Of a stretch of 64,000 bases of DNA, positions 1 to 64,000 are shown piece by piece. Below the pieces are notes generated by a model. It did no database searches. It saw only the letters and a list, made by a program, of their open reading frames with translations, and had not been told where the DNA came from. The translations under genes were made by a program, and so were the position numbers. How positions within the stretch are numbered: the stretch's first letter is position 1; the number at the start of each line of letters is the position of its first letter. Origin of the DNA: Escherchia phage Stokescottia; sequence record OR896820.1; one strand, written 5' to 3'.

Positions 1-111
1 TAATAGGGTATTTACTAGTCATTGTCTCTATGTGATAAGTGGTTTGCTTACTACAATAATCCCAAAGTTCATCATCGGGCTTGAAATAGGCTTTATTAGA
101 TATAACAACCT

Positions 112-609
112 TCATAATTTTATTCTAAGTCTAGGAATTTCAGGCTCCTCTTGATGGACTTGGTAAATAACAGGGCTATTATTTACCAGAATATAGCTTA
201 TATAAGCTGGAACATAGGATAATACAAATGGATATGGAACTTTAGCTACATAGCATTGGTATTTTCCGTTATAAATTCTAGCTGAATGCAAAACTTTAGA
301 GGTGACAACATCATAGAACGTAGTTTTCTTCCAGTTAATAAGATTTCCATCAGAATCTATAAATTGGCTACGTTTTGACCCAACTAATTGAGACAACATT
401 GATATTCTACCTCTAATAGGATAGAGCTTATATGGTAATTCTTTCCGTTTCTCAAATAGGATAAGCCTACGTTGAGAAAACGTGCCAGGCAACTTCCTGT
501 TATCTAGCACATATTTATTATATCTTGTTGTAATTACGGAATAATCACCTTCTTGCTCAATTGATACAAACGCCCGTAAAGCATATACGGGCAATTTGAA
601 ATCAAGCAC
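112..609 (-). CDS. hypothetical protein
   Basis: 165-aa ORF co-oriented with and overlapping the 3' end of the polymerase gene by 8 nt. Confidence 0.45.
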   Translation of the reverse strand: MLDFKLPVYALRAFVSIEQEGDYSVITTRYNKYVLDNRKLPGTFSQRRLILFEKRKELPYKLYPIRGRISMLSQLVGSKRSQFIDSDGNLINWKKTTFYDVVTSKVLHSARIYNGKYQCYVAKVPYPFVLSYVPAYISYILVNNSPVIYQVHQEEPEIPRLRIKL

Positions 610-3169
610 CGAGAATCCTTCTCACGTTATCCAAATCTTTACATACAGCAATAAACTTATCATCCTTGTATTTGCTATGATCTGGATGCTCTTTATCCAT
701 TGCAGCTAGTTTCTTATACTCGAACTCTGCATCAAGTAATACACCCTTGACATAACGAGTATACTCATCATCATCAATACAAGCGATTGATGGGTGCTGT
801 TTCTTCATCTTACCACAAGAGTAGTCACGAGAACCTCCAGCTTCAGAATCTGAATCAATACCAATCGGACAGCCAGGAATACTGATACCACGGTCTTTCT
901 GAATATTACGAATCAGGATTTCATTGTATTGGTCGATCAAATCCTCACGAACAATAGCAACTACGGAGTCGTGAACCAGCATAACAATCTTCATCTCTTG
1001 TTCTAGGCCAAGAGAAATGATCTCATTATCCGCATCTACAGCCCCTAAAAGGAGACTATCAGAAGAAGCAGACTGAATGATTGCGTTAAATCCAGAACGG
1101 ATTTCTTCACCCTGAACACCACGGTCTTCGGAGTGAATATTATGCAGACGACGTTTACGACCAAAGTGACTATAGATAAATCCATGATTCTTGATCTGAT
1201 CGTGGCACTTATCAATCCAACGCTTAAGCTGCGGGAACTGACCGAAGTAAGTTTCAATGTACTCTTTAGCATCCGCAACAGTACATTCAACAAACGGTTC
1301 GCCTGTCTTAGCAGCCTGTTCCAGAAGAGCTTCGTTAACAGAATGAGCTACTTTAGCTGGGCCAGAACCATACAAAATACCGAAGGTGATTGCCTTAGCA
1401 GCCTGACGCAGAGCTGGGAATAACTTTTTAACATCACGAGGTTCGCATTGTAGCTTAAATACCATATGTGCGATGTTAGAGTGGAAGTCAGGGTATTTAT
1501 CAGGTTCATTTCTCATGTTGATAAATACCTGTTGCATATTTCTATCACCAGATAGAACAGCAGCATAATAAACTTCCGCAGTTGTTAAGTCCCATGCGAT
1601 TACACGATACCCGGGAGGAGCTACTACACAACCCTTGATAATAGATTCATCACGAGGTAGCTGTTGCAGGTTCAGTTTACCAGAAGAACTCAAACGACCA
1701 GAAGTAGTCATGTGTTCATGGAAGCCAGTACGAATGCAACCATCAGCATCAATGCTCAGAAGAATCTTCTCAATGTAAGTAGAGATCAGCTTGGTCAGCT
1801 TACGAATCTCTAGTAGGGTCTTAGCAATTGGATGCTGCGTAGCCAATTCGTTCAAGGCTTCTGCATCTGTAGAGTCTGCTCCAGTATCCGTCAATTTACC
1901 TGTTGGAGTTAAGCCAACATAATCAAATAGAAGAACACGTAGCTGCTTAACAGAGTTAGGATTAAATGCTTCATTCTGATCTTTCTCTAGCTGAACTACT
2001 TCTGGATAAGTATACAGCTTCTCACGAGCTTTATTCAGATTATGAGTTAACTGATACTGAGCTTCTTTCAAGCGATCAATAGAAATTGGTACACCACGAT
2101 CCTCAACACGCTGGAGAAATACACAACCAGGCATTAGAACATCATAATACAGACTGCAAAGTTTTTCATTCTTCTCAATTTTTGGTAAGAAGAAATTGTG
2201 CAAACGTAGGGTGGCATCGGTATCTTTTGCAGCGTAAGGCCACATAATATCAAACGGAATTAAATCATAGGTGAAATCTTCTTTCTTGATTTTATGTGCT
2301 TTGCAGTAATCATCCTTGAACTTATCTAGTTCAAAGTCATAGTCACCCATATCGGTATACTTCATTGCTAGAGATTTCAAGCCATGAGTACCACGACGTT
2401 CATCTAGAACATAATGCTGCAACATAGTATCATGGAGCCTACGTTCTTTATGTGCTTTATCAAAAGTAAGTCCCAGATGGTACTTATAAAAGTGCATATC
2501 AAACTTCAAGTTGTGAAAAACAATAGTGTGGTTTTCACTATCCAGGATTTTCTGGAGATAATATACTGCAACCTCTGTGAGACAATCAGAATCGATATAT
2601 ACACCCTGATACTCTTGGTGAGACATAGAAACACCAAGCAGATAACCATCTCGACAGTATAGTGCTGAGGTTTCGGAGTCAAATGCGACAGGTCCGATAA
2701 CCATATTATACACCATCTTGATATATTCTTCCGCCTCATCAGGGTCAGTAATAGGACGGTAATCACCAGCTTTTGCAATCTTCTCACGACCATTGATAAT
2801 ATCGTGGATATTCTCTACTGTTGCATCAAAAACTGGTTTCATTTCAGGTTTAAAGTGTAACTGGGCTGGGCTGATACTCGCAATCCAGTTAGCATATCCA
2901 TTATACTCTACACGTTTACCAGTATAGTCACCAATGCCTTTCTTACCTGCGAAGTACAGGAAAGGTTCAGCACCTACTAGTATAACAAAATCATAATCAT
3001 TCGGATCAAATGGGTTTTCTGGTGTTCCAATAGTAATATGCTTTTTAAGCAAACGACCAGATAACTTCTCGTTACACATATGGAATACATCAACTTCCTC
3101 GCCGTATAGCTGGAAATGTTTATCATAACGAGTGTTATTTAGAGCTTTATCAACTACTGCGATCTTCAA
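602..3169 (-). CDS. DNA polymerase, family A, with 3'-5' exonuclease domain
   Basis: 855 aa; exo motif VAFDSETSALY, motif B RQAAKAITFGILYGSG, motif C MLVHDSVV; N-terminus resembles T5 polymerase as I recall it. Confidence 0.92.
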   Translation of the reverse strand: MKIAVVDKALNNTRYDKHFQLYGEEVDVFHMCNEKLSGRLLKKHITIGTPENPFDPNDYDFVILVGAEPFLYFAGKKGIGDYTGKRVEYNGYANWIASISPAQLHFKPEMKPVFDATVENIHDIINGREKIAKAGDYRPITDPDEAEEYIKMVYNMVIGPVAFDSETSALYCRDGYLLGVSMSHQEYQGVYIDSDCLTEVAVYYLQKILDSENHTIVFHNLKFDMHFYKYHLGLTFDKAHKERRLHDTMLQHYVLDERRGTHGLKSLAMKYTDMGDYDFELDKFKDDYCKAHKIKKEDFTYDLIPFDIMWPYAAKDTDATLRLHNFFLPKIEKNEKLCSLYYDVLMPGCVFLQRVEDRGVPISIDRLKEAQYQLTHNLNKAREKLYTYPEVVQLEKDQNEAFNPNSVKQLRVLLFDYVGLTPTGKLTDTGADSTDAEALNELATQHPIAKTLLEIRKLTKLISTYIEKILLSIDADGCIRTGFHEHMTTSGRLSSSGKLNLQQLPRDESIIKGCVVAPPGYRVIAWDLTTAEVYYAAVLSGDRNMQQVFINMRNEPDKYPDFHSNIAHMVFKLQCEPRDVKKLFPALRQAAKAITFGILYGSGPAKVAHSVNEALLEQAAKTGEPFVECTVADAKEYIETYFGQFPQLKRWIDKCHDQIKNHGFIYSHFGRKRRLHNIHSEDRGVQGEEIRSGFNAIIQSASSDSLLLGAVDADNEIISLGLEQEMKIVMLVHDSVVAIVREDLIDQYNEILIRNIQKDRGISIPGCPIGIDSDSEAGGSRDYSCGKMKKQHPSIACIDDDEYTRYVKGVLLDAEFEYKKLAAMDKEHPDHSKYKDDKFIAVCKDLDNVRRILGA

Positions 3170-3231
3170 ATTTAATCTCCTCTTGGTAAGTAAGTATAAC
3201 TTCAGTGTTTCTTCTCTAACTTACCAATATA

Positions 3232-4122
3232 TTATACCAAATCTTTAAGCGATTCAGCAACTAAAATTTCAATACGTTTTGCTAACATATCAATTTCTTC
3301 TTTATTTAAGTCACCAGGGTCTTTACCTTCAGGCAGAAGAAAGTTAGCAACTACAGGTGTTAAACGCGTTTTTGTACGAATTAGCTTGGCCAACGCTTGT
3401 GCAGCTTTGTTACCAGAAGCATCATTATCTAGTAAGATAACAACAACTTTTACACCAGCAATAATATAAGGACTGAACTTATCTGCAATGTTATCCGAAG
3501 TAAACTGATGTGTACCAAAGCAGCAAGAAGCATAGTCTATACCATTATCCTCTAGGTTCAGCATATCAAAGATACCTTCAACTAGAATAAGAACTGGAGT
3601 ATTATATCGTACAGGGAAAATCGGTGGTGAAACTTGCTTTGGTTTTACTAAGTATTTAGGAGGGGCAGAACTGTTTATAGAACGACCCAAAAATAGGATA
3701 TTGCGTCCAACAGCATCTGTGATTGGGAATACAATTCTGCCTTCCCAGTCTGCTTGGTGTTGGAAAGCAAAATATTTCTTCAAGGTCTTAGAACTTATAC
3801 CTCGGAAATCACCTTCGAAAAGGTAAGCAGATTCAGGAATTGCAAGATTCGTAGATCCATTCCTAATCTCTGAAATCTTTTTACGTACCTGCGATAGTCT
3901 TGGGGACTGTCGGTACTGAGTCTCATTAAAATAATGGTAAATGCTCGGTATACCTTTACCGAAGCCACAACTCAAGCAGTGCATAATACCTGTTTCAGGA
4001 TCAATACGCAAACTTGGGTGTTTATCGTCATGATCTGGATTGAGACAACAGATGAGGATGTCCCCACCTGTGTCTTTATATTCAATGCCTTTCAGATCAA
4101 GTAGTTCTGTTATTCTACTCAT
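3232..4122 (-). CDS. DNA primase (zinc-binding N-terminus plus Toprim domain)
   Basis: 296 aa; N-terminal CxxH...CxxC zinc motif (CCLNPDHDD...HCLSCGFGKG); Toprim-like LVEGIFDMLNLED...LLDNDASG. Confidence 0.75.
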   Translation of the reverse strand: MSRITELLDLKGIEYKDTGGDILICCLNPDHDDKHPSLRIDPETGIMHCLSCGFGKGIPSIYHYFNETQYRQSPRLSQVRKKISEIRNGSTNLAIPESAYLFEGDFRGISSKTLKKYFAFQHQADWEGRIVFPITDAVGRNILFLGRSINSSAPPKYLVKPKQVSPPIFPVRYNTPVLILVEGIFDMLNLEDNGIDYASCCFGTHQFTSDNIADKFSPYIIAGVKVVVILLDNDASGNKAAQALAKLIRTKTRLTPVVANFLLPEGKDPGDLNKEEIDMLAKRIEILVAESLKDLV

Positions 4123-5642
4123 ATATCGCTGGCCTGTTCACCTGTTGAATTTTCAGCTTTGTCTTTCTTAGCACGTTTAGGTTGAGCCGGCTTATCCTTC
4201 TCAATAGGGATAATGAACTCAGCTTCCATTTGAGATATATCTTCCATTGCTAGGTTGGTAGTGTTATCCATCCGCAGGGTTTCCCAGTTCATTTTAGGCA
4301 TAAACTTCACGCTATCAGAAGAACGAGTCTTAACGAAGTCAAACATAATAGCACCTTGACCATTATCAGCTTTTGCAGCATTAAGATTAGCAGCCATGTC
4401 AGCGGAATCAAGAATCCCCTTTGACATACGTGTTCTACCATCTTGATCAATCTGGTAAGGAGCTACACCAGCCACATTATGTTTCTGGCAGATAGATTTG
4501 AAAGACGAGCTGACAACCATCTGTTCTTTCCAGTCATACATATCAATGGTTTTAGAGTCTGGAAGTCTGGTCTGGTTAATATAGTCCAGTAAAGCTACTG
4601 TAACTTTATCTCCGTATCTAGCAACTAATTTATTTAATTCTACGTCAACTGTTGTAATAGACAGCTCAGGGTCATAAACAATAATCATAGGAGTATGTAG
4701 CTCATACCCTTCTATTAGCTTACTCTCCATATCGTAGAAATCACTCATCTTAGCCATTGTGTACTGTTTAACGAAGCTATCGAAAAGCTCTTCACCACCA
4801 TTAAACATTCTAGCTCTAGTTCTGGCTAATCTCAATAGAGCTGCACCTTCTAGAGTATTATTACGCATTGCTAATGCTGATACACCAGCTAACATGGCTA
4901 GATTACGTCTAAATACTTCATGTTCTTTCATCTCAATTGAGAAGTATGGAGCAATATCCCCATTCAAATATTGCTGAACCTGTATGTTTGAACAGATAAT
5001 GGATTTACCAGTACCACGCCAACCACCAAGCAGTAACGTTTCTGTGCGAGCTAAACCAATTTGAGCGTCGAACTCATTACAAATACCAAGAGCGATTAAG
5101 TTCAGTTTGGTATCTTCTTCTCTCTGGAAAATACGCATGTTATCTGCGTTGAATACTTTTCCAGTATTCGTTACTTTCTCTTCTAATTTTAAGTGAAGGG
5201 AGGCAACTCGGTTGAGAATTTCTCCCTGATCCAGCATTGTTAAATCTTGAAGCACGTCTGTTTCTAGAAGCTTCAGGAATAAATCCTGTGTATATTCAGC
5301 CTCTAGGACTTCAAGTGCCTGTTCCATGCTCACTTCTGGAATTTGAGTGTTAGCTAAGACGACTAGAGCTTGAGAAAGGCGGGCGTTCCTATTAGCCTCA
5401 AGCATCAGTGCGTCAATGGACGGCATTGTGTTATATTTTTTATAATAATTCTGGACGGCTTGGTAAATTGAGGAGAAAGCGTCATTAAAATGATCTTTAT
5501 GCAGTTTTGAGAATGTTTCCAATGCTATTTGCTTCTGTTCAGAAGCTAGAAGCATCTTCAACACTACAGCTTGCACGTTAAACAAGGTCATTCTCCTTTG
5601 CACGCTTTCGTGCCTTCTAAATGCAAAAAGGGGAAGGAGCAT
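4119..5642 (-). CDS. replicative DNA helicase, DnaB-like
   Basis: 507 aa; Walker A GGWRGTGKS; 4-nt overlap with primase; start uncertain because a terminator-like hairpin overlaps the first codons. Confidence 0.7.
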   Translation of the reverse strand: MLLPLFAFRRHESVQRRMTLFNVQAVVLKMLLASEQKQIALETFSKLHKDHFNDAFSSIYQAVQNYYKKYNTMPSIDALMLEANRNARLSQALVVLANTQIPEVSMEQALEVLEAEYTQDLFLKLLETDVLQDLTMLDQGEILNRVASLHLKLEEKVTNTGKVFNADNMRIFQREEDTKLNLIALGICNEFDAQIGLARTETLLLGGWRGTGKSIICSNIQVQQYLNGDIAPYFSIEMKEHEVFRRNLAMLAGVSALAMRNNTLEGAALLRLARTRARMFNGGEELFDSFVKQYTMAKMSDFYDMESKLIEGYELHTPMIIVYDPELSITTVDVELNKLVARYGDKVTVALLDYINQTRLPDSKTIDMYDWKEQMVVSSSFKSICQKHNVAGVAPYQIDQDGRTRMSKGILDSADMAANLNAAKADNGQGAIMFDFVKTRSSDSVKFMPKMNWETLRMDNTTNLAMEDISQMEAEFIIPIEKDKPAQPKRAKKDKAENSTGEQASDI

Positions 5643-5657
5643 AGCCCCCTCCCCTTA
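5624..5657 (-). terminator. rho-independent terminator-like hairpin
   Basis: GC-rich inverted repeat GGGGAAGG...CCCTCCCC followed by a U-run on the minus strand, just 3' of 5674..6441. Confidence 0.5.
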
Positions 5658-5673
5658 GGTTTAATTTACCAGA

Positions 5674-6441
5674 TTATTCAGCAGCCGCAGCTTTTGCATC
5701 CAGTTTAGCACGCTTAGCGGCACCATCATAGTCCTTAGCAACCAGACCACGACGAGACAGCATAGATTTAACACCACGCTCAGACTTACCAGTTTTCTCA
5801 GCGATCTCAGCAACAGTCATGTTAACCAGATCTAGACCTTCTAACAGATCTTCACGAGTTTTAGCACTTGAAGTTTCCTGTACCGGCATAGCAGCAATAC
5901 GACCTTCACGAAGCAGGCTCAGAGCTTTACCACGGATCTGCTTAATATTGCGACCGAAGTGAGCAGCGATAGCTTCAATAGTAGCACCAGCAACAACCTG
6001 ATTAACAAAATCAGTTTCTTCATCCGGAGTGAAGGAACGAACAGCAGCAGCTTTTTCAGTTGGTTTAACAGAAGCGGTCATTTCCAGACTCAGAATCTTA
6101 CCTTGTACCTGCTTAGCACCGAACTGACCACCAGCTACAGCAGCAGCGATTTCAGCATAGGTATACTGACCAGCATGAGCATTCAGGAAATCAACCAGTT
6201 CAGCTTCCTGCTCAGGAGTCCACGGGGATTTCTGTACTTCGTTAGCTTTCTGTACTTCAAAACCTTCTTTACGCAGTTTAGAGCCAACAGAGCGAGCGGT
6301 AACGTCTTTGCCAGTTTCAGCGGCCAGTTCAGCAGCGATAGCAGCTACTTGTTCTTGAGAGATTACAGCAACACCCAGAGCAGTGGCTTTTGCTTTCAGA
6401 GACTCGGTTACACCTTCTACGTTCCAGTTCAGTTTAGACAT
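5674..6441 (-). CDS. putative DNA-binding protein with four tandem ~40-aa HTH-like repeats
   Basis: 255 aa, Ala-rich; recurring pattern ...EIAxxxGxxxxxVxxKxxSL... Confidence 0.45.
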   Translation of the reverse strand: MSKLNWNVEGVTESLKAKATALGVAVISQEQVAAIAAELAAETGKDVTARSVGSKLRKEGFEVQKANEVQKSPWTPEQEAELVDFLNAHAGQYTYAEIAAAVAGGQFGAKQVQGKILSLEMTASVKPTEKAAAVRSFTPDEETDFVNQVVAGATIEAIAAHFGRNIKQIRGKALSLLREGRIAAMPVQETSSAKTREDLLEGLDLVNMTVAEIAEKTGKSERGVKSMLSRRGLVAKDYDGAAKRAKLDAKAAAAE

Positions 6442-7204
6442 TATTATTTTTCTCCAATAGTTCTTTAATCGACAGGATTTCTATCCCATTCGTTTCGGCT
6501 TTCTTATAAGATGAGGAAGAACGTTTTGATTCATCCTCACAGATTAGGTATTTGACGTCTTTGGTAACGGATTTCTTAACCGTATATCCTAGACCTTCTA
6601 AATAGTTTGTTGCATCCGTTCGATTTGCAAAATCTTGCAAAGATCCGGTAATACATACCACGATTCCATTTGGCTGGGCAACTAAATCATCAGTAACGAC
6701 AGTTTTAGCTTTAGCACCAGTTGAGAATTTCCACGGTAGTTCGATAACATCCTTGCCTTGTGGGGAATTTAGCCAGGCTTTGTAGTTTTCTCCAGCCTTG
6801 CCGTCAGCCTTCACATCGTGGAAGCTAGTGCAATTTTGGGATAATTTCTTTGCTGCAACCTCTCCGATTAGAGGGATTCCTAAAGAACCGAGAACTGAAC
6901 CAAAGTCAATGTCTCCGCGAACTTTAGTATTTAATTCGCTAATTAACTTAGCTGCAACCTTGCTACCCACGGCTCTAACTAAATCTTCTTCGGTTAGGTA
7001 AAATAGTTCTGAAATCTTCGTCAGCTCCAGCTTCTCAATAGTTTTTGGGCCAAAGCCCTTTAACTTCATTTTTGTACAGAAGTTCTCAATTAACTTACTT
7101 GATTGCGCTGGACAGTTGGACTTATTCCTACAGAATAATTGTCCGTTGACAAGATCTAGCTTAGAACCACAAGAGGGACATTGTGTTGGAATTTCGATTT
7201 TCAT
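6434..7204 (-). CDS. ligB: NAD-dependent DNA ligase, C-terminal part (Zn finger, HhH, BRCT)
   Basis: CPSCGSKLDLVNGQLFCRN..C zinc finger and BRCT-like tail; ATG at 7204 preceded by ATAAATTGATAAGGAAG box. Confidence 0.75.
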   Translation of the reverse strand: MKIEIPTQCPSCGSKLDLVNGQLFCRNKSNCPAQSSKLIENFCTKMKLKGFGPKTIEKLELTKISELFYLTEEDLVRAVGSKVAAKLISELNTKVRGDIDFGSVLGSLGIPLIGEVAAKKLSQNCTSFHDVKADGKAGENYKAWLNSPQGKDVIELPWKFSTGAKAKTVVTDDLVAQPNGIVVCITGSLQDFANRTDATNYLEGLGYTVKKSVTKDVKYLICEDESKRSSSSYKKAETNGIEILSIKELLEKNNNV

Positions 7205-7234
7205 CAAATTTCTTCCTTATCAATTTATATAAAT

Positions 7235-7263
7235 ATTATAGCAAGTATTTAAGCATTTAGCAA
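7235..7263 (-). promoter_or_regulatory. early-type promoter between the two ligase halves
   Basis: On minus strand TTGCTA, 17-nt spacer, TATAAT, then ATTTATATAAATTGATAAGG box. Confidence 0.6.
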
Positions 7264-7406
7264 CTACAATTTTAACTAACTTTGCTTACCCTCGCCATAA
7301 CTTTCTATCCCTCAACTGAATGATAATAGTATATACCTAAGCGGCGAAAATGTCAATAACCACTTTATAATTCCGATATGGTAGATGGGTAGCAAAGGGT
7401 TATGTA

Positions 7407-8378
7407 TTAATCGTATACTCGCTCTACTATGCACGGGATTACACCACCAGCACGAATTACTCGAATCTGGCAACCGATCTCTAGATCAAGAGAGTTAATA
7501 TAATCAACGTTATTAAGAGTCGCTTTAACAATTGTAGCATCATCAATAATTACCGGTTCGAAATAACCAACTGGAGTTACTTTACCAGAAGCCCCTACCT
7601 GCCACTCAACTTTAGTAAGAGTTGTAATCTCGCCTTCTTCATCCTCTTTAATAGCGAATGCTCCACGAGGGAATTTATTAGTCCAGCCTTCTCGGAAGAA
7701 TTTGTTGTTGTCATTAATACGAACAACTTTACCGTCCGTCGGAATCCATTTAAAGAATGAACGCACATTAACAACTGTTAAGAAGTCTTCATTCTCTAGC
7801 CAAAGCATATCTTTTAAATATGCTTCTGTAATACCTACAGATTCAGCAGAACACTGGATACCATATGCAACGAAGATTAAACCACCTTCCCCGATACGTT
7901 GTACGAAATCATCGCTATCTTTGAGGTTAATAGCACCAGAGGCAAAGTTACGTTTATTCTCTACTTCTTTTGTAATTAGAACTTCACCAGTGATTTGAGT
8001 AGGTACTTTTTGGGAAATCTTTTTAGGGATGTTCAGCAATCTTACGTTGCTTGTGACATCATTCCCTAGAATACCGTTACCACGAGTTAGTGCTTGAACA
8101 AATTCTCCATTAATATATAACAGAGAAATCGCACAACCATCTAATTTATCAGTTTCTACCTGACCTAATGGGTTAAACGGAGGTTTATCTCCACGATTAT
8201 AATAAACTTTCTGTAAAGAATACATACGATACAGATGTGGAATATCACCCTTAGGCCCGATCTCTTCTTCTAACGGGAAGCGTTTTACCAGGCAATCATA
8301 CTCCTCATCAGAGATTAAAGACATGCCTTGATAATATGCTTCTTGACAGCGTTTAATAAATTCTTTTACATTAGTCAT
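7407..8378 (-). CDS. ligA: NAD-dependent DNA ligase, N-terminal adenylation/OB part
   Basis: 323 aa; active-site KxDG motif in TDKLDGCAISLLY; separate ORF from the Zn/BRCT half. Confidence 0.8.
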   Translation of the reverse strand: MTNVKEFIKRCQEAYYQGMSLISDEEYDCLVKRFPLEEEIGPKGDIPHLYRMYSLQKVYYNRGDKPPFNPLGQVETDKLDGCAISLLYINGEFVQALTRGNGILGNDVTSNVRLLNIPKKISQKVPTQITGEVLITKEVENKRNFASGAINLKDSDDFVQRIGEGGLIFVAYGIQCSAESVGITEAYLKDMLWLENEDFLTVVNVRSFFKWIPTDGKVVRINDNNKFFREGWTNKFPRGAFAIKEDEEGEITTLTKVEWQVGASGKVTPVGYFEPVIIDDATIVKATLNNVDYINSLDLEIGCQIRVIRAGGVIPCIVERVYD

Positions 8379-8651
8379 TTATTCTGCCTCATAGTACGTG
8401 GGCTGTCTAGTGGACCCGTGCCATGTATAGTTTTTGCAAAGATGCAAATATGTAGTTTTTACTAGCCTATCTGACAACGGAGAGTATATTTCAGCTGTTA
8501 ATACTTCTTTTTCGTAATGAAGTGAAATCAGCTTATACCCACTTCTAGTTTTAGTATACTTTTCTCCATTAATCTTCTCCTCCCACATAAGTATAAGAGG
8601 CTGTCCGATGTATGGGAAAGGTTTAAGTGTACTTATATTTATCTTTTTCAC
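8379..8651 (-). CDS. hypothetical protein
   Basis: 90-aa ORF, apparent GTG start with GAGAGG SD, abuts ligase start. Confidence 0.4.
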   Translation of the reverse strand: MKKINISTLKPFPYIGQPLILMWEEKINGEKYTKTRSGYKLISLHYEKEVLTAEIYSPLSDRLVKTTYLHLCKNYTWHGSTRQPTYYEAE

Positions 8652-8681
8652 TTTGCAACCCTCTCATTAATTTATATAAAT

Positions 8682-8711
8682 ATTATATAACAAAACTGAG
8701 TTGAAAGCAAA
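8682..8711 (-). promoter_or_regulatory. early-type promoter
   Basis: Minus strand TTTGCT, 18-nt spacer, TATAAT, then ATAAATTAATGAGAGGG box. Confidence 0.55.
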
Positions 8712-8723
8712 TACATTTATAAA

Positions 8724-8757
8724 TAAAAAAGCCAAGAACTAGGCATTCTTGGCTTTG
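8724..8757 (-). terminator. rho-independent terminator
   Basis: Hairpin GCCAAGAA/TTCTTGGC flanked by A6 on plus strand (U-run on minus). Confidence 0.6.
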
Positions 8758-9047
8758 AGTTCTTCAGCTCGTTTCTGTACTTCATGTAAAACCTCAGATT
8801 CGCTAAGAATCTGTGTAAATGCATAGAAAAGCTGTGATGTTGTTTCTAGGGTGTAAGGAAAAGAGAAGCCAGATTTCGTTGGAAACCATTCATCATTAAT
8901 ATCAAGAAGCCAGTAACGAATACCCATGTATAGATTCCCACGAAATTCAGATACTGTTAATCTTACTTGTTCTCCCTCCTTCTCCCAAAGTATGATGGAC
9001 TGGTCATCAACGTGTCCTTCATAGTTTTGATTTACCTGTTCGCTCAT
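8739..9047 (-). CDS. hypothetical protein
   Basis: 102-aa ORF. Confidence 0.4.
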   Translation of the reverse strand: MSEQVNQNYEGHVDDQSIILWEKEGEQVRLTVSEFRGNLYMGIRYWLLDINDEWFPTKSGFSFPYTLETTSQLFYAFTQILSESEVLHEVQKRAEELKAKNA

Positions 9048-9065
9048 TTACATATCCCAAATACA

Positions 9066-9090
9066 CAAAAAGCCCCATATAGGGGCTAAT
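9066..9090 (-). terminator. terminator-like hairpin
   Basis: AAAAAGCCCC ATATA GGGGC hairpin with adjacent A/U-run. Confidence 0.45.
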
Positions 9091-9097
9091 TGGTTTC

Positions 9098-9394
9098 TTA
9101 TCGGCCTACTGGAGAAGCACGATCTAACTCTGATTGGAGGCTAGTCACACGACGGACTTTCTCGACAGGAATAAAACGGAAGCTATCATTAGTACGAGAG
9201 AAGACAAGGATTTCATCATCTTTCGCTTTACGAATACGTTCACGTTTAATACGCTCAGCCAGATATTTATCTTGGGCTGGATCAAATTCCATCGTACCCT
9301 GAAGGTACGTGGTTCCTTTCTGACGAAGTTTCTCGTAATGAAGATAAAACTCACCAAATTTTTCACATTGTGCGATAATTTCAGCTTTGGTCAT
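9098..9394 (-). CDS. hypothetical protein
   Basis: 98-aa ORF. Confidence 0.4.
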   Translation of the reverse strand: MTKAEIIAQCEKFGEFYLHYEKLRQKGTTYLQGTMEFDPAQDKYLAERIKRERIRKAKDDEILVFSRTNDSFRFIPVEKVRRVTSLQSELDRASPVGR

Positions 9395-9430
9395 AACTGT
9401 ATTCCTTTTGTTGGTGGATTTATCTAAAAA

Positions 9431-9841
9431 TTACTTAGTGATAGCTCGGATTGCTTCTGCCAGATGAGCGGCTGCTTTACCGGTCAGTTTGTCGATAATT
9501 GCATCATCCAGAAAATCTGGTGCTAAGCCAGCATCAGAAAATGCTGAACGAAGATCGGCATGAGCTTGGGCTTTGGAAGTACGAGAACCACCAGAAGCTT
9601 TTTCTCCAGTAGATGCGCTAGATTTAGAAGCAGAGCCAGCAGCTTTCTTGATATACAAACCTGCTTTAGTCAGCTTCATACGAAAACCGTTCGGAGTTAC
9701 ACCATTTTCCTGGGCAATTTCGCTAACAATTTCCATGCTAACACCCGGACGTTCATCCTCTGGGAATTGCTCCATACGAGCAACGTATTCGGAAGACATT
9801 TTTTCGAACAGTTCATCAGTCCACTGAGTTGGAGTAGTCAT
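9431..9841 (-). CDS. hypothetical protein
   Basis: 136-aa ORF, Ala/Ser-rich C-terminus. Confidence 0.4.
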   Translation of the reverse strand: MTTPTQWTDELFEKMSSEYVARMEQFPEDERPGVSMEIVSEIAQENGVTPNGFRMKLTKAGLYIKKAAGSASKSSASTGEKASGGSRTSKAQAHADLRSAFSDAGLAPDFLDDAIIDKLTGKAAAHLAEAIRAITK

Positions 9842-9944
9842 ATTTTATATTTCCTTAATTAAGAATTAAACAGAATAGTTCTTTCAAACTATGAGAATAT
9901 TATATCAAGAATAATAGGATTAAGCAACTGAAATTTTTCTGTAG

Positions 9945-10220
9945 TTACTCCACCAGGCCAACAGCGAGCATATCATCAATGCTGGCAATCTCCCAATCGT
10001 CGGCAATAGCTTCGCATACTGTTAACGTAACAACCTCACTATAGGGATAATTACCAGCTACCCAGGTATGTTGGGTAACTACATCCAGATCAGTATCCAA
10101 AGTTAATAATACTAAACCGTTATTATCGTTATTCCAACTTTTACGATATACGGTTTTTGTTTCACCATCTTTGAGCAAATCTGTTAGCTTACTCACGGCG
10201 TTTTCCTTTTTCTTTATCAA
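9945..10220 (-). CDS. hypothetical protein
   Basis: 91-aa ORF. Confidence 0.35.
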   Translation of the reverse strand: MIKKKENAVSKLTDLLKDGETKTVYRKSWNNDNNGLVLLTLDTDLDVVTQHTWVAGNYPYSEVVTLTVCEAIADDWEIASIDDMLAVGLVE

Positions 10221-10893
10221 GTTTCAGGGCAGCCTTAACAGCTTCGTTAATCAACGTAATAATTTCTTCACGAGTCCACTTGTATCCTAGAGATTTTACG
10301 TCTACCCCTAGTTTTTCCAGATGTTTAACAGAAGCCAGCTCGTAATTCATATAATGGACGTTCTGTTGTTTGCCTTCTGATAGAAGCCATACACGGTAGC
10401 AACCAACAGGATTATCCATTGCTTTTTTGATTTCACCGATACACTGGTATCCAGGGACCCAAACAAGCTCACCAACTGCAAATTCTTCTGCTACAGCATC
10501 ATCAGGAATAATTGGAGGATTCAATGGATCTACAATATCGTTCAAACGAAGTAGAGCACCATATCGTTCCAGAACGGATTTAACCATTGCTACAGAGCGG
10601 TAATTACGATCGGCAATTTCTTCGAAAGAATCACCAGATAAATACTGTTCAATAACGTTGGCTAACTCGATGCCTTCAATTAGTGTGCCACGTTTCTTTT
10701 TCTTCATTTCGGCAACTTGAATTTGGCGATCTTGCCACTCTTCAATCATCCTTTCCATAGTTGGATTGGATGATACGCCGAGCATTTCACATGCTGCTTT
10801 CTTAGTACCACCGTTCTCCAGATGCTCTATAACCTTTTTAAAGACTTCATCCGGGATTTCATGGATATGTTTCTTTCTACGAGAACCAGCCAT
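10189..10893 (-). CDS. hypothetical protein with N-terminal HTH-like motif
   Basis: 234 aa; GTKKAACEMLGVSSNPTMERMIEEW resembles a helix-turn-helix. Confidence 0.4.
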   Translation of the reverse strand: MAGSRRKKHIHEIPDEVFKKVIEHLENGGTKKAACEMLGVSSNPTMERMIEEWQDRQIQVAEMKKKKRGTLIEGIELANVIEQYLSGDSFEEIADRNYRSVAMVKSVLERYGALLRLNDIVDPLNPPIIPDDAVAEEFAVGELVWVPGYQCIGEIKKAMDNPVGCYRVWLLSEGKQQNVHYMNYELASVKHLEKLGVDVKSLGYKWTREEIITLINEAVKAALKLDKEKGKRRE

Positions 10894-10961
10894 ATTTAAA
10901 CTCCTCTCTCAAATTTATGAATCTATTATACAGAAATTTTTTGAACTATGCAAATAAATTT

Positions 10962-11204
10962 TTACGATTCCTTGAGCAAAGAAGCAAGTTCAGCATAGAC
11001 TTTATCTAACTCAAAGCCGATGCGAAGAGACACGTTTGTTTTCCGTTGTTTAAGTAACCACTCGGATATGTTAGGGATGCCAGCTAATCTATGCGGTACC
11101 ACCCTACATAGCTTTTCCGAAGTGTCGTAAACAGGAACTTTACGTTCTTTTACTGGGAACTTCCTTGTTTCCCATTTTTTATTCTTCACTGTCATTTCTA
11201 GCAC
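10962..11204 (-). CDS. hypothetical protein
   Basis: 80-aa ORF. Confidence 0.3.
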   Translation of the reverse strand: MLEMTVKNKKWETRKFPVKERKVPVYDTSEKLCRVVPHRLAGIPNISEWLLKQRKTNVSLRIGFELDKVYAELASLLKES

Positions 11205-14046
11205 CTAGCTCTGCCATTGCTTCATCATGCATATGTTTCTCCTCATCAGTCATAAACTTATACGGGATTGGCATACACTCGATTTTACAATAGGTTCTGT
11301 ACCAGTCTACAATATTTTCAGTGTTCATATCCTTACCAATACCCATCATACCAAGATACATTCTGGCGTATTTTGGGTTAGCACTCTGGCCTGTTTTAAG
11401 GAAGAAATCTTTCTTCTTACCTTTCAGAGCTTCTATGAATGGTTTGATAGTGACATTTGAACACTTCTTAATATCTTCCCAGAACATCTCGTGCATTTTA
11501 TGGAAGAATGCCGCTCGATCATTCGGTTTATCCTTGATATACTGTTCAACATGCTCAACTGTTACATCTTTAATAGACTCAAGATGATAATAGCGAACAA
11601 GAAGTAGTTTAGCTTCATACGCATCTGCATGGCGTGGAGCACAATAATCAGGAGTTGAATACAAAATAGCTTTGATTCGCTCTTCCGTATACTCTTTTCC
11701 TGCACCTTCGATAGTTCCCCAGCTTTCACTGAAAATATCAATAGTTGCACCCTGATCAAGCAAGTAATAACGTAAAGTACTAGTATAATTCCTAGACTCC
11801 AGCTCCCTGCGACGTGCGTATAATTGCTGTGCTAACTCCAGCCAACCTTCATCAATGTTATATTGCTCAGAACCTGCGGAGAACCCACTCGTAGATTTAT
11901 CAATAAAATAATAAATGTTCTGAGCGCCACGGTCGCGCCTGATTGCTTGGAAACGCATGTTTGGCGCTTGGTTTGAGGTTCTAGTAATAACGAATACGTT
12001 ATCAAAGTAGTTAAAGTCAACACCACTTGTTACGGATGGACTACATAATAAGCAATCAATTTGTTGATCAATTAGCTCATTAGTTGTGTAATCCAGAATA
12101 CGTCTAATATCCACATCAGACGTAGAGTTTGAGTGGATTTCCTTAACTAACGCACCCGTATTACGACGCAGAGCCATACCCTTCTCATTCAGTTCATCCG
12201 GCCCACAGTCAGATACTAGGATAGATTTCTCCCCCATCTCTAGAGAAGTCTGAAGTGCAACCCAAATACTGGATTCATCCGGGAACTCATAAGCATGAGC
12301 TTTTGATAGCATTTTACGGTGATGATTATAAAATGCAACCGGTTTATCAAACTCAATCAAAGAACCATATGCTTCAATGGTTTCTGCACTAATATCCCCA
12401 TCAGATAATATAATGATTTTTGCAGTTGCAAGAATATCCCGAAGAACCTGAATACATTCACGACGTTGTTTAACAACCGGGGCGAATAATAGGTCATTCA
12501 TTACAGCATCACATTCATCGATAAAGATTGCATCAATTTGACCAATAAAACTCTTGAACTTATGCAAAGAATGTATAGTTGTGGACATACGGTCAATAGC
12601 GCCACGCTTAAAATTAAGCATATCTACAGACTTATCATATTGTCCTGCACTAAATTTCTTAGCATTTGAAGATACCAGTGCTCGAGTATTGGTAATTGCT
12701 AAGAAATTACCTTTAATAACTCCTGAATCTAACCAACGCACAACCGCTGTAGTTTTACCTGTACCTAGACTTGCTTTTACAAAAGTCATATAACCTTCTG
12801 GTGGTACAGTATTTAATTTCAAGAAGTTATCAGTTTCTAGAGAATTAGTTTCTAGCTTTTTAAGTGGAATACCTTTTAAAACATCAGGTATATCACGTTT
12901 AGAATTATTAACAAACGCTTTCAGAGCCTGTTTACGACCGTTATTAAAGTAATCTTGAATATTACGACTATTATCTTTAGTTGCAATATATTCTGATAAG
13001 GCTGGGCGGATTTCTTTTTCTAGCCATGCAAAATCAACACCATCCTCTAAAGCTCTGTGATAGAGTTTAGGAATAATACGTAGATACACTCCATCCTCAG
13101 CTTCTTCTAGTTCGCTGATAGTTTCCTCTACTTTATCAGAGGCAGCTTTTTTACCTTTAATTTGGTCGAGTAAAGAGTAAAACTCCTCCTTAAACTCACC
13201 TCTAGTTGTTTCATAGTCAACCAGATTATTAGGTAAATTTACTTTAGAACCCTTAACAAATACCAGACGTGAAGCACCCTCCGCTTTAAACGGATCTACT
13301 ATACCATCGGTAAATAACGGATCTGCAAAATAATGGAGCTGTACGGAAGAGTAATAAGCTAAGTCGGCAATATCAAAGCCATACTTTTGTCTACTACTTT
13401 CGTTGATAGATGTAAATAAGAATTTGATTTGACCCTGAGTTACTTTAACATTAGATTCTAGTATTAAGTGCATTCGGATACCTGGTTTTAGCCCAGCCGA
13501 AGACGATGCATGAGCGATAAACCCTGCATCAAGAGGAAACATATCCTCACTAATACTATTTAACATTCTAATAATATGTCTAGCCATGCCAACAAGATCA
13601 AACTTGTTACAACCACCTGTATCTACAATACCATCCACATCCATTGCAATTATATGGCTTGGGTTAGATACATTAAAGTTGCCCTTCTTACGCCGCACAT
13701 TATTTTTAGGTGCAAGACATCGACCTCGTACCGCAACGATATGAGGGTCAGACGTTAAACGTCTCATAAGAGGAAGCATTTCTACTAGAGTTTGCGGATC
13801 AACTTCATCAATTACATCAAACTTGAAGGGCATTGAAGCTGGTTTACCTTCAGGATGCTTTGAGGAGAATCTTTTAGCAAAAAGATAGTCTTCTGCTTTA
13901 ACTTCTCGCCAATTGCCTGTGGCTAAATCGCGATGAAATCCTGCATGACCTTGTAGGATTGAGAACACAACAATACTCCTGTGTTGGAAATGAAATAAGT
14001 TTTCTTTAGGACTATTCAGAAAGAATAGAACAACTGTTACTGTCAA
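11179..14046 (-). CDS. P-loop NTPase, helicase-like replication protein
   Basis: Walker A SLGTGKTTAV, Walker B IFIDECD, arginine-finger-like QAIRRDRG; ORF opens on TTG at 14046, first ATG is at 13833, so the true start is uncertain. Confidence 0.55.
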   Translation of the reverse strand: MTVTVVLFFLNSPKENLFHFQHRSIVVFSILQGHAGFHRDLATGNWREVKAEDYLFAKRFSSKHPEGKPASMPFKFDVIDEVDPQTLVEMLPLMRRLTSDPHIVAVRGRCLAPKNNVRRKKGNFNVSNPSHIIAMDVDGIVDTGGCNKFDLVGMARHIIRMLNSISEDMFPLDAGFIAHASSSAGLKPGIRMHLILESNVKVTQGQIKFLFTSINESSRQKYGFDIADLAYYSSVQLHYFADPLFTDGIVDPFKAEGASRLVFVKGSKVNLPNNLVDYETTRGEFKEEFYSLLDQIKGKKAASDKVEETISELEEAEDGVYLRIIPKLYHRALEDGVDFAWLEKEIRPALSEYIATKDNSRNIQDYFNNGRKQALKAFVNNSKRDIPDVLKGIPLKKLETNSLETDNFLKLNTVPPEGYMTFVKASLGTGKTTAVVRWLDSGVIKGNFLAITNTRALVSSNAKKFSAGQYDKSVDMLNFKRGAIDRMSTTIHSLHKFKSFIGQIDAIFIDECDAVMNDLLFAPVVKQRRECIQVLRDILATAKIIILSDGDISAETIEAYGSLIEFDKPVAFYNHHRKMLSKAHAYEFPDESSIWVALQTSLEMGEKSILVSDCGPDELNEKGMALRRNTGALVKEIHSNSTSDVDIRRILDYTTNELIDQQIDCLLCSPSVTSGVDFNYFDNVFVITRTSNQAPNMRFQAIRRDRGAQNIYYFIDKSTSGFSAGSEQYNIDEGWLELAQQLYARRRELESRNYTSTLRYYLLDQGATIDIFSESWGTIEGAGKEYTEERIKAILYSTPDYCAPRHADAYEAKLLLVRYYHLESIKDVTVEHVEQYIKDKPNDRAAFFHKMHEMFWEDIKKCSNVTIKPFIEALKGKKKDFFLKTGQSANPKYARMYLGMMGIGKDMNTENIVDWYRTYCKIECMPIPYKFMTDEEKHMHDEAMAELGARNDSEE

Positions 14047-14503
14047 TTTCTCAACAAATTAATTGCAAATACTGAAGTGGGGTGGCAACTTCCACTTTCA
14101 CGCTGCGCTGCTGCTTTGCTATACCGCACAAATCCTTGAGGATGGCCGCTAAGCCAGATTTGCTCACCTAATGCTTCATATACTAGCTCATACTAGATGC
14201 AATATAACTTACAGAATCACGTCTCGGAGTTTTTCACTCCTCCCGTCTCACTTCACAACCACCTCTATCTAGGTTGCTTCGAGGCCTTACCAGGGTTCCT
14301 ACGGGACGCAGATCGCTAAGTATTCTATTAACTATTTGTTTAAAAACCAACACGTAACAGTTAAAACAACCCTTAATGGGGCAGCCTAACTGTTCCGTAT
14401 CGCGGATTGTAAACAAGAAAAATTAGCAAAATCAATTTTTACTAATGTCTCTCATTTATGGGAATATTATACTATAAAATAATACTCCCTTGCAAATGAA
14501 ATT

Positions 14504-14956
14504 TTACTGAATTGATTCCCTACCATATAATTGGCCCCTAAACATCTTGGCCATAGAACATGCAACTTCATAGTTATCATATGTTCCTTTAACTACTCGT
14601 TTACGATTAATAGTAAATACTACTTGCCAGTTCTTACTACCAGAAGGGTAAACATGCATTCCTTTCTTATATTTGGTATTTCTTAGATTACCAGTTACTG
14701 TCTGATCCCTAAGATTTTCAATACGATCATCGCCTTTTATAGTGTTCTCATGATCTACCAAATCAGGTAAGTATCCATGATGCATTAAGAAGATAGCTCT
14801 GTGTCGGAGCATAGTTCTACTCCCTAGAGAAATACGGTAATAACCATTCCCCGTTGAAACACAACATTCCTTGCCTGCATTTCTTCCTGTAGTTCTAAAT
14901 AATTTTCCATCTTCATATCGGAAATTATCTAAAAGTTCTTGTTGTGTGAGCGACAT
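14504..14956 (-). CDS. HNH homing endonuclease
   Basis: HNH motif HHGYLPD..VDHENTIKGDDRIENLR; ATG at 14956 has GGAGG SD. Confidence 0.75.
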   Translation of the reverse strand: MSLTQQELLDNFRYEDGKLFRTTGRNAGKECCVSTGNGYYRISLGSRTMLRHRAIFLMHHGYLPDLVDHENTIKGDDRIENLRDQTVTGNLRNTKYKKGMHVYPSGSKNWQVVFTINRKRVVKGTYDNYEVACSMAKMFRGQLYGRESIQ

Positions 14957-15098
14957 CTTTACCTCCAATACATATATTATTACATAATCCATCCAATTTG
15001 TCAATGACAATTTATTCATACTGTCAATTAACTGGAAAGATTAGGTAATAATCCGAGCACTAATAGCCCGGATTATAGAGTTCAGCTAATAAAAATCA

Positions 15099-15488
15099 TT
15101 AGTCACTTAACCCCGGAACATAGATCCCAACACGGTTTAATTGTTCTTTAGCTTCTTTGAGTATATCTGGAGTGTACTCCCAAATATCATCTTCCACCTG
15201 TAAAAGATGGGGCGAACAACCGTCATCAGGCACACGACATATGGCCAAACCACGTGGATGGAACAAAGAGAAATTTAGGGCAACAATTAAACCCATAGCA
15301 GACAATTCATTCCAATCCAATTCCCATTCCCCGGCGTATCCAGACAGGAAAATGCCAATGCATGGATCATCTATTTGCTGCTCCGGAAAAGTGAAGGAGG
15401 CTTGTCTTACCCCCAACCAACGTTGTAGCAGCTTCTCCGCACGTTTCACCAAACTAGGGTCAATCTGACGCCAATATACTTGTTCCAT
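15099..15488 (-). CDS. hypothetical protein, tandem paralog A
   Basis: 129 aa; shares CIGxxL...W.ELDEMGL..ALN..LF.P...Y.PGL pattern with the adjacent ORF. Confidence 0.45.
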   Translation of the reverse strand: MEQVYWRQIDPSLVKRAEKLLQRWLGVRQASFTFPEQQIDDPCIGIFLSGYAGEWELDWNELSAMGLIVALNFSLFHPRGLAICRVPDDGCSPHLLQVEDDIWEYTPDILKEAKEQLNRVGIYVPGLSD

Positions 15489-15497
15489 CCTGCCTCC

Positions 15498-15926
15498 TTA
15501 AGCAGTTAAACCTGGGATCATATACCCGAAACGTCGAAGTTTCTGAATCCCATCATTTACTTCTTCCGGTGAGTAAGACCAACCATAACGTTCATTAACC
15601 TGAAAACCAGGAGATTCACTAGTTTTATAGTTAACAACGAGGCGATGCTTAGCAGGCATAAACAGCTTATAGTTTAACGCAAAAACTAAGCCCATTTCAT
15701 CTAACTCTTTCCAGCCGACAATCTCTTCAAGACCCTCCTCTACCTGAACAATTAAACCAATACAGGGGGCCTCATCAATATCATCTTTAAAAGCAAAGGA
15801 GATTTCGTTATTCTCACACCATATTTTCAAAGAGTTAATAGCCTTATTATACAGGCTAGCTGGGAGAGTACGCCAAAAGTTAACCAAAATTGGGTTAGCT
15901 TCTTTAGAGAATACATTATTAAACAT
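15498..15926 (-). CDS. hypothetical protein, tandem paralog B
   Basis: 142 aa; paralog of 15099..15488. Confidence 0.45.
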   Translation of the reverse strand: MFNNVFSKEANPILVNFWRTLPASLYNKAINSLKIWCENNEISFAFKDDIDEAPCIGLIVQVEEGLEEIVGWKELDEMGLVFALNYKLFMPAKHRLVVNYKTSESPGFQVNERYGWSYSPEEVNDGIQKLRRFGYMIPGLTA

Positions 15927-15928
15927 AT

Positions 15929-16441
15929 TTACACCTTAAATTGTTGTAGGGCTTTACACATTTCAAGATCTGGACTAAATTCTAACATATAGCTAACAGC
16001 TTTTAAATCTTGAAGATTTATTCCAGTCCTACCGTTGACTATAACCGTTGGATACTGATACATCATAGCACCCGCATCGTCAAGCACACACCAATGTTTG
16101 AGCCTATGCTTTTCAACGAAGCGAAGAACAGAATTACCCCTAGATAATCCACCCCCGGTAAAATCCGTTGTACCAAGAAAACGATCGATAAGGCCTAATC
16201 CGGTCATAATCTGAACATTCTCCATCTCATTTCTGACAGAGAACCAAGATGATACTCCAACAATCATTATCGGGGAAGGACGAATAAAGTCCTGAAAAGC
16301 CTTGAGAAGCGGTTTGAAAACCCAGTCACTCCCAAAGAAAATCTTTTCATCATCAGGTGCATGATGGTGGGAGATGCTCGAATTGAGCACCCCATCAATG
16401 TCTAGAAAAATAATTGGAGTATTACTTATTTCCTGATACAT
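15929..16441 (-). CDS. HAD-superfamily phosphatase-like protein
   Basis: 170 aa; HAD motif I IIFLDIDGVLN near N-terminus. Confidence 0.55.
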   Translation of the reverse strand: MYQEISNTPIIFLDIDGVLNSSISHHHAPDDEKIFFGSDWVFKPLLKAFQDFIRPSPIMIVGVSSWFSVRNEMENVQIMTGLGLIDRFLGTTDFTGGGLSRGNSVLRFVEKHRLKHWCVLDDAGAMMYQYPTVIVNGRTGINLQDLKAVSYMLEFSPDLEMCKALQQFKV

Positions 16442-17237
16442 AAGGTCTATCCCCTAAATGAGCTTCTACACGAGCAATAAAATCAGGATCACTGAAAGCA
16501 TCTACCGCACCTTTACTCCAGTAAGGGATACCGCGTTCTTCCAGCTGGTACATCTCACTACGAGTCATACCTTGATAGCCCGGTTCCACCGCTAGGGCAC
16601 TATCATAGTAGTTAACAACCATTAGCTTGGCAGCAGTCAAATTAAGAACAGGAAATAATTCCCAGTAGAAATTAATTACTTGGTTAGAGCAACCAACCAC
16701 AATGATCATATCTTGACTGGTAATACCATCAAAAATATTGTACATCTCCGCATATGCTGGAGCATGCTCTCCAAAGAAGATTACATTAGGTTTAACCCAT
16801 TTATAATCATCTGGATCAATAGAATTGTATCCTACATCAATAATCCGTTTATTGCTACTATTGTAGCTATCAGCTACAACAACCTCTTTTAAATATCCGT
16901 GAATGTGCAGAATGTCACTATGTGAAACGCCAGCACGCTCAATAAGGTCATCAACGTTGGTAGTCAAGTTTACTACTTGACCTGGATATTGTTTATACCA
17001 TTCACCAATACGCAAATGCGCAAGATTGGGTTCAACAGTTTTTAGCTCTTCACGACGCTTGTTGTAAAACATATGGGTTTTATGATAAAAATTACCACGA
17101 AAGGCATGAATATTACATACTTCTTCTAGATCATAATCATCCCACAGTGCTTTACCACTAGCAGTATCAGTACGAAAAGCTCGTACACCACTTTCAACAC
17201 TCAAACCTGCACCGCTAATAATAATTAATCTACGCAT
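16422..17237 (-). CDS. Sir2-family NAD-dependent protein
   Basis: 271 aa; N-terminal Sir2 signature GAGLSVESGVRAFR. Confidence 0.6.
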   Translation of the reverse strand: MRRLIIISGAGLSVESGVRAFRTDTASGKALWDDYDLEEVCNIHAFRGNFYHKTHMFYNKRREELKTVEPNLAHLRIGEWYKQYPGQVVNLTTNVDDLIERAGVSHSDILHIHGYLKEVVVADSYNSSNKRIIDVGYNSIDPDDYKWVKPNVIFFGEHAPAYAEMYNIFDGITSQDMIIVVGCSNQVINFYWELFPVLNLTAAKLMVVNYYDSALAVEPGYQGMTRSEMYQLEERGIPYWSKGAVDAFSDPDFIARVEAHLGDRPYVSGNK

Positions 17238-17451
17238 TTTTCACCTGTTCTCTGAAGTTTTGCCCAATACTGTCTAATAGCTCAGCTAATTCTTTATTGC
17301 CTTTCTCCATTAAGGTATTAGCAATAACTTCTAGCATAGTAGCGCAGGATTCAACACCATCCTTATAGCCAGTTTCCCAGTGCTGCATTAATGCGTTTTC
17401 CAAAGCGGCGTTTAAACCCTTATCTGGTAGCATCGGCTTCGAGAATGCCAT
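17230..17451 (-). CDS. hypothetical protein
   Basis: 73-aa ORF. Confidence 0.35.
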   Translation of the reverse strand: MAFSKPMLPDKGLNAALENALMQHWETGYKDGVESCATMLEVIANTLMEKGNKELAELLDSIGQNFREQVKNA

Positions 17452-17623
17452 AAAGTTTCTCCTCTAGTTCCATAACACGATTTTCATAAGAGGCACGCAA
17501 CTTTTCAATTGCCAGCGCACGCACTGTAACCTCATTAGAATTAATAGCTAATTGGGCCAGGTCTTCTGTTTCCATACGTCCGTTGTAAATTAAGCGATAT
17601 TTAAGATGTTTTACGTTTTTCAT
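17420..17623 (-). CDS. hypothetical protein
   Basis: 67-aa ORF. Confidence 0.3.
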   Translation of the reverse strand: MKNVKHLKYRLIYNGRMETEDLAQLAINSNEVTVRALAIEKLRASYENRVMELEEKLYGILEADATR

Positions 17624-17832
17624 TCTTGTTCCTCAAACATTTCAATTTCTGCATTAGCAATAGAAAGGGCGGGCTCAGATAAGCACAATCCCATCCTAGG
17701 ATCGATCTTCCCTTCGCCAATCCAAGTACTTACTAAACATAATTTAGTTATATCCTCACGGAGAATCGAACCATATGCCCCAGAATCCATAATAAAATAG
17801 ATACGTTCTTTATCTACCTTGTGAACTCTCAT
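17620..17832 (-). CDS. hypothetical protein
   Basis: 70-aa ORF. Confidence 0.35.
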   Translation of the reverse strand: MRVHKVDKERIYFIMDSGAYGSILREDITKLCLVSTWIGEGKIDPRMGLCLSEPALSIANAEIEMFEEQE

Positions 17833-17896
17833 AGCTTTCTCCTCTCAAATTTATAAATCAATTATACATAAATTTTTGGCTGAAAGCAAATAAAAT

Positions 17897-17932
17897 AAAA
17901 GCCAGGTCGACTAGCAACCCGGCTGATTAGCT
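17897..17932 (-). terminator. rho-independent terminator after nrdD
   Basis: Minus-strand hairpin AGCCGGG...CCTGGCT followed by UUUUAUUUUAUUU. Confidence 0.55.
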
Positions 17933-19806
17933 TACTTAGCTCGAATATCCTGATGCTTCACTCTGCCCATCACCTCGTGCTGTTTGCCAGGGTTAAATGG
18001 ACGAGCACCTGGATTTCCAAGATACCCACAAACTCGACGAGTTACTTCAAGAGTTTCGGGGTCATGATTACCACAGATAGGGCACTTAAATCCATCTTCG
18101 GATGCTATTGTTTCACCTAAGAATCCACATTTACCACAAGAATCCACTGGAGTATTAATACCAAAGTAATGAACCTTACTAGCCGCATAATTAATAACCC
18201 ATTCCAGTGCATCTGGGAATCGTTTCATATCCGGTAGTTCTACATAGGAAATGCACCCACCAGAAGCAATCGGAGTAAAGTTAGACTCATAATCAAATTT
18301 CACGTTAGGAGCAACTTTACGTTCCACATCAAGGTGGTGAGAGTTAGTGTAGTATCCTTTGGACAGAATATCTTCATGCTCCGGGAAATATTCACGGTCT
18401 AGACGACAAAAACGGTCACATAGGGATTCTGATGGTGTAGCATACAGGCTATAGCCTAACTTAGTTTCTTCCTTCTTCTGATCGACTCTATCCCGCATGT
18501 ACTGCAATACACGCTGAACAAACTTGATGCAGGTCTCGGACATTGTGTCCACATCTTTGCCAAACATGAACTGTAGCATTTCATGGCAACCAATATACCC
18601 TAGAGATACAGAAGCACGGTTATAGAAATGATCGAATACATATTCATCAGGCTCCAAGCGTAACCCAAAGGCTCCTGACATATAGAGGATGGGTGCAGCT
18701 TTAGCTTGGATGTATTTTAAGCGATCAACTCTCCACTCCAATGCTTTTAACGCTGTATCCACACGTAGCTCAAGCAAATCAAAGAATAGATCAATATTTC
18801 CTTCAGCTTCGATAGCAATTCTAGGCAAGTTTACAGAAACAACACCTAAGTTATTACGACCGGCAGTTTCACCGTCTTCTGTAGCAGCTAGGAATGAACG
18901 GCAGCCCATAGAAACTTTATAGTCTCCAGTAACTTCCACAACCTTATCATAGCTGATATAATCTGGATACATACGTTCAGACGTACATTTCATAGCTAAC
19001 TTCTTGATGTCATAATTAACATCTCCTGGTTTCATGTTAACACCATCACGAAGTACAAATACCAGTTTCGGGAAGATAGCTGTACGTTTATTGATACCTA
19101 AACCATCCATGCGTACTTTCAGTATTGCTTTCTGTACTAGACGTGCTTCCCAAGAAGTTCCTAGACCAAAACCAAAGGCAATAAAGGGACTCTGACCATT
19201 AGAGTTAAACATGGTATTGATTTCATATTCTAAACCCTGACAAGCGTCATAGACTTCTTTTTCAGTCATCTCCGTAGCCATTACGGATGCTTTGGCTTCA
19301 TCCTTAGTCCAACGTTTTGCAAACGCATGATTTTTGTCATAGGATTTACGAACATAAGGAGCTAATACTTCATCAAGGCGATCTACAGAGGTACCACCAT
19401 ACTGATGGGAGCTAACTTGAGTGATAATCTGAGCAGTAATAGCCGCCGCAGTAGTGATAGAGTTTGGAGTGCTAATTTCAGCATTACCAACCTTCATACC
19501 ATTCTTCAACATATCTTCCAGGGCTACCAGACAACAGTTAGTCATGCCTAATGCAGCATAATCAGCATCATGGAAATGAATATCCCCAATCATATGAGCA
19601 TTTCGAATCTGAATTGGCATTTCTTCTAGAATTAGATACTTACTCAATTCACCTGCAAGCATATCCCTTTGTGTAGGGAAACGTTCTGAGGGTTTATTGG
19701 CATTATTAAATAACAGTTCTTCATCTGCTGACCCTTCGATAATCTCTTTGCAGTTTCTAATTAATGCCTGCATTTCTTTATATTTTAGTTCTTCATTACG
19801 ATTCAT
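17932..19806 (-). CDS. nrdD: anaerobic ribonucleoside-triphosphate reductase
   Basis: 624 aa; C-terminal glycyl-radical motif RRVCGYLGNPGARPFNPGKQ; Cys-rich zinc site CGKCGF...CPICG. Confidence 0.9.
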   Translation of the reverse strand: MNRNEELKYKEMQALIRNCKEIIEGSADEELLFNNANKPSERFPTQRDMLAGELSKYLILEEMPIQIRNAHMIGDIHFHDADYAALGMTNCCLVALEDMLKNGMKVGNAEISTPNSITTAAAITAQIITQVSSHQYGGTSVDRLDEVLAPYVRKSYDKNHAFAKRWTKDEAKASVMATEMTEKEVYDACQGLEYEINTMFNSNGQSPFIAFGFGLGTSWEARLVQKAILKVRMDGLGINKRTAIFPKLVFVLRDGVNMKPGDVNYDIKKLAMKCTSERMYPDYISYDKVVEVTGDYKVSMGCRSFLAATEDGETAGRNNLGVVSVNLPRIAIEAEGNIDLFFDLLELRVDTALKALEWRVDRLKYIQAKAAPILYMSGAFGLRLEPDEYVFDHFYNRASVSLGYIGCHEMLQFMFGKDVDTMSETCIKFVQRVLQYMRDRVDQKKEETKLGYSLYATPSESLCDRFCRLDREYFPEHEDILSKGYYTNSHHLDVERKVAPNVKFDYESNFTPIASGGCISYVELPDMKRFPDALEWVINYAASKVHYFGINTPVDSCGKCGFLGETIASEDGFKCPICGNHDPETLEVTRRVCGYLGNPGARPFNPGKQHEVMGRVKHQDIRAK

Positions 19807-19835
19807 TATACCCTCCTTCTCTAACTAAGACTACT

Positions 19836-19864
19836 ATTATAACTCATTCGAGGGCGGATGTCAA
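19836..19864 (-). promoter_or_regulatory. consensus sigma70 promoter for nrdD
   Basis: Minus strand TTGACA, 17-nt spacer, TATAAT, then GAAGGAGGG SD and ATG. Confidence 0.65.
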
Positions 19865-19915
19865 CAATATTTTACTATAAAGTTCTGTAACATGATCTGA
19901 GTCAAAAAATTTTAT

Positions 19916-19944
19916 TTGCCAACCTCTATTAAAAATTGTATAAT
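19916..19944 (+). promoter_or_regulatory. early-type promoter (divergent region)
   Basis: TTGCCA, 17-nt spacer, TGTATAAT extended -10. Confidence 0.5.
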
Positions 19945-20056
19945 CACGCACTCGTGTATGCGATATAAAATGATTATCTAGTATCACACATCTCCCGTTA
20001 AAAGCAAGCAAATTTTTTATTTAAATGCAATATCATAGGCTTATTTAAAATTGTAG

Positions 20057-20085
20057 TTGCTTTTTACTGTATATATTGGTATAAT
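20057..20085 (+). promoter_or_regulatory. early-type promoter upstream of phoH
   Basis: TTGCTT, 17-nt spacer, TGgTATAAT; A/T-rich upstream. Confidence 0.6.
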
Positions 20086-20158
20086 ATATTTGTAAGTTGA
20101 TAAACAAGATCTTTTTGTTGATCCTCTGTTAGCGAAGTACACTATAGGAGTGTTATTT

Positions 20159-20911
20159 ATGGGAAAAGCACGTCAAAAAAGAGAGAACCGCAATGGTTCA
20201 AGAAAGCGTGGCAACAAATATGAGAACAACGTAATTCAGGCTGATTTTTCTAATGATTACGCTAATCCAGTTGCTAAATCCCTAGTAGGTAAAAACCGCG
20301 AGCAAAAATCATATATCAATATGATCAAGAACAACACAGTGACTGTGGGTATCGGTGAGCCAGGTACTGGTAAAACCTTTATTCCGTCCGTTCTTGCAGC
20401 TCAGGAACTCGTAGACATTCACTCAGATATTGAGCAGGTGATTCTCGTACGTCCTAATGAACCTCTAGGTAAGTCTCTTGGTATGCTTCCTGGTGATCTA
20501 GCAGAAAAGCTAGAGCCTTGGTTAGAGCCAATAGCTGATGGTATGAAATGGGCCATCGGTGATCATGCCTATAAGGGATATGTCGAACGTCAGAAAATTA
20601 AATTTTTGGCTATCGAACATGCTCGTGGCAGAACTTTCAACAACTCCTATGTAATTGTCGATGAAGCTCAGAATATTTCCGTTGAGGCAATGATTTGTCT
20701 CCTAACTCGTGTAGGACAAGACTGCCGTTTAATTATCTGCGGAGATATAGCTCAGAAAGACATTAAAGGTGACTCAGGTCTAGCACTCCTTATGGAAGTC
20801 TATGAGAAATACGAAAATGCCCCATTCTCAATGATCGAATTGATTGATAACGTTCGTTCTGTTGAGTCTAAAGCATTCTATGATATTTTTAAAGACATGG
20901 GGAAGGTGTAA
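20159..20911 (+). CDS. phoH: PhoH-like ATPase
   Basis: Walker A GEPGTGKTF, Walker B VIVDEAQN; AGGAG SD 8 nt before ATG. Confidence 0.85.
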   Translation: MGKARQKRENRNGSRKRGNKYENNVIQADFSNDYANPVAKSLVGKNREQKSYINMIKNNTVTVGIGEPGTGKTFIPSVLAAQELVDIHSDIEQVILVRPNEPLGKSLGMLPGDLAEKLEPWLEPIADGMKWAIGDHAYKGYVERQKIKFLAIEHARGRTFNNSYVIVDEAQNISVEAMICLLTRVGQDCRLIICGDIAQKDIKGDSGLALLMEVYEKYENAPFSMIELIDNVRSVESKAFYDIFKDMGKV

Positions 20912-20912
20912 T

Positions 20913-21155
20913 ATGGGAAACGTCGTTCATCTGAGCCGTAAAACTAAAATACATCGTACTTCACTGAGTGCTGCTAATATGATTACACGTAAGGAAGGGG
21001 AAGAAAGTCCTAAGACAGCCCTAGCGTGGAAAATTGTAACCTCAAATCCAAATAAACCATTCAATTATAACGAGCTGAGCACCTCCATAGATATTCTATT
21101 AAAAGAAGTTGCTAGAGCTAAAGTAATTGAACAAGCTAAAAAGCTAGACTGGTAA
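20913..21155 (+). CDS. hypothetical protein
   Basis: 80-aa ORF starting 2 nt after phoH stop. Confidence 0.4.
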   Translation: MGNVVHLSRKTKIHRTSLSAANMITRKEGEESPKTALAWKIVTSNPNKPFNYNELSTSIDILLKEVARAKVIEQAKKLDW

Positions 21156-21275
21156 TATACAGGCCTGGGTATGAAAATACTCGGGCCTTTTCTATCAGAA
21201 AATTTTATTTGCCTAATGACCGATAATAAAGTAGAATATTCCTTAAATCCTGATAACTATAAAAAGGAAAGCCAA

Positions 21276-23606
21276 ATGAGCCATCGCATTGAAAAAGTAA
21301 TTAAACGTGACGGTACTGTAGAAGACTTTGCTCCTGAAAAACTCAATGGTTGGGCGGAGTATGGTTGCAAAACAGTTGATGTAAGTTGGTCAGCCATTAC
21401 TATGGCTGCTCAAAAAACTCTGCCTAAAGGGGTTGTAGATTCCGACACTCTGATGGATGCATTAATTAAAGCTGCTGAAAGTCTTATTAAAGATAATCCA
21501 GCATATGATGTGCCAGCAAAGGAGTTACGTCTTGCGCAAATGCGTAAACGCCTTTATGATTCTTTCGAACCACCTTCTCTACGCTTCTTCCATGACCATA
21601 TGGTTAGCGTAGGTGCATGGGAAGACATGAGTGCATGGATTACCGATGAACAATTTGAAGCTCTGAATCAGGTTATCGACCATGATCGTGATCGTCTTTT
21701 TACTAGTGGTGGGCTGAAGCAGTTCTTTGATAAATATTCCCGTCGTAACATAGCCACTGGTGAAATTTATGAAACTCCGCAGTTTGCCTACATGGGTATG
21801 GCAATGGCGATGCTATCTCAACCTAACTGGACAATTCTAGATGCAATCGACCTCTACAACGCAATGTCACTCCACAAAATCAACGTTCCTACGCCGCCAT
21901 TGGTTGGTCTGCGCTCTAGTGACCGTGGATTTGCTAGTTGCTGCCTCGTGGATTCCACTGACACGTTGGATTCAATTGACACCGCCGAGCACATCGTCTT
22001 CAAAATGGTCGCAGCCAGAGCGGGAATCGGGTATCATCTTGAAAGCCGATCAATTGCTGATCCGGTGCGAAATGGGGCATTCCCGCATTCCGGAAAACTG
22101 CCATATTATCGACACATTGACCGCTCAGTAAAGGCCAATACTCAGCAAACTCGTGGTGGTTCTGCCACAGTGTCTTATCCATACTTCGACCCTGAAATCA
22201 TTCAATTGATGCAGGTTAAGCAACAACGTGCTACAGATGAGAATAAAATCGATAAGATGGATTATTCCCTGAGCTTTAACAATCTTTTGTTAAAACGTTA
22301 TCTTAAAAACGAAGATATTACGCTAATGTCATACTTCTATGCTCCAGAAGTTCATGAAGCGTTTTATAGTGATGACGAGGCTAAATTTGAAGAAATCTAC
22401 GTGGCAGCGGAGAAACGTGTGGCATCTCTTACAAAAATCGACCATGAAGGAAAAACAGTTCCTGCAGCTCCTAAAGTCTCCGCAAAAGAAATCCTAGATA
22501 CTTGGCTACGTATTCGAATGGAAACAGGACGTATGTACGCTCATCACATCGGGGAATCTAACCGTCACGGTAACTTCCTTGATCCGATCCGTATGACAAA
22601 CCTTTGTGTTGAAATTACTCAGCCTACACGCCCGTTCCATCATATCACGGAACTGTATAAAACAAAAGAACAACTCGATCAAATGAAGCCGGAGGATATT
22701 GGTGAAGTATCTCTGTGTAACTTAGGTGGTGTTGTACTTGGACGCATGGAATCTCTGGCCGAGTGGGAAAAAACCTGCTACATCCTCCTGAAATTCGTTG
22801 ATACAATTATTGAAATTCAGGATTATCCGTTCCCAACTATGGAATATACTGCTAAGAAACGTCGTAATGTTGGTATTGGCCTGATGAACGCAGCAGGTGC
22901 AATGGCAGCAGAAGGTCTGGCTTATGAAGGTATTGAAGCCCGTAACTGGATTCACCGTGAGGCTGAAAAACTGTCTTACTTCCTGCATAAAGCCTCTGTA
23001 CGCCTAGCTAAAGAACAGGGTGCATGTGAGTGGTTTGATCGTACTAAACCATCTAAAGGAATTCTGGTAATCGACACGTACAAGAAAACTGTTGATGAAC
23101 TGGTATCCGTAGGTCTAGAAATGGATTGGGAGTCTCTGCGTGCAGATATTCTGAAATATGGTATGCGTAACTCTGTTCTGACTGCTCAGATGCCGGGAGA
23201 AAGTTCTTCTGTTCTGTTAGGTGTTACTAACTCTATTGAACCGCCTCGTAAGATTGTATCTATCAAAGGTAGTGCAGTAAATAAAGTAATTGCAATTGCT
23301 CCAGGTGCAACCGATTGGGAAACGTTAATGAGCTATAAACTGGCTTATGATGTAGATCGTATCGAGTGGATCAAGTGGGTAGCAACTATGCAGAAATTCT
23401 TCAGTCAGTCTATCAGTACGAATATGTACTATGACTACACCAAGTTTGAGAATGAAATCATTCCTGGCCCAGTAGTAGTTCGTGATTTCATGACTGCTGT
23501 TAAGTATGGGTGGAAAACTTGGTATTATGCTAACTTCAATACCGCAAATGGTGGAGGTGCTGGAGAAGAAGCAGCCGGTTGTGCATCCGGTGGTTGTACT
23601 ATTTAA
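21276..23606 (+). CDS. nrdA: ribonucleotide reductase class Ia large subunit
   Basis: ATP-cone N-terminus VIKRDGTVEDF; catalytic region with CNLG and PGESSS motifs. Confidence 0.9.
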   Translation: MSHRIEKVIKRDGTVEDFAPEKLNGWAEYGCKTVDVSWSAITMAAQKTLPKGVVDSDTLMDALIKAAESLIKDNPAYDVPAKELRLAQMRKRLYDSFEPPSLRFFHDHMVSVGAWEDMSAWITDEQFEALNQVIDHDRDRLFTSGGLKQFFDKYSRRNIATGEIYETPQFAYMGMAMAMLSQPNWTILDAIDLYNAMSLHKINVPTPPLVGLRSSDRGFASCCLVDSTDTLDSIDTAEHIVFKMVAARAGIGYHLESRSIADPVRNGAFPHSGKLPYYRHIDRSVKANTQQTRGGSATVSYPYFDPEIIQLMQVKQQRATDENKIDKMDYSLSFNNLLLKRYLKNEDITLMSYFYAPEVHEAFYSDDEAKFEEIYVAAEKRVASLTKIDHEGKTVPAAPKVSAKEILDTWLRIRMETGRMYAHHIGESNRHGNFLDPIRMTNLCVEITQPTRPFHHITELYKTKEQLDQMKPEDIGEVSLCNLGGVVLGRMESLAEWEKTCYILLKFVDTIIEIQDYPFPTMEYTAKKRRNVGIGLMNAAGAMAAEGLAYEGIEARNWIHREAEKLSYFLHKASVRLAKEQGACEWFDRTKPSKGILVIDTYKKTVDELVSVGLEMDWESLRADILKYGMRNSVLTAQMPGESSSVLLGVTNSIEPPRKIVSIKGSAVNKVIAIAPGATDWETLMSYKLAYDVDRIEWIKWVATMQKFFSQSISTNMYYDYTKFENEIIPGPVVVRDFMTAVKYGWKTWYYANFNTANGGGAGEEAAGCASGGCTI

Positions 23607-23614
23607 TAAAAACA

Positions 23615-23641
23615 AGGAGATCTTCGGGTCTCCTTTTTCTT
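23615..23641 (+). terminator. terminator-like hairpin after nrdA
   Basis: GGAGATC TTCG GGTCTCC followed by TTTTTCTTT. Confidence 0.55.
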
Positions 23642-23652
23642 TGAAATTTTAC

Positions 23653-23681
23653 TTGCTAATCGCTACCAGATTTGCTATAAT
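23653..23681 (+). promoter_or_regulatory. early-type promoter upstream of nrdB
   Basis: TTGCTA, 17-nt spacer, TATAAT. Confidence 0.55.
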
Positions 23682-23712
23682 ATTCCTGAAATAGTGAGAA
23701 AGAGGAAAATCA

Positions 23713-24858
23713 ATGACTACTTTACTAAACCTGAATTGGGATCATACTAACGCTGACCTTTTCCTGGGAGATTCTCTCGGTATCGCAGATTATGTACGTG
23801 TAGCACATCCAGAACTAGAACGTCTGGCACTTCTGCAACGCTCTCAATTTTGGACTGAAACTGAAATCAGTCTGGAAGCAGATAAGAAACAATGGCCTAA
23901 TCTCCCGCGTGAAATTCAGGAAATTACACTCCTGAACTTAGCATGGCAGACTCAAACTGATTCCTTTATCAGTCGTGCTCCTGAAGCAGCTATTATGCCG
24001 CTTGTAAGTCGTCCAGAATTGGAAGGTATGCTCAAGCAGTGGAGCTACTTCGAAGATCTGCATAGTCGTGCTTATAGTAATATTATTCGTAATGTACTGA
24101 CTGATCCAGCAGAATTTATTGATTCTGTAACCAAAAACCAGGAAGCATTCGCACGAATCGCTGATTCTGTTGAGCTATTTGATGAGCTATATCAGTTAGG
24201 TCAGTATTTCATCGCAGTACGTGATCATCGTGGTGACAATACATATCCAGAAACTGAGTTCCCTGAAGTTAAACGTGAAACTCAGGCTAAACTATTAGAC
24301 GCTTACTTTGCGATCTATGGTCTGGAAGCAATGCAGTTCTACGCATCCTTTGCATGTACCTTTGCATTAGCAGAGAACGATATTCTGCAAGGTATTGCTA
24401 AAAATCTGCAATTAATCGCTAAAGATGAAGCTCTGCACACTCAGATGTCCAAAGCAATCATCCAGATTATGTTCCAGCAGTTTGACAAAGATCTGGTGGA
24501 TGAAGCAGTGGCTAAAGCACCAGCACAGCTCCTGAAAACTCTGAAAACTGAAATTGAATGGGGTCATTTCATCTTCAAAGGTCGTAGTCTGATTGGCTTG
24601 AATGCAGAACTTCTAGAAGAATATCTGTACTTTGTGGGGCGTAATGCATTTATGCACATCGGTGTAGAATGGCCTAGTCATTTACCAGTAATCACCAAAA
24701 ACCCTATTCCGTGGATCATGAACTGGTTGGATACCACTTCTTTACAGCCTGCTCCACAAGAAATCCAGATTGGTGCAGCATATCGTGTAGGTCAGGTAAC
24801 TGAGACCTCTACTGATACTCTGAAAGATCTGGGTAATGAATTTGGAGATTTCTTATGA
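23713..24858 (+). CDS. nrdB: ribonucleotide reductase class Ia small subunit
   Basis: 381 aa; diiron ligand regions (EAxH-type) such as KDEALHTQ. Confidence 0.85.
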   Translation: MTTLLNLNWDHTNADLFLGDSLGIADYVRVAHPELERLALLQRSQFWTETEISLEADKKQWPNLPREIQEITLLNLAWQTQTDSFISRAPEAAIMPLVSRPELEGMLKQWSYFEDLHSRAYSNIIRNVLTDPAEFIDSVTKNQEAFARIADSVELFDELYQLGQYFIAVRDHRGDNTYPETEFPEVKRETQAKLLDAYFAIYGLEAMQFYASFACTFALAENDILQGIAKNLQLIAKDEALHTQMSKAIIQIMFQQFDKDLVDEAVAKAPAQLLKTLKTEIEWGHFIFKGRSLIGLNAELLEEYLYFVGRNAFMHIGVEWPSHLPVITKNPIPWIMNWLDTTSLQPAPQEIQIGAAYRVGQVTETSTDTLKDLGNEFGDFL

Positions 24859-25388
24859 TTACAGCAATGTATGCAGTTGGGCCGAATGGGGAGTTCGGCC
24901 TCCGCGGTAAACTTCCATGGGGTTCCTTCAAAGAAGAACTAGATGCTTTCTATTCTCAATTGGACGTGTTGAATCCAGATAACATCATCATTGGTGCTGG
25001 TACTTATTTAGCTCTCCCATACGCCGTTAGGGAACGTATGATTGGAGCTTCCGACCTATTTATTCGTGCTGATCGTCCACTGCCAGACGATATTACACAT
25101 GATATTTACACCCCAATTTCTAAGATCGGGGATACATTGCCTACGTTCTTAAAAGATCAACAGACAGTGGTTTTAGGTGGTGCAACATTACTGTACGAAA
25201 TGTATATTCATGGTCATATTGAAAGTGCTTTCGTATCCACAATCTTTAGTAATCAAAAACTAGAGGCAGATGTACATCTGGATAATACGATTCTAGATTA
25301 CAACTATGAATCTACTCGTTTAGTTTACGCAACCGGCGCAAACAGTGATAACAGCCTGCGATTTGTACAGGAATTGGTTACTTATTAA
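24855..25388 (+). CDS. frd: dihydrofolate reductase
   Basis: 177 aa; N-terminal [16 protein letters not shown]; start overlaps nrdB stop. Confidence 0.7.
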
Positions 25389-26242
25389 TGGATCAGTATA
25401 TCGAAGTTGGAAAACGTATTCTATCAGAGGGTCAGTGGGTAACGAATCCTAGAACAGGGGTTCGTTGCCTCACTATTATTGATGCAGACTTTACTTTTAA
25501 CGTAGGTGCAGGTGAATTTCCACTTATTACTACTCGTAAGGCGTTTGCAAAACAAGCAATAATGGAAATGATTGGGTATCTACGTGGGTATGATTCAGCA
25601 GCACAATTCCGCGCTATTGGTGTTAACACATGGAATGCTAATGCAAATGAAAACTTAGCTTGGCTAGACAATCCATACCGTAAAGGTGAGGATGATATGG
25701 GACGAGTCTATGGTGTTCAAGGACGTCAGTGGACTAATTCCGATGGTCTTATGTTTGACCAACTAGCCAAGATTTATCATAATCTGAAAAATGGCATTGA
25801 TGATCGTGGGGAAATTCTAACATTCTGGAATCCGGGAGAGTTCTCAAAGGGTTGCTTACGTCCATGTATGCACACTCATCAGTTCTCTATTTTGGGAGAT
25901 ACATTATATCTGAACTCTTTCCAGAGATCTAATGACTTCCTGTTAGGCCAAGTATTTAACATGGTTCAGTGCTATACGCTTCTAGCATTAATGGCACAGA
26001 TTACAGGCCTTAAACCAGGAATTGCACGCCAGAAGATTATCAATCTTCATATCTATGAGGATCAGTATAACGTTCTTATGGAGCATAAGCAATTCGATCG
26101 TGAACCTTTTGCACCTCCTACTCTAGAAATCAATCCAAATATCCGAACTCTGGAGGATGTATTGACCTGGGTAAATAAGGATGATTTTACTGTTCGTGGT
26201 TACAAACACCATCCTGCTATTGCATACCCCTTTACGGTATAA
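25388..26242 (+). CDS. thyA: thymidylate synthase
   Basis: 284 aa; active-site region [21 protein letters not shown]. Confidence 0.9.
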
Positions 26243-26245
26243 TAT

Positions 26246-26599
26246 ATGTTTACAATATTATTATTTGTTATATTCTTCCTGAAACATTTTATGGCTGATT
26301 ATCCCCTCCAAACTCCATACATGTTAAGGAAGACTCACAAAATAGGATGGAAACTTCCATTACTAACCCATTCTCTAGTACATGCTGGACTAACCTTTAT
26401 AATTCTTACTATGTTCACATCACTAGGAATGGCTATAACTTTAGCTATAATGGAATTAATCCTACACTTTATCATAGATTACTGGAAAGCACAACGCTGT
26501 AAATACGATATAAGTGATTCCAAGTTTTGGATAGCTTTAGGATTTGATCAGTTACTCCATTACTTAACCTATGCTCTCATAATCTTGATTATAATTTAA
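26246..26599 (+). CDS. hypothetical membrane protein
   Basis: 117 aa with hydrophobic N- and C-terminal segments. Confidence 0.4.
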   Translation: MFTILLFVIFFLKHFMADYPLQTPYMLRKTHKIGWKLPLLTHSLVHAGLTFIILTMFTSLGMAITLAIMELILHFIIDYWKAQRCKYDISDSKFWIALGFDQLLHYLTYALIILIII

Positions 26600-26605
26600 C
26601 TCAAA

Positions 26606-26630
26606 TAGCCCTTCGGGGCTATTATATTTA
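26606..26630 (+). terminator. terminator-like hairpin
   Basis: AGCCC TTCG GGGCT followed by a T-rich run. Confidence 0.5.
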
Positions 26631-26638
26631 AATTTCAT

Positions 26639-26667
26639 TTGCTTATTTAGTGAAATTTAAATATAAT
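26639..26667 (+). promoter_or_regulatory. early-type promoter
   Basis: TTGCTT, 17-nt spacer, TATAAT, then TTTATAAATTGGAGG box. Confidence 0.55.
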
Positions 26668-26692
26668 ATATTTTATAAATTGGAGGTATATA

Positions 26693-26974
26693 ATGATTTC
26701 AGCCAAAGAAGCTCAAGAACTCGCAGGATTAACAGAAGTACCCGCATTTCTAAAGTTTATAGAAGAAAAGATTGTAGAAGCTGCTAAGTCTGGAAATACA
26801 GAAGTAATTATTCGAGATAATCCTTACGCTAGGTGGCTATATAATCCTAGAGAAATGCCAGGAGCAGCTAAATCAGTACTAAAAACCTTATCGGATAAGG
26901 GGTATCATCTCTCACAATACTACCGAGAAGCCGCCTTTGTAGACATGGGTCTTAAAATTAGTTGGGAGGTATAA
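26693..26974 (+). CDS. hypothetical protein
   Basis: 93-aa ORF after promoter and SD. Confidence 0.45.
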   Translation: MISAKEAQELAGLTEVPAFLKFIEEKIVEAAKSGNTEVIIRDNPYARWLYNPREMPGAAKSVLKTLSDKGYHLSQYYREAAFVDMGLKISWEV

Positions 26975-27450
26975 TGTCGGTTTTCCACATTTACACAGAT
27001 GGTGCTTGTAAGTCTAACCCAGGTCCAGGTGCTTGGGGTTTTATTGTCTATGATGATAACGACGATCGTTTAGGTTCTAAATCTGGTTATAATCCTAAAA
27101 CTACAAATAATGAGATGGAACTCACAGCTATTGTAGAAGCTCTACGTTGGTCCGTTAAAAAAGATAATAGACCAATTGCTATCTATACTGACTCTGCTTA
27201 TTGCAAAAACGGCATGGAAAGTTGGATGTTTTCTTGGCAAAGGAAAGGCTGGAAGAAAGCAGATGGTGAAGTTCCTCTTAATCTAGAACTTTGGCAGGAA
27301 GCATTTAAATTAACACAGCAGTATATCAACTTTCATAATACTAATCCTACCTTTATTAAGGTTAAAGGACATTCTGGTATTAGTGGTAATGAAGCTGTAG
27401 ATGCATTGTGTAATACTGTTATTACTGAGCAAGAACTTGCCGAGATGTGA
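26974..27450 (+). CDS. rnh: ribonuclease H
   Basis: RNase H1 signature HIYTDGACKSNPGPGAWG; ATG at 26974 after GGGAGG. Confidence 0.85.
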   Translation: MSVFHIYTDGACKSNPGPGAWGFIVYDDNDDRLGSKSGYNPKTTNNEMELTAIVEALRWSVKKDNRPIAIYTDSAYCKNGMESWMFSWQRKGWKKADGEVPLNLELWQEAFKLTQQYINFHNTNPTFIKVKGHSGISGNEAVDALCNTVITEQELAEM

Positions 27451-27470
27451 TAAATAAATTAAAAATTTTC

Positions 27471-27499
27471 TTGCTTAAAGCCCTCTAATTTAGTATAAT
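27471..27499 (+). promoter_or_regulatory. early-type promoter
   Basis: TTGCTT, 17-nt spacer, TATAAT. Confidence 0.55.
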
Positions 27500-27526
27500 A
27501 TTCATATTGAAAGTGAGGAGGGCTTT

Positions 27527-27811
27527 ATGCGGATTTATAACTCAAATTCATTAGGATTTAAACCATTGAGAAAACGTGCACAATCACCTCGTCAAATAAG
27601 AAAGGCTAATATTGGTGAGCCAGAGACACGACTTCCACCTCCTCCAGAACAACGTTTAGTTTATCTGGACGAAGAATTAGCGGAATGCGAAAGAAAAGCT
27701 CAAGAAGAGATTGAGCGTAAGAAAATGTGTACTGCTCCAGCCTACTCCAAAGGGGCTTATCAGTATATCTATACAGCCGAGGAGGCTAAAGATGCGGGGC
27801 GTAAAAAATGA
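27527..27811 (+). CDS. hypothetical protein
   Basis: 94-aa ORF. Confidence 0.4.
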   Translation: MRIYNSNSLGFKPLRKRAQSPRQIRKANIGEPETRLPPPPEQRLVYLDEELAECERKAQEEIERKKMCTAPAYSKGAYQYIYTAEEAKDAGRKK

Positions 27812-28257
27812 AGATTACTGAATTTAAAGGTACTTATAGTTTCTTATCAAACTTTTATTTATCACCAATTACTTTCGAATATCTAAATGAAATATGGCAT
27901 GCTGATACTGTAGAACATGCTTTTCAGGCTATGAAATCCGACCAAAAAGATGATGTAGCTCATGTACTGCGCTCCCTAAATGCAGGAGTTGCCAAACGTA
28001 GAGGACGTAAATTAACTCTACGCTCTGACTGGGATAAGGTAAAAGATGATGTAATGCTAGAGCTTTTACGGTTAAAGTTTGCAATCCCTGATTTGAGAGA
28101 CAAACTGTTAGCAACAAAAAATGCAACTTTGATCGAAGGAAATACCTGGGGAGATACATATTGGGGTGTTTGCCGAGGCATTGGGGATAATACTCTAGGT
28201 GTTCTTTTGATGCAGGTAAGGTCTGAAATTAAAAGAAGCTTACAGTTAATAAATTAA
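27808..28257 (+). CDS. NADAR-domain protein (YbiA-like)
   Basis: 149 aa; FLSNFY...EHAFQAMK...W...DTYWG pattern typical of YbiA/NADAR. Confidence 0.75.
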   Translation: MKITEFKGTYSFLSNFYLSPITFEYLNEIWHADTVEHAFQAMKSDQKDDVAHVLRSLNAGVAKRRGRKLTLRSDWDKVKDDVMLELLRLKFAIPDLRDKLLATKNATLIEGNTWGDTYWGVCRGIGDNTLGVLLMQVRSEIKRSLQLIN

Positions 28258-28265
28258 AAATTCAT

Positions 28266-28294
28266 TTGCTAAACGCTTCAAATTCTCGTATAAT
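28266..28294 (+). promoter_or_regulatory. early-type promoter
   Basis: TTGCTA, 17-nt spacer, TATAAT, then CATAAATTGATAAAC box. Confidence 0.6.
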
Positions 28295-28332
28295 ATACTT
28301 CATAAATTGATAAACAAAAAGGAAAACAAATA

Positions 28333-28848
28333 ATGGCTAAGCAGAAAAACGCAAAAACTCAAGCAGCTCCGGCAGTTAAAACTTTCCCGCAGACCGAGGC
28401 TAATCGCAAAGATCGCCTGGAACGTCACCTGCGTAAGCATCCTACCGATACCCAGGCTGCGCAAGCACTGAATAATCCGGCTCCGATTCGTCAGAAGCCT
28501 AAAGCTAAAAATGCCACCCGTAAATCCTACAAAATGGTTATGTATGTAGAAAATTACGGCCACAAATCTGTCCCAGTTTCCCTGAGCTTTAACGCTGGGG
28601 CTGAATTGTTCTCTCGTAATGGTATGTCTATGAAAGACTATGAGAAGGCAGTTAACCAGAAGCGTAAACCAACAGCAGATGTATTGCGTGATACTCGTGG
28701 ACAGTTTGGTTCTGTTAAGCCAAATATCTTTGGCGTAGAGTATAGTAAAGATAATGTTCGTGCTCTGTGTTACGGTGTAGGCATTAAGTTCACGGGTGAT
28801 TCTGCTCGTAAATCTGCTAAACCAGCTCGTAAGCGTAAAGCGAAGTAA
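28333..28848 (+). CDS. hypothetical basic protein
   Basis: 171 aa, Lys/Arg-rich at both termini. Confidence 0.45.
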   Translation: MAKQKNAKTQAAPAVKTFPQTEANRKDRLERHLRKHPTDTQAAQALNNPAPIRQKPKAKNATRKSYKMVMYVENYGHKSVPVSLSFNAGAELFSRNGMSMKDYEKAVNQKRKPTADVLRDTRGQFGSVKPNIFGVEYSKDNVRALCYGVGIKFTGDSARKSAKPARKRKAK

Positions 28849-28912
28849 TAGATAAATAGGGGCGAAAGCCCCTACAATCGATTAATTCTCTAACTAATCA
28901 AGGATATTTTTT

Positions 28913-29128
28913 ATGTTCTCTAAGAAACCACGTTCTGTTACTGAAATTGTTGCTTCCTTTACCACTATCACTGATGAACTTCAAGCTCGTATTGAGGCTG
29001 ATCAAAAAATCGCAGCTGATATTCAGAAACAGCAGGAAGAACTCGCTTTAAAGTTGGCTGAAACTAACAAGAGTGAAAAATCTGCCCAAACTATTATGGA
29101 AAATATCCTTAAACTGCTGGGCAAGTGA
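28913..29128 (+). CDS. hypothetical protein
   Basis: 71-aa ORF flanked by GNRA-loop hairpins. Confidence 0.4.
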   Translation: MFSKKPRSVTEIVASFTTITDELQARIEADQKIAADIQKQQEELALKLAETNKSEKSAQTIMENILKLLGK

Positions 29129-29169
29129 TTTAAATCAGGGGGCAAAAGCCCCTCTTATTTGGAGAAACT

Positions 29170-29391
29170 ATGCGTAATTTTGTAGCAAAGAATGATTTTA
29201 ACCGTGCTAGCACCCATAAGTCAGCTAGGGATTATACACGACTTTCTAGTCATGAGGTAATGGATTTAGCAGTGGATGAGTTAGACTTAGATGACCCCTA
29301 TATGGAAGAGAACTGGGATGTCAGTGAGGATATGCTTCCTGGTTTTAAAGACCCCAAGAAGTGGGAGTCTATTAAAGAGACAGCTCTTTAA
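29170..29391 (+). CDS. hypothetical protein
   Basis: 73-aa ORF. Confidence 0.4.
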   Translation: MRNFVAKNDFNRASTHKSARDYTRLSSHEVMDLAVDELDLDDPYMEENWDVSEDMLPGFKDPKKWESIKETAL

Positions 29392-29419
29392 TAGTTTTCT
29401 ACACAATAAAGGATAAGTT

Positions 29420-30121
29420 ATGAAAGTAAAACCATTTGGTATGCTAGATATTGAATCTCTAGGAACTCCAGGAGATTGTGGTACTACTCATATCGCAATG
29501 CCTTCTTTCGCTTTTGTGGCTATGCATGGAATTGATAAAGACCCTGATCTAGTATTTGTTACTTTGGATGTGCAAGATCAACTTAATTCTGGTGCCAAAG
29601 TCACAGCATCTACTCTAGCATTCTGGATGGATCAAGCTAAAAATAGTCCGTCTGCTATCCACATTATGGAAGCTATGAAGGAACGTAATCCAAAACTGAT
29701 TGCCTTCCAAAATGGTAAACATCATTGCACTAATAAATTAGGCTCAAACTATGCTGCCTTCTCTATGGCTCAAAATATTATGGAGTTGGCTCTAGGCGAA
29801 AATGCTTTGTATTATGGCAATGGCCCAGAGTTTGATATGACTATCTACTCTGCAAATACGTTCCATGCTGGAACCAATGAAGAGGTAGTTCCGTGGAAAT
29901 TCTGGAATTTGGGCAATGTTCGATCTCTTCGTAATCTCTGGATGCAAGCTGGATACAGTTATAAAGCTCTAGAGACCGAAGGTATTAGCTGGGCAATAGC
30001 TAAAATGGAGAAGATGGACACTATTCGTTATGGGATCTATCCAGTTAAGCACGACCCAGCATTCGATGCCTTAGTTGAGAGCTATTGTGTTGCAGCTATG
30101 ATCGAAAAAATGAAAATTTGA
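29420..30121 (+). CDS. putative DnaQ-like 3'-5' exonuclease (DEDDh)
   Basis: 233 aa; Exo I-like MLDIESLG and Exo III-like HDPAFDALV. Confidence 0.5.
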   Translation: MKVKPFGMLDIESLGTPGDCGTTHIAMPSFAFVAMHGIDKDPDLVFVTLDVQDQLNSGAKVTASTLAFWMDQAKNSPSAIHIMEAMKERNPKLIAFQNGKHHCTNKLGSNYAAFSMAQNIMELALGENALYYGNGPEFDMTIYSANTFHAGTNEEVVPWKFWNLGNVRSLRNLWMQAGYSYKALETEGISWAIAKMEKMDTIRYGIYPVKHDPAFDALVESYCVAAMIEKMKI

Positions 30122-30122
30122 T

Positions 30123-30151
30123 TTGCTTCCGGCTCCAAAATTCTGTATAAT
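30123..30151 (+). promoter_or_regulatory. early-type promoter
   Basis: TTGCTT, 17-nt spacer, TGTATAAT, then CATAAATTTGAGAAAAC box. Confidence 0.6.
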
Positions 30152-30191
30152 ATATTCATAAATTTGAGAAAACAATAAAAGGAAAACAAAT

Positions 30192-30374
30192 ATGCCAGTA
30201 TCTAAAAATGTTCGTAAAAATGGTAAGAAAGCTACTCGTGATCTGGGTATCCGTCGTATGGCTGAACGTCAATCAGGTATCCAGAAAATCTTTAATCTAC
30301 TAAATCGTGCTAATCCTAAAATTGATAACAGTAACGATACTGTTCTGCGCACTCTGCTGGCAATTGGTCTGTAA
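30192..30374 (+). CDS. hypothetical protein
   Basis: 60-aa basic ORF. Confidence 0.35.
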   Translation: MPVSKNVRKNGKKATRDLGIRRMAERQSGIQKIFNLLNRANPKIDNSNDTVLRTLLAIGL

Positions 30375-30427
30375 TAGACCAAATTTAAACAAATTCAAAT
30401 CTCAAACTTCGTATAAGGAAGCAAATA

Positions 30428-31066
30428 ATGACTACTCGTATTTCTAAAACTCGCGCTCTGGCAACTATCAAATCTCTGGAAGCTAAAATCCGTAAAGCTA
30501 CTGAACAGCAGCTTCTGATTGCTGTTGGTGAAGGTAAGGATAAAAACCAGGTTGTAGTTGGCGCTGCAATCGAAGTAGCTGATCTGTCTACCCGTATTAA
30601 GACTGATTTCCAATCTCTGCTGGATATGATGTCTCAGCGTGATCGTATCAAATCTGCTCTGATTAAGAGCAATGCAGAAACAATCGTTGAGATCGGTTCT
30701 CGTAAAATGACTGTTGCGGAAGCAATTGAAGCTAAGCGCTCTATGGAGCTTAAAGCTCAACTGCTGGCTAACATGCGTAAGCAGTTCCATGCCGCTACGG
30801 TTAAATTTAATACGCAGAAAGCACAATTTGATGCTAAATATGAGCGTTTACAGGATAGTATGGCTACTCGCGATAAGAAAACTTCCGAAGATGAAGTTAA
30901 AATGCAGCTCAACCTGCTGGAACTCAAGAATACTCCATTCTTGATTGACCCGCTGGAACTGGAAAAGCTGATTAAGCAGCATGACGAGGAATATCAGGAC
31001 TTTGCAACAAATGTTGACTTTGTTCTGTCCGAGTCTAACGCCTCTACCTTCATTGAAGTAGAGTAA
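30428..31066 (+). CDS. hypothetical protein
   Basis: 212-aa ORF, charged and probably helical. Confidence 0.45.
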   Translation: MTTRISKTRALATIKSLEAKIRKATEQQLLIAVGEGKDKNQVVVGAAIEVADLSTRIKTDFQSLLDMMSQRDRIKSALIKSNAETIVEIGSRKMTVAEAIEAKRSMELKAQLLANMRKQFHAATVKFNTQKAQFDAKYERLQDSMATRDKKTSEDEVKMQLNLLELKNTPFLIDPLELEKLIKQHDEEYQDFATNVDFVLSESNASTFIEVE

Positions 31067-31448
31067 TAATTTAAAAGCTAGTAAATCGGTAGACGAAAGC
31101 CCAAGCATCTTACCTCGCAGCAGCGGTTGAAATACGAGGTTAAATAAGACCGCTGACCATACTATAAAGTATAATCTATTGGAGATTATGTTTATTACAC
31201 CAGCCTTTTAAGCTGACACGTAAGAACAAAGCGTCGTTGATATTACCGACACAACTTCAAAGATCAACATTTAAGTATGAAAGCTGAAAAGTTTAAAGAA
31301 CTCAAACTTCTAAACTTCTAAAGCTAAAAGATGCAAAGTATTCGTTGATGATTCAAACCCTAGATCAAAGGTACATGGCTCATAAGATATGGCCTGTGGC
31401 GCCTCTAGGCTGTTTATCGGTTTACTAGTTTCACAATTTAAAAATGTA

Positions 31449-31478
31449 TTTGCTAATTTACTAAGTTATCTGTATAAT
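31449..31478 (+). promoter_or_regulatory. early-type promoter
   Basis: TTGCTA, 18-nt spacer, TGTATAAT. Confidence 0.55.
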
Positions 31479-31508
31479 ATATTTTTAAATTGATGAAACG
31501 AGGCTATT

Positions 31509-31826
31509 ATGACTTTTCATATTTTGATTGATGATGTGCGTAATCTTCACGGAATGGACATTATCATTCGAACCCCAGAAGCCGCTGTAGAGTTTCTGAA
31601 TAAAACTGATACCACAGGCCATTTCGTTTATATGGATAATGACTTGGCTGTAGATGGTATGGAGGGTTATCAAATTCTTCGTTTACTCTTAGAATTTGGG
31701 CAGAGACCAAAGAAAGTGGTACTAGTAACCTCGAACCCAGTAGCTAAGCAAAATATGCGTAATGATTTGCTTGACTTAGGGTATAAAGAAAATCCCAATC
31801 GTGTTGAATATGATTGGCAGGAGTAA
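31509..31826 (+). CDS. hypothetical protein
   Basis: 105-aa ORF. Confidence 0.4.
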   Translation: MTFHILIDDVRNLHGMDIIIRTPEAAVEFLNKTDTTGHFVYMDNDLAVDGMEGYQILRLLLEFGQRPKKVVLVTSNPVAKQNMRNDLLDLGYKENPNRVEYDWQE

Positions 31827-31831
31827 AAAGA

Positions 31832-32281
31832 ATGAAGGCAGCTTTGCTTTTAGTAGCTGCCCTTACCTTCAGCTTTAGTAGTCAGGCATCGCACGATGCA
31901 AGAGAAATAGATTGCATTGCTAAAAATATCTATTTCGAAAGTCGTGGTGAGGGCATAAAGGGAATGACGGCGATTGCACATGTTACTAAAAACCGTGTAA
32001 ACTCCGGTAAATTCCCAGATTCCTACTGTAAAGTAGTATATCAGTCTAACCAGTTCTCTTGGGTATCTAAGAGACCAAAAGTTGATAAAACTGATGAGGC
32101 TTGGCAAACCGCTAAGAATTTAGCTAGAGTGATATACTACGTTGATTTACCACAAGATCCTACACATGGAGCACTATACTTCCACAGTGGTAAAGATAAA
32201 CCTTACTGGACAAAGAAGTTTAAGAAAACAACTAAGATTAAGGGACATACGTTTTATAAACCTGTTGTCACTAAAACTTAA
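31832..32281 (+). CDS. SleB-like cell wall hydrolase with signal peptide
   Basis: N-terminal signal MKAALLLVAALTFSFSSQA; hydrolase-like NIYFESRGE...HVTKNRV...QFSWV. Confidence 0.6.
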   Translation: MKAALLLVAALTFSFSSQASHDAREIDCIAKNIYFESRGEGIKGMTAIAHVTKNRVNSGKFPDSYCKVVYQSNQFSWVSKRPKVDKTDEAWQTAKNLARVIYYVDLPQDPTHGALYFHSGKDKPYWTKKFKKTTKIKGHTFYKPVVTKT

Positions 32282-32289
32282 AAATTTAC

Positions 32290-32318
32290 TTGCTTAAATA
32301 CTTAAATTTCCGTATAAT
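32290..32318 (+). promoter_or_regulatory. early-type promoter
   Basis: TTGCTT, 17-nt spacer, TATAAT, then CATAAATTAATGAGAGG box. Confidence 0.6.
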
Positions 32319-32349
32319 ACTTCCATAAATTAATGAGAGGAAGCGAAAT

Positions 32350-32520
32350 ATGAAATCAGTTGTAATTATTGGTGTTAACACTCGCGGTATTCGTACTACG
32401 AAAACTGTTAAAACTTCTAACGTTGCTGAAATCACTACGAACCCTAAAAAGTTTGATTTCGCCAAAGTCTCAGCAGTTATGACAGAACAATCTTTTAACC
32501 AAGCGTTAGGAATGAAATAA
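32350..32520 (+). CDS. hypothetical small protein
   Basis: 56-aa ORF (below the 60-aa track cut-off) placed right after promoter and SD. Confidence 0.35.
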   Translation: MKSVVIIGVNTRGIRTTKTVKTSNVAEITTNPKKFDFAKVSAVMTEQSFNQALGMK

Positions 32521-32963
32521 TGGAAGAGAATATTTTAGATGTTTTGCGTAGAGCTTTGCAGGATTCTAAGTTTAATGGTTCTGATAAAGAAGTCGCCAAA
32601 AGCTATCAGACCATAATTGGGGATCTTCAGCGTATTGATAAAGATTTCATCACTTCTGAACAATTTGTGTCTTATCTCAAAGCTCAACTAAAAAGCATTA
32701 ACCAGATGAAAGCTAAACTTCATGGTCAAGATCTCGATAGTTATAGCCTACAGTCTGCTCAGTATGAATACATTCTAAATAAGTGGTTGCAGGAGTATCT
32801 GCCCCCTCAGTTATCTGATACTGAGATTCGTAAATACTTTGCAGAATTAGTTAAGCTAAACCCTGGAATTACAAAGGGTATGCTGATGAAAGCGATTAAG
32901 GAAGAATTTCCTGGGCGTTATGATGGTGGTACTGCTGCTCAGATTGCTGGCGAATTTAATTAA
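32520..32963 (+). CDS. GatB/YqeY-domain-like protein
   Basis: 147 aa; C-terminal ...KGMLMKAIKEEFPGRYDGGTAAQIAGEF resembles YqeY. Confidence 0.4.
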   Translation: MEENILDVLRRALQDSKFNGSDKEVAKSYQTIIGDLQRIDKDFITSEQFVSYLKAQLKSINQMKAKLHGQDLDSYSLQSAQYEYILNKWLQEYLPPQLSDTEIRKYFAELVKLNPGITKGMLMKAIKEEFPGRYDGGTAAQIAGEFN

Positions 32964-32971
32964 AAATTCAT

Positions 32972-33000
32972 TTGCTAAATGCTTATAAATTCTGTATAAT
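32972..33000 (+). promoter_or_regulatory. early-type promoter reading into a non-coding region
   Basis: TTGCTA, 17-nt spacer, TGTATAAT; no ORF follows for ~900 nt. Confidence 0.6.
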
Positions 33001-33224
33001 ATATTCATAAATTAGGGAACAGCGAGCCGATTACGCTGAGTGCAGAATCCCAACCGGAGCGCATTGAATAGAGTCGGTGGGTTAGTTGTAAAACTAGTAC
33101 ACAGGGGGCGGCAATTCCGGTTAGTGGCTAGAACGTGTAAAATGAGGCGTCTGAAACCTCTCCCCTAAACTCTTCTCTAATTTATAAATAGTGGGGTGTG
33201 GAAATCACTTATGTAGTAACACTG

Positions 33225-33295
33225 CCGTCCTAGTATAATTGGTATTATCAAGCCGTAACTGGTGGAAGATGTAGGTTCGAATCCTACGGTCGGTA
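33225..33295 (+). ncRNA. degenerate tRNA-like element
   Basis: Canonical T-arm GTAGG TTCGAAT CCTAC but no canonical acceptor or anticodon stems. Confidence 0.25.
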
Positions 33296-33797
33296 AGAAC
33301 TGGATAACTGGTGCTTTTAACGTAAAAGCTTCCGAGGTTAGTTGCGCACTGCCTAAACCACGCGGTAGTTGGTTCCAGACTAACCAACCAGTCTGCTGAA
33401 TAGTTTTATTACGATTTAACTATGTCCAGGCTAAAGAAGAACTTTAGAAGGTATTCTAGGATAGTGAAGTTCTTTCTCCATATCGGAGTAGTTTTTCAAG
33501 CTATCCACAAAGTGGGAAATGCTGACATGAGAGATGTCACTAATGGTGCACAATAGCACAGGTAATTCGCGATAATTCCTGTTGAGTAGCAGCAAAAGGC
33601 GGGAAGTCATGACCCCAAGCCTAACCGAGTCCTCAATATACCGCAGGACATAACCACTAAGTCACCCTGACTTAAACTGGAAAATAATAGACGTTACCGT
33701 ATTTTGTCTTGAAATACTTAATGAGTGGGACTTATGACTCTCCCGGTATCGTCTGTATTTTTAAGAGTTTTTACGAGAGTTCTTAAAAATACTTAAA

Positions 33798-33872
33798 CGG
33801 GGTGTAGTCTAAGGGAGAGGCAGGAGTCTTCTAAATTCCTTTATGCAGGTTCGAATCCTGTCACCTCGGCCA
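33798..33872 (+). tRNA. tRNA-Arg(TCT)
   Basis: Hand-folded cloverleaf: acceptor CGGGGTG/CACCTCG, anticodon loop CTTCTAA, T-loop TTCGAAT, encoded CCA. Confidence 0.65.
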
Positions 33873-33906
33873 ATTTTATTAACTGTAACTAAAACAAAGG
33901 AAATAT

Positions 33907-34854
33907 ATGTTTGCTACTAAAAACACTAAAGAACTGACTTATGAGCAAAAATTAATGCGTAATATCAAACGTTGGGGTATTGGGGCTGCAGTTGGTTTGG
34001 TAGGTTTAGTTCTGGCTCTTAACTCTTACACTGTTGTTCAAGACGGTACTGTTAAAACCCAGACTTTCCTGGGTAAAGTTGACCCTAGCCCAGTATTACC
34101 CGGCTTTCATATTGTAAATCCTTTTGCTTCTTTCGATACTTTTAGTACTAAAGATATTGCTCTAAAATTAGATAAACTTCAGGTTCCTAGTCAGGATAAG
34201 TTTAAATCCACTGTTGACCTGACTGTTATGTTGCAGTTTGATGGTTCTAAGGCACCGATTAACCGTATTAATGCAGGTACTCAGGATCAAGCATTAGACA
34301 AATATGTAACTGAAAAATTACTGTCTACTATTCGTGAGTTTGGTAAGTCTGTACCTAAAGCACAAGATTTATTTGATGCTAAAATTCAGGCTCAATTGCA
34401 AACTGCAATTCAACAGGAAGTTGAAGAGTATGCACGCCCATATGGTTACACAGTTAAGCAGGTGTTTCTTCAGGATATTACTTTGCCACCGGTAATCATG
34501 GAACAGGTACAGAATACCAAAGTTCGTGAAGAGCAAGTTAATGCTGCGAAAGCTGAGCTTGCTCGTGTTGAACAGGAAGCACAGCAAAAAGTTAAACAAG
34601 CAGAAGCAGATCGTGAAGCTCGCAATAACCAAGCTATTGCTAATGAACGTGACGCAGATGCTAAACTGTACGCAGCTAAGAAAGAAGCTGAAGCTAACGC
34701 CGCACTGCAACGTACCATTACTCCTGAGATGATTCGTTGGAAACAACTGGAAGTTGAGATGATTCGTGCTCAGAAATATCAAGGTGGTGTACCTCAGACT
34801 GTAGTTGGCACTGGCTATGATGGTCAAATGATCATGGATATGCGTAACAAGTAA
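33907..34854 (+). CDS. SPFH/band-7-like membrane protein
   Basis: 315 aa; N-terminal TM helix, then domain followed by Ala/Glu-rich coiled coil. Confidence 0.5.
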   Translation: MFATKNTKELTYEQKLMRNIKRWGIGAAVGLVGLVLALNSYTVVQDGTVKTQTFLGKVDPSPVLPGFHIVNPFASFDTFSTKDIALKLDKLQVPSQDKFKSTVDLTVMLQFDGSKAPINRINAGTQDQALDKYVTEKLLSTIREFGKSVPKAQDLFDAKIQAQLQTAIQQEVEEYARPYGYTVKQVFLQDITLPPVIMEQVQNTKVREEQVNAAKAELARVEQEAQQKVKQAEADREARNNQAIANERDADAKLYAAKKEAEANAALQRTITPEMIRWKQLEVEMIRAQKYQGGVPQTVVGTGYDGQMIMDMRNK

Positions 34855-34878
34855 TAGTTACACGTAATCTTCGAACTA

Positions 34879-34915
34879 AGCCCGCGTTTTCTCCGAGAGC
34901 GCGGGCTTTTCTGTA
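34879..34915 (+). terminator. rho-independent terminator
   Basis: AAGCCCGCG...CGCGGGCTT hairpin followed by TTTCTGTATTT. Confidence 0.6.
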
Positions 34916-34920
34916 TTTAA

Positions 34921-34968
34921 GGAAAAAGAAAAAGCCCCTTACCTTTCGGCAGGGGCTTTTGTTTTTTG
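34921..34968. terminator. bidirectional terminator between convergent genes
   Basis: AGCCCCTT...AGGGGCT hairpin flanked by an A-run upstream and a T-run downstream. Confidence 0.6.
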
Positions 34969-35174
34969 GTTTAGAACCACACTCTCGGTGTACAGCAACC
35001 ACCTATATGGGAGGCCAACCTTGACTGAAAATCTACTCTAGGGGGCAGGATAAGAGTAGGCTTAAAGGCAAACGGATTGAACGCCGGTATTTGCGTAAAC
35101 ATTGCTGGAGAGCAACAACGTGCTACAGGCATTGGGCAGCACGAAACAGATTTTCTGCAACACATAATTCCTCC

Positions 35175-35591
35175 TTAGGAGTTATTACCACCATTTTGAG
35201 CTTTTGCAACTTGGCTTTGGCAGAAGCTATTAAACTTACCCATAAGTGATACAAGCTGCTTCCCGTCCTCTGTCTTTGCGAAGTCTTCGAAAAGGGCTAG
35301 TACTGCCTGTCCTTCCGCAGAAACCTGCGGTTGTTGGGTTTGTTGCTGAACTTGCTGCTGCGGCATCTGTTGCTGCATTTGTTGAGGCATTTGCGACTGC
35401 CCGCTCATTTGCTGCATCATTTGCATAGGACTCACACTTCCAGGGTTTTGCTGGAGTTGTTGCTGCATCTGTTGCGCTTCTGCTAAACGCTGTTGCAACT
35501 GTTGTAAGTAGGGGTTATCCAGACCCGGCATGGGCTGCTGGGAGCCCATACTTTGATTAAGTCCGTTATTTACAAAACCATATTTACTCAT
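35175..35591 (-). CDS. glutamine-rich hypothetical protein
   Basis: 138 aa; long Q/M-rich low-complexity core. Confidence 0.45.
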   Translation of the reverse strand: MSKYGFVNNGLNQSMGSQQPMPGLDNPYLQQLQQRLAEAQQMQQQLQQNPGSVSPMQMMQQMSGQSQMPQQMQQQMPQQQVQQQTQQPQVSAEGQAVLALFEDFAKTEDGKQLVSLMGKFNSFCQSQVAKAQNGGNNS

Positions 35592-35612
35592 AATGGGCTC
35601 CTCCCCTTAATA

Positions 35613-36605
35613 TTAAGCCGGCAGTTTAGCCTGCAGACCAGCCAGAGTCTGAGTGATAGCACCAAGACTTAAAGCGATTTGATTAATTACCTGACCGTTA
35701 GCACCGCTACCCGCAGCGATTGCTTCACGTAGGCGACATGCATCTAACTCATCCTGGATACGCGCAGTAGTTACACCAGCGATCGCAGTCTGAAGCTCAC
35801 AGCAGCACTCAGCAAGCTGGCGTTCGATAGAGTTCTGGTTAGCACACATCTGAGCCTGAACAGCGGCAAACTGGTTATTAGTTTGTAAAGTCTGCTGGAA
35901 AGCGATCTGTGCAGAATCAAACTTATCTTGTGCACGAGCTATCTGGTTAGCTGCGAAAGATTGATCAATCTGGCGAGAAAGATCGAACTGACCCTGAATA
36001 ACGTTGCGAGTTTCCTGGCAGATCTGATTAGACAGATTAGCACCTGTACCATAGATCGTAGTTAGTACAGACTGAGTATCACGGCTCTGGTTTTGGGATG
36101 TCTGGCTAAAACCATTGTTAACTGCGCTTAAAACAGCTCCAGTACCCTGGTTAGCTTCTGTACGAGTAGTGTTAATAGCTGCTAGAATACTAGCGGTATC
36201 TTGGTTCTGAAGTACTGCATCAACTGCGGTACCTTCACCAACTATACCACGTCCACCGAATCCACCGAAACCACCGAATCCGCCTGTTAATAGAGCACCG
36301 ATTAGGATAGCTCCGAATAGTCCCATACCTTCACCACCGAAAGCGCCTGCGTTTGCTGGGTAACCACCCATTAGGCCAGGGAAGCCACTAGTGAATACGT
36401 TTACTGGTTCTTGCATTTTACGTTTTCCATATTTATGACAATACTCATCATCGTCATCTTCTTCATCATCTTCATCGTGTTCACGATGTTTCTCTTCGTA
36501 GGCTCTGACCTTCTCCCACTTTTTCTTATCTGATTCCTCGTGACGGTGCAGTTCTGCTGCAACGCTAGCGACGGTCTCAGGACTCTTAGCTACTTCTTCT
36601 GTCAT
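35613..36605 (-). CDS. glycine-rich hypothetical protein with acidic N-terminal tract
   Basis: DEDDEEDDDDEY tract, GGFGGFGGFGG repeat, Q/N/T-rich tail; ATG at 36605 has AGGAGG SD. Confidence 0.5.
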   Translation of the reverse strand: MTEEVAKSPETVASVAAELHRHEESDKKKWEKVRAYEEKHREHDEDDEEDDDDEYCHKYGKRKMQEPVNVFTSGFPGLMGGYPANAGAFGGEGMGLFGAILIGALLTGGFGGFGGFGGRGIVGEGTAVDAVLQNQDTASILAAINTTRTEANQGTGAVLSAVNNGFSQTSQNQSRDTQSVLTTIYGTGANLSNQICQETRNVIQGQFDLSRQIDQSFAANQIARAQDKFDSAQIAFQQTLQTNNQFAAVQAQMCANQNSIERQLAECCCELQTAIAGVTTARIQDELDACRLREAIAAGSGANGQVINQIALSLGAITQTLAGLQAKLPA

Positions 36606-36812
36606 TTTTTGACACCTCCTAGTATATAGAAAATGTGTGTCTCTTTGATCACTCATCCATAACATATACTTTACACTACCCCAGCGAAAATGTCAAGGGG
36701 TCTTTAAAAATTGCCCCTGGATTTTTAGTGGGGTCACAAATTTTGGTCCTCACCACTTATCTGCTACCCTTAAGTGCCCTATGATTTTCCTCTAAAAAGT
36801 TAAAAAATTTGA

Positions 36813-36841
36813 TTGCTTGAATGCTAAATTCTCTGTATAAT
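36813..36841 (+). promoter_or_regulatory. early-type promoter
   Basis: TTGCTT, 17-nt spacer, TGTATAAT, then CTATAAATTTGAGAGAGG box. Confidence 0.6.
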
Positions 36842-36871
36842 ATATCTATAAATTTGAGAGAGGAACCAAAT

Positions 36872-37390
36872 ATGAATGTTGATGAGCTAACACAGCACCT
36901 CTTATCTAGAGGATTTGATACAGATAAATATCATTGCTGGTTAAGTCCGGAAGGGTGGCTAACAGTCCCGTTGTATGATTTCTCTGGAATGTTGAGGGGC
37001 TATCAAACTTATAATCCTTCTGCTCCAAAAGGTCATGGTAAGTGCCCCTTTGAAGCTAAATACTTTACTTATTCTACTACACAGTGTGTATGGGGACTAG
37101 AAACTCTCAATGGGGATGAAAAAGTAGTATTGATTGCTGAATCTGTATTTAAGGCAGTTGCATTACATAATGCTGGTTATCCAGCCCTAGCAATGTTAGG
37201 TTCTTCTCCAGGAAAAGCGTTATTAAAGCAACTGAAATTACTACCCTTTAAATTGGTAGCTGTCGGGGATAATGATCCTGCGGGTGAAAAATTTGCTAGA
37301 AAATTAAACGGCTTTGTTTCTCCCGTAGATGTGGATGAGATGTCTACCGAAAACTTGAAAAATTTTCTTGCTATGAAGCTAAATTTCTAA
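36872..37390 (+). CDS. Toprim-domain protein
   Basis: 173 aa; Glu in LIAESVF and DxD in VGDNDPAG suggest a Toprim fold. Confidence 0.45.
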   Translation: MNVDELTQHLLSRGFDTDKYHCWLSPEGWLTVPLYDFSGMLRGYQTYNPSAPKGHGKCPFEAKYFTYSTTQCVWGLETLNGDEKVVLIAESVFKAVALHNAGYPALAMLGSSPGKALLKQLKLLPFKLVAVGDNDPAGEKFARKLNGFVSPVDVDEMSTENLKNFLAMKLNF

Positions 37391-37396
37391 TATAAT
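37367..37396 (+). promoter_or_regulatory. early-type promoter driving the tRNA island
   Basis: TTGCTA, 18-nt spacer, TATAAT; overlaps the 3' end of the Toprim ORF; tRNA-Ser begins ~16 nt after the -10. Confidence 0.55.
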
Positions 37397-37411
37397 ATAT
37401 CTTATAAATTC

Positions 37412-37500
37412 GGAAGAATAGCATAACGGTATTGCAGCAGATTGCTAATCTGTCGGTTTGAAATATAGCCTTGTGGGTTCGATTCCCACTTCTTCCGCCA
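37412..37500 (+). tRNA. tRNA-Ser(GCT)
   Basis: Acceptor GGAAGAA/TTCTTCC, anticodon loop TTGCTAA, long variable arm, encoded CCA. Confidence 0.7.
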
Positions 37501-37505
37501 AATTT

Positions 37506-37583
37506 GGTTCTCAAGCTCATATGGTATGAGCACCCGGCTCATAACCGGAAGGTACGTAGGTTCGAATCCTCGGGGAGCCACCA
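37506..37583 (+). tRNA. tRNA with CAT anticodon (Met or Ile2)
   Basis: Acceptor GGTTCTC/GGGAGCC, D-stem GCTC/GAGC, anticodon loop CTCATAA; T-stem imperfect. Confidence 0.55.
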
Positions 37584-37601
37584 ATTAAATAGAGGTCACA
37601 A

Positions 37602-37790
37602 ATGGATCTATATATAGTTTATGTTGTGTTTATTCAAGATAGAGAATACCCGGATGAATATAAAAAAGGATATAGGTTAGCCAGAGCTACATCTGAAGCC
37701 CAAGCTATGGATAAAGTGGCGGATTATATGATTACGGTAGAAAACGTACACTATATCGACTACCTTGAAGCCTCAAAAGTAATTGACTAA
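37602..37790 (+). CDS. hypothetical protein
   Basis: 62-aa ORF inside the tRNA island. Confidence 0.35.
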   Translation: MDLYIVYVVFIQDREYPDEYKKGYRLARATSEAQAMDKVADYMITVENVHYIDYLEASKVID

Positions 37791-37799
37791 GGAGACTAT

Positions 37800-37985
37800 A
37801 TGTCTAAGTTTCAAGAACTCAAGCAAGAGCTAGAAGAATGTGCCTGCCCTGAGTGTAGGGGAATTGGTGAAAGTTCTGATGCAGAAGCAGGAGATACTTT
37901 TTGCAATATCTGGGTTTGCCCAAATTGCAAGGGTACAGGTATTAATCCTAACTGCGGTATTTCCCTAGATATTGAACGAGGATAA
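37800..37985 (+). CDS. hypothetical zinc-ribbon-like protein
   Basis: 61 aa with CxxC...CxxC (CACPECRG...CPNCKG). Confidence 0.4.
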   Translation: MSKFQELKQELEECACPECRGIGESSDAEAGDTFCNIWVCPNCKGTGINPNCGISLDIERG

Positions 37986-38086
37986 TACCTGTGAAACTAA
38001 AAGATTATTATATTGGTTGGTTTGTAGGACTAGTAGTAGGATTTTCACTAGGCTATAATATGTATCAACTAATAAACTGATTACAC

Positions 38087-38163
38087 GGGGGTGTAATCGA
38101 ATTGGCATAGGTACTGGACTTAAAATTCAGGTTTTGTGGGTTCGAATCCCACCACCACTACCA
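38087..38163 (+). tRNA. tRNA-Leu(TAA), atypical short variable loop
   Basis: Anticodon loop CTTAAAA, T-arm GTGGG TTCGAAT CCCAC, encoded CCA; one acceptor mismatch; 5-nt variable loop. Confidence 0.5.
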
Positions 38164-38338
38164 AATTAAGGAAATAAGATGTATAGACATCCACCTCCGC
38201 CAACACGTCGTTCTAGAGAAGTTATTCTCATGGAATTGACTAAAAACTTCAAGGCAACCCTTGAAGATAGAGATCTAGGCACGGATGAAGACATTGATTT
38301 TATTTGTAGACTATTAAAGATGAAACTGGAGAAACAAC

Positions 38339-38545
38339 ATGGCTAATCCTGAAATTACCGCACAACGTTTCATGCTTAAAGGTATGATTGCTGAGGCGGG
38401 TATAACTCAAGAGGTTGCAGATTTTCATAAGCAATTTCTTGATATTATAACTCTAGCTAAAGAGACTGGAGAAAAAGAGCACGGAGCAGCAATTATGGCT
38501 ATATCTCTTATTAGTCTAGACTTGGCTGAAGAATCTGGAGTTTAG
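38339..38545 (+). CDS. hypothetical protein
   Basis: 68-aa ORF. Confidence 0.35.
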   Translation: MANPEITAQRFMLKGMIAEAGITQEVADFHKQFLDIITLAKETGEKEHGAAIMAISLISLDLAEESGV

Positions 38546-38575
38546 CTCCTCCAAACAGAATTTTTAAAAATGTAC

Positions 38576-38605
38576 TTGCCTTTTGCTTTAAATTTCTGGT
38601 ATAAT
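38576..38605 (+). promoter_or_regulatory. early-type promoter
   Basis: TTGCCT, 18-nt spacer, TGgTATAAT, then TATAAATTGATGAAGGAG box. Confidence 0.55.
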
Positions 38606-38635
38606 AATTATATAAATTGATGAAGGAGTTAACTA

Positions 38636-38911
38636 ATGCAAAATCGTGTTATAGCTGCTGGTATTGAAAGTGCAATCTGTAAATCCTGGGAAGGCTGGGA
38701 AGGTGAGATTGAATGGCTTTATTTCTACGATGTAGAACTTCTGCCGGAAATTAAAGCTAAATGTATTGAAGCTGGCATGGCTCCAGATGCAAAAGCTGAT
38801 ATTGATATTTCAATGTCTGAACTTAAAGGTCGTGTAATCACTGTTAGTGATGAGGGCGAAGAAGTTTTTGAACTTCCGTTCTCCTTAACTGTCACTCCTA
38901 AGTTCGACTAA
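38636..38911 (+). CDS. hypothetical protein
   Basis: 91-aa ORF. Confidence 0.4.
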   Translation: MQNRVIAAGIESAICKSWEGWEGEIEWLYFYDVELLPEIKAKCIEAGMAPDAKADIDISMSELKGRVITVSDEGEEVFELPFSLTVTPKFD

Positions 38912-38947
38912 CTAATACAGCATTGGGCAAGTTCTTTAAAATTTGAC

Positions 38948-38976
38948 TTGCCCAATACTATAAAACTTGATATAAT
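38948..38976 (+). promoter_or_regulatory. early-type promoter overlapping a hairpin
   Basis: TTGCCC, 17-nt spacer, TGaTATAAT; -35 lies in the inverted repeat TTGGGCAAG...CTTGCCCAA. Confidence 0.45.
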
Positions 38977-39042
38977 ATTTATCTAATTTGGAAACATATT
39001 TAAAAGTGTTTAAATGAGAATTTTTTGAATACTTCTAAATAT

Positions 39043-39130
39043 GGGGAAATATTCTGTAAGTGGTAGCAGAGCTGACTGTAAATCAGTTGTCATTGCGACT
39101 CGGGTGGTTCGACTCCATCTTTCCCCACCA
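39043..39130 (+). tRNA. tRNA-Tyr(GTA)
   Basis: Acceptor GGGGAAA/TTTCCCC, anticodon loop CTGTAAA, long variable arm, encoded CCA. Confidence 0.7.
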
Positions 39131-39137
39131 ATTTAAT

Positions 39138-39212
39138 GCACCTATCGTCTAGCGGTTAGGACACCACTCTTTCACAGTGGGAACACGAGTTCGATCCTCG
39201 TTGGGTGTGCCA
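39138..39212 (+). tRNA. tRNA-Glu(TTC)
   Basis: Acceptor GCACCTA/TGGGTGT, anticodon loop CTTTCAC, T-arm ACGAG TTCGATC CTCGT, CCA. Confidence 0.7.
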
Positions 39213-39221
39213 ATTAATAAT

Positions 39222-39292
39222 TGGGGTACGCATAGGTTGCAAATGGGCCTCCAAAACCCATGAAAAGGTTTCGAATACCTTTACCCCTGCCA
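39222..39292 (+). tRNA. tRNA-Trp(CCA)-like
   Basis: Anticodon loop CTCCAAA, T-arm AAGGT TTCGAAT ACCTT, CCA; mismatches at 1-72 and in the D-stem. Confidence 0.45.
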
Positions 39293-39298
39293 AAATTT

Positions 39299-39373
39299 GC
39301 ACCTTTAGCTGAGATGGATTAGCGCTTGCCTGAAGAGCTTGAGAGGTTCGTTCGATACGAACAGGGTGCACCA
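39299..39373 (+). tRNA. tRNA-Phe(GAA)-like
   Basis: Acceptor GCACCTT/AGGGTGC, D-stem GCTG/TAGC, loop CTGAAGA; anticodon stem has two mismatches. Confidence 0.5.
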
Positions 39374-39390
39374 AATTGAAGGAGCTGCTG

Positions 39391-39663
39391 ATGCATCCTG
39401 AAAACTTCTTTATTTACTGCGCGGATAAGTCGCTGAAACGTAGAATTAACAAAGTCTATCATTATCGTGCTAGTCAACAGCCTTATGTATATGCTTTTGA
39501 CGGTGATCACATTCCCCTAGAACAATTATCTTGTGATTACATGATATTGAAGAACTTTGACGAGACGAAGATCTCAAGCGTTCATAATCGACAGAATCCA
39601 TTAACGTGGAAATATAAGAAGAAAAAGAAAGGCATCAAATTCTTAAAAAATGTAGTTGCTTAG
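39391..39663 (+). CDS. hypothetical protein
   Basis: 90-aa ORF starting at the first ATG after tRNA-Phe. Confidence 0.4.
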   Translation: MHPENFFIYCADKSLKRRINKVYHYRASQQPYVYAFDGDHIPLEQLSCDYMILKNFDETKISSVHNRQNPLTWKYKKKKKGIKFLKNVVA

Positions 39664-39684
39664 TTTCCAAAAGTTCTGTATAAT
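39656..39684 (+). promoter_or_regulatory. early-type promoter
   Basis: TTGCTT, 17-nt spacer, TGTATAAT, then CATAAATTGAACTGGAG box. Confidence 0.6.
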
Positions 39685-39713
39685 AATTACATAAATTGAA
39701 CTGGAGAAGCAAC

Positions 39714-39938
39714 ATGACAGAACAAGAATTGAATGAACGTAAGCTGGTAATGCTTCGCTTACTAAATATTTTCTCTGGTATGGACGGTGGAATTGACTTT
39801 GTTCTTCTACGTTCTTTCGTAGAAGAAGCCGAAGGCGAATCTATCACTAAAATCCTTAAACACATGGGATTACTTTTAGATGCTGCTAATGTGGCTACTG
39901 AATATAAACTAGAAGATCTACCGGAGCGTGTTAAATGA
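39714..39938 (+). CDS. hypothetical protein
   Basis: 74-aa ORF. Confidence 0.4.
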   Translation: MTEQELNERKLVMLRLLNIFSGMDGGIDFVLLRSFVEEAEGESITKILKHMGLLLDAANVATEYKLEDLPERVK

Positions 39939-40126
39939 AACGATTAGTTAGATTTAAGTGTTGTGGTTCTGAACATACTTTCACACATCTTCGTGAATTT
40001 AAAATGTGTGATTGTGGTAAATCAGGCTATGACTCAGGAGATGGGTTCTACACCCGTACTCTAGGGAACTTCAATGATCTAGAATTTGAAGATCTCGAAA
40101 AACAAGATAAATCGACCGTTGGCTGA
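39935..40126 (+). CDS. hypothetical zinc-ribbon-like protein
   Basis: 63 aa with CC...CDC Cys pairs. Confidence 0.35.
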   Translation: MKRLVRFKCCGSEHTFTHLREFKMCDCGKSGYDSGDGFYTRTLGNFNDLEFEDLEKQDKSTVG

Positions 40127-40188
40127 ATGGCTTAGGCGAAGGATTGCAAATCCTTTTTATGTGAGTTCAAATCTCATGCGGTCGTCCA
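40113..40188 (+). tRNA. tRNA-Cys(GCA)
   Basis: Acceptor CGACCGT/GCGGTCG, anticodon loop TTGCAAA, T-arm GTGAG TTCAAAT CTCAT, CCA; overlaps the end of the preceding ORF. Confidence 0.65.
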
Positions 40189-40340
40189 ATTTGCTGAAAG
40201 AATTGTTAAATCAATTCAGGCACGCGTAGGAACACTGTCTCCGTAATTGAAAGATGGGGCACGGTTTGGAGAGGTATGCCGCTACACGCTACGGTGCTAA
40301 CTCCGTCTAGGTGAAAATCCTAGTCAGCAATGTAAATTTA

Positions 40341-40423
40341 GGGTCGTTAGCCAAGCGGTTTGGCGGCGGATTGTTAATCCGTGTCGAAAGACAACGTAGG
40401 TTCGAATCCTACACGGCCCGCCA
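40341..40423 (+). tRNA. tRNA-Asn(GTT) with extended variable hairpin
   Basis: Acceptor GGGTCGT/ACGGCCC, D-stem GCCA/TGGC, loop TTGTTAA, 13-nt variable region GTCGAAAGACAAC, CCA. Confidence 0.6.
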
Positions 40424-40525
40424 AATTCTGTGTAGAGTTAAGTAAACCGGTAGCCAATCAGCTATCATTGCTGACATCGAATTCAGCCACAGATACCATT
40501 TTCATTAATAACTGAGGAAACAAGC

Positions 40526-40711
40526 ATGTCCAAGAATGTAATTGCACAGTTAGAAGTTCATCGTGATAGCACTATCAACAATATTGAAGTTGAGAAGAAA
40601 TACATCGAAGAACTTAAACATGATATACTAGTAAGTCTTAATCGTCTTAATGTACGAAAAGAGTTTCTTAAAGAACTTAATGCAGCTATTGAAAAACTCA
40701 AAGCTGAGTAA
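40526..40711 (+). CDS. hypothetical protein
   Basis: 61-aa ORF, probably coiled coil. Confidence 0.35.
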   Translation: MSKNVIAQLEVHRDSTINNIEVEKKYIEELKHDILVSLNRLNVRKEFLKELNAAIEKLKAE

Positions 40712-40720
40712 ATGAATTAT

Positions 40721-40797
40721 GCGACCGGGGCTGGCTTGGTAATGGTACTCCCCTGTCACGGGAGGGAATGTGGGTTCAAATCCCATCGGTCGCGCCA
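40721..40797 (+). tRNA. tRNA-Asp(GTC)
   Basis: Acceptor GCGACCG/CGGTCGC perfect, anticodon loop CTGTCAC, T-loop TTCAAAT, CCA. Confidence 0.7.
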
Positions 40798-40823
40798 AAC
40801 TAAACTAGCACGAGAAAAATGCT

Positions 40824-41171
40824 ATGATTAATGCTAAAGAAGAATTGTTACTTGCCCTAAAGAATACTAATTCTGAAGTTAAGTGTATTAAGATAGAATT
40901 CGGTTATTATGGGGACAAAGAAGTTTGGGTATTACCCGTAGGTTATACAGAAAAAGATATTGAAGATTTTCTAAATAATCTAGACTTTAAATATGATTCT
41001 GGTTTCGGTGGACAATTGCTTTATGGTAACGTATGGTTTACTGATGGAACTTGGTTAGAACGTGGTGAATATGATGGTTCTGAATGGTGGGAGTATAAGA
41101 CTACACCAGCAATCCCTGAGGAATGCCGAACAATTAATGGTGAGGTAGATAATACTTTACGGTTAAACTAA
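40824..41171 (+). CDS. hypothetical protein
   Basis: 115-aa ORF. Confidence 0.4.
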   Translation: MINAKEELLLALKNTNSEVKCIKIEFGYYGDKEVWVLPVGYTEKDIEDFLNNLDFKYDSGFGGQLLYGNVWFTDGTWLERGEYDGSEWWEYKTTPAIPEECRTINGEVDNTLRLN

Positions 41172-41563
41172 TAAAATTTCAGTGCAGAACACGGAGCTAG
41201 CAATTCGGAAGTGCTGACTCATGATAAGCTGCCTATGTACTTGCGAAGCGGTCGTGTCCAAGACTCGGACTCTTGCACTGAAAACAATCAAACATTCTAG
41301 CGTGGTTGATGGGGAAACCAGCTTGGCGAGGGCAGAAGCTCGTTCGATTCGAGTGAAAGAATGGTTCTCGTAAGTCCGCACAAGTGATAACAGGTTCGAG
41401 TCCTGTCTAGAATGACACTATAAAGTTTACTTATTATGTAGGTTCCGGTAGATCGGCGGGTCTATTCTGGCATTTAAGAGAGGTCTCGCAAACTTCTTTG
41501 TCAGCCGTGGGGTTGGTAGCCTCCAGGCGGCCTACACAATAAGTAAATTTATTAAAAATTCAT

Positions 41564-41592
41564 TTGCTATTCTGCTTAATTCTCTGTATAAT
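41564..41592 (+). promoter_or_regulatory. early-type promoter
   Basis: TTGCTA, 17-nt spacer, TGTATAAT. Confidence 0.6.
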
Positions 41593-41624
41593 ATATTTTA
41601 TAAAGTGAAGAGAAGGAAAGCAAA

Positions 41625-41783
41625 ATGAAACACAAGATAGCTCAAGTTTTTATGGCATTATGGTGTATGCCAATAGCTGTAACAGCTTTTAATCTAGATA
41701 CTTTTACTATAGAAGAAAAATATATCGGATTAGTTAGCGGCTTTAGTATACTTGGCTTATCTTTGTTGTGGTTGAAGAAATAA
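41625..41783 (+). CDS. hypothetical small membrane peptide
   Basis: 52-aa hydrophobic ORF right after promoter and SD; below track cut-off. Confidence 0.3.
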   Translation: MKHKIAQVFMALWCMPIAVTAFNLDTFTIEEKYIGLVSGFSILGLSLLWLKK

Positions 41784-41787
41784 TATT

Positions 41788-41865
41788 CTCCGTGTAGCTC
41801 AGTTTGGCCAGAGCGTTTCGTTTGGGGCGATAGGGTCGGGGGTTCAAATCCTCCCACGGAGACCA
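41788..41865 (+). tRNA. tRNA-Pro(TGG)
   Basis: Acceptor CTCCGTG/CACGGAG, D-stem GCTC/GAGC, loop TTTGGGG, CCA. Confidence 0.65.
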
Positions 41866-41871
41866 AACAAT

Positions 41872-41949
41872 TGCGGGTTAGATCTCTGGTAGAGATCGCT
41901 AGTCTCATAAGCTAGAAAGAGGTAGGTTCGATTCCTGCACCCGCTTCCA
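41872..41949 (+). tRNA. tRNA with CAT anticodon (Met or Ile2)
   Basis: Anticodon arm CTAGT CTCATAA GCTAG, T-arm GTAGG TTCGATT CCTGC, CCA; 1-72 mismatch. Confidence 0.55.
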
Positions 41950-42138
41950 TTTTAATAGGGGATTTCGAAATGAAAGTATTTCGATTAGTAGTAAGTGACA
42001 AACGTTTAGGTAAGAATACCTCAAAATCATTACTTGCTCATTATGGTAAAAATTGGGATGAAGTAATGGTAGAGTTTAATACTAATCACCCTTACTTGAA
42101 AGTTCACTCTATTAAAGAAGTATACAATGGTTACTAAT

Positions 42139-42217
42139 AGATCGCTAGCTCAATAGGTTTAGTAGCATCCGACTTTTAATCGGAAGGTTCTGGGTTCGAG
42201 TCCCAGGCGATCTACCA
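42139..42217 (+). tRNA. tRNA-Lys(TTT)
   Basis: Acceptor AGATCGC/GCGATCT, anticodon arm TCCGA CTTTTAA TCGGA, CCA. Confidence 0.7.
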
Positions 42218-42236
42218 ATTTCAAGAAAAAACGCAG

Positions 42237-42265
42237 TTGCTTGATGCTTAATTTCTTGTTATAAT
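42237..42265 (+). promoter_or_regulatory. early-type promoter with long RNA leader
   Basis: TTGCTT, 17-nt spacer, TGTTATAAT, then TATAAATTGATGAGGAG box; no ORF before tRNA-Ala. Confidence 0.6.
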
Positions 42266-42503
42266 ATTTATATAAATTGATGAGGAGAAATCCTCATCAT
42301 AGTTCACTAAGGTATTAGCTCGACCTAGGACTGGCTGCCAAAAAGCACGATCCCCATGATTCGGGAGAAGTTCTAGATTGGTCCACTAGATTCAGCGGCA
42401 ACTGAATAGTGTATTGGGTTTGCGAGATGACGCAGTTCCTTCCGCTCGAAGCGAAGGTGCTGTAGTTACGCCGAGCTAATAGCCTTAGTAAACTAAAGAA
42501 TTT

Positions 42504-42582
42504 GGGGAATGGGTCTGCATGGAGTGGACACCTCGCTTGCACCGAGGACATCAGAACGGTTCGATTCCGTTATTCTCCACCA
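42504..42582 (+). tRNA. tRNA-Ala(TGC)
   Basis: Acceptor GGGGAAT/ATTCTCC with G3-U70, anticodon arm CCTCG CTTGCAC CGAGG, CCA. Confidence 0.7.
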
Positions 42583-42587
42583 AATAC

Positions 42588-42664
42588 GCGTGATTGATGG
42601 AATTGGCATACATACCGTCCTTAGAAGTCGGGTTTTGAGGGTTCGAATCCCTTGTCACGCACCA
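42588..42664 (+). tRNA. tRNA-Leu(TAG), atypical short variable loop
   Basis: Acceptor GCGTGAT/GTCACGC, loop CTTAGAA, T-arm GAGGG TTCGAAT CCCTT, CCA; 5-nt variable loop. Confidence 0.5.
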
Positions 42665-42776
42665 AATTTGATGGTCAGAGTAAATTAAACCTACTATCTC
42701 GGTTGAGCTGTTTTAATGGGTTCGAATCCCAGCGAGGCGTAACTGCCTGGTGTGATAGAGGCATCATCTTATTATT

Positions 42777-42867
42777 GGAAGAGCAAATCGAATTGGCGAC
42801 GAAAACCGCTTGGAAAGTGGCTGACTGGTAAAACGGCTTGAGAGTTCAAATCTCTCCTCTTCCGCCA
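42777..42867 (+). tRNA. tRNA-Ser(GGA)
   Basis: Acceptor GGAAGAG/CTCTTCC, loop TTGGAAA, long variable arm, T-arm GAGAG TTCAAAT CTCTC, CCA. Confidence 0.65.
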
Positions 42868-42886
42868 AACACTTGAGGTAATAATA

Positions 42887-43234
42887 ATGCTAGCAAAAGA
42901 TAAAGCTCTAGAGTTTTTAGCATCTTTAGATGAAGATAAGATTATAGATGCTGCTGAAAAAGCTGGAATGCCAGATTTAACATATCTGGAACGTGCTATT
43001 ATTGCTCGTGATAAACTACAGAAAGAGTTTGCTATTGCTCAGGAGGAGTTTTATACTCGCTATAACGCTCTTACTAAGCAAATTGAAAATGAGTGTTCTC
43101 ATACTTGGGGAGTAACAGAAAACCTAGGTAATGATCACGATGGCTGGTCTAAAGTAAAAATTACCTACTACCATCGTAGGACTTGTAAAATTTGTGGAAA
43201 AGTAGAAAACTTCACTAGTACGAGTGACTATTAG
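42887..43234 (+). CDS. hypothetical protein
   Basis: 115-aa ORF with C-terminal CxxC pair. Confidence 0.4.
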   Translation: MLAKDKALEFLASLDEDKIIDAAEKAGMPDLTYLERAIIARDKLQKEFAIAQEEFYTRYNALTKQIENECSHTWGVTENLGNDHDGWSKVKITYYHRRTCKICGKVENFTSTSDY

Positions 43235-43247
43235 TATAATAAATACT

Positions 43248-43337
43248 AGAAGATAGGACGTAGTGGTACGTAACTGGTCTTGAAAACTAGCCCGCTGTAG
43301 TGATACGGTGATGGTTCGACTCCATTATCTTCTGCCA
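43248..43337 (+). tRNA. tRNA-Ser(TGA)
   Basis: Acceptor AGAAGAT/ATCTTCT, anticodon arm CTGGT CTTGAAA ACTAG, long variable arm, CCA. Confidence 0.65.
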
Positions 43338-43889
43338 ATTAACTATAAGGAAATCTTATGAGCAAAACAGTTACTGTAACAATGAAGGATGGTAAAAAAT
43401 TTAAAGCATGTCTTCATGAAACAGATAAGGGATGGATGGCTTATTTGCCACACCTAGATTCCACCAGGTACGGAATGACCCAACGTGAAGCTATTGTTGA
43501 TGCTTTAAATGAGGCTTCTGCTGGTTTATAAAAATTCTTGAAGTATGCCGGAATTGGTAGACGGGGCTGCCTAAAAGGTTTATAGAGAACATCCACTCTC
43601 TACAACATACCTCATAAAGCGGCTGAGATAAATGGTCTATCTCGTGAAGGTTCAAGTCCTTCTGCTTCTTGATACATCTATGGCTCAAAGTGTAACGGTG
43701 CTATTTGATGCTCTTAGTAAGACTTCCCCGACATGCGTTCGGGAGTAAGCTGCTAAGGCTAGAGTAGAAGAGTTTCTGAGAGCCGCCACAATTGAAAATT
43801 CGTACTCGTCTTGAGCTGCGTGCAATAGGAGATAACTTGATTAGTATTCTAGAACATGCTAATTGAGGAAGGTTTCGCTAACCCTGCGA

Positions 43890-43966
43890 GTTTTCAATTG
43901 TGGCTATATCATAATTGGTTAATGATCCTGATTGTGAATCAGGCCTATGTGGATTCGAGTTCCACT
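43890..43966 (+). tRNA. tRNA-His(GTG)
   Basis: Acceptor GTGGCTA/TAGCCAC, D-stem TCAT/ATGA, anticodon arm CCTGA TTGTGAA TCAGG, CCA. Confidence 0.7.
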
Positions 43967-44001
43967 AGCCACCCCAAATTAACTTAAATAGGAAATAATA
44001 T

Positions 44002-44202
44002 ATGGCTGATTTCTGCAAACAATGCTCCATTGATATGTGGGGCAGAGATACTGGTGATCTTTCTGGTTTGATTACAGAAGCCGAAGTTAAAGAAGGCTAC
44101 GGTGCTGTTGTAATCTGTGAAGGTTGTGGTGTTATTCGTGTAGATCATGAAGGCAAACGTCTAGAAGAACCAGAACCAATAGCCACGGTTCCTGTAGAGT
44201 AA
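44002..44202 (+). CDS. hypothetical zinc-ribbon-like protein
   Basis: 66 aa with CKQC...CEGCG. Confidence 0.4.
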   Translation: MADFCKQCSIDMWGRDTGDLSGLITEAEVKEGYGAVVICEGCGVIRVDHEGKRLEEPEPIATVPVE

Positions 44203-44210
44203 AGAATTAT

Positions 44211-44286
44211 TGGAGTGTAGATCAATTGGCAGATCGTCGGCCTCTGACTTCGAAGGTTCCTGGTTCGATCCCAGGCACTCCAGCCA
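44211..44286 (+). tRNA. tRNA-Gln(CTG)
   Basis: Acceptor TGGAGTG/CACTCCA, loop CTCTGAC, T-arm CCTGG TTCGATC CCAGG, CCA. Confidence 0.65.
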
Positions 44287-44292
44287 AATAAT

Positions 44293-44368
44293 TGGAGAGT
44301 AGTGTAACGGTTAGCACAACGGCCTTTGACTCCGTTAATGGTAGGTTCGATTCCTCCTTCTCCAGCCA
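44293..44368 (+). tRNA. tRNA-Gln(TTG)
   Basis: Acceptor TGGAGAG/TTCTCCA, loop CTTTGAC, CCA; paralog of the preceding tRNA. Confidence 0.65.
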
Positions 44369-44376
44369 AACAATAA

Positions 44377-44452
44377 GCGGTTAAGCACACGGGTTGTGTC
44401 GCAGGCCTTCCAAGCCTCGCTGAGTAGGGTTCGATTCCCTCTAGCCGCTCCA
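44377..44452 (+). tRNA. tRNA-Gly(TCC)
   Basis: Acceptor GCGGTTA/TAGCCGC, anticodon loop CTTCCAA, T-loop TTCGATT, CCA. Confidence 0.6.
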
Positions 44453-44468
44453 ACTTTAAGGAAACGTT

Positions 44469-44690
44469 ATGCACGTTTTTGAGTTTCGTAATAAAAGTAC
44501 CGATAAACGAGTTATTGTTATTGGAGAAACATACCGAGCATATGAACAAACTGACGGCTCTGTTATCCTGAATGATGAGAAAGGGGGTTTTAGCTTTTAT
44601 CCCAAAGAAACTTACGAAGAATTTCGTACAAAGTTTCTTCTACCAGACTGGCTAGAAGTAGCGCAGCAACGAGAACCCGAAGATGGCTGA
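44469..44690 (+). CDS. hypothetical protein
   Basis: 73-aa ORF. Confidence 0.4.
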   Translation: MHVFEFRNKSTDKRVIVIGETYRAYEQTDGSVILNDEKGGFSFYPKETYEEFRTKFLLPDWLEVAQQREPEDG

Positions 44691-44855
44691 TAACCTAAAA
44701 GTCAAGATCGATAAACAAAAGAAACGTGTAGAAGTAGAGATTGGTGAAGAACGTGTAGCCTTCACCTTTGAATTTCTACAACAAATGGCAATGACAGTCA
44801 TGACTGATAAGTCTCCTGTTATTGAAAAAGAAATCCCGTTGAAATAACGGGTTCT

Positions 44856-44942
44856 GCTGGGTTGGCAGAATGGTTGAATGCACCTGATTTGTAATCAGGA
44901 GGAGTAATCCCATTGCAGGTTCGAATCCTGTGCCCAGCACCA
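44856..44942 (+). tRNA. type-II tRNA (long variable arm) with apparent TGT anticodon
   Basis: Acceptor GCTGGGT/GCCCAGC, 3-bp D-stem with 11-nt D-loop, anticodon arm CCTGA TTTGTAA TCAGG, 15-nt variable arm, CCA. Confidence 0.5.
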
Positions 44943-44956
44943 ATTTAAGGACTAGT

Positions 44957-45124
44957 ATGTTTAAACTGTTAGTAGTTATCTGGTATAGTCAATCAAATAG
45001 AGCGAATACCTCCCACGTTATAGACTTTAATACTAAAAATGAAGCTGAAAAAGCATATGCTAATTTAATAGAACGTAATAAAGAATCTCGTAGTATAGTT
45101 TATGAAGTGACTAAACTTTATTAA
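44957..45124 (+). CDS. hypothetical protein
   Basis: 55-aa ORF from the first ATG after the tRNA. Confidence 0.3.
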   Translation: MFKLLVVIWYSQSNRANTSHVIDFNTKNEAEKAYANLIERNKESRSIVYEVTKLY

Positions 45125-45131
45125 AAATTCA

Positions 45132-45160
45132 TTTGCTTTCTCTCTTATTTCTTGTTATAA
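45132..45160 (+). promoter_or_regulatory. early-type promoter
   Basis: TTGCTT, 17-nt spacer, TGTTATAAT, then TATAAATTAATGAGAGGG box. Confidence 0.6.
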
Positions 45161-45191
45161 TACTTGTATAAATTAATGAGAGGGAAACCAA

Positions 45192-45485
45192 ATGAAACGT
45201 TATCTTTCTGTTATGTTCCAAACTGGTGGTCAACGCTATACCTATGAATTTCCATCTTCTTGGAAAATCAAAGAAGGTGATCAAGTAGTTGTACTAACAC
45301 CGCGTGATGGGTACAAGGTAGTAACGGTTAAGCAAGTCTTTCCAAAAGATTATACACCATCTAAGTCTATTAATTATAAGATGATTCATGGTGTAGTTCG
45401 TCAAGTACCCCGAGTGGACATCGAGGTCAAAGTAGATAAAGATGGTAAACTTAAATATACCTCTTGCTTAGAAGAGTTGCTATAA
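45192..45485 (+). CDS. hypothetical protein
   Basis: 97-aa ORF. Confidence 0.45.
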   Translation: MKRYLSVMFQTGGQRYTYEFPSSWKIKEGDQVVVLTPRDGYKVVTVKQVFPKDYTPSKSINYKMIHGVVRQVPRVDIEVKVDKDGKLKYTSCLEELL

Positions 45486-45691
45486 TGAGGATTACTTTTA
45501 CAGAAAAGATCATGAGTAATGGTGTTATGATCATTACTGCATGGGATGGTAATCAGTGGTGTAGTGTTTCAGGTATTAAGCCTGAAGAACAAACACTAGA
45601 AAATATCTCAAAGATTAAGCGAAGAATGGCAGAACGTGCACGACTTCCAGGTGCACCTAGAAATGGCAAACGTTCTGCAATTAAATGTTAA
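45485..45691 (+). CDS. hypothetical protein
   Basis: 68-aa ORF; TAATG stop/start overlap with the previous gene. Confidence 0.4.
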   Translation: MRITFTEKIMSNGVMIITAWDGNQWCSVSGIKPEEQTLENISKIKRRMAERARLPGAPRNGKRSAIKC

Positions 45692-45692
45692 T

Positions 45693-45769
45693 GCTTCGGT
45701 AGCTTAGCGATCTAAAGCACTCGGCTGATAACCGAGAGATCGGGGGTTTAAATCCCTCCCGGAGTACCA
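45693..45769 (+). tRNA. tRNA-Ile(GAT)
   Basis: Acceptor GCTTCGG/CCGGAGT, anticodon arm CTCGG CTGATAA CCGAG, T-loop TTTAAAT, CCA. Confidence 0.65.
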
Positions 45770-45865
45770 AATTTAGGAATTAAGACTATGCGTCCAGGAA
45801 AGTTTAAAAAAGCTAATTGGTCTAAAGAGTATAAAGAATACTTACTTAGTCTAGTAAAACATAAC

Positions 45866-45941
45866 AGTTAGTTGGCAGAGTGGTTATGCACCTCCTTCAT
45901 ACGGAGCGACTACAGTGGTTCAAATCCACTACTAACTACCA
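45866..45941 (+). tRNA. tRNA with CAT anticodon (third copy)
   Basis: Acceptor AGTTAGT/ACTAACT, anticodon loop TTCATAC, T-arm AGTGG TTCAAAT CCACT, CCA. Confidence 0.55.
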
Positions 45942-45978
45942 TTAAAATAGCTAGAGATAGCTAAATTTAGGAGCAGCT

Positions 45979-46173
45979 ATGTTAACAATTAAAATAATGT
46001 CAGCCAAGAATGGGGAACAGATTCACACAGGCAAAAGTGTAAGCTTTAATCCTAGAAATAAAAGATTGGCTATAGTTAGAGTAGACCAAGCCATCTTTTT
46101 AAAAGAAGATGAAGTAGCATATGTCATGAACCAAACTGGTAAGACAGTTTCCGTATACTATGGAAAAGTATAA
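45979..46173 (+). CDS. hypothetical protein
   Basis: 64-aa ORF. Confidence 0.4.
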   Translation: MLTIKIMSAKNGEQIHTGKSVSFNPRNKRLAIVRVDQAIFLKEDEVAYVMNQTGKTVSVYYGKV

Positions 46174-46215
46174 AGAATAAAGAGCTGAGCCAAATTCTAA
46201 CATCGGGGAGATCTA

Positions 46216-46584
46216 ATGAAAGCATATCAAAATCTTAAATCTGGCGTAATTAACCTTGTTCATGAAAATCAGATTATTCAGCTATACTCCGACAACGGTG
46301 AACTTAAACAGAAAGTTCTAGTTGAAGATCTAGAAGGTATCACACCACAATTCGATCCTGAAGCCTTCCGTGAAGTTAAGGTGGAAGTCGCACCTCAAAT
46401 CGAAGGTGGTCAGCACCTAAATGTCAATGTGTTAAGTCGTGATCAGCTTTTGGATGCACAGAAACACCCTGAAAAATACCCTCAATTAACTATCCGTGTA
46501 TCTGGCTACGCTGTTCGATTTAACGCGCTGACTCGTGAACAACAGAACGACGTTATTAGTCGTACATTTACTCAGGCGATGTAA
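46216..46584 (+). CDS. grcA: autonomous glycyl-radical cofactor, GrcA/YfiD-like
   Basis: C-terminal half [11 protein letters not shown]...[37 protein letters not shown] matches E. coli GrcA as I recall it, including RVSGY. Confidence 0.8.
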
Positions 46585-46665
46585 TGGGGTTTGGATACGA
46601 TTTCTCCCAGCTACGCAAGGTAGTCGAGCAAACTCCATTTATCTCCCAAGTTTTAGGAGAAATGT

Positions 46666-46980
46666 GTGGATCGAGCATTGAGACGCCATCACCGGCAACG
46701 TGTGAAGAACAACCGCAAGAAGTATTGGACAGTCTTCCCACATGAAGAAAGCCCTAAGCGGTTAGGTATTATCACTACTACTCCTTGCATCTGTTCTTGT
46801 TGGATGTGTGGGAACCCTCGCAAATATTATAAGAATAGTAAAGCAGGCATGAAAATCTCGGAGATTAGGAAAATGGAAGCAATGATTATGGGCATCTCAA
46901 ATGATGAATTTGATGGCTTTGTAGGATTCGGAGAAGGAATCAGCTCAGGCTGTTTCGAAGATGAACGCCCCGATCTGTAA
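46666..46980 (+). CDS. hypothetical basic Cys-rich protein
   Basis: 104 aa, apparent GTG start after AGGAGA; CICSCWMCG motif. Confidence 0.35.
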   Translation: MDRALRRHHRQRVKNNRKKYWTVFPHEESPKRLGIITTTPCICSCWMCGNPRKYYKNSKAGMKISEIRKMEAMIMGISNDEFDGFVGFGEGISSGCFEDERPDL

Positions 46981-46989
46981 TTAATAACA

Positions 46990-47026
46990 AACCCCAGCTA
47001 TTGAATAAGTAGTCTGGGGTTTTTCT
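46990..47026 (+). terminator. rho-independent terminator
   Basis: AACCCCAG...CTGGGGTT hairpin followed by TTTTCTGTAT. Confidence 0.6.
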
Positions 47027-47101
47027 GTATACAGGAAAATAGTTTATGTATAATAAAATTCATCCACATTAGGTTAATTTAAAAGACTTAATGGAGGTAA
47101 T

Positions 47102-47449
47102 ATGAGCCGTACTTATCGTAGACAATCTGGTGATCAGTGGTGGAAATCTAAAGAACAATTCTCTCAAGAATATTCTTTCCTCAAAGAAAATGGCTACTGG
47201 ATTCGCGTTATTTATGCCAAATCCTGGGACGACATCAAAAAAGAAATGAAGGAAGCAACCATTCGTAATGAGAAAAAGGATGGTTATAACTGGAATTCTA
47301 TTAGTAAGAATGTTAAGTGGCATTCTAATAAAATGGTTCGTCAAGGGAATCGTCAAGAACTCCACCGCGTGATGAAAGATCCAGAAAATTATGACTATAA
47401 TCGCGATCATGACATGCGTAAGCGTGGATTATGGTGGTGCTATGACTAA
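47102..47449 (+). CDS. hypothetical protein
   Basis: 115-aa ORF. Confidence 0.45.
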   Translation: MSRTYRRQSGDQWWKSKEQFSQEYSFLKENGYWIRVIYAKSWDDIKKEMKEATIRNEKKDGYNWNSISKNVKWHSNKMVRQGNRQELHRVMKDPENYDYNRDHDMRKRGLWWCYD

Positions 47450-47466
47450 ATTCTGAAATAATTCAT

Positions 47467-47495
47467 TTGCTAAACCTCTCTTTTCTTGCTATAAT
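47467..47495 (+). promoter_or_regulatory. early-type promoter
   Basis: TTGCTA, 17-nt spacer, TATAAT, then TATAAATTGATGAGAGAGG box. Confidence 0.6.
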
Positions 47496-47525
47496 ATGTT
47501 TATAAATTGATGAGAGAGGTTTGAA

Positions 47526-47807
47526 ATGAAAACTCGTCTAGACTGTGCTGTTCATGTTCTTGAACATGATGTTGCGGGAACCTGTATGTCTTACCACGAA
47601 GCAGGTCGTTTAATTAAAGAACGTGTGGCAGATGTGTGCGGATTGAAGATTACTGCTGAGGAAGCTGATGATCTTTTAGGCCAAGCACTGGAGAAAACCG
47701 AAATGTTTCTCTGCGATTCTTGTTCTTGGTGGTGTGAAGCTCACGAACGTTCTTTCAACGATTATGATGTATGTCGTGATTGTAGTGGGGAGGATGAAGA
47801 TGAGTAA
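47526..47807 (+). CDS. hypothetical Cys-rich acidic protein
   Basis: 93 aa with CDSCSWWC and CRDCSGEDEDE. Confidence 0.4.
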   Translation: MKTRLDCAVHVLEHDVAGTCMSYHEAGRLIKERVADVCGLKITAEEADDLLGQALEKTEMFLCDSCSWWCEAHERSFNDYDVCRDCSGEDEDE

Positions 47808-48099
47808 GCTTATTATTGCACTGATGATCTCCGCAGTTAGTTTCGGTTCTCTGGCATCTACCAAAGTTTCTATGAAAAATGGTAATGTTAAAGTCCAACA
47901 GAACGGCATTATTACCGAGTATGGTAAAGTTCGTGATGTTAAGGAACGTAATGGTAAAGTAGAAATATATACTAATAAAAACTTCTCTACTCCAGCCGTT
48001 ACTATTAGCAAACGCGGTGAAATAACCACTCAACGTACTAATAGTTCTGATTCTTTTACTTGTCGTTATGATTGCGACTTTGAAGGTGAAGATGAATAA
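47800..48099 (+). CDS. hypothetical secreted protein
   Basis: N-terminal signal-like MSKLIIALMISAVSFGSLAS; ATG at 47800 after GGAGG. Confidence 0.4.
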   Translation: MSKLIIALMISAVSFGSLASTKVSMKNGNVKVQQNGIITEYGKVRDVKERNGKVEIYTNKNFSTPAVTISKRGEITTQRTNSSDSFTCRYDCDFEGEDE

Positions 48100-48511
48100 T
48101 TTAGACCCTAGAATTAAATTTGCAATTACAGAAATCCAAGATCAAATTGATGAGGACTTCACTGTTTGGTCAAGGTCTGGTAATGGAGAATATTGCCAGC
48201 TTTATAGCATGAAAATGGGTATCTCAATTGAGCTTAATATCAACTCTGAAGGTAGAGTAGAAGCCCAACCCATGTTCAGTGTTCCAGGCTTCTCTGGATT
48301 TGTTGCAGGTATAAAATTGTGTCTACCAAATAACCATCTTCATCGAGTTATTTGTCAGCTAGTGACTATTAAGCATTTCTTGCCAGAAGGTAACATTAAT
48401 GACTACTACCATGAAGTTGTAGCAGCTCATATGATGAAAGAACGCAAACGTCGGAGAGAAGAACGTGAAAAGACTAAACATCAACAGCACAGTGCAGATT
48501 CCAGCAACTAA
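48092..48511 (+). CDS. hypothetical protein
   Basis: 139-aa ORF. Confidence 0.4.
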   Translation: MNNLDPRIKFAITEIQDQIDEDFTVWSRSGNGEYCQLYSMKMGISIELNINSEGRVEAQPMFSVPGFSGFVAGIKLCLPNNHLHRVICQLVTIKHFLPEGNINDYYHEVVAAHMMKERKRRREEREKTKHQQHSADSSN

Positions 48512-48761
48512 GGATGTTTTAACATTCCTACGTAGTGAGAATACCCAATTTTGGCATGACTATATTCAGGAAAATAAAAATAATCCAGGTATAGTTGCTT
48601 TTGCCAAGAAACGTATCGAAGAATATAAAGATCCAGAGATTAAAGATGGGATGATCACAATGCAATTGTGGGTAGCCATGAATACGTTTGGACCCACTAT
48701 GAGTCTAGGAGTTACTCCACTGTTTACTAATATTCTAATTAATGAAAAGGATCTGAAATGA
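48465..48761 (+). CDS. hypothetical protein
   Basis: 98-aa ORF. Confidence 0.35.
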   Translation: MKRLNINSTVQIPATKDVLTFLRSENTQFWHDYIQENKNNPGIVAFAKKRIEEYKDPEIKDGMITMQLWVAMNTFGPTMSLGVTPLFTNILINEKDLK

Positions 48762-49042
48762 TTGTTTCTCCGTTTGCTCTTTGGTTCGTCATTGGGTCTG
48801 TGGTTGCTATTTACAGCTTGGTTGATGATCTGTATATTTCTAAGAATAAAGATGTAATATTATACGTTATACGTAAAACTCGACCGTTAGATCTGCCACC
48901 TCTTGATGATAAAACATTACTCAGATGTGCTAGATCTGTGATATTTATTGTGGATATTCTTCTAGGCCCAACATCTGTGTTTTTCTTTTATAGAAAAACT
49001 CGTAATATGAAAAAATTTAAAGCTGAAATGCAGAATACTTAA
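48758..49042 (+). CDS. hypothetical membrane protein
   Basis: 94 aa with N-terminal hydrophobic helix. Confidence 0.4.
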   Translation: MIVSPFALWFVIGSVVAIYSLVDDLYISKNKDVILYVIRKTRPLDLPPLDDKTLLRCARSVIFIVDILLGPTSVFFFYRKTRNMKKFKAEMQNT

Positions 49043-49152
49043 AGAACTCGCGTAGGACCGAGTTGCGTCACCTGCAACTGTTACGGATAAGGGAGTCGTG
49101 CCCCTTAGTGCGGTAAGTGGTGAGGTGGCTGCTAGCCCTAACTGGAGATAAT

Positions 49153-49497
49153 ATGACTATATTACTAATTCTTGTTACAACTTGGTTTTTAATCGGTGCT
49201 GGATATGCGATAGCTATTATTAGACATTTGGACGAATATTCTGCTGAATGGTTTATTAAGTATCTACGTATTGATGATCAAGAACAGAAGTTTAAAGATG
49301 AAAAGCAGAAAAAAGCAGTAAATAATATGACAGCCAAAGAATGCTTGTTCTACATGCGTATTGTAGGGTTCTTTGGACTATTAGTTGCTGGCCCAATTGG
49401 TTCTACCATTGCTCCGTATAAAGAAACAGTTGCTGACATCAAATTGTGGAGAAATGCAGGGGTACTGCGTAAAGCTAGAGAAACTAATATTACATAA
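49153..49497 (+). CDS. hypothetical membrane protein
   Basis: 114 aa; hydrophobic segments TILLILVTTWFLIGAGYAIAII and IVGFFGLLVAGPIG. Confidence 0.4.
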   Translation: MTILLILVTTWFLIGAGYAIAIIRHLDEYSAEWFIKYLRIDDQEQKFKDEKQKKAVNNMTAKECLFYMRIVGFFGLLVAGPIGSTIAPYKETVADIKLWRNAGVLRKARETNIT

Positions 49498-49540
49498 GAT
49501 TGATACTAAATCAACTTACTAGCAAAAGCAAATAATGACA

Positions 49541-49578
49541 AAGCCCAGCTTGCACTTTTGCGACTGGGCTATTTTTAT
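49541..49578 (+). terminator. terminator-like hairpin
   Basis: GCCCAG...CTGGGC stem followed by TATTTTTAT. Confidence 0.45.
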
Positions 49579-49591
49579 AATAAAATTTTAG

Positions 49592-49620
49592 TTGCTTAGA
49601 TGCCCAAACTTTTGTATAAT
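49592..49620 (+). promoter_or_regulatory. early-type promoter
   Basis: TTGCTT, 17-nt spacer, TGTATAAT. Confidence 0.6.
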
Positions 49621-49651
49621 ATGTTTATAGATTGAGGCAAGAGGATTAAAT

Positions 49652-50350
49652 ATGAGGATTATTTCTAAGTTCGCCGATGTGTATGATTTGCAGAACAGTT
49701 TGTTCGACCCAGATCGTGTGTGGGAACGTAAAACTGAGGAGTTACTGGTTAAAGTAACCGATGATGCAGAAAAGAACATTGTGCATACTCGCCAGGTATT
49801 TCGTGATGGTTCGCTATCTTTCCGTGGTGATTTCGAATACTTCGTAAACCCCCTATTTGTTGCAGGTGAAGTTTACTGGTTACACGAGCTGTACTGCTGG
49901 CATCCAGCATTTAGCTTCAAAACGTTTAATCTCGACACTATGTTTGATAAAATGGAAGAGATGGGATTACATGCTCGCTCTTACTTAATGGATAAGAGTC
50001 GTGGAGATGTTCGTGAAACAATGCGTGATCTACTAGCTGAAGCAAAACCTAAAGCAGAACGTATCTTATCCGAACTGCGTGTACCGATTGCATATGTGAA
50101 AGGTATTAAAAAGAACGATAACGATGATGTTCGTAACTTCGTAATTCAGACTAACATTCGTTTCCATCAGTCCGGTATTCCGTGGCAGGAAATTGAAAGC
50201 AACTTATACCGTTTACACCAAGTTCTCGAACAGTATATCTTCGGTGTACTAGGAACTGGTGAGCCTGATATGATTAAAGTATCAGATAAAGACAGGTTAG
50301 CAGCGCATGGATTTGATACAAAAACTTCTTTCAGGAATATGGCGCGGTAA
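49652..50350 (+). CDS. hypothetical protein
   Basis: 232-aa ORF. Confidence 0.5.
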   Translation: MRIISKFADVYDLQNSLFDPDRVWERKTEELLVKVTDDAEKNIVHTRQVFRDGSLSFRGDFEYFVNPLFVAGEVYWLHELYCWHPAFSFKTFNLDTMFDKMEEMGLHARSYLMDKSRGDVRETMRDLLAEAKPKAERILSELRVPIAYVKGIKKNDNDDVRNFVIQTNIRFHQSGIPWQEIESNLYRLHQVLEQYIFGVLGTGEPDMIKVSDKDRLAAHGFDTKTSFRNMAR

Positions 50351-50756
50351 GTGGTATATCCTGGGAGCAGGTCTAGCGATAGGCATCGGGTTCGGTGCTT
50401 ATCACCTAATAAATAAAGTGGAGACTTTGGCAGGAGATCTTGCGGTAGCTACTAAAAAGATCTCTTCTCTAGAGACTTCCCTTAACAAGGTGAAAGCTGA
50501 GAGTGAACTTCGTGAGACTCGTATGAATCAGTATTTCACAATGAATAATGTTTCCCAAGCAGATCTAGATAAGAAAATTAGTCAGCTTGATAAAGCACTT
50601 AGTCGTCAAGACATTATAGCTGCAAAGCCTAGATTGGTAACATTAATTGCTAAAAAGCAGAGTAAGGAGTTCGAGGAAAGATTAGCATGTTTAACTGGAA
50701 ACTTGGAATACTGCTCGCAGCCGCAATCACAATCACAGGCTGTGCACAAGAAATAA
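50307..50756 (+). CDS. hypothetical membrane-anchored coiled-coil protein
   Basis: 149 aa; N-terminal TM followed by heptad-like region; start uncertain. Confidence 0.4.
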   Translation: MDLIQKLLSGIWRGKWYILGAGLAIGIGFGAYHLINKVETLAGDLAVATKKISSLETSLNKVKAESELRETRMNQYFTMNNVSQADLDKKISQLDKALSRQDIIAAKPRLVTLIAKKQSKEFEERLACLTGNLEYCSQPQSQSQAVHKK

Positions 50757-51040
50757 AGACAGAATCTACACATGAGCTACCAACAGCTCATGTAGACTGG
50801 CCCAAAGGACTTCAACCTTGTAGCTTTGACTTTAAGTTTGAAAAGAAATTAGCTACAAATGGAGAAGATGGCGTAGTAGTTGTTGTACCATATAAAGACT
50901 GGAATATGTTGGCAAAATGCCGTGAGGCAGAATATTCCTATATTTCACGACTGACTGGTATGGTTTGCTTCTATCGCCAAGATTTACAAGAAAAACGTTG
51001 CTTAGTTTACTATCCACCAATTAACAATAGGAAAGATTAA
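50687..51040 (+). CDS. putative lipoprotein
   Basis: Signal peptide with lipobox MFNWKLGILLAAAITITGC. Confidence 0.45.
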   Translation: MFNWKLGILLAAAITITGCAQEIKTESTHELPTAHVDWPKGLQPCSFDFKFEKKLATNGEDGVVVVVPYKDWNMLAKCREAEYSYISRLTGMVCFYRQDLQEKRCLVYYPPINNRKD

Positions 51041-51792
51041 TGTCAGTATTAGTCGGTTTACATGGTGAAGCTGGTTCGGGAAAAGATACTGTTGCAAAAT
51101 TAATTATCGATTGGTGTAATGACACGTATCCAACGTGTTTACCCCGTCGTTACAGTTTTGCTAAGCCCGTTTATGAACTTGCATCCGTAATCCTCGGTGT
51201 AACTCCAGAGTTTCTAGGAGAGCGCAGGGGAAAAGAGGTTGACCAATGGTTTACAGTCACACAATCTCAATTGGAGCGAGCCAGAGATGTGTGGTTTAAG
51301 TACGGTATCGATAAGTTTGAAGACTTCTCGTACGTTTGGCCTATTTTTGAGGAAAAATATCTTAATCCTCAACAACTTATCTCAGAGAATAAAGAAGACG
51401 GACTTTATAGTTTATTTATTTCTCCGAGAAAAATGTTACAGCTCGTAGGGACAGAGCTAGGAAGGCAGCTGGTGCATGAACGCATTTGGCTCATAATTCT
51501 GGAGCAATCCATCGCTAAAGACGACCCAGATGTCGCCGTAATAACAGATGTTAGATTCCCCAATGAAGGAGAGCTACTCAGAGAAACAAACCATTTAGAT
51601 ATGGATTCTTTGATAGTAAATGTAGTACCCGCTGAGCAGAAGTTCACTATTAAATCAGATCATCCATCTGAAAGTGGTATTCCTGCAAAATATATTACTC
51701 ACGAATTAGTTAATAAATTCGATGGTATCAATAACCTTAAACTAGAAGTTTATAACTTCTGTGACTTAGAGCTAGAACCACTAGTTGGATAA
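51040..51792 (+). CDS. dnk: deoxynucleoside monophosphate kinase
   Basis: 250 aa; P-loop LHGEAGSGKDT at N-terminus. Confidence 0.65.
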   Translation: MSVLVGLHGEAGSGKDTVAKLIIDWCNDTYPTCLPRRYSFAKPVYELASVILGVTPEFLGERRGKEVDQWFTVTQSQLERARDVWFKYGIDKFEDFSYVWPIFEEKYLNPQQLISENKEDGLYSLFISPRKMLQLVGTELGRQLVHERIWLIILEQSIAKDDPDVAVITDVRFPNEGELLRETNHLDMDSLIVNVVPAEQKFTIKSDHPSESGIPAKYITHELVNKFDGINNLKLEVYNFCDLELEPLVG

Positions 51793-51804
51793 TCAAGGAT
51801 CGCT

Positions 51805-52404
51805 ATGACTAATAAAAAAGAAGAAAAGACTAACCTGTTTCACTCCATTCGCCAATCTAACGAGTATACCTTTTTCTTTGATGAAGAATTAGGGCCGCCG
51901 GATGAATACCGTGATTTATCAATGGTACTTATGCAGGCAAATGAGGACGACGAAATTAATTTGATGATTAATGGCCCGGGTGGTTATGTTGATACTGCTG
52001 CACAGTTATCTAACTTAATTGCTAATTGCCGTGGAACAGTTATAGGACATCTGATTGGTCCTAGTGCTTCTGCTTACTGCACAATTTTCCTATCCTGTCA
52101 TGGATGGGTAGTACATCCACATGCTACGCTAATGGGACACACGTTCTCTGGCGGGTTCTGTGAGAAAGGTCAAGAAATCAAGAAAGCCTATGAATCTTAC
52201 AACAAGTTCGTAGAAGATATGATGCTAGATGTCTACTATCCATTCTTCTCAATAGATGAAATCGACGAGATGGTAAAAGACAACAAAAATATCTATCTAG
52301 ATAGCAAAGAAATCCATAAGCGTATTGAAATCTTGGCAAAATATCGATCTGAGCAATATAATAAAGCCCAGTTACCTCAATTCGAGGAGCACAACGAAGA
52401 GTAA
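51805..52404 (+). CDS. ClpP-like serine peptidase
   Basis: 199 aa; MINGPGGYV...GPSASAYCTIFL...HPHATLMGHTFSGG matches the ClpP core pattern. Confidence 0.6.
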   Translation: MTNKKEEKTNLFHSIRQSNEYTFFFDEELGPPDEYRDLSMVLMQANEDDEINLMINGPGGYVDTAAQLSNLIANCRGTVIGHLIGPSASAYCTIFLSCHGWVVHPHATLMGHTFSGGFCEKGQEIKKAYESYNKFVEDMMLDVYYPFFSIDEIDEMVKDNKNIYLDSKEIHKRIEILAKYRSEQYNKAQLPQFEEHNEE

Positions 52405-52412
52405 GTAGTTTT

Positions 52413-52448
52413 AAGCCAGGGTTTAACGACCCTGGCTTTTCTTTTATC
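52413..52448 (+). terminator. rho-independent terminator
   Basis: AGCCAGGGT...ACCCTGGCT hairpin followed by TTTTCTTTTAT. Confidence 0.65.
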
Positions 52449-52560
52449 TAAAATTCTTCTTGACAACGACAAAATTTTATGCTCCAGAAGTGATCTTTAA
52501 AAACACATTGTAATTTTCCTCCAAAATTAGTATAATGGTACTGGTTAGAGGAGGTTACAA

Positions 52561-53217
52561 TTGGAAAAGTTCTTACAATTATTAACGGTACTGCTCCAAG
52601 AAGCGAAAGATCCAGCATCGCTTCTTAAACGTCTGCTAACTATCTTAGTTGCTGTCATTATTTTCTTATTTGTTAGTAATACTAGCGAGGTGATGTCATT
52701 CTTAAAGACTTTCTCCACGTCTGCGGTTCTACAGGATGTTCAAACTCAAAGGATAGATAACTTTCCTAATGTAGCTAGAGAGAAGAGCATGGTACTCTTT
52801 TCTCAAACGGGTGCGGATGCTGTTTTTGTCGTCAAGTATAAACCCGATGCCATTAATGATTATTCTAACATTATTGCATGGGAAAGCAATGCGCAATTAG
52901 ATAGGGCTGACTTGGCCGATAAAGCGGTAAATAAAACGTCTGAGCTATATAGACGTCACTTGGAAGGCTTTAACTACGCATCGGATTTAAGTGTAAAAGT
53001 AAATAAATACATGGGGTTAAATATACCTGCGTTTAAGAACGTTACTTTTAATTACATATACACTTGTCCGTATTTCAATCTAAACAATATCTATGCTGGA
53101 TATATTGGTATTGCTTGGAAAGATAATCCTGTAGATGCAGCCGATTCTGAGAAATTTAACGAGTATTTAACAAAGCTCTGTTCCCCACAACAGAGATCTT
53201 TAGGTAGATCAATATGA
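52561..53217 (+). CDS. putative holin or lysis membrane protein
   Basis: 218 aa, TTG start after GAGGAGG, N-terminal TM helix, stop overlaps endolysin start. Confidence 0.45.
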   Translation: MEKFLQLLTVLLQEAKDPASLLKRLLTILVAVIIFLFVSNTSEVMSFLKTFSTSAVLQDVQTQRIDNFPNVAREKSMVLFSQTGADAVFVVKYKPDAINDYSNIIAWESNAQLDRADLADKAVNKTSELYRRHLEGFNYASDLSVKVNKYMGLNIPAFKNVTFNYIYTCPYFNLNNIYAGYIGIAWKDNPVDAADSEKFNEYLTKLCSPQQRSLGRSI

Positions 53218-53627
53218 GTTTTAAATTTGGTAAAAATAGCGAAAAACAATTAGCTACCGTTAAGCCAGAGCTACAAAAAGTAGCTCGTAGAGCTTTAGAA
53301 TTATCTCCGTATGATTTCACGATCGTACAGGGTATTCGTACAGTAGCACAAAGTGCCCAGAATATTGCTAATGGTACTTCATTTTTAAAAGATCCTAGTA
53401 AAAGCAAGCATATTACTGGGGATGCCCTTGATTTTGCTCCATACATTAATGGCAAAATTGATTGGAATGATTTAGAAGCATTTTGGGCAGTTAAAAAGGC
53501 TTTTGAACAAGCTGGTAAAGAACTGGGCATTAAACTTCGCTTTGGTGCTGATTGGAATGCTTCGGGAGATTATCACGATGAAATAAAACGTGGTACCTAT
53601 GATGGCGGTCATGTCGAACTAGTTTAA
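53214..53627 (+). CDS. lys: endolysin, M15-type L-alanyl-D-glutamate peptidase
   Basis: 137 aa; C-terminal DWNASGDYHDEIKRGTYDGGHVEL metallopeptidase-like. Confidence 0.75.
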   Translation: MSFKFGKNSEKQLATVKPELQKVARRALELSPYDFTIVQGIRTVAQSAQNIANGTSFLKDPSKSKHITGDALDFAPYINGKIDWNDLEAFWAVKKAFEQAGKELGIKLRFGADWNASGDYHDEIKRGTYDGGHVELV

Positions 53628-53637
53628 TTAATAACTG

Positions 53638-53662
53638 AGGCGGGAATATTCCCGCCTTTTTA
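53638..53662 (+). terminator. rho-independent terminator
   Basis: GAGGCGGG AATATT CCCGCC followed by TTTTT. Confidence 0.65.
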
Positions 53663-53704
53663 GGCAAAGGGGGCTTTAATAATTTTTGAAGATAGGAGAA
53701 AGCC

Positions 53705-54094
53705 ATGTTTGCAGAACTATTCACTATGATGCTGCTAGGTATCTGGAAAATAAGTCTAGTAGTATTCGTTTTAATGATAGTCTTTACTATCCTTGCATTA
53801 ACTACCCGAAATAGCTTATTAATAAAGGTTATTCACGGACTAGAGTATATAATTATGGGTTCATTCGGCGTTTGTAAATGCAATTGCCATAGAGATACGA
53901 AATATTGTTGGTTATGGATGGAACTAGAGAATCCTATATCCATAGCTTTGGCTGTTTCATTCGGTATGATTCTTATGGCCCTTACTCTAGCATTAATACC
54001 TTTGATGTTAGCTGGGGGAGTTACAGCGTATTTCACCCCTTTTCTCCCCGATACTTATGTACTCAATTTACCCAATAACTATGTATCTAGTTAG
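53705..54094 (+). CDS. hypothetical multi-pass membrane protein
   Basis: 129 aa with 3-4 hydrophobic helices. Confidence 0.45.
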   Translation: MFAELFTMMLLGIWKISLVVFVLMIVFTILALTTRNSLLIKVIHGLEYIIMGSFGVCKCNCHRDTKYCWLWMELENPISIALAVSFGMILMALTLALIPLMLAGGVTAYFTPFLPDTYVLNLPNNYVSS

Positions 54095-54134
54095 GAAAAG
54101 ATTTATACATGTAGTAGATTAAGATAAAAAAGTA

Positions 54135-54164
54135 GTTGACTTTTAGTCCTAGTTATTATATAAT
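54135..54164 (+). promoter_or_regulatory. early-type promoter
   Basis: TTGACT, 18-nt spacer, TATAAT, then CATAAATTAGTTAAGAGAGG box. Confidence 0.55.
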
Positions 54165-54197
54165 ATATACATAAATTAGTTAAGAGAGGTATATATT

Positions 54198-54629
54198 ATG
54201 TCTGATCGTTTCTATACTCAAATGGCGGAACATTTTCGTATACCACATTACGAGCTAAACATTGCACTCCGTGATCATGACTCTCCTGAGTACAAAAAGC
54301 TCGAAAAGAAAGCGGAAAAATCTATTGATACAAAGGTAGGTGCATCTATGTCTAAGGGCAAAAAGTTAACTCGTCTTGATCTTAATAAAATTTTAACTGA
54401 ACTTTTGGGTACTGATATTGAAGGTGCTAAATTACCACTTCTTGTACTAGAGACTATGATTAAAAAGGTCAAAAATAAAGAGTATAAAAAGGTAGAAGTC
54501 CCAGAAGGCAGATTAAAAGCTCCTTATCAGGAAGCATTAACCGAGTGTTTGGGTGTAAATCTTGATCTAAGCACTGCAACCGTAAAAACTATGAGAAACT
54601 TCTTAGAGGCCATTAATAACTATGAGTAA
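54198..54629 (+). CDS. hypothetical protein
   Basis: 143-aa ORF. Confidence 0.45.
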   Translation: MSDRFYTQMAEHFRIPHYELNIALRDHDSPEYKKLEKKAEKSIDTKVGASMSKGKKLTRLDLNKILTELLGTDIEGAKLPLLVLETMIKKVKNKEYKKVEVPEGRLKAPYQEALTECLGVNLDLSTATVKTMRNFLEAINNYE

Positions 54630-54912
54630 ATTAGTATATCTATTGAAAGGTTCCACTTGCAATCCTTGCAAAATGTTTGAGCCAGTATTTGATAAAGTAG
54701 TCAATGACTATAATTTGGAAATCCATAAAGAGACTGATAATACAGAATTAATGCAGAAATTTGGTGTGCGCCAAGTTCCTGTAGTAGTTCTGGCGGATCG
54801 CTTACCTAATGGTCGAGTAGAAGCTAATCATATTCTGATTGGACGTCAGCTTCGTAAAGAAACTATGCACGAAGCTATTAAAAATTTCCTGGATGATAAT
54901 CCAGAGGACTAA
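54622..54912 (+). CDS. thioredoxin/glutaredoxin-like protein
   Basis: 96 aa; redox motif CNPC near N-terminus. Confidence 0.55.
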   Translation: MSKLVYLLKGSTCNPCKMFEPVFDKVVNDYNLEIHKETDNTELMQKFGVRQVPVVVLADRLPNGRVEANHILIGRQLRKETMHEAIKNFLDDNPED

Positions 54913-54918
54913 TAAACA

Positions 54919-54951
54919 AAGCCTGATCTTAGCTGATCAGGCTTTTATTTT
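54919..54951 (+). terminator. rho-independent terminator
   Basis: AAGCCTGATC...GATCAGGCTT hairpin followed by TTATTTT. Confidence 0.65.
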
Positions 54952-54953
54952 AC

Positions 54954-54982
54954 TTGCTTTTTGCTAAAAATTTTGGTATAAT
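54954..54982 (+). promoter_or_regulatory. early-type promoter
   Basis: TTGCTT, 17-nt spacer, TGgTATAAT, then TATAAATTGATGAGAG box. Confidence 0.6.
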
Positions 54983-55091
54983 ACTTATATAAATTGATGA
55001 GAGACATTAATATGATTATGTCACATATCTTTGTATGGATTTTAGTCATATTAATGGCTTTCTTTGTCCTTCAAGAAATAGGAGTATTACG

Positions 55092-55469
55092 ATGAACTAT
55101 GCATATCTTATTATTAATAATAATGTAGTTTGTGGTACTCGCGCCGTTGAGATGGGTATTACAGAAGAAAAGTATAAGTCACTTCCAGAAAAGGAACAAC
55201 AATATTATGTTGAAGAAGCTGCTTGGGAATATGCTGATGTTTATCCCGAACAACGTGAAGATCGCATTACTATTGTTGTTTCTTTGGGGTTGGTTGGCTG
55301 TGATACCGAAGTTGATACAGACCTAGAGACTTTAGAAGAATGGGGAGAATTAGACATTTTAGCTAAAAACTCTTTAATCCGTGAGGCTTTTTGGGAAGCA
55401 GTTGACTGCCATGTTGTCTTTGAGCCTAACGATGAGGAAGCTGAGAAGCATACTAATCACTGGAGATAA
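55092..55469 (+). CDS. hypothetical protein
   Basis: 125-aa acidic ORF. Confidence 0.4.
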   Translation: MNYAYLIINNNVVCGTRAVEMGITEEKYKSLPEKEQQYYVEEAAWEYADVYPEQREDRITIVVSLGLVGCDTEVDTDLETLEEWGELDILAKNSLIREAFWEAVDCHVVFEPNDEEAEKHTNHWR

Positions 55470-55473
55470 TTAA

Positions 55474-55719
55474 ATGTTAGCAGAACAAGCAAAACGTTTA
55501 ACCAGAATAAATAGAGCTGCACTTCTTAAGAGCAGAAAGAAATCATATAAGTATGTTAAAAAGAGAATAGTTTCTTCTGTGGAGATTGGGGGTTCTTTTG
55601 TACAGTTTAATCGTGATGAAATTAGTTATGAAGCTATAAAAGCCCTCTATAAAGAGGGTTATACTCTCCAACTATCTAATGATTATGGCACAACTATTTT
55701 AACTGTTATTTGGGAATAA
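55474..55719 (+). CDS. hypothetical protein
   Basis: 81-aa ORF. Confidence 0.4.
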   Translation: MLAEQAKRLTRINRAALLKSRKKSYKYVKKRIVSSVEIGGSFVQFNRDEISYEAIKALYKEGYTLQLSNDYGTTILTVIWE

Positions 55720-55721
55720 TT

Positions 55722-56585
55722 ATGAAAAAAGAATTTAATGTACATAAAACTCTAGTAGTGCCTGATGACGCCAACTTATTTTTCGTTGGTGATATTCATG
55801 GATGCAATGATTTGCTAGAAGATGCGTTGAAATTAGCGGGGTATAATGGCAAAAAAGATTGCTTAGTATGTGTTGGTGACTTAATTGACCGAGGCACACA
55901 AAACCTACAAGTTTTAGCCAAATTCCTGTATAATCCACATTTTATCAGTGTCCGTGGTAATCATGACCAATTTATGATTGCAGGAGATTGGGCTAATTGG
56001 ATGTATAACGGTGGTATGTGGGCTATGGATGAGCTGGATGCAGACACCATTAAAAATATTGCCGAAGATATGGCTGAAAAAATGCCAGTATTCCTAACTG
56101 TTAGACATCGTGGTAAGAAGTATGGTGTTGTTCACGGTGGCGTACCTTTTACGTACAAAGAATGTGGTAATGAAGTAGAAACCCCCATATGGGATAATCT
56201 TATTGCACAAGTAGAAGCAGCTAAGGAAGACCCACATGACCATCCTGGATACCATATTGAACCATATTTATGGGATCGAGATGTAATCCAAGAAATAGGC
56301 TTCTACTTGTCCAAAAATGGTGAAGAACACCCGTATTTCCAGCGTTACGCAGGATTTAAAGAAAAATACACGGTAGAAGTACCAGAAGTTAAAGGTGTAG
56401 ATTTCGTGTTTCACGGACATACTGGAGTTCCTTACCCACTTCTTTATAAAAACCGTGTTTATCTGGATACTGGCGGTGTTTTCAACGGGCAGTTGACGGT
56501 TGCGCAAGTTAATGATGAAACGGGTAAAATCACCACATTTACTACACTCCGGGAAGATAGCTGTGGTGTACAGAGGGTTCTTTAA
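55722..56585 (+). CDS. Ser/Thr protein phosphatase (PPP family)
   Basis: GDIHGC, GDLIDRG and RGNHD signature motifs. Confidence 0.85.
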   Translation: MKKEFNVHKTLVVPDDANLFFVGDIHGCNDLLEDALKLAGYNGKKDCLVCVGDLIDRGTQNLQVLAKFLYNPHFISVRGNHDQFMIAGDWANWMYNGGMWAMDELDADTIKNIAEDMAEKMPVFLTVRHRGKKYGVVHGGVPFTYKECGNEVETPIWDNLIAQVEAAKEDPHDHPGYHIEPYLWDRDVIQEIGFYLSKNGEEHPYFQRYAGFKEKYTVEVPEVKGVDFVFHGHTGVPYPLLYKNRVYLDTGGVFNGQLTVAQVNDETGKITTFTTLREDSCGVQRVL

Positions 56586-57106
56586 TGAAAGTTCGCTTTT
56601 GGAGTGATCTCCACTTGGGGCATGCAAATATTACTAAATTCAGACCAATCTTCTCTACTATGGAAGAGCATGACGAATTTATTATGGATACTATTACATC
56701 CGTGAAAGATAAGCGTACAGTATTCTATATTTTAGGAGACGCATTTGTATCTAGAAATGGTTTGGAGAAGTTCGAAAAACTCTTTGGCAATGTTAGAACT
56801 ACGTTAGTTTTGGGAAACCACGACTTAGAACGAGAAGGATTATCTTTCAAAGACTTAATAGGGATTGTAGATAATGTACAATCACTAGTTAAGTATAAAA
56901 ACTTCTGGCTTTCCCATGCTCCAATACACCATGGGGAGCTGAGAGGTAAGAAGAACTTACATGGGCATACTCACTTTGAGCTAATGGGGGATCCTCGTTA
57001 TATTAACGTTTGTGTCGAGTATGCAAAATCACCAGTACGTCTGGAAGACATCATGAGTGGTAAGTATATCTCACATGATAAAACTAGCTGGATGTTAAAT
57101 GTCTGA
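56585..57106 (+). CDS. metallophosphoesterase
   Basis: 173 aa; GDAF..., LGNHD and HGHTH motifs. Confidence 0.6.
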   Translation: MKVRFWSDLHLGHANITKFRPIFSTMEEHDEFIMDTITSVKDKRTVFYILGDAFVSRNGLEKFEKLFGNVRTTLVLGNHDLEREGLSFKDLIGIVDNVQSLVKYKNFWLSHAPIHHGELRGKKNLHGHTHFELMGDPRYINVCVEYAKSPVRLEDIMSGKYISHDKTSWMLNV

Positions 57107-57214
57107 GTATATAGCTGAGGCTATTATTAAACGAATCATACAAGCGATAGCAATACTTACAATCATTTGTATTGCTATTGGCACAGGATTAGGCATTTTA
57201 ATTAAAAGTTTTAT

Positions 57215-57243
57215 TTGCTAAAATGCTTAAGTTTCTGTATAAT
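57215..57243 (+). promoter_or_regulatory. early-type promoter
   Basis: TTGCTA, 17-nt spacer, TGTATAAT, then TATAAATTGATGAGAAGG box. Confidence 0.6.
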
Positions 57244-57273
57244 TACTTTATAAATTGATGAGAAGGAATCAAA

Positions 57274-57705
57274 ATGAACAAAGTTGATAAAGCTCTAGTT
57301 TTCGCAGCAGCAGATAAGTTTGAACAAGTTAAGGCAACTTTCCGAACCTTGTTCCAGTCTTACGTTCAAGATAAGTCTAATCCTATCTCTGAACGTTTGA
57401 TGGTCTGGGAGTGTCATGCTTGCAATGCCCTATTAATTGCGGATTATCGTAGTGATATAGATAAAGATCTGTGCGAAATTCTTATCGCTGAGGAGGCAGA
57501 ACGTTATCAGTTAATCTCTTTCCAAGATTTGGCGGAGCATATCATTCCTGATGATCTTTGGGATAAATACTATGGTGATCCTGAAGATGAAGGAATGACT
57601 CCAGAAGCCTGTATTGAGCTAATCTGCAAAAATCATCCTGAAATTGCAGAGAAATTTGAAAAAGTTTTTGCTTCTGAGTTCTCCGGAGTTGTTAACGATT
57701 GGTAA
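57274..57705 (+). CDS. hypothetical protein
   Basis: 143-aa ORF. Confidence 0.45.
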   Translation: MNKVDKALVFAAADKFEQVKATFRTLFQSYVQDKSNPISERLMVWECHACNALLIADYRSDIDKDLCEILIAEEAERYQLISFQDLAEHIIPDDLWDKYYGDPEDEGMTPEACIELICKNHPEIAEKFEKVFASEFSGVVNDW

Positions 57706-57723
57706 GTAATTAAAAAAATTCAG

Positions 57724-57752
57724 TTGCTTTAAGCCTTAAAATTCTGTATAAT
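57724..57752 (+). promoter_or_regulatory. early-type promoter
   Basis: TTGCTT, 17-nt spacer, TGTATAAT, then CATAAATTAATGAGAGAGG box. Confidence 0.6.
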
Positions 57753-57784
57753 AAGTTCATAAATTAATGAGAGAGGAAATTCTA

Positions 57785-58036
57785 ATGGAAAACATGACTA
57801 AAAACGAAATGGCTAACGTTCTGGCAATTCTCCTCGACATGCAGGGTTTTGAGGGTCAGCTCATGAAGATGTCTATTCCGGCGATGAAAAAGATGTATGA
57901 TTCTCTGAATAAGAATGCTATGGCGTTCAACCTTGCAAAACAGGAAGCACGTTTTGCTAAAGAGCATCAAGCGACTGCCGAACGTCGTGCAGCATCTTTT
58001 GAGCGTGAAGTTAAGCAACTGAAAGGTAAGAAATAA
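57785..58036 (+). CDS. hypothetical protein
   Basis: 83-aa ORF. Confidence 0.4.
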   Translation: MENMTKNEMANVLAILLDMQGFEGQLMKMSIPAMKKMYDSLNKNAMAFNLAKQEARFAKEHQATAERRAASFEREVKQLKGKK

Positions 58037-58199
58037 TGGAAAGGGTATCAATTTCAATACTGTCATTCCTTATAGGAATACTAATATATAATATAGTTGC
58101 TCTTAATGTACACTTAACTGAGGTAGACAAATCTCTCCATGAGTTAAATGTAGAAATGTGTAAATTAGTCCCGGATAACGAAAAATGTAGGGGTATTTA

Positions 58200-58481
58200 A
58201 TGTTAATTGAAATTCTTATTGGATTGTTAGTGCTTATGACACTAGCAGCGATTGGCGGGGTTATTGGTATTGTAAGCATGCGAAAAAATATAGAGAGTAT
58301 GCTTACTACTAATAGTGGACTTCACTGCCGCTTAATAGAACAAGAACAAGATATTGAGCTAGCACAAAGACGTTCAGATATTCTAAAAGAAAAACTAAAC
58401 AATATTGAAGCAATAGCTGGGAATACAAAATTACCTAATAAAGTAATGCGTGCACAGATAATTACGGAGATTAAAAAATGA
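58200..58481 (+). CDS. hypothetical membrane protein
   Basis: 93 aa, N-terminal TM helix. Confidence 0.4.
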   Translation: MLIEILIGLLVLMTLAAIGGVIGIVSMRKNIESMLTTNSGLHCRLIEQEQDIELAQRRSDILKEKLNNIEAIAGNTKLPNKVMRAQIITEIKK

Positions 58482-58723
58482 TGATGTTTATTCTAGCGTT
58501 TTATCTAATTGTGGTTGGTGTACTGGTTACTAAGTATCACACATGGGCACCAAAGAATGTTGTTAAGGTAGCTTTATTTGTTATTCCAGTTCCACTTATT
58601 ATCTTTTCTATGCTACTGGTGATGTTAGTTGGTAAAGTAACAAAAACCGATATTAAACGTATTGCTGATGAATTGCAACAGTCTTGTGATATGGTAGAGG
58701 ATATTCTTAAAGATGAAGCTTAA
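58478..58723 (+). CDS. hypothetical membrane protein
   Basis: 81 aa, two hydrophobic helices. Confidence 0.4.
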   Translation: MMMFILAFYLIVVGVLVTKYHTWAPKNVVKVALFVIPVPLIIFSMLLVMLVGKVTKTDIKRIADELQQSCDMVEDILKDEA

Positions 58724-59039
58724 TTTTAATGAATTAAATACCTTACATGAGATATTACAGTTTGTGAATAATAATATTAGTATTCCAGATGATACATTAG
58801 AAGTTCTCATGTTAATCGAGAAAAAGGTAGGGATTGAAATTGAGGATTCCTGGAAACCACTTTCTGTATTAACACCTCTTAATATGAAAGTGATAGTTAA
58901 AAATATCGATACTGGTGAAGAATGTAAGATGATTCGTAAAGAACTAGCGGATAGTTATTCACCAAAGTCTGTAGTAATGTATCATAATGACACACCTAAG
59001 ATCCTACAGACAGCTAATTACGTATGGCGTCTCCCATGA
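58713..59039 (+). CDS. hypothetical protein
   Basis: 108-aa ORF. Confidence 0.4.
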   Translation: MKLNFNELNTLHEILQFVNNNISIPDDTLEVLMLIEKKVGIEIEDSWKPLSVLTPLNMKVIVKNIDTGEECKMIRKELADSYSPKSVVMYHNDTPKILQTANYVWRLP

Positions 59040-59138
59040 TTGATTTAGTACCAATTACTGCGGGGCTAGTAGCACTATTAGTGCTTGCAGTTTTTATTAT
59101 TGTGGAGCAGGCCAAAGTAATAAGGAGACTTAAAAACA

Positions 59139-59339
59139 ATGATAAAACGTCTTGTTTATCAGGCACCAAAGATTGTAACTGAGTATTTTGTATTACTGCC
59201 TCAGATTGTATTTCTAACAGCATTATTTAATATACTTTTTCGACATCTAGGAATAACGGAAAATATCTTCTACACTTCTGGACTACTTCCTTTTATGTAC
59301 GAAGGCATCATCGTGGCAATTAACGGAGTTCGTAAATGA
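59139..59339 (+). CDS. hypothetical membrane protein
   Basis: 66-aa hydrophobic ORF. Confidence 0.35.
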   Translation: MIKRLVYQAPKIVTEYFVLLPQIVFLTALFNILFRHLGITENIFYTSGLLPFMYEGIIVAINGVRK

Positions 59340-59797
59340 CAGCACTACAACAACTACAGAATTACTGGTTTGATAACCAATTTAACGATCTCTTCATCCA
59401 GTTGTTTGTCGAAACGAACGGACGCTTCAACTACCGATTCTTTAATAAGTTTCACGAAACAAAATTCTCGCATACAGAAATTAACGCAGCGATCCAAGAC
59501 CTAACTGGTTCTAAAGTAGTTCAATATCGTGAAGTAGACTTTACACCAGATTGTTTTGGGTTTGAATTGTTTAAGAAAGCATATAAATTTGGTAAGTTTG
59601 AGGATGCTCGTCAATGGGTTCATGATTTCTGGTACAACACTGATATTGTTCCTAGTCGTGTACTGATTCTTAACTGGATTGCTAAACAACATCCACCTAA
59701 AGCTCAATCGTCCTTCTTACCAACTGACACAGGAAACCTCTACCATGACAGAAAAGAAAAATCCATTGCTGGAGCAGATGAAGGAATGGGAGAGTAA
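59336..59797 (+). CDS. hypothetical protein
   Basis: 153-aa ORF. Confidence 0.45.
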   Translation: MTALQQLQNYWFDNQFNDLFIQLFVETNGRFNYRFFNKFHETKFSHTEINAAIQDLTGSKVVQYREVDFTPDCFGFELFKKAYKFGKFEDARQWVHDFWYNTDIVPSRVLILNWIAKQHPPKAQSSFLPTDTGNLYHDRKEKSIAGADEGMGE

Positions 59798-60116
59798 TAT
59801 TGAATCTGGTCTAGTAGACGGAGAAGATATTGTTAACTCCATGTTAGAAGTAACAATAGATAATATTGATCCCATCTTAGCTAGTGAAACCTCAGATCTT
59901 ATAGGACTTTCTATTGCGTTCGATTCTTTGGCTAAATTAGCTTTAGATGATGAAGAGATAACCAAAGAAGATCTCGCCTCAGCTATGAATATGGCTATTA
60001 ACGCTTACATTGGCAAACGTACCGATGAACTCGACAAACAAATCAAAAAGCGTGATACAACGTTAAATCTTATGGAAACGGCCACTATGTTAAGAAGTGG
60101 TAAACAACTTCATTAA
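59745..60116 (+). CDS. hypothetical protein
   Basis: 123-aa ORF from ATG 59745; overlaps the previous ORF in another frame. Confidence 0.35.
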   Translation: MTEKKNPLLEQMKEWESNIESGLVDGEDIVNSMLEVTIDNIDPILASETSDLIGLSIAFDSLAKLALDDEEITKEDLASAMNMAINAYIGKRTDELDKQIKKRDTTLNLMETATMLRSGKQLH

Positions 60117-60123
60117 TTCTAGA

Positions 60124-60156
60124 GGCCAGGGCTTAATTGTTCTGGCCTTTTGTGTT
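60124..60156 (+). terminator. rho-independent terminator
   Basis: GGCCAG...CTGGCC hairpin followed by TTTTGTGTTT. Confidence 0.6.
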
Positions 60157-60170
60157 TCAAGGAATATAAT

Positions 60171-60368
60171 ATGAAAGCACTAGATAATTACTTAAAGGCT
60201 AAATATAGTCCTACAGAAGATCAATCTGCTGTAACTTGTGAAATAAGTCGAAATAATACAGTACGATTGGCTCAAAAAGGCGGAGGAACATCTGCCAGTA
60301 TTATTTGGCTATCAGAAGAACAAGCAAAAGACTTGTACCATAAACTAGACAAGTTATTTAACAAGTAG
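60171..60368 (+). CDS. hypothetical protein
   Basis: 65-aa ORF. Confidence 0.4.
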   Translation: MKALDNYLKAKYSPTEDQSAVTCEISRNNTVRLAQKGGGTSASIIWLSEEQAKDLYHKLDKLFNK

Positions 60369-60369
60369 T

Positions 60370-60816
60370 ATGAGAGAAAAAGTAAATGAATTACTAATCG
60401 AGGAAGCTAATAACTTCCCAATAAATAGGTTTGTCAAATCGGATGGATCTATTAATAGAACTAAGATTAAGCAGCTACATCCCGACTTTCAGCAAGAAGC
60501 ACTAAATCTTATATTTATCAAGAAAGCTGTTGCAGTTCATGGAGCTTTCTTTGGGTATGAGCGTGTAAATTATAAAACAATGCAACAGCAAGTCGAGATC
60601 TATTGTCCAGATCATGAAGGGTATTATTGGCAAACTGCTAGATCTCATTTAGAAGGGCATGGTTGTCGACTGTGTGCACACAAGGTTGTGCAGCGTGTCA
60701 CGGATTATGGAACTTATACCGTACCAGCATGTTATCATAAATTTGTAATTGACGATAATCATATAGTTTGGTATAATAAGTTTTCAAAGTTAAGAATGGA
60801 GATAAATAGTGAGTAG
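60370..60816 (+). CDS. hypothetical protein
   Basis: 148-aa ORF. Confidence 0.45.
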   Translation: MREKVNELLIEEANNFPINRFVKSDGSINRTKIKQLHPDFQQEALNLIFIKKAVAVHGAFFGYERVNYKTMQQQVEIYCPDHEGYYWQTARSHLEGHGCRLCAHKVVQRVTDYGTYTVPACYHKFVIDDNHIVWYNKFSKLRMEINSE

Positions 60817-61099
60817 CTATATTATATGGTCAAACCCATTAGCAGCACTTAGTAACAAACTATTTAAAACAACGTGGGGCTATAATGAAATAGACTTAGG
60901 CAGTCGCCCCGTACCAAATACATGCTCACTAGTCCCAGATCTGTATAAAGTAATAATAAATGATGTAGAGTATTTAGTTGACGAATTTGACAGAAGGTAT
61001 ATACTAGAGTGCATTTACGATAACAACACATCAATGAATGAACTGATAGATCATGCCCAAATGTGTGATAAAAGCTGGATGTTAATATGGAAATCATAG
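60809..61099 (+). CDS. hypothetical protein
   Basis: 96-aa ORF. Confidence 0.4.
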   Translation: MSSYIIWSNPLAALSNKLFKTTWGYNEIDLGSRPVPNTCSLVPDLYKVIINDVEYLVDEFDRRYILECIYDNNTSMNELIDHAQMCDKSWMLIWKS

Positions 61100-61320
61100 C
61101 AATTATTTTAGTAGTTATGTTATTCATCGTAGTACTTGTATCTTTTGCTATTATGCGTAGAGCTAGAGAACTAGCAGAAGATCTAATAAAATTACGTGGT
61201 GAGGTAGCGGGTCTCAAACTACAACGTGAAGCTCTCAAGCTATTCGTAGCTCAAGGTAGTGTAGAGCATACAGCGGAAGACTTCATCGTATATCTTAAAC
61301 GTTACATGGGAGTTAAATAA
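61087..61320 (+). CDS. hypothetical membrane protein
   Basis: 77 aa, N-terminal TM. Confidence 0.4.
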   Translation: MEIIAIILVVMLFIVVLVSFAIMRRARELAEDLIKLRGEVAGLKLQREALKLFVAQGSVEHTAEDFIVYLKRYMGVK

Positions 61321-61505
61321 TGGAAACACTTTTTCTTTTAATGCTCGTAGGTTCTCTGTTACTAATACTAGCACTTCTACTAATCTGCAACATTCTTAAT
61401 AATAAGAATCTAGAGCTAAAGTGGGAGAATCAAATCCTTAACCGTGAACTTAAACAATATAACATTGCAGCCCATAAACTGTTAGACAAACTGGAGAATA
61501 TATAA
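61320..61505 (+). CDS. hypothetical membrane protein
   Basis: 61 aa, N-terminal TM. Confidence 0.35.
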   Translation: METLFLLMLVGSLLLILALLLICNILNNKNLELKWENQILNRELKQYNIAAHKLLDKLENI

Positions 61506-62119
61506 TGTTTACACAACAACCTATTCAAGTAGTACCGGATCATGAACTGAATACGTGGGATTATAGCTTTAAAGATTTAACCGCTACTGTACAATTTAAG
61601 TCTATGAAGCTAACATTTGCACACAATGACCTTAGAGCATGTAAAGATCTTGAGGATAAGCTCGAAGATGCTCGTAAGATTTTTGGCAAGGCTCGCATCC
61701 CAGCTGATAATCTAATTAACGCATTAATCGATGCAGGGTACAAACTTGTGAAGACTGAGGTGAACCGCCCTAGTACTCCAGTGACTATTAGAGATCCGTG
61801 GCAGTCCGGGACAATCTCAATGCTGAATAACTCCGATAAAAGATTAATGTCGGATATGCACAATGTTCCTTGTGGGGGTGTGGTAAGTAGTACGCAGTCA
61901 TATAAGTTTGTGGAAGATTACGGCCCTTCTGTACAGTTGAAACATACTCAAGAAGCTTTTGAATCTGATATGCGAAGCGTAGCACCTGCGGATGCTGGAG
62001 TTTCTAGGAGTTCTGTTTGTACTATTCATTTTAATAATCCTAATAAACATGGAAGTTTAGAAGATGCTATTATGGAGGCGTTGGGAGCTGCTATTAATGA
62101 AGATAAGAGGGGTAATTAA
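61505..62119 (+). CDS. hypothetical protein
   Basis: 204-aa ORF. Confidence 0.5.
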   Translation: MFTQQPIQVVPDHELNTWDYSFKDLTATVQFKSMKLTFAHNDLRACKDLEDKLEDARKIFGKARIPADNLINALIDAGYKLVKTEVNRPSTPVTIRDPWQSGTISMLNNSDKRLMSDMHNVPCGGVVSSTQSYKFVEDYGPSVQLKHTQEAFESDMRSVAPADAGVSRSSVCTIHFNNPNKHGSLEDAIMEALGAAINEDKRGN

Positions 62120-63009
62120 TGGGATTTTATAGTAATAGAAAACCAAAAGGTGTAACTGGTAAATTCGCAGTTGAAGAAAGACCTTTTCCACCAGTCGATG
62201 TAGAGAAACTACGTAAACTTCTAGAAATGCTAGAAGGTTGCCATGAACGTTGTTATTCTGAACTCTCTTTAAATGAAAAACGTGTTGTTGAGATGTTCTG
62301 TATTCGTTCAGCTAGAACAGCTAAAGGTACTTCTCCAAAAGATGAAGTAAAAGAATACAGAGTTCTAGTGATGCATGCTTGGGCACAACGTTTTGCAGTT
62401 CATTCGCTTCAGGAATGGTTTAATCTTCCTGCATATAAAGATTTCCATGTTTACGAAGATGAAGTTATGAATTATAATGAGTTATATGGTTTGTCCTTCA
62501 AAAAGACAGGCTCACCGATGCATGATGCACTCAATTCATTCCCTGATCATTACCTTCCAGTTCGTGAATACAGAGATCGTGAAGGAAATAAACCCTGCTT
62601 CACTATTTGGAATAAGTCTAAGACGATATCTGATCTAGATAATTATTGGTTCCGCACAAAAGAAGGATTCCTAGGAACAGAACCTTTACCTAAGGATCTC
62701 AAACCTATCCTTCCTCCTGCGAAACCTAAGCATGAAGTAACGATTGCTATTAATAGAATAATTCTAGGAGCAGATGATCTTACTAAACAAATCGCCGCAG
62801 TTATCGCAGTTCTGTTTGATGGTACAAATTCTTCTACACGTTATGAGAAGCTAACGGATAACAAATTGCAGATACCTAACGAGTTGTATGAGAGTTCGTG
62901 CAAGATCTATGATAACTTTAGTAAAGTAGATTACCCCGTGAGATCCATCAAAGAACTCATGGAGTATGCGGAGATGGGGATGAAAGGAAATCTCATGTTC
63001 GATGAATAA
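62119..63009 (+). CDS. hypothetical protein
   Basis: 296-aa ORF. Confidence 0.5.
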   Translation: MGFYSNRKPKGVTGKFAVEERPFPPVDVEKLRKLLEMLEGCHERCYSELSLNEKRVVEMFCIRSARTAKGTSPKDEVKEYRVLVMHAWAQRFAVHSLQEWFNLPAYKDFHVYEDEVMNYNELYGLSFKKTGSPMHDALNSFPDHYLPVREYRDREGNKPCFTIWNKSKTISDLDNYWFRTKEGFLGTEPLPKDLKPILPPAKPKHEVTIAINRIILGADDLTKQIAAVIAVLFDGTNSSTRYEKLTDNKLQIPNELYESSCKIYDNFSKVDYPVRSIKELMEYAEMGMKGNLMFDE

Positions 63010-63016
63010 ACTCTAC

Positions 63017-63045
63017 TTGACGTTATGATTTCTGCATGTTATAAT
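63017..63045 (+). promoter_or_regulatory. consensus-like sigma70 promoter facing the non-coding end region
   Basis: TTGACG, 17-nt spacer, TGtTATAAT; no credible ORF downstream. Confidence 0.55.
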
Positions 63046-63380
63046 AACTCTATGAAATAACATAGAATAAAGAGATCCACCCGGATACGGATGGTGGATG
63101 GGAAACTTCTATTTCCCCCGTAGCTTGTCGGAGGGCTAGGGAAATCTTAAGAAGTTTTGTACCATCTCACGCAATTCGTATCCCAGGGGTGGAGCATCTC
63201 TTCCAATCTTTGGGGATCTTATACTTAAATTAAAGGTAAAACTTTTGACCACATAATTTACATTTAAGATGATACACCGGTTGCCGCCATTCTTCCTAGG
63301 ATGGCACAACACTTTCTAGTAGACTCCTAAGTTTCTAGGAATAGTTGAACACTAACTCTAGAGTTTACACTAAACTTTAA

Positions 63381-64000
63381 ATCGGATTTGCACATGTTCT
63401 AGGGCAGTTTTTCACCTACTATAAATACCCTAGGCCGGTTTTCCTATACAGGGCGGTTATTTCTAGGAGACATTTTTTGAAAACACATTTCCAGAAATTA
63501 CTGTCGGATTTGCACATTGTGTTTCTAGAAATTTATGGTCGGATTTGCACAATTGCCTAAGTTTTCATGGACACATAATCTCCTGAAAATGGCAGCATTA
63601 TTTCGGGCCGAAGGCCCATGATTGCCTGAGTTTTTAGAGCCACAGAAATTTTCACTTGTCAAGCTATTTTGCCCCATTTTGCTAATAAAATTTTACTTTA
63701 TCTCGCCCCAAGCCCAATTAACCCAAATTATCTCAACTCTTCCCCAAAAACGCAGCAAATCAGGTGCCCCGCACCAAATATGCTGCCCCTCTAGCTTCTC
63801 CCTCTATTTTCTCTCGCTCTCTCATCTTCTCCCCAAACTCACACAATCACACGCCCTCTCATCGAAGTCACAAAAATCTTGTCGGATTCGCACATCTTAA
63901 TCCTAGAAAAACCATGTCGGATTTGCACATACCCCACAGGATTCGAACGCAGTTCGAGATTGCTGGAGTTTTTGGGAAAATTCATTGTCGGATTTGCACA
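63381..64000. repeat. array of a 14-bp GTCGGATTTGCACA motif
   Basis: Copies at 63381, 63503, 63538, 63881, 63916 and 63987; two pairs spaced exactly 35 bp; array runs to the window edge. Confidence 0.8.
63660..63870. repeat. C/T-rich low-complexity tract
   Basis: About 210 nt almost devoid of G on the plus strand, between repeat clusters. Confidence 0.6.

What the first reader, a model, noticed from the sequence alone, without database searches (positions are those of the whole stretch)
15929..17237. Sir2-like NAD-dependent protein next to a HAD phosphatase in the replication block
A Sir2-family ORF (GAGLSVESGVRAFR) overlaps a HAD-motif ORF (FLDIDGVLN). Together with the NADAR protein at 27808-28257 this gives the early region several NAD/ADP-ribose-handling enzymes. 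Such enzymes could modify host or phage proteins, reverse ADP-ribosylation, or counter NAD-depleting defence systems. This is inference from domain content only.
Basis: inference. Interest (0 to 1): 0.6.

Follow-up and report, generated by a model that had tools for sequence, protein, structure and literature searches.

The report
T5-like phage sirtuin–HAD phosphatase pair
A T5-like phage carries a zinc-less CobB-like sirtuin gene directly upstream of a small HAD phosphatase gene; the pair is real, conserved in T5-like phages and already annotated, with a published but untested prediction that it removes phosphates from broken RNA using NAD+.

Summary
On the minus strand, a 271-aa Sir2 ORF (16422-17237; Pfam SIR2 4e-25) overlaps by 20 nt a 170-aa HAD ORF (15929-16441; Pfam HAD_SAK_2 7.5e-20). 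The window is a Tequintavirus (T5-like) phage, 96-98% identical to known genomes, and these are the T5.102/T5.105 genes. Sir2 sits immediately upstream of the HAD in 21 of 21 T5-like loci surveyed. The overlap comes from a lineage-specific 107-bp deletion that keeps both ORFs intact. The pairing is already published: Iyer et al. 2022 list "sirtuin + Swiss-army-knife-like HAD" in T5-like phage SP15 and predict a KptA/Tpt1-like, NAD+-dependent removal of RNA 2'-phosphates. I found no experimental test. New details: the whole phage Sir2 clade lacks the zinc-ribbon cysteines but keeps every catalytic residue and the class-III YxxR motif. The HAD is an intact cap-less phosphatase. T5-like genomes encode no RNA ligase or kinase. 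Distant HAD relatives sit next to NAD+ salvage, Macro and Nudix genes about as often as next to RNA ligases. The NADAR gene is an unlinked accessory gene; a NADAR from T5-like phages Bas32/33 has been shown to counter DarTG1, but I did not compare it with the window's. Verdict: ordinary, already-known feature with an open function; moderate interest.

The parts
16422..17237 (-). Sir2 (sirtuin) gene, 271 aa; equivalent of T5.102. CobB-like, zinc-less, with a complete catalytic set
   Evidence: ORF. Pfam SIR2 4.2e-25; phrog_2162 6e-120; NCBIfam CobB-type models 1e-25 to 8e-29, all below their curated cut-offs; best PDB match E. coli CobB 1.3e-17. Across 120 homologues G9AG, S13, F21-R22, Y58/R61/R62, N94, D96, H113-G114, F154-F155, E157 (G156 0.90), G182, S184 and N209 are 98-100% conserved, and there is no cysteine tetrad.
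15929..16441 (-). Stand-alone cap-less HAD phosphatase gene, 170 aa (HAD_SAK_2 family); equivalent of T5.105
16422..16441 (-). 20-nt Sir2/HAD overlap created by a 107-bp deletion of the ancestral spacer. The HAD now starts at an ATG inside the Sir2 3' end, with AGGGG 8 nt upstream
   Evidence: DNA alignment with phages FGS017 and phiP4 and sequence read. Both reading frames survive the deletion. This arrangement occurs in 3 of 21 T5-like loci.
15498..15926 (-). DUF7415 protein, paralogue a (142 aa; T5.106), 2 bp downstream of the HAD; function unknown
15099..15488 (-). DUF7415 protein, paralogue b (129 aa; T5.107), 32% identical to paralogue a
   Evidence: Pfam DUF7415 1.5e-31; alignment A4. 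A one-domain homologue lies just after rnlA in Aeromonas phage Aeh1.
17230..17832 (-). Three small ORFs (73, 67 and 70 aa) between the nrdD terminator and Sir2, probably co-transcribed; function unknown
   Evidence: ORFs; PHROGs 5827, 5236 and 20147, all of unknown function. The middle ORF is conserved in T5 and Epseptimavirus.
17900..17924 (-). Terminator-like hairpin after nrdD that marks the upstream edge of the Sir2-HAD-DUF7415 transcription unit
   Evidence: Consensus scan: 10-bp stem with 6 GC pairs plus a T-run. T5 has a terminator and a promoter annotated at the same place.

Best explanation
Two co-transcribed early genes encode an active sirtuin and an active phosphatase that most likely work together as an NAD+-consuming phosphate-removal module. 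This is the role Iyer et al. (2022) predicted for this phage sirtuin clade. In that model the sirtuin transfers ADP-ribose from NAD+ onto a phosphate monoester. The proposed substrate is a 2'-phosphate left on RNA, such as tRNA, after a host ribonuclease cuts it and the cyclic phosphate is opened. The reaction releases nicotinamide and ADP-ribose 1'',2''-cyclic phosphate, as KptA/Tpt1 does. The HAD phosphatase then does one of two things. It either removes the remaining terminal phosphate on the RNA, or, which I consider somewhat more likely from its other genomic partners, it dephosphorylates the ADP-ribose-phosphate by-product to plain ADP-ribose. Shown here: domain identities, intact active sites under purifying selection, loss of the zinc ribbon across the clade, strict adjacency in T5-like phages, and recurrence of phosphoesterase partners next to this sirtuin clade in unrelated phages. 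Inferred: the substrates and the chemistry.
For: Linkage. Sir2 is immediately upstream of the HAD in 21 of 21 T5-like loci. The pairing survives a gene-order inversion in a divergent T5-related contig (L010: HAD, a 116-aa ORF, then Sir2). It recurs in a Prevotellaceae MAG contig (L102, 1.6 kb apart on the same strand, with a zinc-less Sir2). A 107-bp deletion in this lineage preserved both ORFs exactly. Partners of the same Sir2 clade elsewhere are all phosphate-end or ADPR-processing enzymes. Ro1 has Rnl1 RNA ligase, cREC, P-loop kinase, then Sir2. APECc02 has Rnl1, cREC, then Sir2. Jumbo phage JP4 has Sir2, a Nudt16-like Nudix, then cREC. The Ro1 cassette has a ligase, a kinase and a cyclic-phosphate enzyme but no phosphomonoesterase, and Sir2 occupies that slot. 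Both enzymes look active. The conserved YxxR pocket binds anionic groups in class III sirtuins (established knowledge for SIRT5 and CobB) and could bind a phosphate. Sirtuin and Tpt1 chemistry are parallel: an oxygen nucleophile attacks C1'' of NAD+, then the ribose 2''-OH attacks the acyl carbon or the phosphorus (established knowledge). The prediction is published (PMC9503650 section 3.7.3). For the HAD acting on an ADPR-phosphate: its relatives overlap or abut a Prs-like + NAMPT-family pair, NatV (70 bp away) and Macro (overlapping). ADPR-1''-phosphate phosphatases are now known phage counter-defence enzymes, although those are Macro-type (doi 10.64898/2026.01.28.702374).
Confidence: 0.4

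Rival explanations
1. The Sir2 is an ordinary CobB-like protein lysine deacylase (deacetylase or desuccinylase). It resets acylation of host or phage proteins early in infection. The HAD next to it has an unrelated job, for example in nucleotide metabolism.
For: The best solved relatives are E. coli CobB, archaeal Sir2 and SIRT5. NCBIfam CobB models give 1e-25 to 8e-29. All deacylase residues are conserved in the clade, including catalytic His113, the FGE loop and the succinyl-lysine YxxR motif. The genes sit in a nucleotide-metabolism and replication region (nrdD, nrdAB, td, frd). The Aeh1 HAD lies between td and nrdA.1.
Against: This does not explain why the clade is repeatedly flanked by cREC, HAD, kinase, RNA ligase or Nudix genes in unrelated phages. 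It also does not explain why the HAD linkage survives rearrangement. The whole clade has lost the zinc-binding cysteines, which canonical deacylases need. All NCBIfam scores are far below the equivalog cut-offs.
Confidence: 0.3
2. The pair is an NAD+/ADP-ribose counter-defence module. The HAD dephosphorylates ADPR-1''-phosphate, the product of RES-type NAD+ phosphorylases, or a related ADPR-phosphate, as a non-homologous analogue of the Macro-type Adpp. The Sir2 handles NAD+-derived molecules rather than RNA or proteins.
For: In phages ChuuTotoro and ABPH49 the HAD_SAK_2 gene overlaps by 4 nt a Prs-family gene, which is followed by a NAMPT-family gene. That is the operational definition of NARP1. 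A HAD lies 70 bp from NatV in L084 and overlaps a Macro gene in L086, and arrays containing NatV, NAMPT and Macro upstream of the HAD occur in L078 (also with an Rnl2-type ligase between them) and NatV-NAMPT in L054. Macro-type ADPR-1P phosphatases in NARP1 operons defeat aRES. T5-like phages depend on an NAD+-dependent DNA ligase.
Against: The window has no Adps, Namat, NAMPT, NatV or Macro gene to receive the ADPR. The HAD relatives in those contexts are only 22-40% identical to the T5 HAD and may differ in substrate. A sirtuin consumes NAD+, which is hard to reconcile with defending the NAD+ pool. RNA-repair genes are nearly as frequent near the HAD. The aRES paper does not mention HAD phosphatases.
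Confidence: 0.15
3. The Sir2 is an ADP-ribosyltransferase or NADase. It modifies host targets as T4 Alt/Mod enzymes do, or lowers host NAD+.
For: Some sirtuins (SirTM, SIRT4/6) ADP-ribosylate proteins (established knowledge). Defence-type SIR2 NADases also lack the zinc ribbon (from memory). Early expression would suit host takeover.
Against: There is no PADLOC match to any defence SIR2 model. No Macro partner is present, as SirTM systems have. The catalytic His and the YxxR motif are of deacylase type. NAD+ depletion would harm a phage that uses an NAD+-dependent ligase.
Confidence: 0.08
4. The adjacency is historical only: two unrelated accessory genes sit side by side in a conserved T5-like gene block.
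For: The whole nrdD-to-origin-binding-protein block is syntenic in Markadamsvirinae. Sir2 occurs in about 1007 phage records but the HAD in only about 498. The spacer is variable and can hold one or two small ORFs.
Against: The Sir2 allele has been swapped or has diverged to 51% identity while the HAD stays 90% identical, yet the adjacency is kept. The pairing recurs with inverted order (L010) and in a Bacteroidota contig (L102). The 107-bp deletion kept both ORFs intact.
Confidence: 0.07

Closest known systems
Phage sirtuin + 'Swiss-army-knife-like' HAD neighbourhood, type 3 of Iyer, Burroughs, Anantharaman & Aravind 2022 (Viruses 14:1977; prototype Escherichia phage SP15)
   Same: This is the same gene pair. 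SP15 is a T5-like phage whose DUF7415 protein is 92% identical to the window's. The paper describes the sirtuin gene joined to a SAK-like HAD phosphatase and predicts KptA-like removal of RNA 2'-phosphate.
   Different: Nothing differs structurally. The window carries a minority variant in which a 107-bp deletion makes the two genes overlap. The paper's function is a computational prediction only.
E. coli CobB / class III sirtuins (SIRT5)
   Same: Rossmann fold; GAGxS, FR, TxNxD and HG motifs; FGE loop; and the YxxR motif that recognises negatively charged acyl-lysines. CobB is the best PDB match (1.3e-17).
   Different: No zinc-binding cysteines anywhere in the phage clade. Scores are far below the CobB equivalog cut-offs. 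There is a phage-specific C-terminal extension, and the genomic partners are phosphoesterases.
KptA/Tpt1 RNA 2'-phosphotransferase
   Same: Proposed functional analogue: NAD+-dependent removal of a phosphate monoester with release of nicotinamide and ADP-ribose cyclic phosphate. The Sir2 clade appears in the same kind of RNA-repair gene clusters.
   Different: Unrelated fold: KptA belongs to the ART superfamily. No biochemical evidence exists for the sirtuin.
T4 polynucleotide kinase-phosphatase (Pnkp) phosphatase domain
   Same: HAD-superfamily DxD phosphatase with no cap, used in phage tRNA repair.
NARP1-AP ADPR-1''-phosphate phosphatase Adpp (Macro domain; Osterman et al. 2026 preprint)
   Same: A phage phosphatase encoded with NAD+-reconstitution genes. 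Distant HAD_SAK_2 relatives occupy the equivalent position next to a Prs-like/NAMPT-like pair.
   Different: Different fold (HAD versus Macro). The window has no NARP1 genes. The substrate of the HAD is untested.
Defence-associated SIR2 NADases (ThsA, DSR1/2, SIR2-HerA)
   Same: SIR2 fold without a zinc ribbon (from memory); an NAD+-centred conflict context.
   Different: No PADLOC model matches. The phage protein is CobB-like in sequence, small and single-domain, and encoded by the phage rather than the host.

Membership tests
Sirtuin (SIR2, PF02146) | Profile match above the curated threshold | tested here: met
   89.2 bits against a cutoff of 24, covering profile positions 1-178 of 180.
Sirtuin (SIR2, PF02146) | NAD+-binding and catalytic residues (GAGxS, FR, N/D of TxNxD, catalytic His-Gly) | tested here: met
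   G9AG, S13, F21-R22, N94, D96 and H113-G114 are present and 98-100% conserved in 120 homologues. They are invariant across 7 divergent phage lineages plus CobB.
Sirtuin (SIR2, PF02146) | Four-cysteine zinc ribbon in the small domain | tested here: not met
   The segment aligned with CobB's C...CxCC contains no cysteines. No cysteine tetrad occurs in 120 homologues, in 7 divergent lineages or in the L102 MAG homologue.
Class III sirtuin (CobB/SIRT5-type deacylase) | YxxR motif for acidic acyl-lysine recognition | tested here: met
   F57-Y58-N59-K60-R61-R62 aligns with CobB FYNARR. Y58, R61 and R62 are 100% conserved in 120 homologues. R61 is replaced only in jumbo phage JP4.
Class III sirtuin (CobB/SIRT5-type deacylase) | NCBIfam CobB equivalog score, and lysine deacylase activity | tested here: not met
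   The best NCBIfam scores are 90-100 bits against cut-offs of 243-320. Enzyme activity cannot be tested with these tools.
HAD superfamily phosphatase | Motifs I (DxD), II (S/T), III (K/R) and IV (DD) | tested here: met
   D14, D16, S64/S65, R101 and D121 are invariant and D122 is >=90% conserved.
HAD superfamily phosphatase | Rossmannoid HAD fold | tested here: met
   [not shown]
HAD_SAK_2 (PF18143) / 'Swiss Army Knife' RNA repair proteins | Pfam match above threshold | tested here: met
   72.2 bits against a cutoff of 27.5, covering 1-138 of 139. All 36 homologue clusters carry PF18143.
HAD_SAK_2 (PF18143) / 'Swiss Army Knife' RNA repair proteins | Multi-domain SAK architecture (HAD fused to other RNA-repair domains) | tested here: not met
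   All homologues found are stand-alone proteins of 149-188 aa carrying only PF18143.
Phage sirtuin RNA-repair system (Iyer et al. 2022) | A sirtuin of the distinct phage clade adjacent to a phosphate-end-processing enzyme | tested here: met
   Sir2 is directly upstream of the HAD in the window and in 21 of 21 T5-like loci. It is 58-64% identical to the V5- and Mydo-type sirtuins that sit beside Rnl1 and cREC (tblastn; alignment).
Phage sirtuin RNA-repair system (Iyer et al. 2022) | An RNA ligase or polynucleotide kinase encoded by the same genome to complete the repair | tested here: not met
   tblastn with Rnl1, cREC and kinase queries finds nothing in the window or in 100 kb of the 97.6%-identical phiP4. 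None is annotated there.
Phage sirtuin RNA-repair system (Iyer et al. 2022) | NAD+-dependent removal of RNA 2'-phosphate | not testable with these tools
   This needs biochemistry. No experimental report was found.
NARP1-AP (Adps + Namat + ADPR-1P phosphatase) | Adps and Namat genes in an operon with the phosphatase | tested here: not met
   There is no Prs-like or NAMPT-like sequence in the window or phiP4. The feature is met only for distant HAD relatives in ChuuTotoro and ABPH49.
Defence-type SIR2 NADase | Match to a PADLOC SIR2 effector model | tested here: not met
   No PADLOC family at E<=0.01.
NADAR / AdfN anti-DarTG1 (for the ORF at 27808-28257) | NADAR domain; orthology with the tested AdfN of Bas32 | tested here: inconclusive
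   The Pfam NADAR match is met (79 bits against a cutoff of 35.1). I did not compare the window protein with the Bas32 protein. The literature shows that a NADAR from T5-like Bas32/33 neutralises DarT1.

The most novel reading that the evidence does not exclude
The stand-alone HAD_SAK_2 phosphatases of phages are ADP-ribose-phosphate phosphatases, acting on ADPR-1''P or the opened form of ADPR cyclic phosphate. They would be a non-homologous counterpart of the Macro-type Adpp recently shown to defeat RES-type NAD+ phosphorolysis. The zinc-less phage sirtuins would be the first sirtuins that ADP-ribosylate a phosphate group rather than deacylate lysine. Together, Sir2 and the HAD would form a self-contained 'NAD+-powered phosphatase' whose by-product is recycled to ADPR. 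The same HAD would plug into NARP1, NatV or Macro modules in other phages.
Probability: 0.2. Interest if true: 0.7.

Novelty: already known. Interest (0 to 1): 0.4.

Why it matters
If the published prediction is right, this clade would be the first sirtuins shown to act on a phosphate ester, a new reaction class for a heavily studied enzyme family. It would also add an NAD+-dependent branch to phage RNA repair and counter-defence. The pair occurs in essentially every T5-like phage, including many therapeutic candidates. T5 genetics and E. coli defence-system panels already exist, so the question can be tested directly. As a finding in this window, though, it is a conserved, already-annotated gene pair with a published hypothesis, and it is not a discovery.

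Tried and rejected

2. A Foldseek search of the HAD model against the PDB gave only weak hits (best E 7e-3, TM about 0.4). A sequence search of the PDB gave none.

3. I searched for an RNA ligase, cREC or polynucleotide kinase in the window and in phiP4. None was found.

4. I searched for NARP1/NARP2 genes and tested the candidate ORFs at 59679-63009 for NARP3 PnuC/NadR. There were no Pfam hits.

5. I tried to separate Adps/Namat from Prs/NadV for the HAD-linked pair using the PDB. The Prs-like protein is closest to canonical PRPP synthetases, so this stays unresolved.

6. The first neighbour census suggested that NAD-type partners dominate. After I found an RNA ligase my seeds had missed, the iterated census showed comparable frequencies: 12 versus 7 of 52 groups. 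I therefore dropped the claim that the HAD is specifically NAD-linked. There was no proper background control.

7. Bacterial and archaeal genome contexts (46 loci) were too diverse to be informative.

8. The literature search for zinc-less CobB-like sirtuins was uninformative.

9. The idea that the Sir2 rebuilds NAD+ from ADPR-1''P plus nicotinamide was considered and rejected. It is thermodynamically unfavourable and inconsistent with an adjacent phosphatase (reasoning only).
Full report
**What is there**

The window is a T5-like phage of the genus Tequintavirus. The region 15400-17700 is 96-98% identical to Escherichia phage phiP4, Salmonella phage FGS017 and many others, with 445 matching phage records.

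The minus strand carries one gene block:
- nrdD (17932-19806), followed by a terminator-like hairpin (17924-17900);
- three small ORFs of unknown function (17230-17832);
- a 271-aa Sir2 ORF (16422-17237);
- a 170-aa HAD ORF (15929-16441);
- two paralogous DUF7415 ORFs (15498-15926 and 15099-15488);
- an HNH endonuclease ORF (14504-15019).

In phage T5 the corresponding genes are T5.102 (Sir2), T5.105 (HAD) and T5.106/107 (DUF7415). In T5 they are annotated between a predicted promoter after nrdD and a predicted terminator after T5.107.

**Checking the observation**

- The Sir2 ORF matches Pfam SIR2 at 4.2e-25, phrog_2162 at 6e-120, and E. coli CobB as its best solved relative at 1.3e-17.
- The HAD ORF matches Pfam HAD_SAK_2 at 7.5e-20.
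- The ORF at 27808-28257 matches Pfam NADAR at 6.3e-22.
- The two ORFs overlap by 20 nt.

Aligning the junction with relatives shows that the overlap comes from a clean 107-bp deletion of the spacer. The HAD's native ATG was lost. The gene now starts at an ATG that already lay inside the Sir2 3' end, 8 nt after an AGGGG. Sir2 gains a new three-residue tail and a stop codon drawn from the HAD's first codons. Both reading frames survive.

Among 21 T5-like loci from IMG/VR, Sir2 is always immediately upstream of the HAD. The gap is -20 nt in 3 loci, 155-159 nt in 11 loci and 279-337 nt in 7 loci.

**The sirtuin**

I aligned 120 homologues of at least 50% identity, nearly all from phages or phage-like contigs, together with CobB. 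The NAD+-binding and catalytic residues are 98-100% conserved: G9AG, S13, F21-R22, N94, D96, H113-G114, F154-F155, E157 (with G156 at 0.90), G182, S184 and N209. The motif F57-Y58-N59-K60-R61-R62 is equally conserved and aligns with the YxxR of CobB and SIRT5, which binds acidic acyl groups.

The four zinc-ribbon cysteines are absent from the entire clade. They are also absent from seven divergent lineages: Tequintavirus, Epseptimavirus, Mydovirus, Vequintavirus, a T5-related metagenome contig, a Vibrio schizoT4 phage and jumbo phage JP4. A Prevotellaceae MAG homologue lacks them too.

No PADLOC defence SIR2 model matches. NCBIfam CobB models match well below their equivalog cut-offs. The protein is therefore an apparently active, CobB-derived sirtuin with a remodelled, zinc-less small domain.

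Within conserved synteny the Sir2 allele is unusually divergent. Compared with Epseptimavirus phage 1-23, NrdD is 97% identical, the HAD 90%, the DUF7415 proteins 71-74%, and Sir2 only 51%. The window's Sir2 is 60% identical to that of the unrelated myovirus Ro1. This points to in-place allele exchange or rapid divergence.

**The HAD**

The family is small: 36 clusters at 90% identity, all stand-alone proteins of about 150-190 aa, mostly from phages.
- All four HAD motifs are invariant or nearly so: D14, D16, S64/S65, R101 and D121, with D122 at 90% or more.
- An AlphaFold model is confident (pLDDT 95.1).

phrog_18062 matches the C-terminal half of the HAD, yet it is labelled 'Sir2'. This explains why many records, including RefSeq T5.105, annotate two 'Sir2' genes.

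**What is already published**

- jumbo phages, with 2H, Nudix, cREC and PIN genes;
- V5- and Mydo-like phages, with a T4-like tRNA ligase, cREC, a nucleotide kinase, MazG and a calcineurin-like phosphoesterase;

SP15 is a T5-like phage, so the finding is that third type. The authors predict that the sirtuin acts like KptA/Tpt1. It would remove RNA 2'-phosphates by ADP-ribosyl transfer, and the partner enzymes would either open cyclic phosphates or process the ADPR>P by-product.

I found no experimental test of this in the library.

**Independent checks of that picture**

Pfam scans of annotated neighbours confirm the pattern.
- Ro1: Rnl1-type RNA ligase, cREC, P-loop (AAA_33) kinase, Sir2, then DNA ligase.
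- APECc02: Rnl1, cREC, then Sir2.
- JP4: Sir2, a Nudt16-like Nudix with a 4-nt overlap, then cREC.
- The Vibrio schizoT4 Sir2 has no recognisable partner.

The HAD linkage also recurs outside canonical T5-like phages.
- In a T5-related contig the order is inverted: HAD, a 116-aa ORF, then Sir2 (L010).
- In a Prevotellaceae MAG contig a zinc-less Sir2 lies 1.6 kb downstream of a HAD_SAK_2 gene on the same strand.

Against a complete RNA-repair role in T5-like phages, tblastn with Rnl1, cREC and kinase queries finds nothing in the window or in 100 kb of phiP4. Nothing of the kind is annotated there either.

**What else the HAD associates with**

In Serratia phage ChuuTotoro and Acinetobacter phage ABPH49, a HAD_SAK_2 gene overlaps by 4 nt a Prs-family gene, and a NAMPT-family gene follows. 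That gene pair is the operational definition of NARP1. I could not distinguish Adps/Namat from Prs/NadV by sequence.

I surveyed 79 viral loci, which collapse to 52 HAD groups at 70% identity.
- The HAD lies 70 bp from a NatV (Nmnat-Nudix) gene in L084.
- It overlaps a Macro-domain gene in L086.
- L078 has NatV, NAMPT and Macro upstream of the HAD on the same strand (with an Rnl2-type ligase also between them), and L054 has NatV and NAMPT.

After I corrected my seeds, which had missed an Rnl2-type ligase, the counts were as follows:

| Distance from the HAD | Groups with an NAD/ADPR-type neighbour | Groups with an RNA-repair-type neighbour |
|---|---|---|
| Within 8 kb | 12 of 52 | 7 of 52 |
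| Within 3 kb | 7 | 5 |
| Within 300 bp, same strand | 3 | 0 |

About 33 groups have neither kind of neighbour, and I had no proper background control. This is suggestive, not decisive. Bacterial genome contexts (46 loci) were too diverse to help.

The result is topical. A 2026 preprint shows that phage Macro-domain phosphatases in NARP1 operons convert ADPR-1''-phosphate, made by the aRES defence, back to ADPR. That paper does not mention HAD enzymes. The HAD-Prs-NAMPT arrangement could be a non-homologous equivalent.

The window itself has no NARP1 or NARP2 genes. Four candidate ORFs at its right end (59679-63009) gave no Pfam hit to PnuC or NadR, and phiP4's annotation lists none; I did not search with the Bas30 NARP3 proteins themselves. 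NARP3 was described in the T5-like phage Bas30.

**The NADAR gene**

It lies 11 kb away on the other strand. It is present at 95% identity or more in only about 95 phage records, against about 440 T5-like records with the HAD. A NADAR from the T5-like phages Bas32/33 neutralises DarT1 and restores plaquing on DarTG1 hosts, while T5 itself is DarTG1-sensitive (PMC11825919). NADAR is therefore an independent accessory counter-defence gene and not part of the Sir2-HAD unit.

**Interpretation**

The best-supported reading (confidence about 0.4) is the published one, with a refinement. Sir2 and the HAD form an NAD+-consuming phosphate-removal module. The sirtuin ADP-ribosylates a phosphate monoester, proposed to be an RNA 2'-phosphate. 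The HAD clears either the RNA's remaining terminal phosphate or, as its other partners hint, the ADPR-phosphate by-product.

Four observations support it:
- phosphoesterase and ADPR-processing partners recur around this sirtuin clade;
- the adjacency is strictly kept despite allele replacement, inversion and deletion;
- the anion-binding YxxR pocket is conserved;
- sirtuin and Tpt1 mechanisms are chemically parallel (established knowledge).

Four observations count against it:
- T5-like phages lack a ligase and a kinase;
- the deacylase-type active site is fully retained;
- there is no biochemical precedent;
- the partner domains' functions are themselves only predicted.

The main rival (about 0.3) is a conventional CobB-like deacylase with an unrelated neighbour. 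An NAD+/ADPR counter-defence role centred on the HAD (about 0.15), an ADP-ribosyltransferase or NADase (about 0.08) and mere historical adjacency (about 0.07) remain possible.

**Verdict**

The feature is a conserved gene pair, annotated since the T5 genome, with a published mechanistic prediction. I therefore class it as already known.

The remaining interest lies in the untested function and in three details seen here:
- clade-wide loss of the zinc ribbon with a fully conserved active site;
- the HAD's recurrent association with NAD+ salvage, Macro and Nudix genes;
- the absence of any sealing enzyme in T5-like phages.

Interest 0.4.

Noticed in passing
window 15929-16441; also RefSeq T5.105 (NC_005859 57588-58094): phrog_18062 is labelled 'Sir2 (NAD-dependent deacetylase)' but matches the C-terminal half of the HAD phosphatase (1.1e-57). 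Many phage records, including RefSeq T5, therefore annotate two 'Sir2' genes. This looks like a propagated misannotation.
   Followed up: yes
window 16422-17237 compared with L004 (Salmonella phage 1-23) 3501-4352: Within otherwise conserved synteny the Sir2 allele is only 51% identical between Tequintavirus and Epseptimavirus. NrdD is 97%, the HAD 90% and the DUF7415 proteins 71-74%. The window allele is closer (60%) to that of the unrelated myovirus Ro1. This suggests in-place allele exchange or fast evolution.
   Followed up: partly
L012 (Serratia phage ChuuTotoro ON287369) 6001-9217; L013 (Acinetobacter phage ABPH49 MH533020) 6001-9222: A HAD_SAK_2 gene overlaps by 4 nt a PRPP-synthetase-like gene, which is followed by a NAMPT-family gene. 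This is a NARP1-like operon with a HAD in the place where a 2026 preprint describes a Macro-type ADPR-1''P phosphatase. The arrangement is not mentioned in that paper.
   Followed up: partly
[not shown]
   Followed up: partly
window 14504-15019 (-): An HNH endonuclease ORF (PF13392, 3e-09) lies directly downstream of the DUF7415 pair. A homologous HNH is present in only 5 of the 21 T5-like loci surveyed, so it looks like a mobile homing-endonuclease insertion.
   Followed up: no
window 27808-28257 (+): The NADAR gene is an accessory gene. It is at >=95% identity in about 95 phage records, against about 440 T5-like records with the HAD. A NADAR of the T5-like phages Bas32/33 is an experimentally shown anti-DarTG1 enzyme (AdfN), and T5 itself is DarTG1-sensitive. 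Some records label the gene 'swarming motility protein YbiA' or 'GTP cyclohydrolase II'.
   Followed up: partly
public records OR847503 (Listeria phage LM 4-11-1), MG065662/MG065642 (Campylobacter phages A142/A148), and partial 'Enterococcus faecalis' proteins: Records named for Listeria, Campylobacter or Enterococcus carry sequences 91-96% identical to T5-like genes or 52-57% to this Sir2, which is typical of enterobacterial T5-like and rV5-like phages. These are probably contamination or host mislabelling in the databases.
   Followed up: no
window about 33000-46000 (by correspondence with phiP4 51.5-64.2 kb): The window should contain the large T5-type tRNA gene cluster; about 27 tRNAs are annotated in the near-identical phiP4. 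This matters for any tRNA-damage or repair hypothesis, because the phage can replace cleaved host tRNAs instead of repairing them. I did not scan the window itself for tRNAs.
   Followed up: no
L095 (Escherichia jumbo phage JP4) 3965-5595: A tight Sir2, Nudt16-like Nudix, cREC array with 4-nt overlaps. It is the most compact example seen of the sirtuin with ADPR- and cyclic-phosphate-processing partners. This Sir2 has lost the first Arg of the YxxR motif.
   Followed up: partly

Follow-up and report, generated by a model that had tools for sequence, protein, structure and literature searches.

The window, i.e., the whole stretch of 64,000 nucleotides from Escherichia phage Stokescottia (OR896820.1), covers the early genes of a T5-like phage. 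It is collinear with phage T5 (84 to 97% DNA identity), and the records nearest to it come from T5-like phages of Salmonella and Escherichia (~97%). It carries a recurrent promoter module, which an initial annotation had described as about 25 near-identical early promoters in a plus-strand block. The search for TTGCT-N{16,19}-TATAAT in the whole window revealed 25 exact matches (0.41 ± 0.59 expected from shuffles). Twenty of them are on the plus strand, from 20057 to 57724, exactly the limits of that block, and five are on the minus strand beyond it (3260, 7263, 8710, 9927, and 17889). A position-weight scan of the module (null of at most 0.1 per window at a core score ≥14) gave 31 sites, against 0.1 to 0.4 under the null: 24 on the plus strand and 7 on the minus strand, outside the block. 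The sites added by the scan were 10953 and 14495 on the minus strand, 19916, 38576, 38948, and 54136; the latter scored only 12.3, yet it has an exact box and an annotated T5 orthologue. All 31 sites have the orientation of the local genes (Table 1). A standard cassette had been proposed for each small gene or tRNA group; promoters instead occur about every 2 kb, so that a short operon, and not each gene, has roughly one.

The layout given initially was found again, with TTGCT, a 17-bp spacer (24 of the 25 exact matches), TATAAT, ATAAATT mostly 6 nt further on, and a start codon behind it in 19 of the 31 sites. Five stretches are rich in information, namely, the upstream block TTAAAAATTcAT, the -35 hexamer, the spacer in its 3' half, the -10 hexamer, and the discriminator together with +1 to +18; past ~+20, the content is down to background. 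Near-identity, in contrast, was not observed. Paralogous cassettes are on average 55% identical over 71 nt (maximum of 76%) and 40% identical outside the core elements, and the longest exact run common to paralogues has a median of 9 nt (maximum of 27 nt), their likeness being confined to functional elements rather than to overall sequence. Six of the 31 promoters abut an upstream terminator hairpin.

The transcribed box has two parts. Only the copy at 47502 matches the full 18-mer, ATAAATTGATGAGAGAGG, exactly; with up to 3 mismatches, the 18-mer occurs seven times (0.07 expected). Its 5' half, ATAAATT (+1 to +7), is placed 5 to 8 nt past TATAAT and is exact in 20 of the 31 sites (24 with at most one mismatch). 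TAnnnT is present at +2 to +7 in 27 of the 31 sites, where TAAATT resembles a -10 element, and these positions are about equally conserved throughout. The 3' part (+8 to +18) is a purine run, (GA)TGAGAGAGG, and since its GAGG sits 5 to 9 nt ahead of the start codon, the box supplies the Shine-Dalgarno sequence. The start codon lies 22 to 27 nt past the inferred +1 in the 19 sites mentioned above. GAGAG was found in the ribosome-binding sites of 8 of 20 promoter-proximal genes and in none of 71 internal genes (P = 1.5e-6), which are translated from GGAG/AGGA sites. The purine fraction at +1 to +20 is 0.71 (background of 0.53). The boxes of 19916, 23653, 27471, and 38948 are degenerate, and the +1, placed by box alignment, is less certain where the gap after the -10 hexamer is 5, 7, or 8 nt. 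The box is a composite that joins an element at the start of the transcript to a ribosome-binding site, in agreement with the double role first assigned to it.

Table 1. Promoter sites and untranslated RNAs of the window (ITS, initial transcribed sequence)
Feature	Position	Strand	Inferred +1	T5 counterpart	Remarks
Early promoter cassette (UP block to +18)	3207..3274	-	3224	70987-71061 (DNA polymerase promoter)	Orthologue, identity 1.00; ITS variant GTAAGTT
Early promoter	7211..7277	-	7228	P-K28a orthologue	Drives ligB, 24-nt 5'UTR
Early promoter	8658..8724	-	8675	65284 orthologue	Terminator hairpin just upstream; drives 90-aa ORF (not in T5), then ligA
Early promoter	9875..9941	-	9892	P-N26 orthologue	ITS variant ATAGTTTGAAAG
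Early promoter	10901..10967	-	10918	P-N25 orthologue	-35 hexamer TTGCAT
Early promoter	14442..14509	-	14459	Syntenic position of 58999 (not best match in ungapped comparison)	TTGCAA, 18-bp spacer; followed by ~410 nt without SD-ORF, then origin-binding protein gene
Early promoter	17837..17903	-	17854	55708 orthologue	Upstream terminator directly abutting
Promoter-like site, TTGCCA-17-TATAAT	19902..19968	+		53776 orthologue	Without box; tandem, upstream of 20057 promoter
Early promoter	20043..20109	+	20092	53638 orthologue	ITS GTAAGTT; drives phoH-like gene
Early promoter	23639..23704	+	~23687	50061 orthologue	Terminator upstream; T5 homology stops exactly past -10, where T5 has an HNH endonuclease gene
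Early promoter	26625..26692	+	26675	Position of 46937 (not returned as best match)	Diverged region; terminator upstream
Early promoter	27457..27525	+		46337 orthologue	Degenerate box (TGAAAGTGAGGAGG)
Early promoter	28252..28319	+	28302	P-H207 orthologue	
Early promoter	30109..30175	+	30158	44393 orthologue	
Early promoter	31436..31502	+	31485	43067 orthologue	
Early promoter	32276..32342	+	32325	P-D/E33 orthologue	
Early promoter	32958..33024	+	33007	P16-17 orthologue	Drives non-coding leader
Early promoter	36799..36865	+	36848	P15a orthologue	Back-to-back with box-less P12 orthologue (minus strand, 36696-36668)
Early promoter	37354..37421	+	37404	P15b orthologue	tRNA-Ser from +9
Early promoter	38562..38629	+	38612	P15c orthologue	TTGCCT, 18-bp spacer
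Early promoter	38934..39000	+		P14a orthologue	TTGCCC; degenerate ITS CTAATTT; tRNA-Tyr from +62
Early promoter	39642..39708	+	39691	P14b orthologue	
Early promoter	41550..41617	+	41600	P13a orthologue	
Early promoter	42223..42289	+	42272	P13b orthologue	
Early promoter	45119..45185	+	45168	P11 orthologue	
Early promoter	47453..47519	+	47502	26722 orthologue	Sole exact 18-nt box
Early promoter	49578..49644	+	49627	24443 orthologue	
Early promoter	54122..54188	+	54171	19368 orthologue	TTGACT -35, exact ATAAATT
Early promoter	54940..55006	+	54989	18550 orthologue	Abuts terminator; drives 27-aa mini-ORF and 125-aa ORF, neither in T5
Early promoter	57201..57267	+	57250	P-F30 orthologue	
Early promoter	57710..57776	+	57759	16245 orthologue	
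RNAX-like untranslated transcript	33007..33797	+			tRNA-like element 33224-33295; ends at tRNA-Arg 33798-33872
RNA2H-like structured non-coding RNA, 232 nt	42272..42503	+			Upstream of tRNA-Ala; MFE -85.7 kcal/mol, z = -5.97

The strong early promoters of T5 (Gentz & Bujard 1985; Kammerer et al. 1986; Klimuk et al. 2020; Hsu & Han 2025) are the family from which the laboratory "T5 promoter" was taken. At least 29 of the 31 sites pair one-to-one with syntenic orthologues among the features annotated as promoters in the T5 record (AY543070), and for 29 the clear best match is the syntenic annotated T5 promoter. The counterparts include P-N25, P-N26, P-H207, P-K28a, P-D/E33, and P11 to P16, and several have been characterized experimentally in T5. 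The T5 promoters were identified through in vitro transcription; primer extension on infected cells detected 11 of the 19 tested, plus 4 more, and the early ones have an ATATT discriminator and a UP element in common. As in the window, T5 early promoters show the UP block, TTGCTa, 17 bp, TATAAT, an ATATT-type discriminator, and ATAAATT(T)GAGAGAGG from +1, at matching genomic positions and with the same tRNAs and stable RNAs downstream. They differ in that some downstream genes are swapped here and in the -35 hexamer of the N25 orthologue, TTGCAT in the window. This orthologue is identical to P-N25 from -12 to +21, and because TATAATAGATTCAT spans -12 to +2 in P-N25, its +1 is the first A of ATAAATT. 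The box is missing from PG25 and PJ5, the two late promoters of T5 that were compared, and from TTGAC-type promoters. The same architecture and ITS were recovered in Demerecviridae of Klebsiella, Proteus, and Vibrio, in sites chosen by the UP block, -35, and -10 alone (mean information of 0.5 to 1.0 bit per position at +1 to +9 and 0.06 to 0.16 past +18). The initial observation is confirmed and its interpretation supported, for a promoter family that is already annotated and has been known since the 1980s.

The box had also been reported ahead of non-coding transcripts, where it could not serve translation. Indeed, the 32972 promoter is followed by the RNAX-like leader with its tRNA-like element and tRNA-Arg, 37368 by tRNA-Ser, and 42237 by the RNA2H-like RNA and tRNA-Ala, and ATAAATT is retained in all three. 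The whole box is not: tRNA-Ser begins at +9, so that only +1 to +8 (ATAAATTC) survives at its promoter. In the RNA2H-like RNA, the 5' hairpin is built from the box itself (UUGAUGAGG / CCUCAUCA), which buries the part resembling a Shine-Dalgarno. A Vibrio phage has ATAAAGTTGAGAAT ahead of a tRNA starting at +20. Since ATAAATT persists ahead of tRNAs and stable RNAs, the box cannot be purely translational.

These transcripts bear on the possibility that the box is an RNA-level 5' leader, either an A/U-rich enhancer with a Shine-Dalgarno that recruits ribosomes or an element governing how the mRNA is stabilized or processed, whose conservation is unrelated to transcription. The A/U-rich 5' end ahead of the Shine-Dalgarno and the regular spacing of +1, GAGG, and start codon are consistent with this. 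It is nevertheless improbable, given the retention of ATAAATT at 37368, where the 8-nt leader is removed from the tRNA precursor, and before the stable RNAs and the Vibrio phage tRNA, the hidden Shine-Dalgarno-like part of the RNA2H-like RNA, and the lack of GAGAG at internal genes. A further reading takes TAAATT as a -10-like element through which sigma-70 makes the polymerase pause close to the promoter, near +17, which could let an elongation or antitermination factor load and read through the many terminators between cassettes. The frequency of TAnnnT and the effect of -10-like sequences within +2 to +10 on escape would fit, as would a 61-aa zinc-ribbon ORF (37800-37985) with the PHROG label "anti-termination protein Q-like." However, this ORF matches neither any Pfam Q family nor a solved structure, the even conservation of +2 to +7 makes the diagnostic A and T unremarkable, and the literature examined on these promoters reports no pause, making this reading very hard to sustain. 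Less doubtful, if still unlikely, is that the class signature (TTGCTA -35, ATATT discriminator, and ATAAATTGA start) is mainly a tag for a phage factor shutting all early promoters off together in the early-to-late switch, rather than a kinetic optimization for the host polymerase. T5 early and late promoters differ in exactly the -35, discriminator, and start elements, and the putative factors, gpT5.026, which binds RNA polymerase, and D5, a DNA-binding protein, have homologs in the window (59336-59797 and 5674-6441, respectively). With gpT5.026, the polymerase binds the -5/+2 segment of N25 less strongly, and when gpT5.026 is lost, early transcripts increase and late ones decrease, but its in vitro effects are at most twofold. 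D5 co-occurs with the promoter signature from Escherichia to Vibrio phages and scores 28.7 bits against the sigma-70 region 4 helix-turn-helix of Pfam, above the cutoff of 25.7 bits; this match is short (27 residues) and of a promiscuous kind, and a search for a related solved structure of D5 found none. Moreover, N25 is very strong with the host polymerase alone, which already accounts for most elements.

The similarity of the copies could also result from spread and recombination, the cassettes being mobile or recombinogenic modules that shuffle small early genes, like the PeSL promoter/stem-loop cassettes of T4-type phages (Arbiol et al. 2010, PMC2839356; Comeau et al. 2014, PMC4122927). 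As in PeSLs, a strong early sigma-70 promoter recurs in many copies that separate small early ORFs, some copies have a terminator hairpin fused to them upstream, and variable genes adjoin, with lineage-specific ORFs directly behind promoters 8710, 26639, and 54954. Homology breakpoints versus T5 and Spc35 fell in cassettes in 18 of 75 cases (5.4% expected; P = 7e-8), clustering at +9 to +14 and -46 to -59. This enrichment disappeared within non-coding DNA (11 of 29 versus a 27% share; P = 0.14). Compared with the rest of the non-coding DNA, an excess of indel junctions could not be shown, and many indels are HNH endonuclease genes. Unlike in PeSLs, the stem-loop is found at only 6 of the 31 promoters, and the copies resemble one another too little for homologous exchange (55% identity). 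Each promoter has kept an individual identity to its T5 counterpart, so recent homogenization has not occurred. We therefore regard mobility as quite improbable.

Most likely, the sites belong to the early promoter class of a T5-like phage (Demerecviridae), are read by the sigma-70 polymerase of the host, and carry a composite escape/Shine-Dalgarno box (probability of about 0.85). Sigma-70 dependence, the position of +1, and the ~10-fold effect of the N25 transcribed region come from the literature, in which the functional dissection of this region concerns N25 only. The native N25 sequence is tuned for escape, its purine richness matters, and a pyrimidine-rich replacement decreases productive RNA about 10-fold. 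"Optimized for escape" may be an incomplete description, since N25 is escape-limited and TAAATT resembles the -10-like elements that, within +2 to +10, are reported to slow escape. By analogy, every copy would behave like N25 and would be active in Stokescottia. The start of T7 A1, AUCGAGAGGG, is another ITS that sets escape. The box resembles such N25-type sequences in its purine-rich +1 to +20 behind a very tightly binding promoter, and differs from those studied in being conserved over ~30 promoters per genome and across genera and in doubling as a ribosome-binding site. In each cassette, an A-rich UP-like block (~-46 to -38) and the family-specific -35 TTGCT(A/T) precede a 17-bp spacer that is A/T-rich in its 3' half, a perfect TATAAT, and an A/T-rich ATATT-type discriminator, and transcription would start at the first A of ATAAATT. 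Positions +1 to +8 (ATAAATTN) would act as an ITS on DNA and polymerase during initiation and promoter escape. The almost pyrimidine-free purine run at +8 to +18 would extend this escape-favoring sequence; where a gene follows, it also contributes the GAGG core of the Shine-Dalgarno, giving a standard 5'UTR of 22 to 27 nt.

The window belongs to a phage of the Tequintavirus/Epseptimavirus type and represents its early (second-step-transfer) region. A megablast search with 44000-52000 matched 486 phage records, led by T5-like phages of Salmonella and Escherichia (~97% identity), and the blastn chain showed that T5 (AY543070), from ~72 kb down to ~10 kb, is collinear with the window in inverted orientation (84-97% identity). 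By GC skew and the layout of ORFs, the window falls into three parts: 1-19.9 kb on the minus strand, 19.9-62 kb on the plus strand, and a short minus-strand island within the latter (34.9-36.7 kb). Between 33.8 and 45.9 kb ARAGORN identified 21 tRNA genes; two further tRNA-like genes, absent from its output, came from Rfam (Table). Apart from tRNAs, the Rfam search gave no described RNA family for the transcribed box or the leaders discussed below.

The pattern TTGCT-N16-19-TATAAT has 25 matches on the two strands of the window, against 0.41 expected, and 24 of them share a 17-bp spacer. This confirms the recurring TTGCTa-spacer-TATAAT module described in the initial annotation, with plus-strand matches at the limits proposed there (20057-57724). 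Of the exact matches, 20 lie in the plus-strand block and 5 on the minus strand (3260-17889). A weight-matrix scan (three modules, Markov null, at most 0.1 matches per window at a core score of at least 14) added 10953(-), 14495(-), 19916, 38576, 38948, and 54136, bringing the family to 31 sites, all oriented with the local genes. The enrichment is confined to this family-specific motif. A scan of 20-40 kb with the generic sigma-70 consensus found 46 sites versus 54 expected from shuffles, i.e., no enrichment, and was thus uninformative.

The -10 element is an exact TATAAT at all 31 sites, while the -35 element is an exact TTGCT at 25 and TTGCA, TTGCC, or TTGAC at the other six, with spacers of 17 bp (28 sites) or 18 bp (3 sites). 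Directly 5' of the -35 element lies an A-rich UP-like block with the consensus TTAAAAATTcAT (0.9-1.4 bits per position). The discriminator, with the consensus AT(A/T)T(T/C)N, starts with A at 28/31 sites and is an exact ATATT in 7. In the aligned sites, information was far above background in the TTAAAAATTcAT block, the -35 element, the 3' half of the spacer, the -10 element, the discriminator, and ATAAATT with the purine run that follows, and dropped to zero past about +20.

Given their orthology to annotated T5 promoters and the published work on the N25 promoter, these sites represent the classical early promoter family of T5, found anew. Sequencing and dissection of that family date from the 1980s, and both the T5/N25 promoters in wide use for expression and the model system for promoter escape rest on it. 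The feature is thus already known and annotated in the type phage: the T5 record has 75-bp "promoter" features all through the region, many of them named (Table), and also annotates stable RNAs, including RNAX and RNA2H. The extracted T5 features carry the same module as the window, box included. For 29/31 sites the best T5 match was the syntenic annotated promoter (identity of 0.66-1.00, mostly at least 0.86), whereas the second-best match of these sites reached 0.49-0.76. The core elements, UP block, discriminator, transcribed region, and positional orthology of the T5 early-class sigma-70 promoters are all matched here. In T5, an ATATT discriminator and an UP element are common to all early promoters (Klimuk et al.). 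The T5 promoters were identified by in vitro transcription, and in infected cells primer-extension products were obtained from 11 of 19 tested promoters and from 4 new ones (Klimuk et al.). It is only for T5 itself that these two methods established early use by the host sigma-70 polymerase and high strength.

The position of the transcript start was carried over from N25. The orthologue of this promoter (10953, minus strand) is identical to T5 N25 over -12 to +21, and the N25-like transcribed region (ATAAATTTGAGAGAGGAG), starting at A, is shared by the family. Since TATAATAGATTCAT spans -12 to +2 of N25 (Klimuk et al. 2020), the first A of ATAAATT marks +1, in agreement with the proposal that the box supplies the start of the transcript. 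The 18-mer box occurs exactly only once (47502), and 7 times with up to 3 mismatches, compared with 0.07 expected. Its first part, ATAAATT, is exact at 20/31 sites and has at most one mismatch at 24/31. The +1 position is A at 24/31 sites, and each position of TAAATT (+2 to +7) is kept at 26-30 of them. The segment from +8 to +18 is nearly free of pyrimidines except for a T at +10, and across the 31 sites the purine fraction over +1 to +20 was 0.71, versus 0.53 for the coding strand.

The box could be a plain Shine-Dalgarno (SD) sequence. At 19 sites the start codon lies 22-27 nt past +1 and is preceded by GAGG at 5-9 nt, so that the box does supply the SD there, as the initial annotation held. 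Conservation nevertheless spans +1 to +18, beyond what a generic SD would retain, and persists before tRNAs. Moreover, GAGAG was found in 8/20 promoter-proximal ribosome-binding sites and in none of the 71 internal ones (Fisher P = 1.5e-6), which use GGAG/AGGA. The box had also been placed before tRNAs and noncoding leaders at 32972, 37367, and 42237. ATAAATT is indeed kept at these sites, but the complete box is found at 42237 (orthologue of P13b), before a structured RNA, while at 37368 (P15b) tRNA-Ser begins at +9 and the box is reduced to AUAAAUUC. The transcript from 32972 (P16-17) comprises an RNAX-like leader, a tRNA-like element, and tRNA-Arg. Downstream of P13b, the RNA2H-like RNA has a fold much more stable than that of shuffled sequence (z = -6), and its 5' hairpin is built from the box itself: GAUGAGG pairs with CCUCAUC, and the SD-like GAGGAG is buried. 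With GAGAG restricted to promoter-proximal sites and the 5' part surviving where nothing is translated, the box is more than an SD sequence. The box is also specific to the early class: ATAAATT is lacking in the T5 late promoters PG25 and PJ5 (-35 elements TTGATA/TTGACA) and likewise in TTGAC/TTGAA-type promoters of the early region (P12, K28b, nrdD, holin, and 13212).

Two explanations for the repetition of the cassette (the module from the UP block to +18) concern recent copying or recombination. Recent duplication or concerted evolution would agree with the near-identical copies of the initial annotation, but paralogous cassettes are only 55% identical over 71 nt (40% outside functional elements) and the longest exact run that they share has a median of 9 nt. 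The spacer and flanks of each cassette are instead shared with its own T5 orthologue. Orthologues are therefore much closer than paralogues, this explanation is rejected, and similarity must be maintained element by element rather than by recent copying. The cassettes could also act as recombination junctions like the promoter/stem-loop cassettes (PeSLs) of T4-type phages (PMC2839356; PMC4122927). Of the 75 edges of homology with T5 and Spc35, a second comparison phage, 18 fall in cassettes, where 5.4% are expected from the whole sequence (P = 7e-8), and they cluster right after +9 and near -50. However, when only noncoding DNA is considered, 11/29 breakpoints lie in cassettes, which make up 27% of the bases, i.e., no excess (P = 0.14). 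In addition, T4-type PeSLs combine a terminator stem-loop with an early promoter, whereas a terminator-like hairpin precedes only 6/31 cassettes at a distance of up to 20 nt. Because the junctions are not enriched relative to noncoding DNA, we did not adopt the PeSL-like reading.

The classical T5 family reading suggests how the box could work. Host sigma-70 polymerase would start at A from promoters that combine a near-consensus core with an UP-like block and an A/T-rich discriminator, features all seen here or in the T5 work, and the transcribed +1 to +20 would modulate late initiation steps, as in N25. N25 is limited by escape, its native transcribed sequence is tuned for this step, and purine richness counts (Hsu & Han; Heyduk & Heyduk). 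Replacing this region lowered productive RNA ~10-fold, according to Kammerer et al. as cited in these two studies. This behavior may extend to the whole family, in which the purine run could serve both escape and ribosome binding. The box might also hold a sigma-70-dependent promoter-proximal pause element of the lambda PR' type, a -10-like TAnnnT on the non-template strand of the initial transcribed region: TAnnnT is present at +2 to +7 in 27/31 sites, but neighboring positions are equally conserved. As TAAATT is -10-like, and such elements were reported to slow escape, it may be implicated in pausing or regulation.

Phage factors might read the same segment. In T5, the phage-encoded gpT5.026, which binds RNA polymerase, acts on the -5/+2 segment (Klimuk et al.). 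Homologues of gpT5.026 and of D5 are present in the window. In T5, D5 is a DNA-binding protein needed for early shut-off and late transcription. The window's D5 has a match to the Sigma70_r4_2 helix-turn-helix (residues 204-230; 28.7 bits versus a Pfam cutoff of 25.7), a weak hint of a regulator, and its comparison with solved structures found no relative. The "Q-like antiterminator" label of a small ORF in the tRNA region (Table) was discarded, since neither a match to a Pfam Q family nor a related solved structure was found for it.

Features of the early region of Stokescottia and its comparison with T5
Feature	Coordinates	Strand	Remarks
Promoter without box (P12 orthologue)	36696-36668	-	TTGACA-17-TAAAGT; back-to-back with P15a
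Promoter without box	19902-19968	+	TTGCCA-17-TATAAT; tandem to the 20057 promoter
Named T5 promoters			P-N25, P-N26, P-K28a/b, P-H207, P-D/E33, P16-17, P15a-c, P14a/b, P13a/b, P12, P11, P10a, P-F30
RNA2H-like noncoding RNA	42272-42503	+	232 nt
tRNA-like gene	33224-33295	+	35.5 bits; within the RNAX-like leader
tRNA-like gene	37506-37580	+	40.3 bits; position of tRNA-Ile2(CAU) in T5
tRNA-Thr	44856-44942	+	87 nt, unusually long for its type; 75 nt in T5
tRNA-Asn	40341-40423	+	83 nt, unusually long for its type
D5 homologue	5674-6441	-	
Zinc-ribbon-like ORF	37800-37985	+	61 aa; tRNA region; PHROG 6060, "anti-termination protein Q-like"
Hydrophobic mini-ORF	55011-55094	+	27 aa; directly behind promoter 54954
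ORF	55093-55469	+	125 aa; overlaps the mini-ORF via ATGA
Region of an insert absent from T5	55011-55469	+	470 bp
Gap without SD-preceded ORF	14046-14459	-	~410 nt; between promoter 14495 and the origin-binding protein gene; similar gap in T5
Differences between window and T5	4119, 11192, 23683, 37603-38158, 42625-43249, 48092-48454, 50341		Comparison with T5

The large presence/absence differences between the window and T5 are mostly HNH homing-endonuclease genes, present in T5 and not in the window. The window also lacks the tRNA-Val and tRNA-Gly of T5 and has an additional tRNA-Leu(UAA). The gap downstream of promoter 14495 may be transcribed as a leader RNA or be related to the origin.

About 900 phage records encode a D5 homologue, and this protein marks distant relatives, with amino-acid identities of 77% (Klebsiella), 55% (Proteus), 54% (Aeromonas), and 48-51% (Vibrio phages). 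We analyzed the phages of Klebsiella, Proteus, and Vibrio (Seabear, EPS7, and the Aeromonas phage were left out), choosing sites solely by TTGNNN-17-TATAAT preceded by an A/T-rich block. The same TTGC(T/A/C)A -35 element recurs at these sites, together with an AT-T-type discriminator, and the predicted transcripts begin with ATAAATTGA, ATAAAGTTGAG, or ATAGTTTGAAAG. Their mean information was 0.5-1.0 bit per position over +1 to +9 and 0.06-0.16 past +18. The A-rich UP-like block recurs in T5 and three other genera. The purine/SD half is less strict in Proteus than in the T5-like and Klebsiella phages, where it is strongest. One family promoter of Vibrio phage River4 precedes a tRNA-Cys that begins at +20. 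Another observation in this phage is the exact T5-type box ATAAATTGATGAGAGAGG of the promoter at 31257, despite no detectable DNA homology between the genomes. Among the matches listed in a pattern scan of IMG/VR, most were 103-128-kb contigs with several matches each; they carry no taxonomy and are only a hint.

The early-class signature comprises the non-consensus TTGCTA at -35, the ATATT discriminator, and ATAAATTGA from +1 to +9. Its conservation reaches from phages of Escherichia/Salmonella to Vibrio phages with a D5 only 48% identical to that of the window. Conceivably, if with rather low probability, conserved phage factors (gpT5.026 on polymerase, or D5 through its sigma region-4-like helix-turn-helix) recognize this signature as a cis-acting code for the class. 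Were this so, the ~30 or more early promoters could all be shut down at once when early transcription gives way to late.

With the corrections made here, the initial interpretation is supported. As a discovery it has little importance, and the additions are modest: a complete map of 31 orthologous promoters in Stokescottia, a dissection of the box through its natural variants (ATAAATT retained ahead of tRNAs and stable RNAs, GAGAG exclusive to promoter-proximal ribosome-binding sites), and an architecture conserved, transcribed part included, across Demerecviridae of Klebsiella, Proteus, and Vibrio. That the whole architecture is kept in these phages argues for strong constraint, and its conservation across the family could guide work on the switch-off of early transcription in T5-like phages.

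Follow-up and report, generated by a model that had tools for sequence, protein, structure and literature searches.

The gene studied here, which lies in the early region of a T5-like phage, represents one more copy of an anti-DarTG1 factor that has been published and functionally characterized; since the identical protein has been published under the name AdfN(Bas32), the gene is already known. The window, i.e., the whole stretch of 64,000 nucleotides of Escherichia phage Stokescottia (OR896820.1) analyzed, carries it on the plus strand, and its product is predicted to be a guanine-N2-ADP-ribose DNA glycohydrolase countering DarTG1. We consider it very likely (probability about 0.85) that this small stand-alone NADAR ADP-ribosyl-glycohydrolase is made early by the phage as an "orphan antitoxin" directed against the host DarTG1 system. 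The evidence obtained here on this gene consists of the identity of its product, the fold, the complete active site, the purifying selection, the accessory status and the early-type promoter context. The features of the locus are listed in Table 1.

Table 1. Features of the NADAR locus (positions in the window).
Feature	Position	Strand	Basis
Sigma-70 promoter of the two-gene unit: TTGCTT (27471-27476), 17-nt spacer, TATAAT (27494-27499)	27471..27499	+	Read from the sequence
94-aa ORF of unknown function, T5p088 ortholog (PHROG 4593)	27527..27811	+	90-98% identical to the T5, BF23, oldekolle and Bas32 orthologs
444-bp segment present here and absent from T5	27799..28242	+	Single-long-gap pairwise alignment to T5
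NADAR-domain protein, 149 aa = AdfN(Bas32/Bas33)	27808..28257	+	Pfam, identity to bas33_0070/bas32_0066, structure, active-site mapping, purifying selection, published function
Ortholog of the T5 early promoter P-H207 (TTGCTA, 17 nt, TATAAT)	28266..28294	+	Promoter scan; T5 "promoter P-H 207" at the homologous place
DUF7022 gene, driven by the P-H207 ortholog	28333..28848	+	Next gene after NADAR

Identification of the gene product

In the ORF listing, the gene is an ATG-started ORF of 149 codons with exactly the limits given in Table 1. Its product matches the Pfam NADAR profile PF08719 (the NADAR superfamily being that of PF08719, DUF1768 and COG3236) with an E-value of 6.3e-22 and a score of 79 bits, as compared with a gathering score of 35.1, and the match spans positions 9-163 of the 163 positions of the profile, which is essentially its full length. 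The initial annotation had proposed a NADAR domain protein at this place, to be confirmed with Pfam, and this proposal is borne out by the profile as well as by the fold and the active-site residues described below: the protein belongs to the NADAR superfamily on account of a full-length profile match above the gathering score, a NADAR fold and the Glu/Lys pair. There is a further match to PHROG 1017 (E = 8.4e-45), a family to which no function has been assigned. The G+C content of the gene (36.2%) is close to that of the window (39%). Two minus-strand ORFs located inside the gene (27929..28159 and 27960..28181) were rejected as spurious, the pattern of variation fitting the plus-strand frame.

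The names given to this gene in GenBank are inconsistent, and its identity as AdfN corrects a widespread mis-annotation ("swarming motility protein," "GTP cyclohydrolase II," and "N-glycosidase"); "DUF1768," "glycosylase," and "antitoxin-like enzyme" are also in use. A distant homolog from a Streptomyces phage is labeled "ADP-ribosyltransferase," and in some records of the 2-kb region, small early-region ORFs near the NADAR locus are labeled "tail length tape-measure protein" or "baseplate wedge subunit."

Identity with AdfN(Bas32) and published function

A NADAR protein named AdfN(Bas32) has been described from the BASEL phages Bas32 and Bas33, "Markadamsvirinae closely related to T5" (Johannesman et al., Nat Commun 2025; PMC11825919). 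The corresponding genes were mapped from the GenBank locus tags of both genomes. The protein encoded in the window is identical to bas33_0070 of Bas33 HildyBeyeler (QXV80081.1) at 149 of 149 residues, and to bas32_0066 of Bas32 IrisVonRoten (QXV80247.1) at 147 of 149 (99%). The length of the protein and the flanking promoters are the same as in these two phages, and so is the order of the genes, which runs from rnh through the T5p088 ortholog (94-aa ORF) and the NADAR gene to the DUF7022 gene (171-aa ORF). The gene differs from the Bas32 and Bas33 copies at 10-12 nucleotides, nearly all of these differences being synonymous, and the cargo carried between thyA and rnh differs from theirs. With a near-identical sequence in the same slot, the gene is an ortholog of the AdfN(Bas32)-type anti-DarTG1 factor of Markadamsvirinae. 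The NADAR proteins of Bas32 and Bas33 are called identical in PMC11825919; in GenBank, they are distinguished by residues 9 (A/T) and 104 (E/K), and the protein studied here carries the Bas33 version.

When expressed from a plasmid, AdfN(Bas32) neutralizes the toxicity of DarT1 in uninfected E. coli and allows the DarTG1-sensitive phages RB69, T5, and Bas25 to form plaques at full titer again on a host carrying DarTG1; against DarTG2, which modifies thymidine, it gives T5 no protection (PMC11825919). The role against host DNA ADP-ribosylating toxins, which was initially put forward as plausible, has therefore been demonstrated for this same protein by ectopic expression, in the form of a rescue from DarT1/DarTG1 (PMC11825919). 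As to the target, the proposal, which spoke of DarT in general, holds for the guanine-specific DarT1 and has to be narrowed accordingly, since the thymidine-specific DarT2 is not countered. The removal of ADP-ribose from DNA in vitro was measured only in the case of the T4 AdfN (PMC11825919), and neither a NADAR knockout in a native T5-like phage nor a DarTG1 phenotype of Bas32 and Bas33 themselves was found in the literature.

Structure and active site

The AlphaFold2 model of the protein, which was built from an alignment of 58 sequences, has a mean pLDDT of 97.8 and a pTM of 0.91. Foldseek gave two significant matches in the PDB: E. coli YbiA (2b3w; TM 0.81, 37% identity), which is the top structural match, and the NADAR protein of Phytophthora nicotianae in complex with ADP-ribose (8bau; TM 0.78). 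Judging from the model, the protein has the compact build of YbiA-type and stand-alone NADAR proteins and is structurally remote from DarG1, although it does the same job.

The active site was mapped on an alignment including the protein studied here, E. coli YbiA (MG1655), T4 gp30.3, a homolog from the Salmonella phage vB_SenS_UTK0009, and the 8bau fragment. Because this alignment recovers exactly the published Phytophthora numbering (E43, K75, R79, W89, R93, E125, D130, and W133) and also the published catalytic pair of T4 (E36/K43), the column assignments can be regarded as trustworthy. The residues found at the published ADP-ribose-binding and catalytic positions are E36, K43, K63, R67, W75, K79, E110, D116, and W119, and all of them are present. 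The published site residues are all either invariant or conservatively substituted across the 58 homologs of the family alignment: E36, K43, E110, D116, and W119 are invariant in 58 sequences out of 58, and position 63 is occupied by Lys in 57 and by Arg in the other one. A Glu and a Lys located seven residues apart are known to bind the distal ribose and the phosphates, as in the case of the pairs E43/K50 of Phytophthora, E88/K95 of the E. coli C7 NADAR protein and E36/K43 of T4 (PMC11543638, PMC11825919). The position corresponding to E125 of the Phytophthora protein is diagnostic of the subfamilies, since Glu is the residue found there in YbiA-type enzymes and in NADARs proper, the BC4488 type has Asp, and the phage NADARs of the T4 type have His (PMC11543638). 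E110 aligns with E125 of the Phytophthora protein and with E125 of YbiA, and the residue of T4 gp30.3 at this position is H123.

Lys63 (codon 27994-27996) aligns with K75 of the Phytophthora NADAR protein, which is equivalent to K115 of the E. coli C7 NADAR protein, a residue reported to be dispensable for catalysis in vitro and essential for DarT1 rescue in vivo (PMC11543638). In the same column, E. coli YbiA carries Ala75 and T4 gp30.3 carries Gln62. Both of these proteins have been reported to be active in vitro, and yet they give no DarT1 rescue on their own (for T4, see PMC11825919), whereas the Bas32-type protein does. The correlation over these three proteins suggests that Lys63 may be the single feature that allows stand-alone antitoxin action in vivo.

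The Glu-type active site (E110, corresponding to E125 of the Phytophthora NADAR protein) and the YbiA/NADAR-proper fold would also be in keeping with a broader-spectrum nucleic-acid de-ADP-ribosylase, the main natural targets of which would be ART toxins other than DarT1 (pierisin/ScARP-like or YarT-like toxins, cytidine-ADPr, or guanosine-ADPr in RNA), the rescue from DarT1 being just one facet of its activity; this possibility overlaps with the anti-DarTG1 function and does not exclude it. Cytidine-ADPr in DNA and RNA is a substrate of NADAR-proper and YbiA-type enzymes but not of DarG1 or the T4-type NADARs (PMC12945103), guanosine-ADPr is removed from RNA by all the NADARs tested (PMC11833690), and according to the authors of PMC11825919, other ADP-ribosylating defenses are perhaps countered. 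However, the sole phenotype demonstrated in the case of a Bas32-type protein is that directed against DarT1/DarTG1, and no enterobacterial anti-phage system producing C-ADPr was found in the literature on these enzymes. We consider it rather unlikely that other toxins are the main natural targets.

Comparison with other NADAR proteins

E. coli YbiA shows 40% identity to the protein studied here, and the initial description "YbiA-like" stands as far as this identity, the fold and the catalytic Glu (E110, which is the residue diagnostic of the YbiA type) are concerned. It does not extend to the YbiA family in the strict sense: the score obtained with TIGR02464, the equivalog-domain model for the riboflavin-intermediate N-glycosidase, is 66.8 bits (E = 2.6e-18), which is below the trusted cut-off of 73.7, and in the published phylogeny, AdfN(Bas32) does not fall within the clade of the housekeeping YbiA proteins and lies close to two archaeal NADARs (PMC11825919).

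These data bear on whether the gene might be an auxiliary metabolic gene encoding a housekeeping YbiA-type N-glycosidase, which would clear reactive intermediates of riboflavin biosynthesis. The identity level, the TIGR02464 score itself and the top structural match could be quoted in favor of such a function, along with the GenBank labels "N-glycosidase," "GTP cyclohydrolase II," and "ribA/ribD-fused"; the sub-cut-off score and the position outside the YbiA clade argue against it. The genomic context does so too, since the gene is neither fused to nor adjacent to riboflavin genes: neither a fusion or linkage to RibA/RibD nor a LexA-controlled dinG-ybiB neighborhood was detected at this locus, where the neighbors are rnh, the T5p088 ortholog and the DUF7022 gene, whereas the E. 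coli ybiA gene adjoins the LexA-regulated dinG gene and ybiB. In addition, YbiA (2b3w) is active on G-ADPr in vitro but gives no protection against DarT1 in vivo, whereas the identical Bas32-type protein does protect, and YbiA has Ala75 where Lys63 occurs here. Lastly, the sporadic presence of the gene among otherwise near-identical phages fits a counter-defense function better than a metabolic one. The riboflavin N-glycosidase function was therefore rejected and seems to us to be very unlikely.

The Phytophthora nicotianae protein (8bau), a "NADAR proper," is only 26-33% identical to the protein studied here, and this eukaryotic protein is the longer of the two (189 aa), carrying an insertion that follows the WG motif. 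DarG1 (E. coli C7; G. lovleyi, 8bat) does the same job as the Bas32-type protein, namely reversing the ADP-ribosylation of guanine by DarT1; the Bas32-type protein resembles DarG1 in that it neutralizes the toxin without any phage factors, and the two share the Lys residue equivalent to K115. The likeness does not extend to the operon or the structure: no ART domain was detected in the ten surrounding ORFs scanned, the NADAR gene being an orphan gene in a lytic phage, and the protein shows neither the fold extension of DarG1 nor a close similarity to the G. lovleyi and E. coli C7 NADARs.

The NADAR protein of T4, AdfN(T4) or gp30.3, belongs to the same superfamily, has the same E36/K43 pair (even the residue numbers are the same), and plays the same counter-defense role against DarTG1. 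It has His123 instead of Glu110 and Gln62 instead of Lys63, and contrary to the Bas32-type enzyme, it is unable to neutralize DarT1 outside infection or to rescue unrelated phages (PMC11825919). A close relationship between the two proteins was rejected in view of the His/Glu difference and of the fact that BLASTP detected no similarity with gp30.3 (E = 1.2). As far as can be judged from the sequences, the comparison points to the T4 and Bas32-type NADARs having been acquired independently.

In a scan of one genome per prokaryotic species, the nearest cellular relatives were found to be 44-54% identical and to be scattered among Mollicutes, Bryobacterales, Lachnospiraceae, Planctomycetota, Pseudomonadales, and other groups, and no clear donor lineage emerged. 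The archaeal origin suggested by the published tree was rejected, since the nearest relatives span many bacterial phyla and only one archaeal (Pacearchaeota) MAG occurs among the best 80 cellular matches. The chromosome of a Bryobacterales MAG (OZ241991.1) carries at least four separate, dispersed NADAR relatives with 48-50% identity, and several Pseudomonadales and Azotimanducaceae MAGs carry two or three copies each; the extra copies in these MAGs could be prophage, mobile-element or toxin-linked genes.

A phage-carried anti-phage or superinfection-exclusion system of the DS-32 or PDC-M42 kind, of which the NADAR gene would be a part, might be suspected from the weak matches with NF053876, "NADAR family anti-phage protein" (45 bits), and with the PADLOC model PDC-M42C (27.8 bits). 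These scores are far below the cut-offs (240 bits for NF053876, DS32_2) and are explained by the common NADAR domain; partner genes are absent, and the context is that of a strictly lytic T5-like phage. This assignment was rejected as highly improbable.

Organization of the locus

The window belongs to a T5-like phage of the Markadamsvirinae. The 2 kb around the NADAR gene are 97-99% identical to those of many Escherichia and Salmonella T5-like phages (Demerecviridae/Markadamsvirinae), and the window shows the content of the T5 early region (nrdD, phoH, nrdA/nrdB, dhfr, thyA, RNase H, cell-wall hydrolase, dNMP kinase, and metallophosphatase), together with over 20 tRNA genes clustered in one block. 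Because the lists obtained with Rfam and ARAGORN differ, this block is put at about 23 genes, some of which are atypical: the Rfam tRNA model matches at 33224-33295 and 37506-37580 (plus strand; 35.5 and 40.3 bits), where ARAGORN makes no call, and the tRNA-Ala (42504), tRNA-Ser (43248), and tRNA-His (43900) called by ARAGORN are missing from the Rfam list. Further downstream of the NADAR gene, the 233-aa ORF at 29420-30121 (plus strand) carries a Pfam Rv2179c-like 3'-5' exoribonuclease domain (33.8 bits, as against a cut-off of 27) and matches PHROG 255, "exonuclease" (E = 1e-52); the label "putative metallopeptidase/peptidase M14" given to this ORF in T5-family records is probably wrong.

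The NADAR gene is located among nrdA, nrdB, dhfr, thyA, and rnh in the T5-type early region, and the early-type promoter is conserved with T5. The promoter preceding the 94-aa ORF has an A-rich upstream element and an ATATT motif at 27498-27502; downstream of it come a strong Shine-Dalgarno sequence and the start codon (ATG) of the ORF. The discriminator of the known T5 early promoters contains ATATT (PMC7472727). T5, BF23, and Bas32 share the 91-bp promoter region at 99% identity, and their records label it a putative or early promoter; a generic consensus scan missed it, since TTGCTT matches TTGACA at only three positions out of six. The stop codon of the 94-aa ORF overlaps the start codon of the NADAR gene (ATGA), because of which the two genes are probably co-transcribed and perhaps translationally coupled. 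A specific functional link between NADAR and the 94-aa ORF, to which this overlap might point, was rejected, since the ORF is conserved whether or not a phage carries NADAR.

The ortholog of P-H207, which is an immediate-early promoter in T5 (PMC6127294), starts eight bases past the NADAR stop codon and forms the right border of the NADAR insert. Its sequence is identical in the window, Bas32, T5, BF23, and oldekolle. The scan of the locus for promoters and terminators yielded no terminator-like site between the NADAR gene and P-H207. The "early operon" of the initial annotation can reasonably be retained in the sense of a two-gene unit in the early region, the earliness of which is deduced from T5: by analogy with this phage, the NADAR gene would be expressed early.

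Distribution and selection

The NADAR gene alone, used as a megablast query, was identified in 95 phage records, all 96-99% identical and all with an intact ORF, and the surrounding locus was identified in 245 records (query from rnh to the DUF7022 gene) or 417 (slightly shifted 2-kb query), all three counts including duplicate GenBank and RefSeq copies. T5, BF23, oldekolle, Eps7, and TrudiGerster do not carry the gene. It is therefore an accessory gene: between the T5p088 ortholog and P-H207, a segment of 444 bp is cleanly either present or absent. The left flank of the segment (27700-27798) is 69.7% identical to T5, the divergence being concentrated in the last ~40 bp, which encode the C-terminal tail of the T5p088 ortholog; only the last ~12 codons of this ortholog differ between phages with and without NADAR. 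The right flank (28243-28345) is 95% identical to T5 and becomes identical from the upstream element of P-H207 onward.

The idea of a general accessory-gene hotspot at the junction between T5p088 and P-H207 was rejected, since just two states, "empty" and "NADAR," occur among the phages inspected; the variable cargo sits between thyA and rnh instead. In the window, this cargo (26246-26974, plus strand) consists of a DUF3307 membrane protein gene (26246..26599) and a 93-aa ORF (26693..26974). The thyA-rnh gap contains nothing in T5, no annotated gene in Bas32, only an ORF of the 93-aa type in Bas33, a hypothetical gene and an HNH endonuclease gene in BF23, and other small ORFs in Bas27 and Eps7.

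A second NADAR allele encoding a protein of 149 aa, which is 60% identical to that studied here, was observed in the Epseptimavirus Salmonella phage vB_SenS_UTK0009 (OQ359889, PJM41_0094; 2489-2938 of the retrieved locus). It is located between rnh and the T5p088 ortholog, one gene upstream of the position occupied in the window. As far as sequence comparison goes, this suggests that T5-like phages have gained NADAR genes at least twice in the same neighborhood of ~1 kb.

Among eight orthologs (those of the window, Bas32, Bas33, and five IMG/VR contigs), variation occurs at 33 nucleotide sites, including 23 third positions of codons, and at nine amino-acid positions, all of which lie outside the active site; the pairwise pN/pS values are mostly 0-0.2. 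The gene is under purifying selection. That it might be a decaying or neutral passenger without any current function, as might be concluded from the fact that most T5-like phages (T5 and BF23 among them) lack it, has a negligible probability, given the intact ORF and 96-99% nucleotide identity in all 95 carrying records, the overwhelmingly synonymous substitutions, the invariant active site, and the activity of the identical protein in vivo (PMC11825919).

Proposed role in infection

The anti-DarTG1 function could operate as follows. Once the host DarTG1 system has been triggered, the DarT1 toxin would ADP-ribosylate guanine (N2) in the phage DNA, and replication would be blocked; the NADAR enzyme would hydrolyze the bond between guanine and ADP-ribose, and the DNA thus restored would allow the phage to replicate. 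The thymidine-ADP-ribose formed by DarT2 would not be removed by the enzyme. Enzymatic de-ADP-ribosylation is the presumed mechanism of the rescue, and we infer that the NADAR gene is necessary for the DarTG1 resistance of the phage carrying it. T5, which lacks the gene, is DarTG1-sensitive (PMC11825919), which fits the phenotype predicted.

Implications

Nothing fundamental is added here to what was reported in the 2025 paper (PMC11825919). The additions are modest: the 444-bp indel is delimited exactly and placed in its promoter context, the active site is mapped in full, including Lys63, the structural matches are ranked (a YbiA-like build combined with the job of DarG1), and another NADAR allele is described from a neighboring position in an Epseptimavirus. 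T5-like phages carrying the NADAR gene should form plaques on E. coli and Salmonella strains bearing DarTG1, and T5, BF23, and other phages lacking NADAR should not form plaques on DarTG1 hosts. The fact that about 95 deposited genomes carry NADAR, out of 245-417 with the locus, is useful for choosing or engineering T5-like phages for therapy and biocontrol. It is possible, if doubtful, that the Bas32-type AdfN has a wider spectrum than the T4 AdfN, extending to C-ADPr, to G-ADPr in RNA and to other ADP-ribosylating defenses, with Lys63 perhaps as the determinant of stand-alone action; the two NADAR alleles, which occupy adjacent positions between rnh and T5p087 in different T5-like phages, would then be the mark of repeated selection for this activity. 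If this is true, a wider range of substrates would protect T5-like phages from ADP-ribosylating defenses other than DarTG1.
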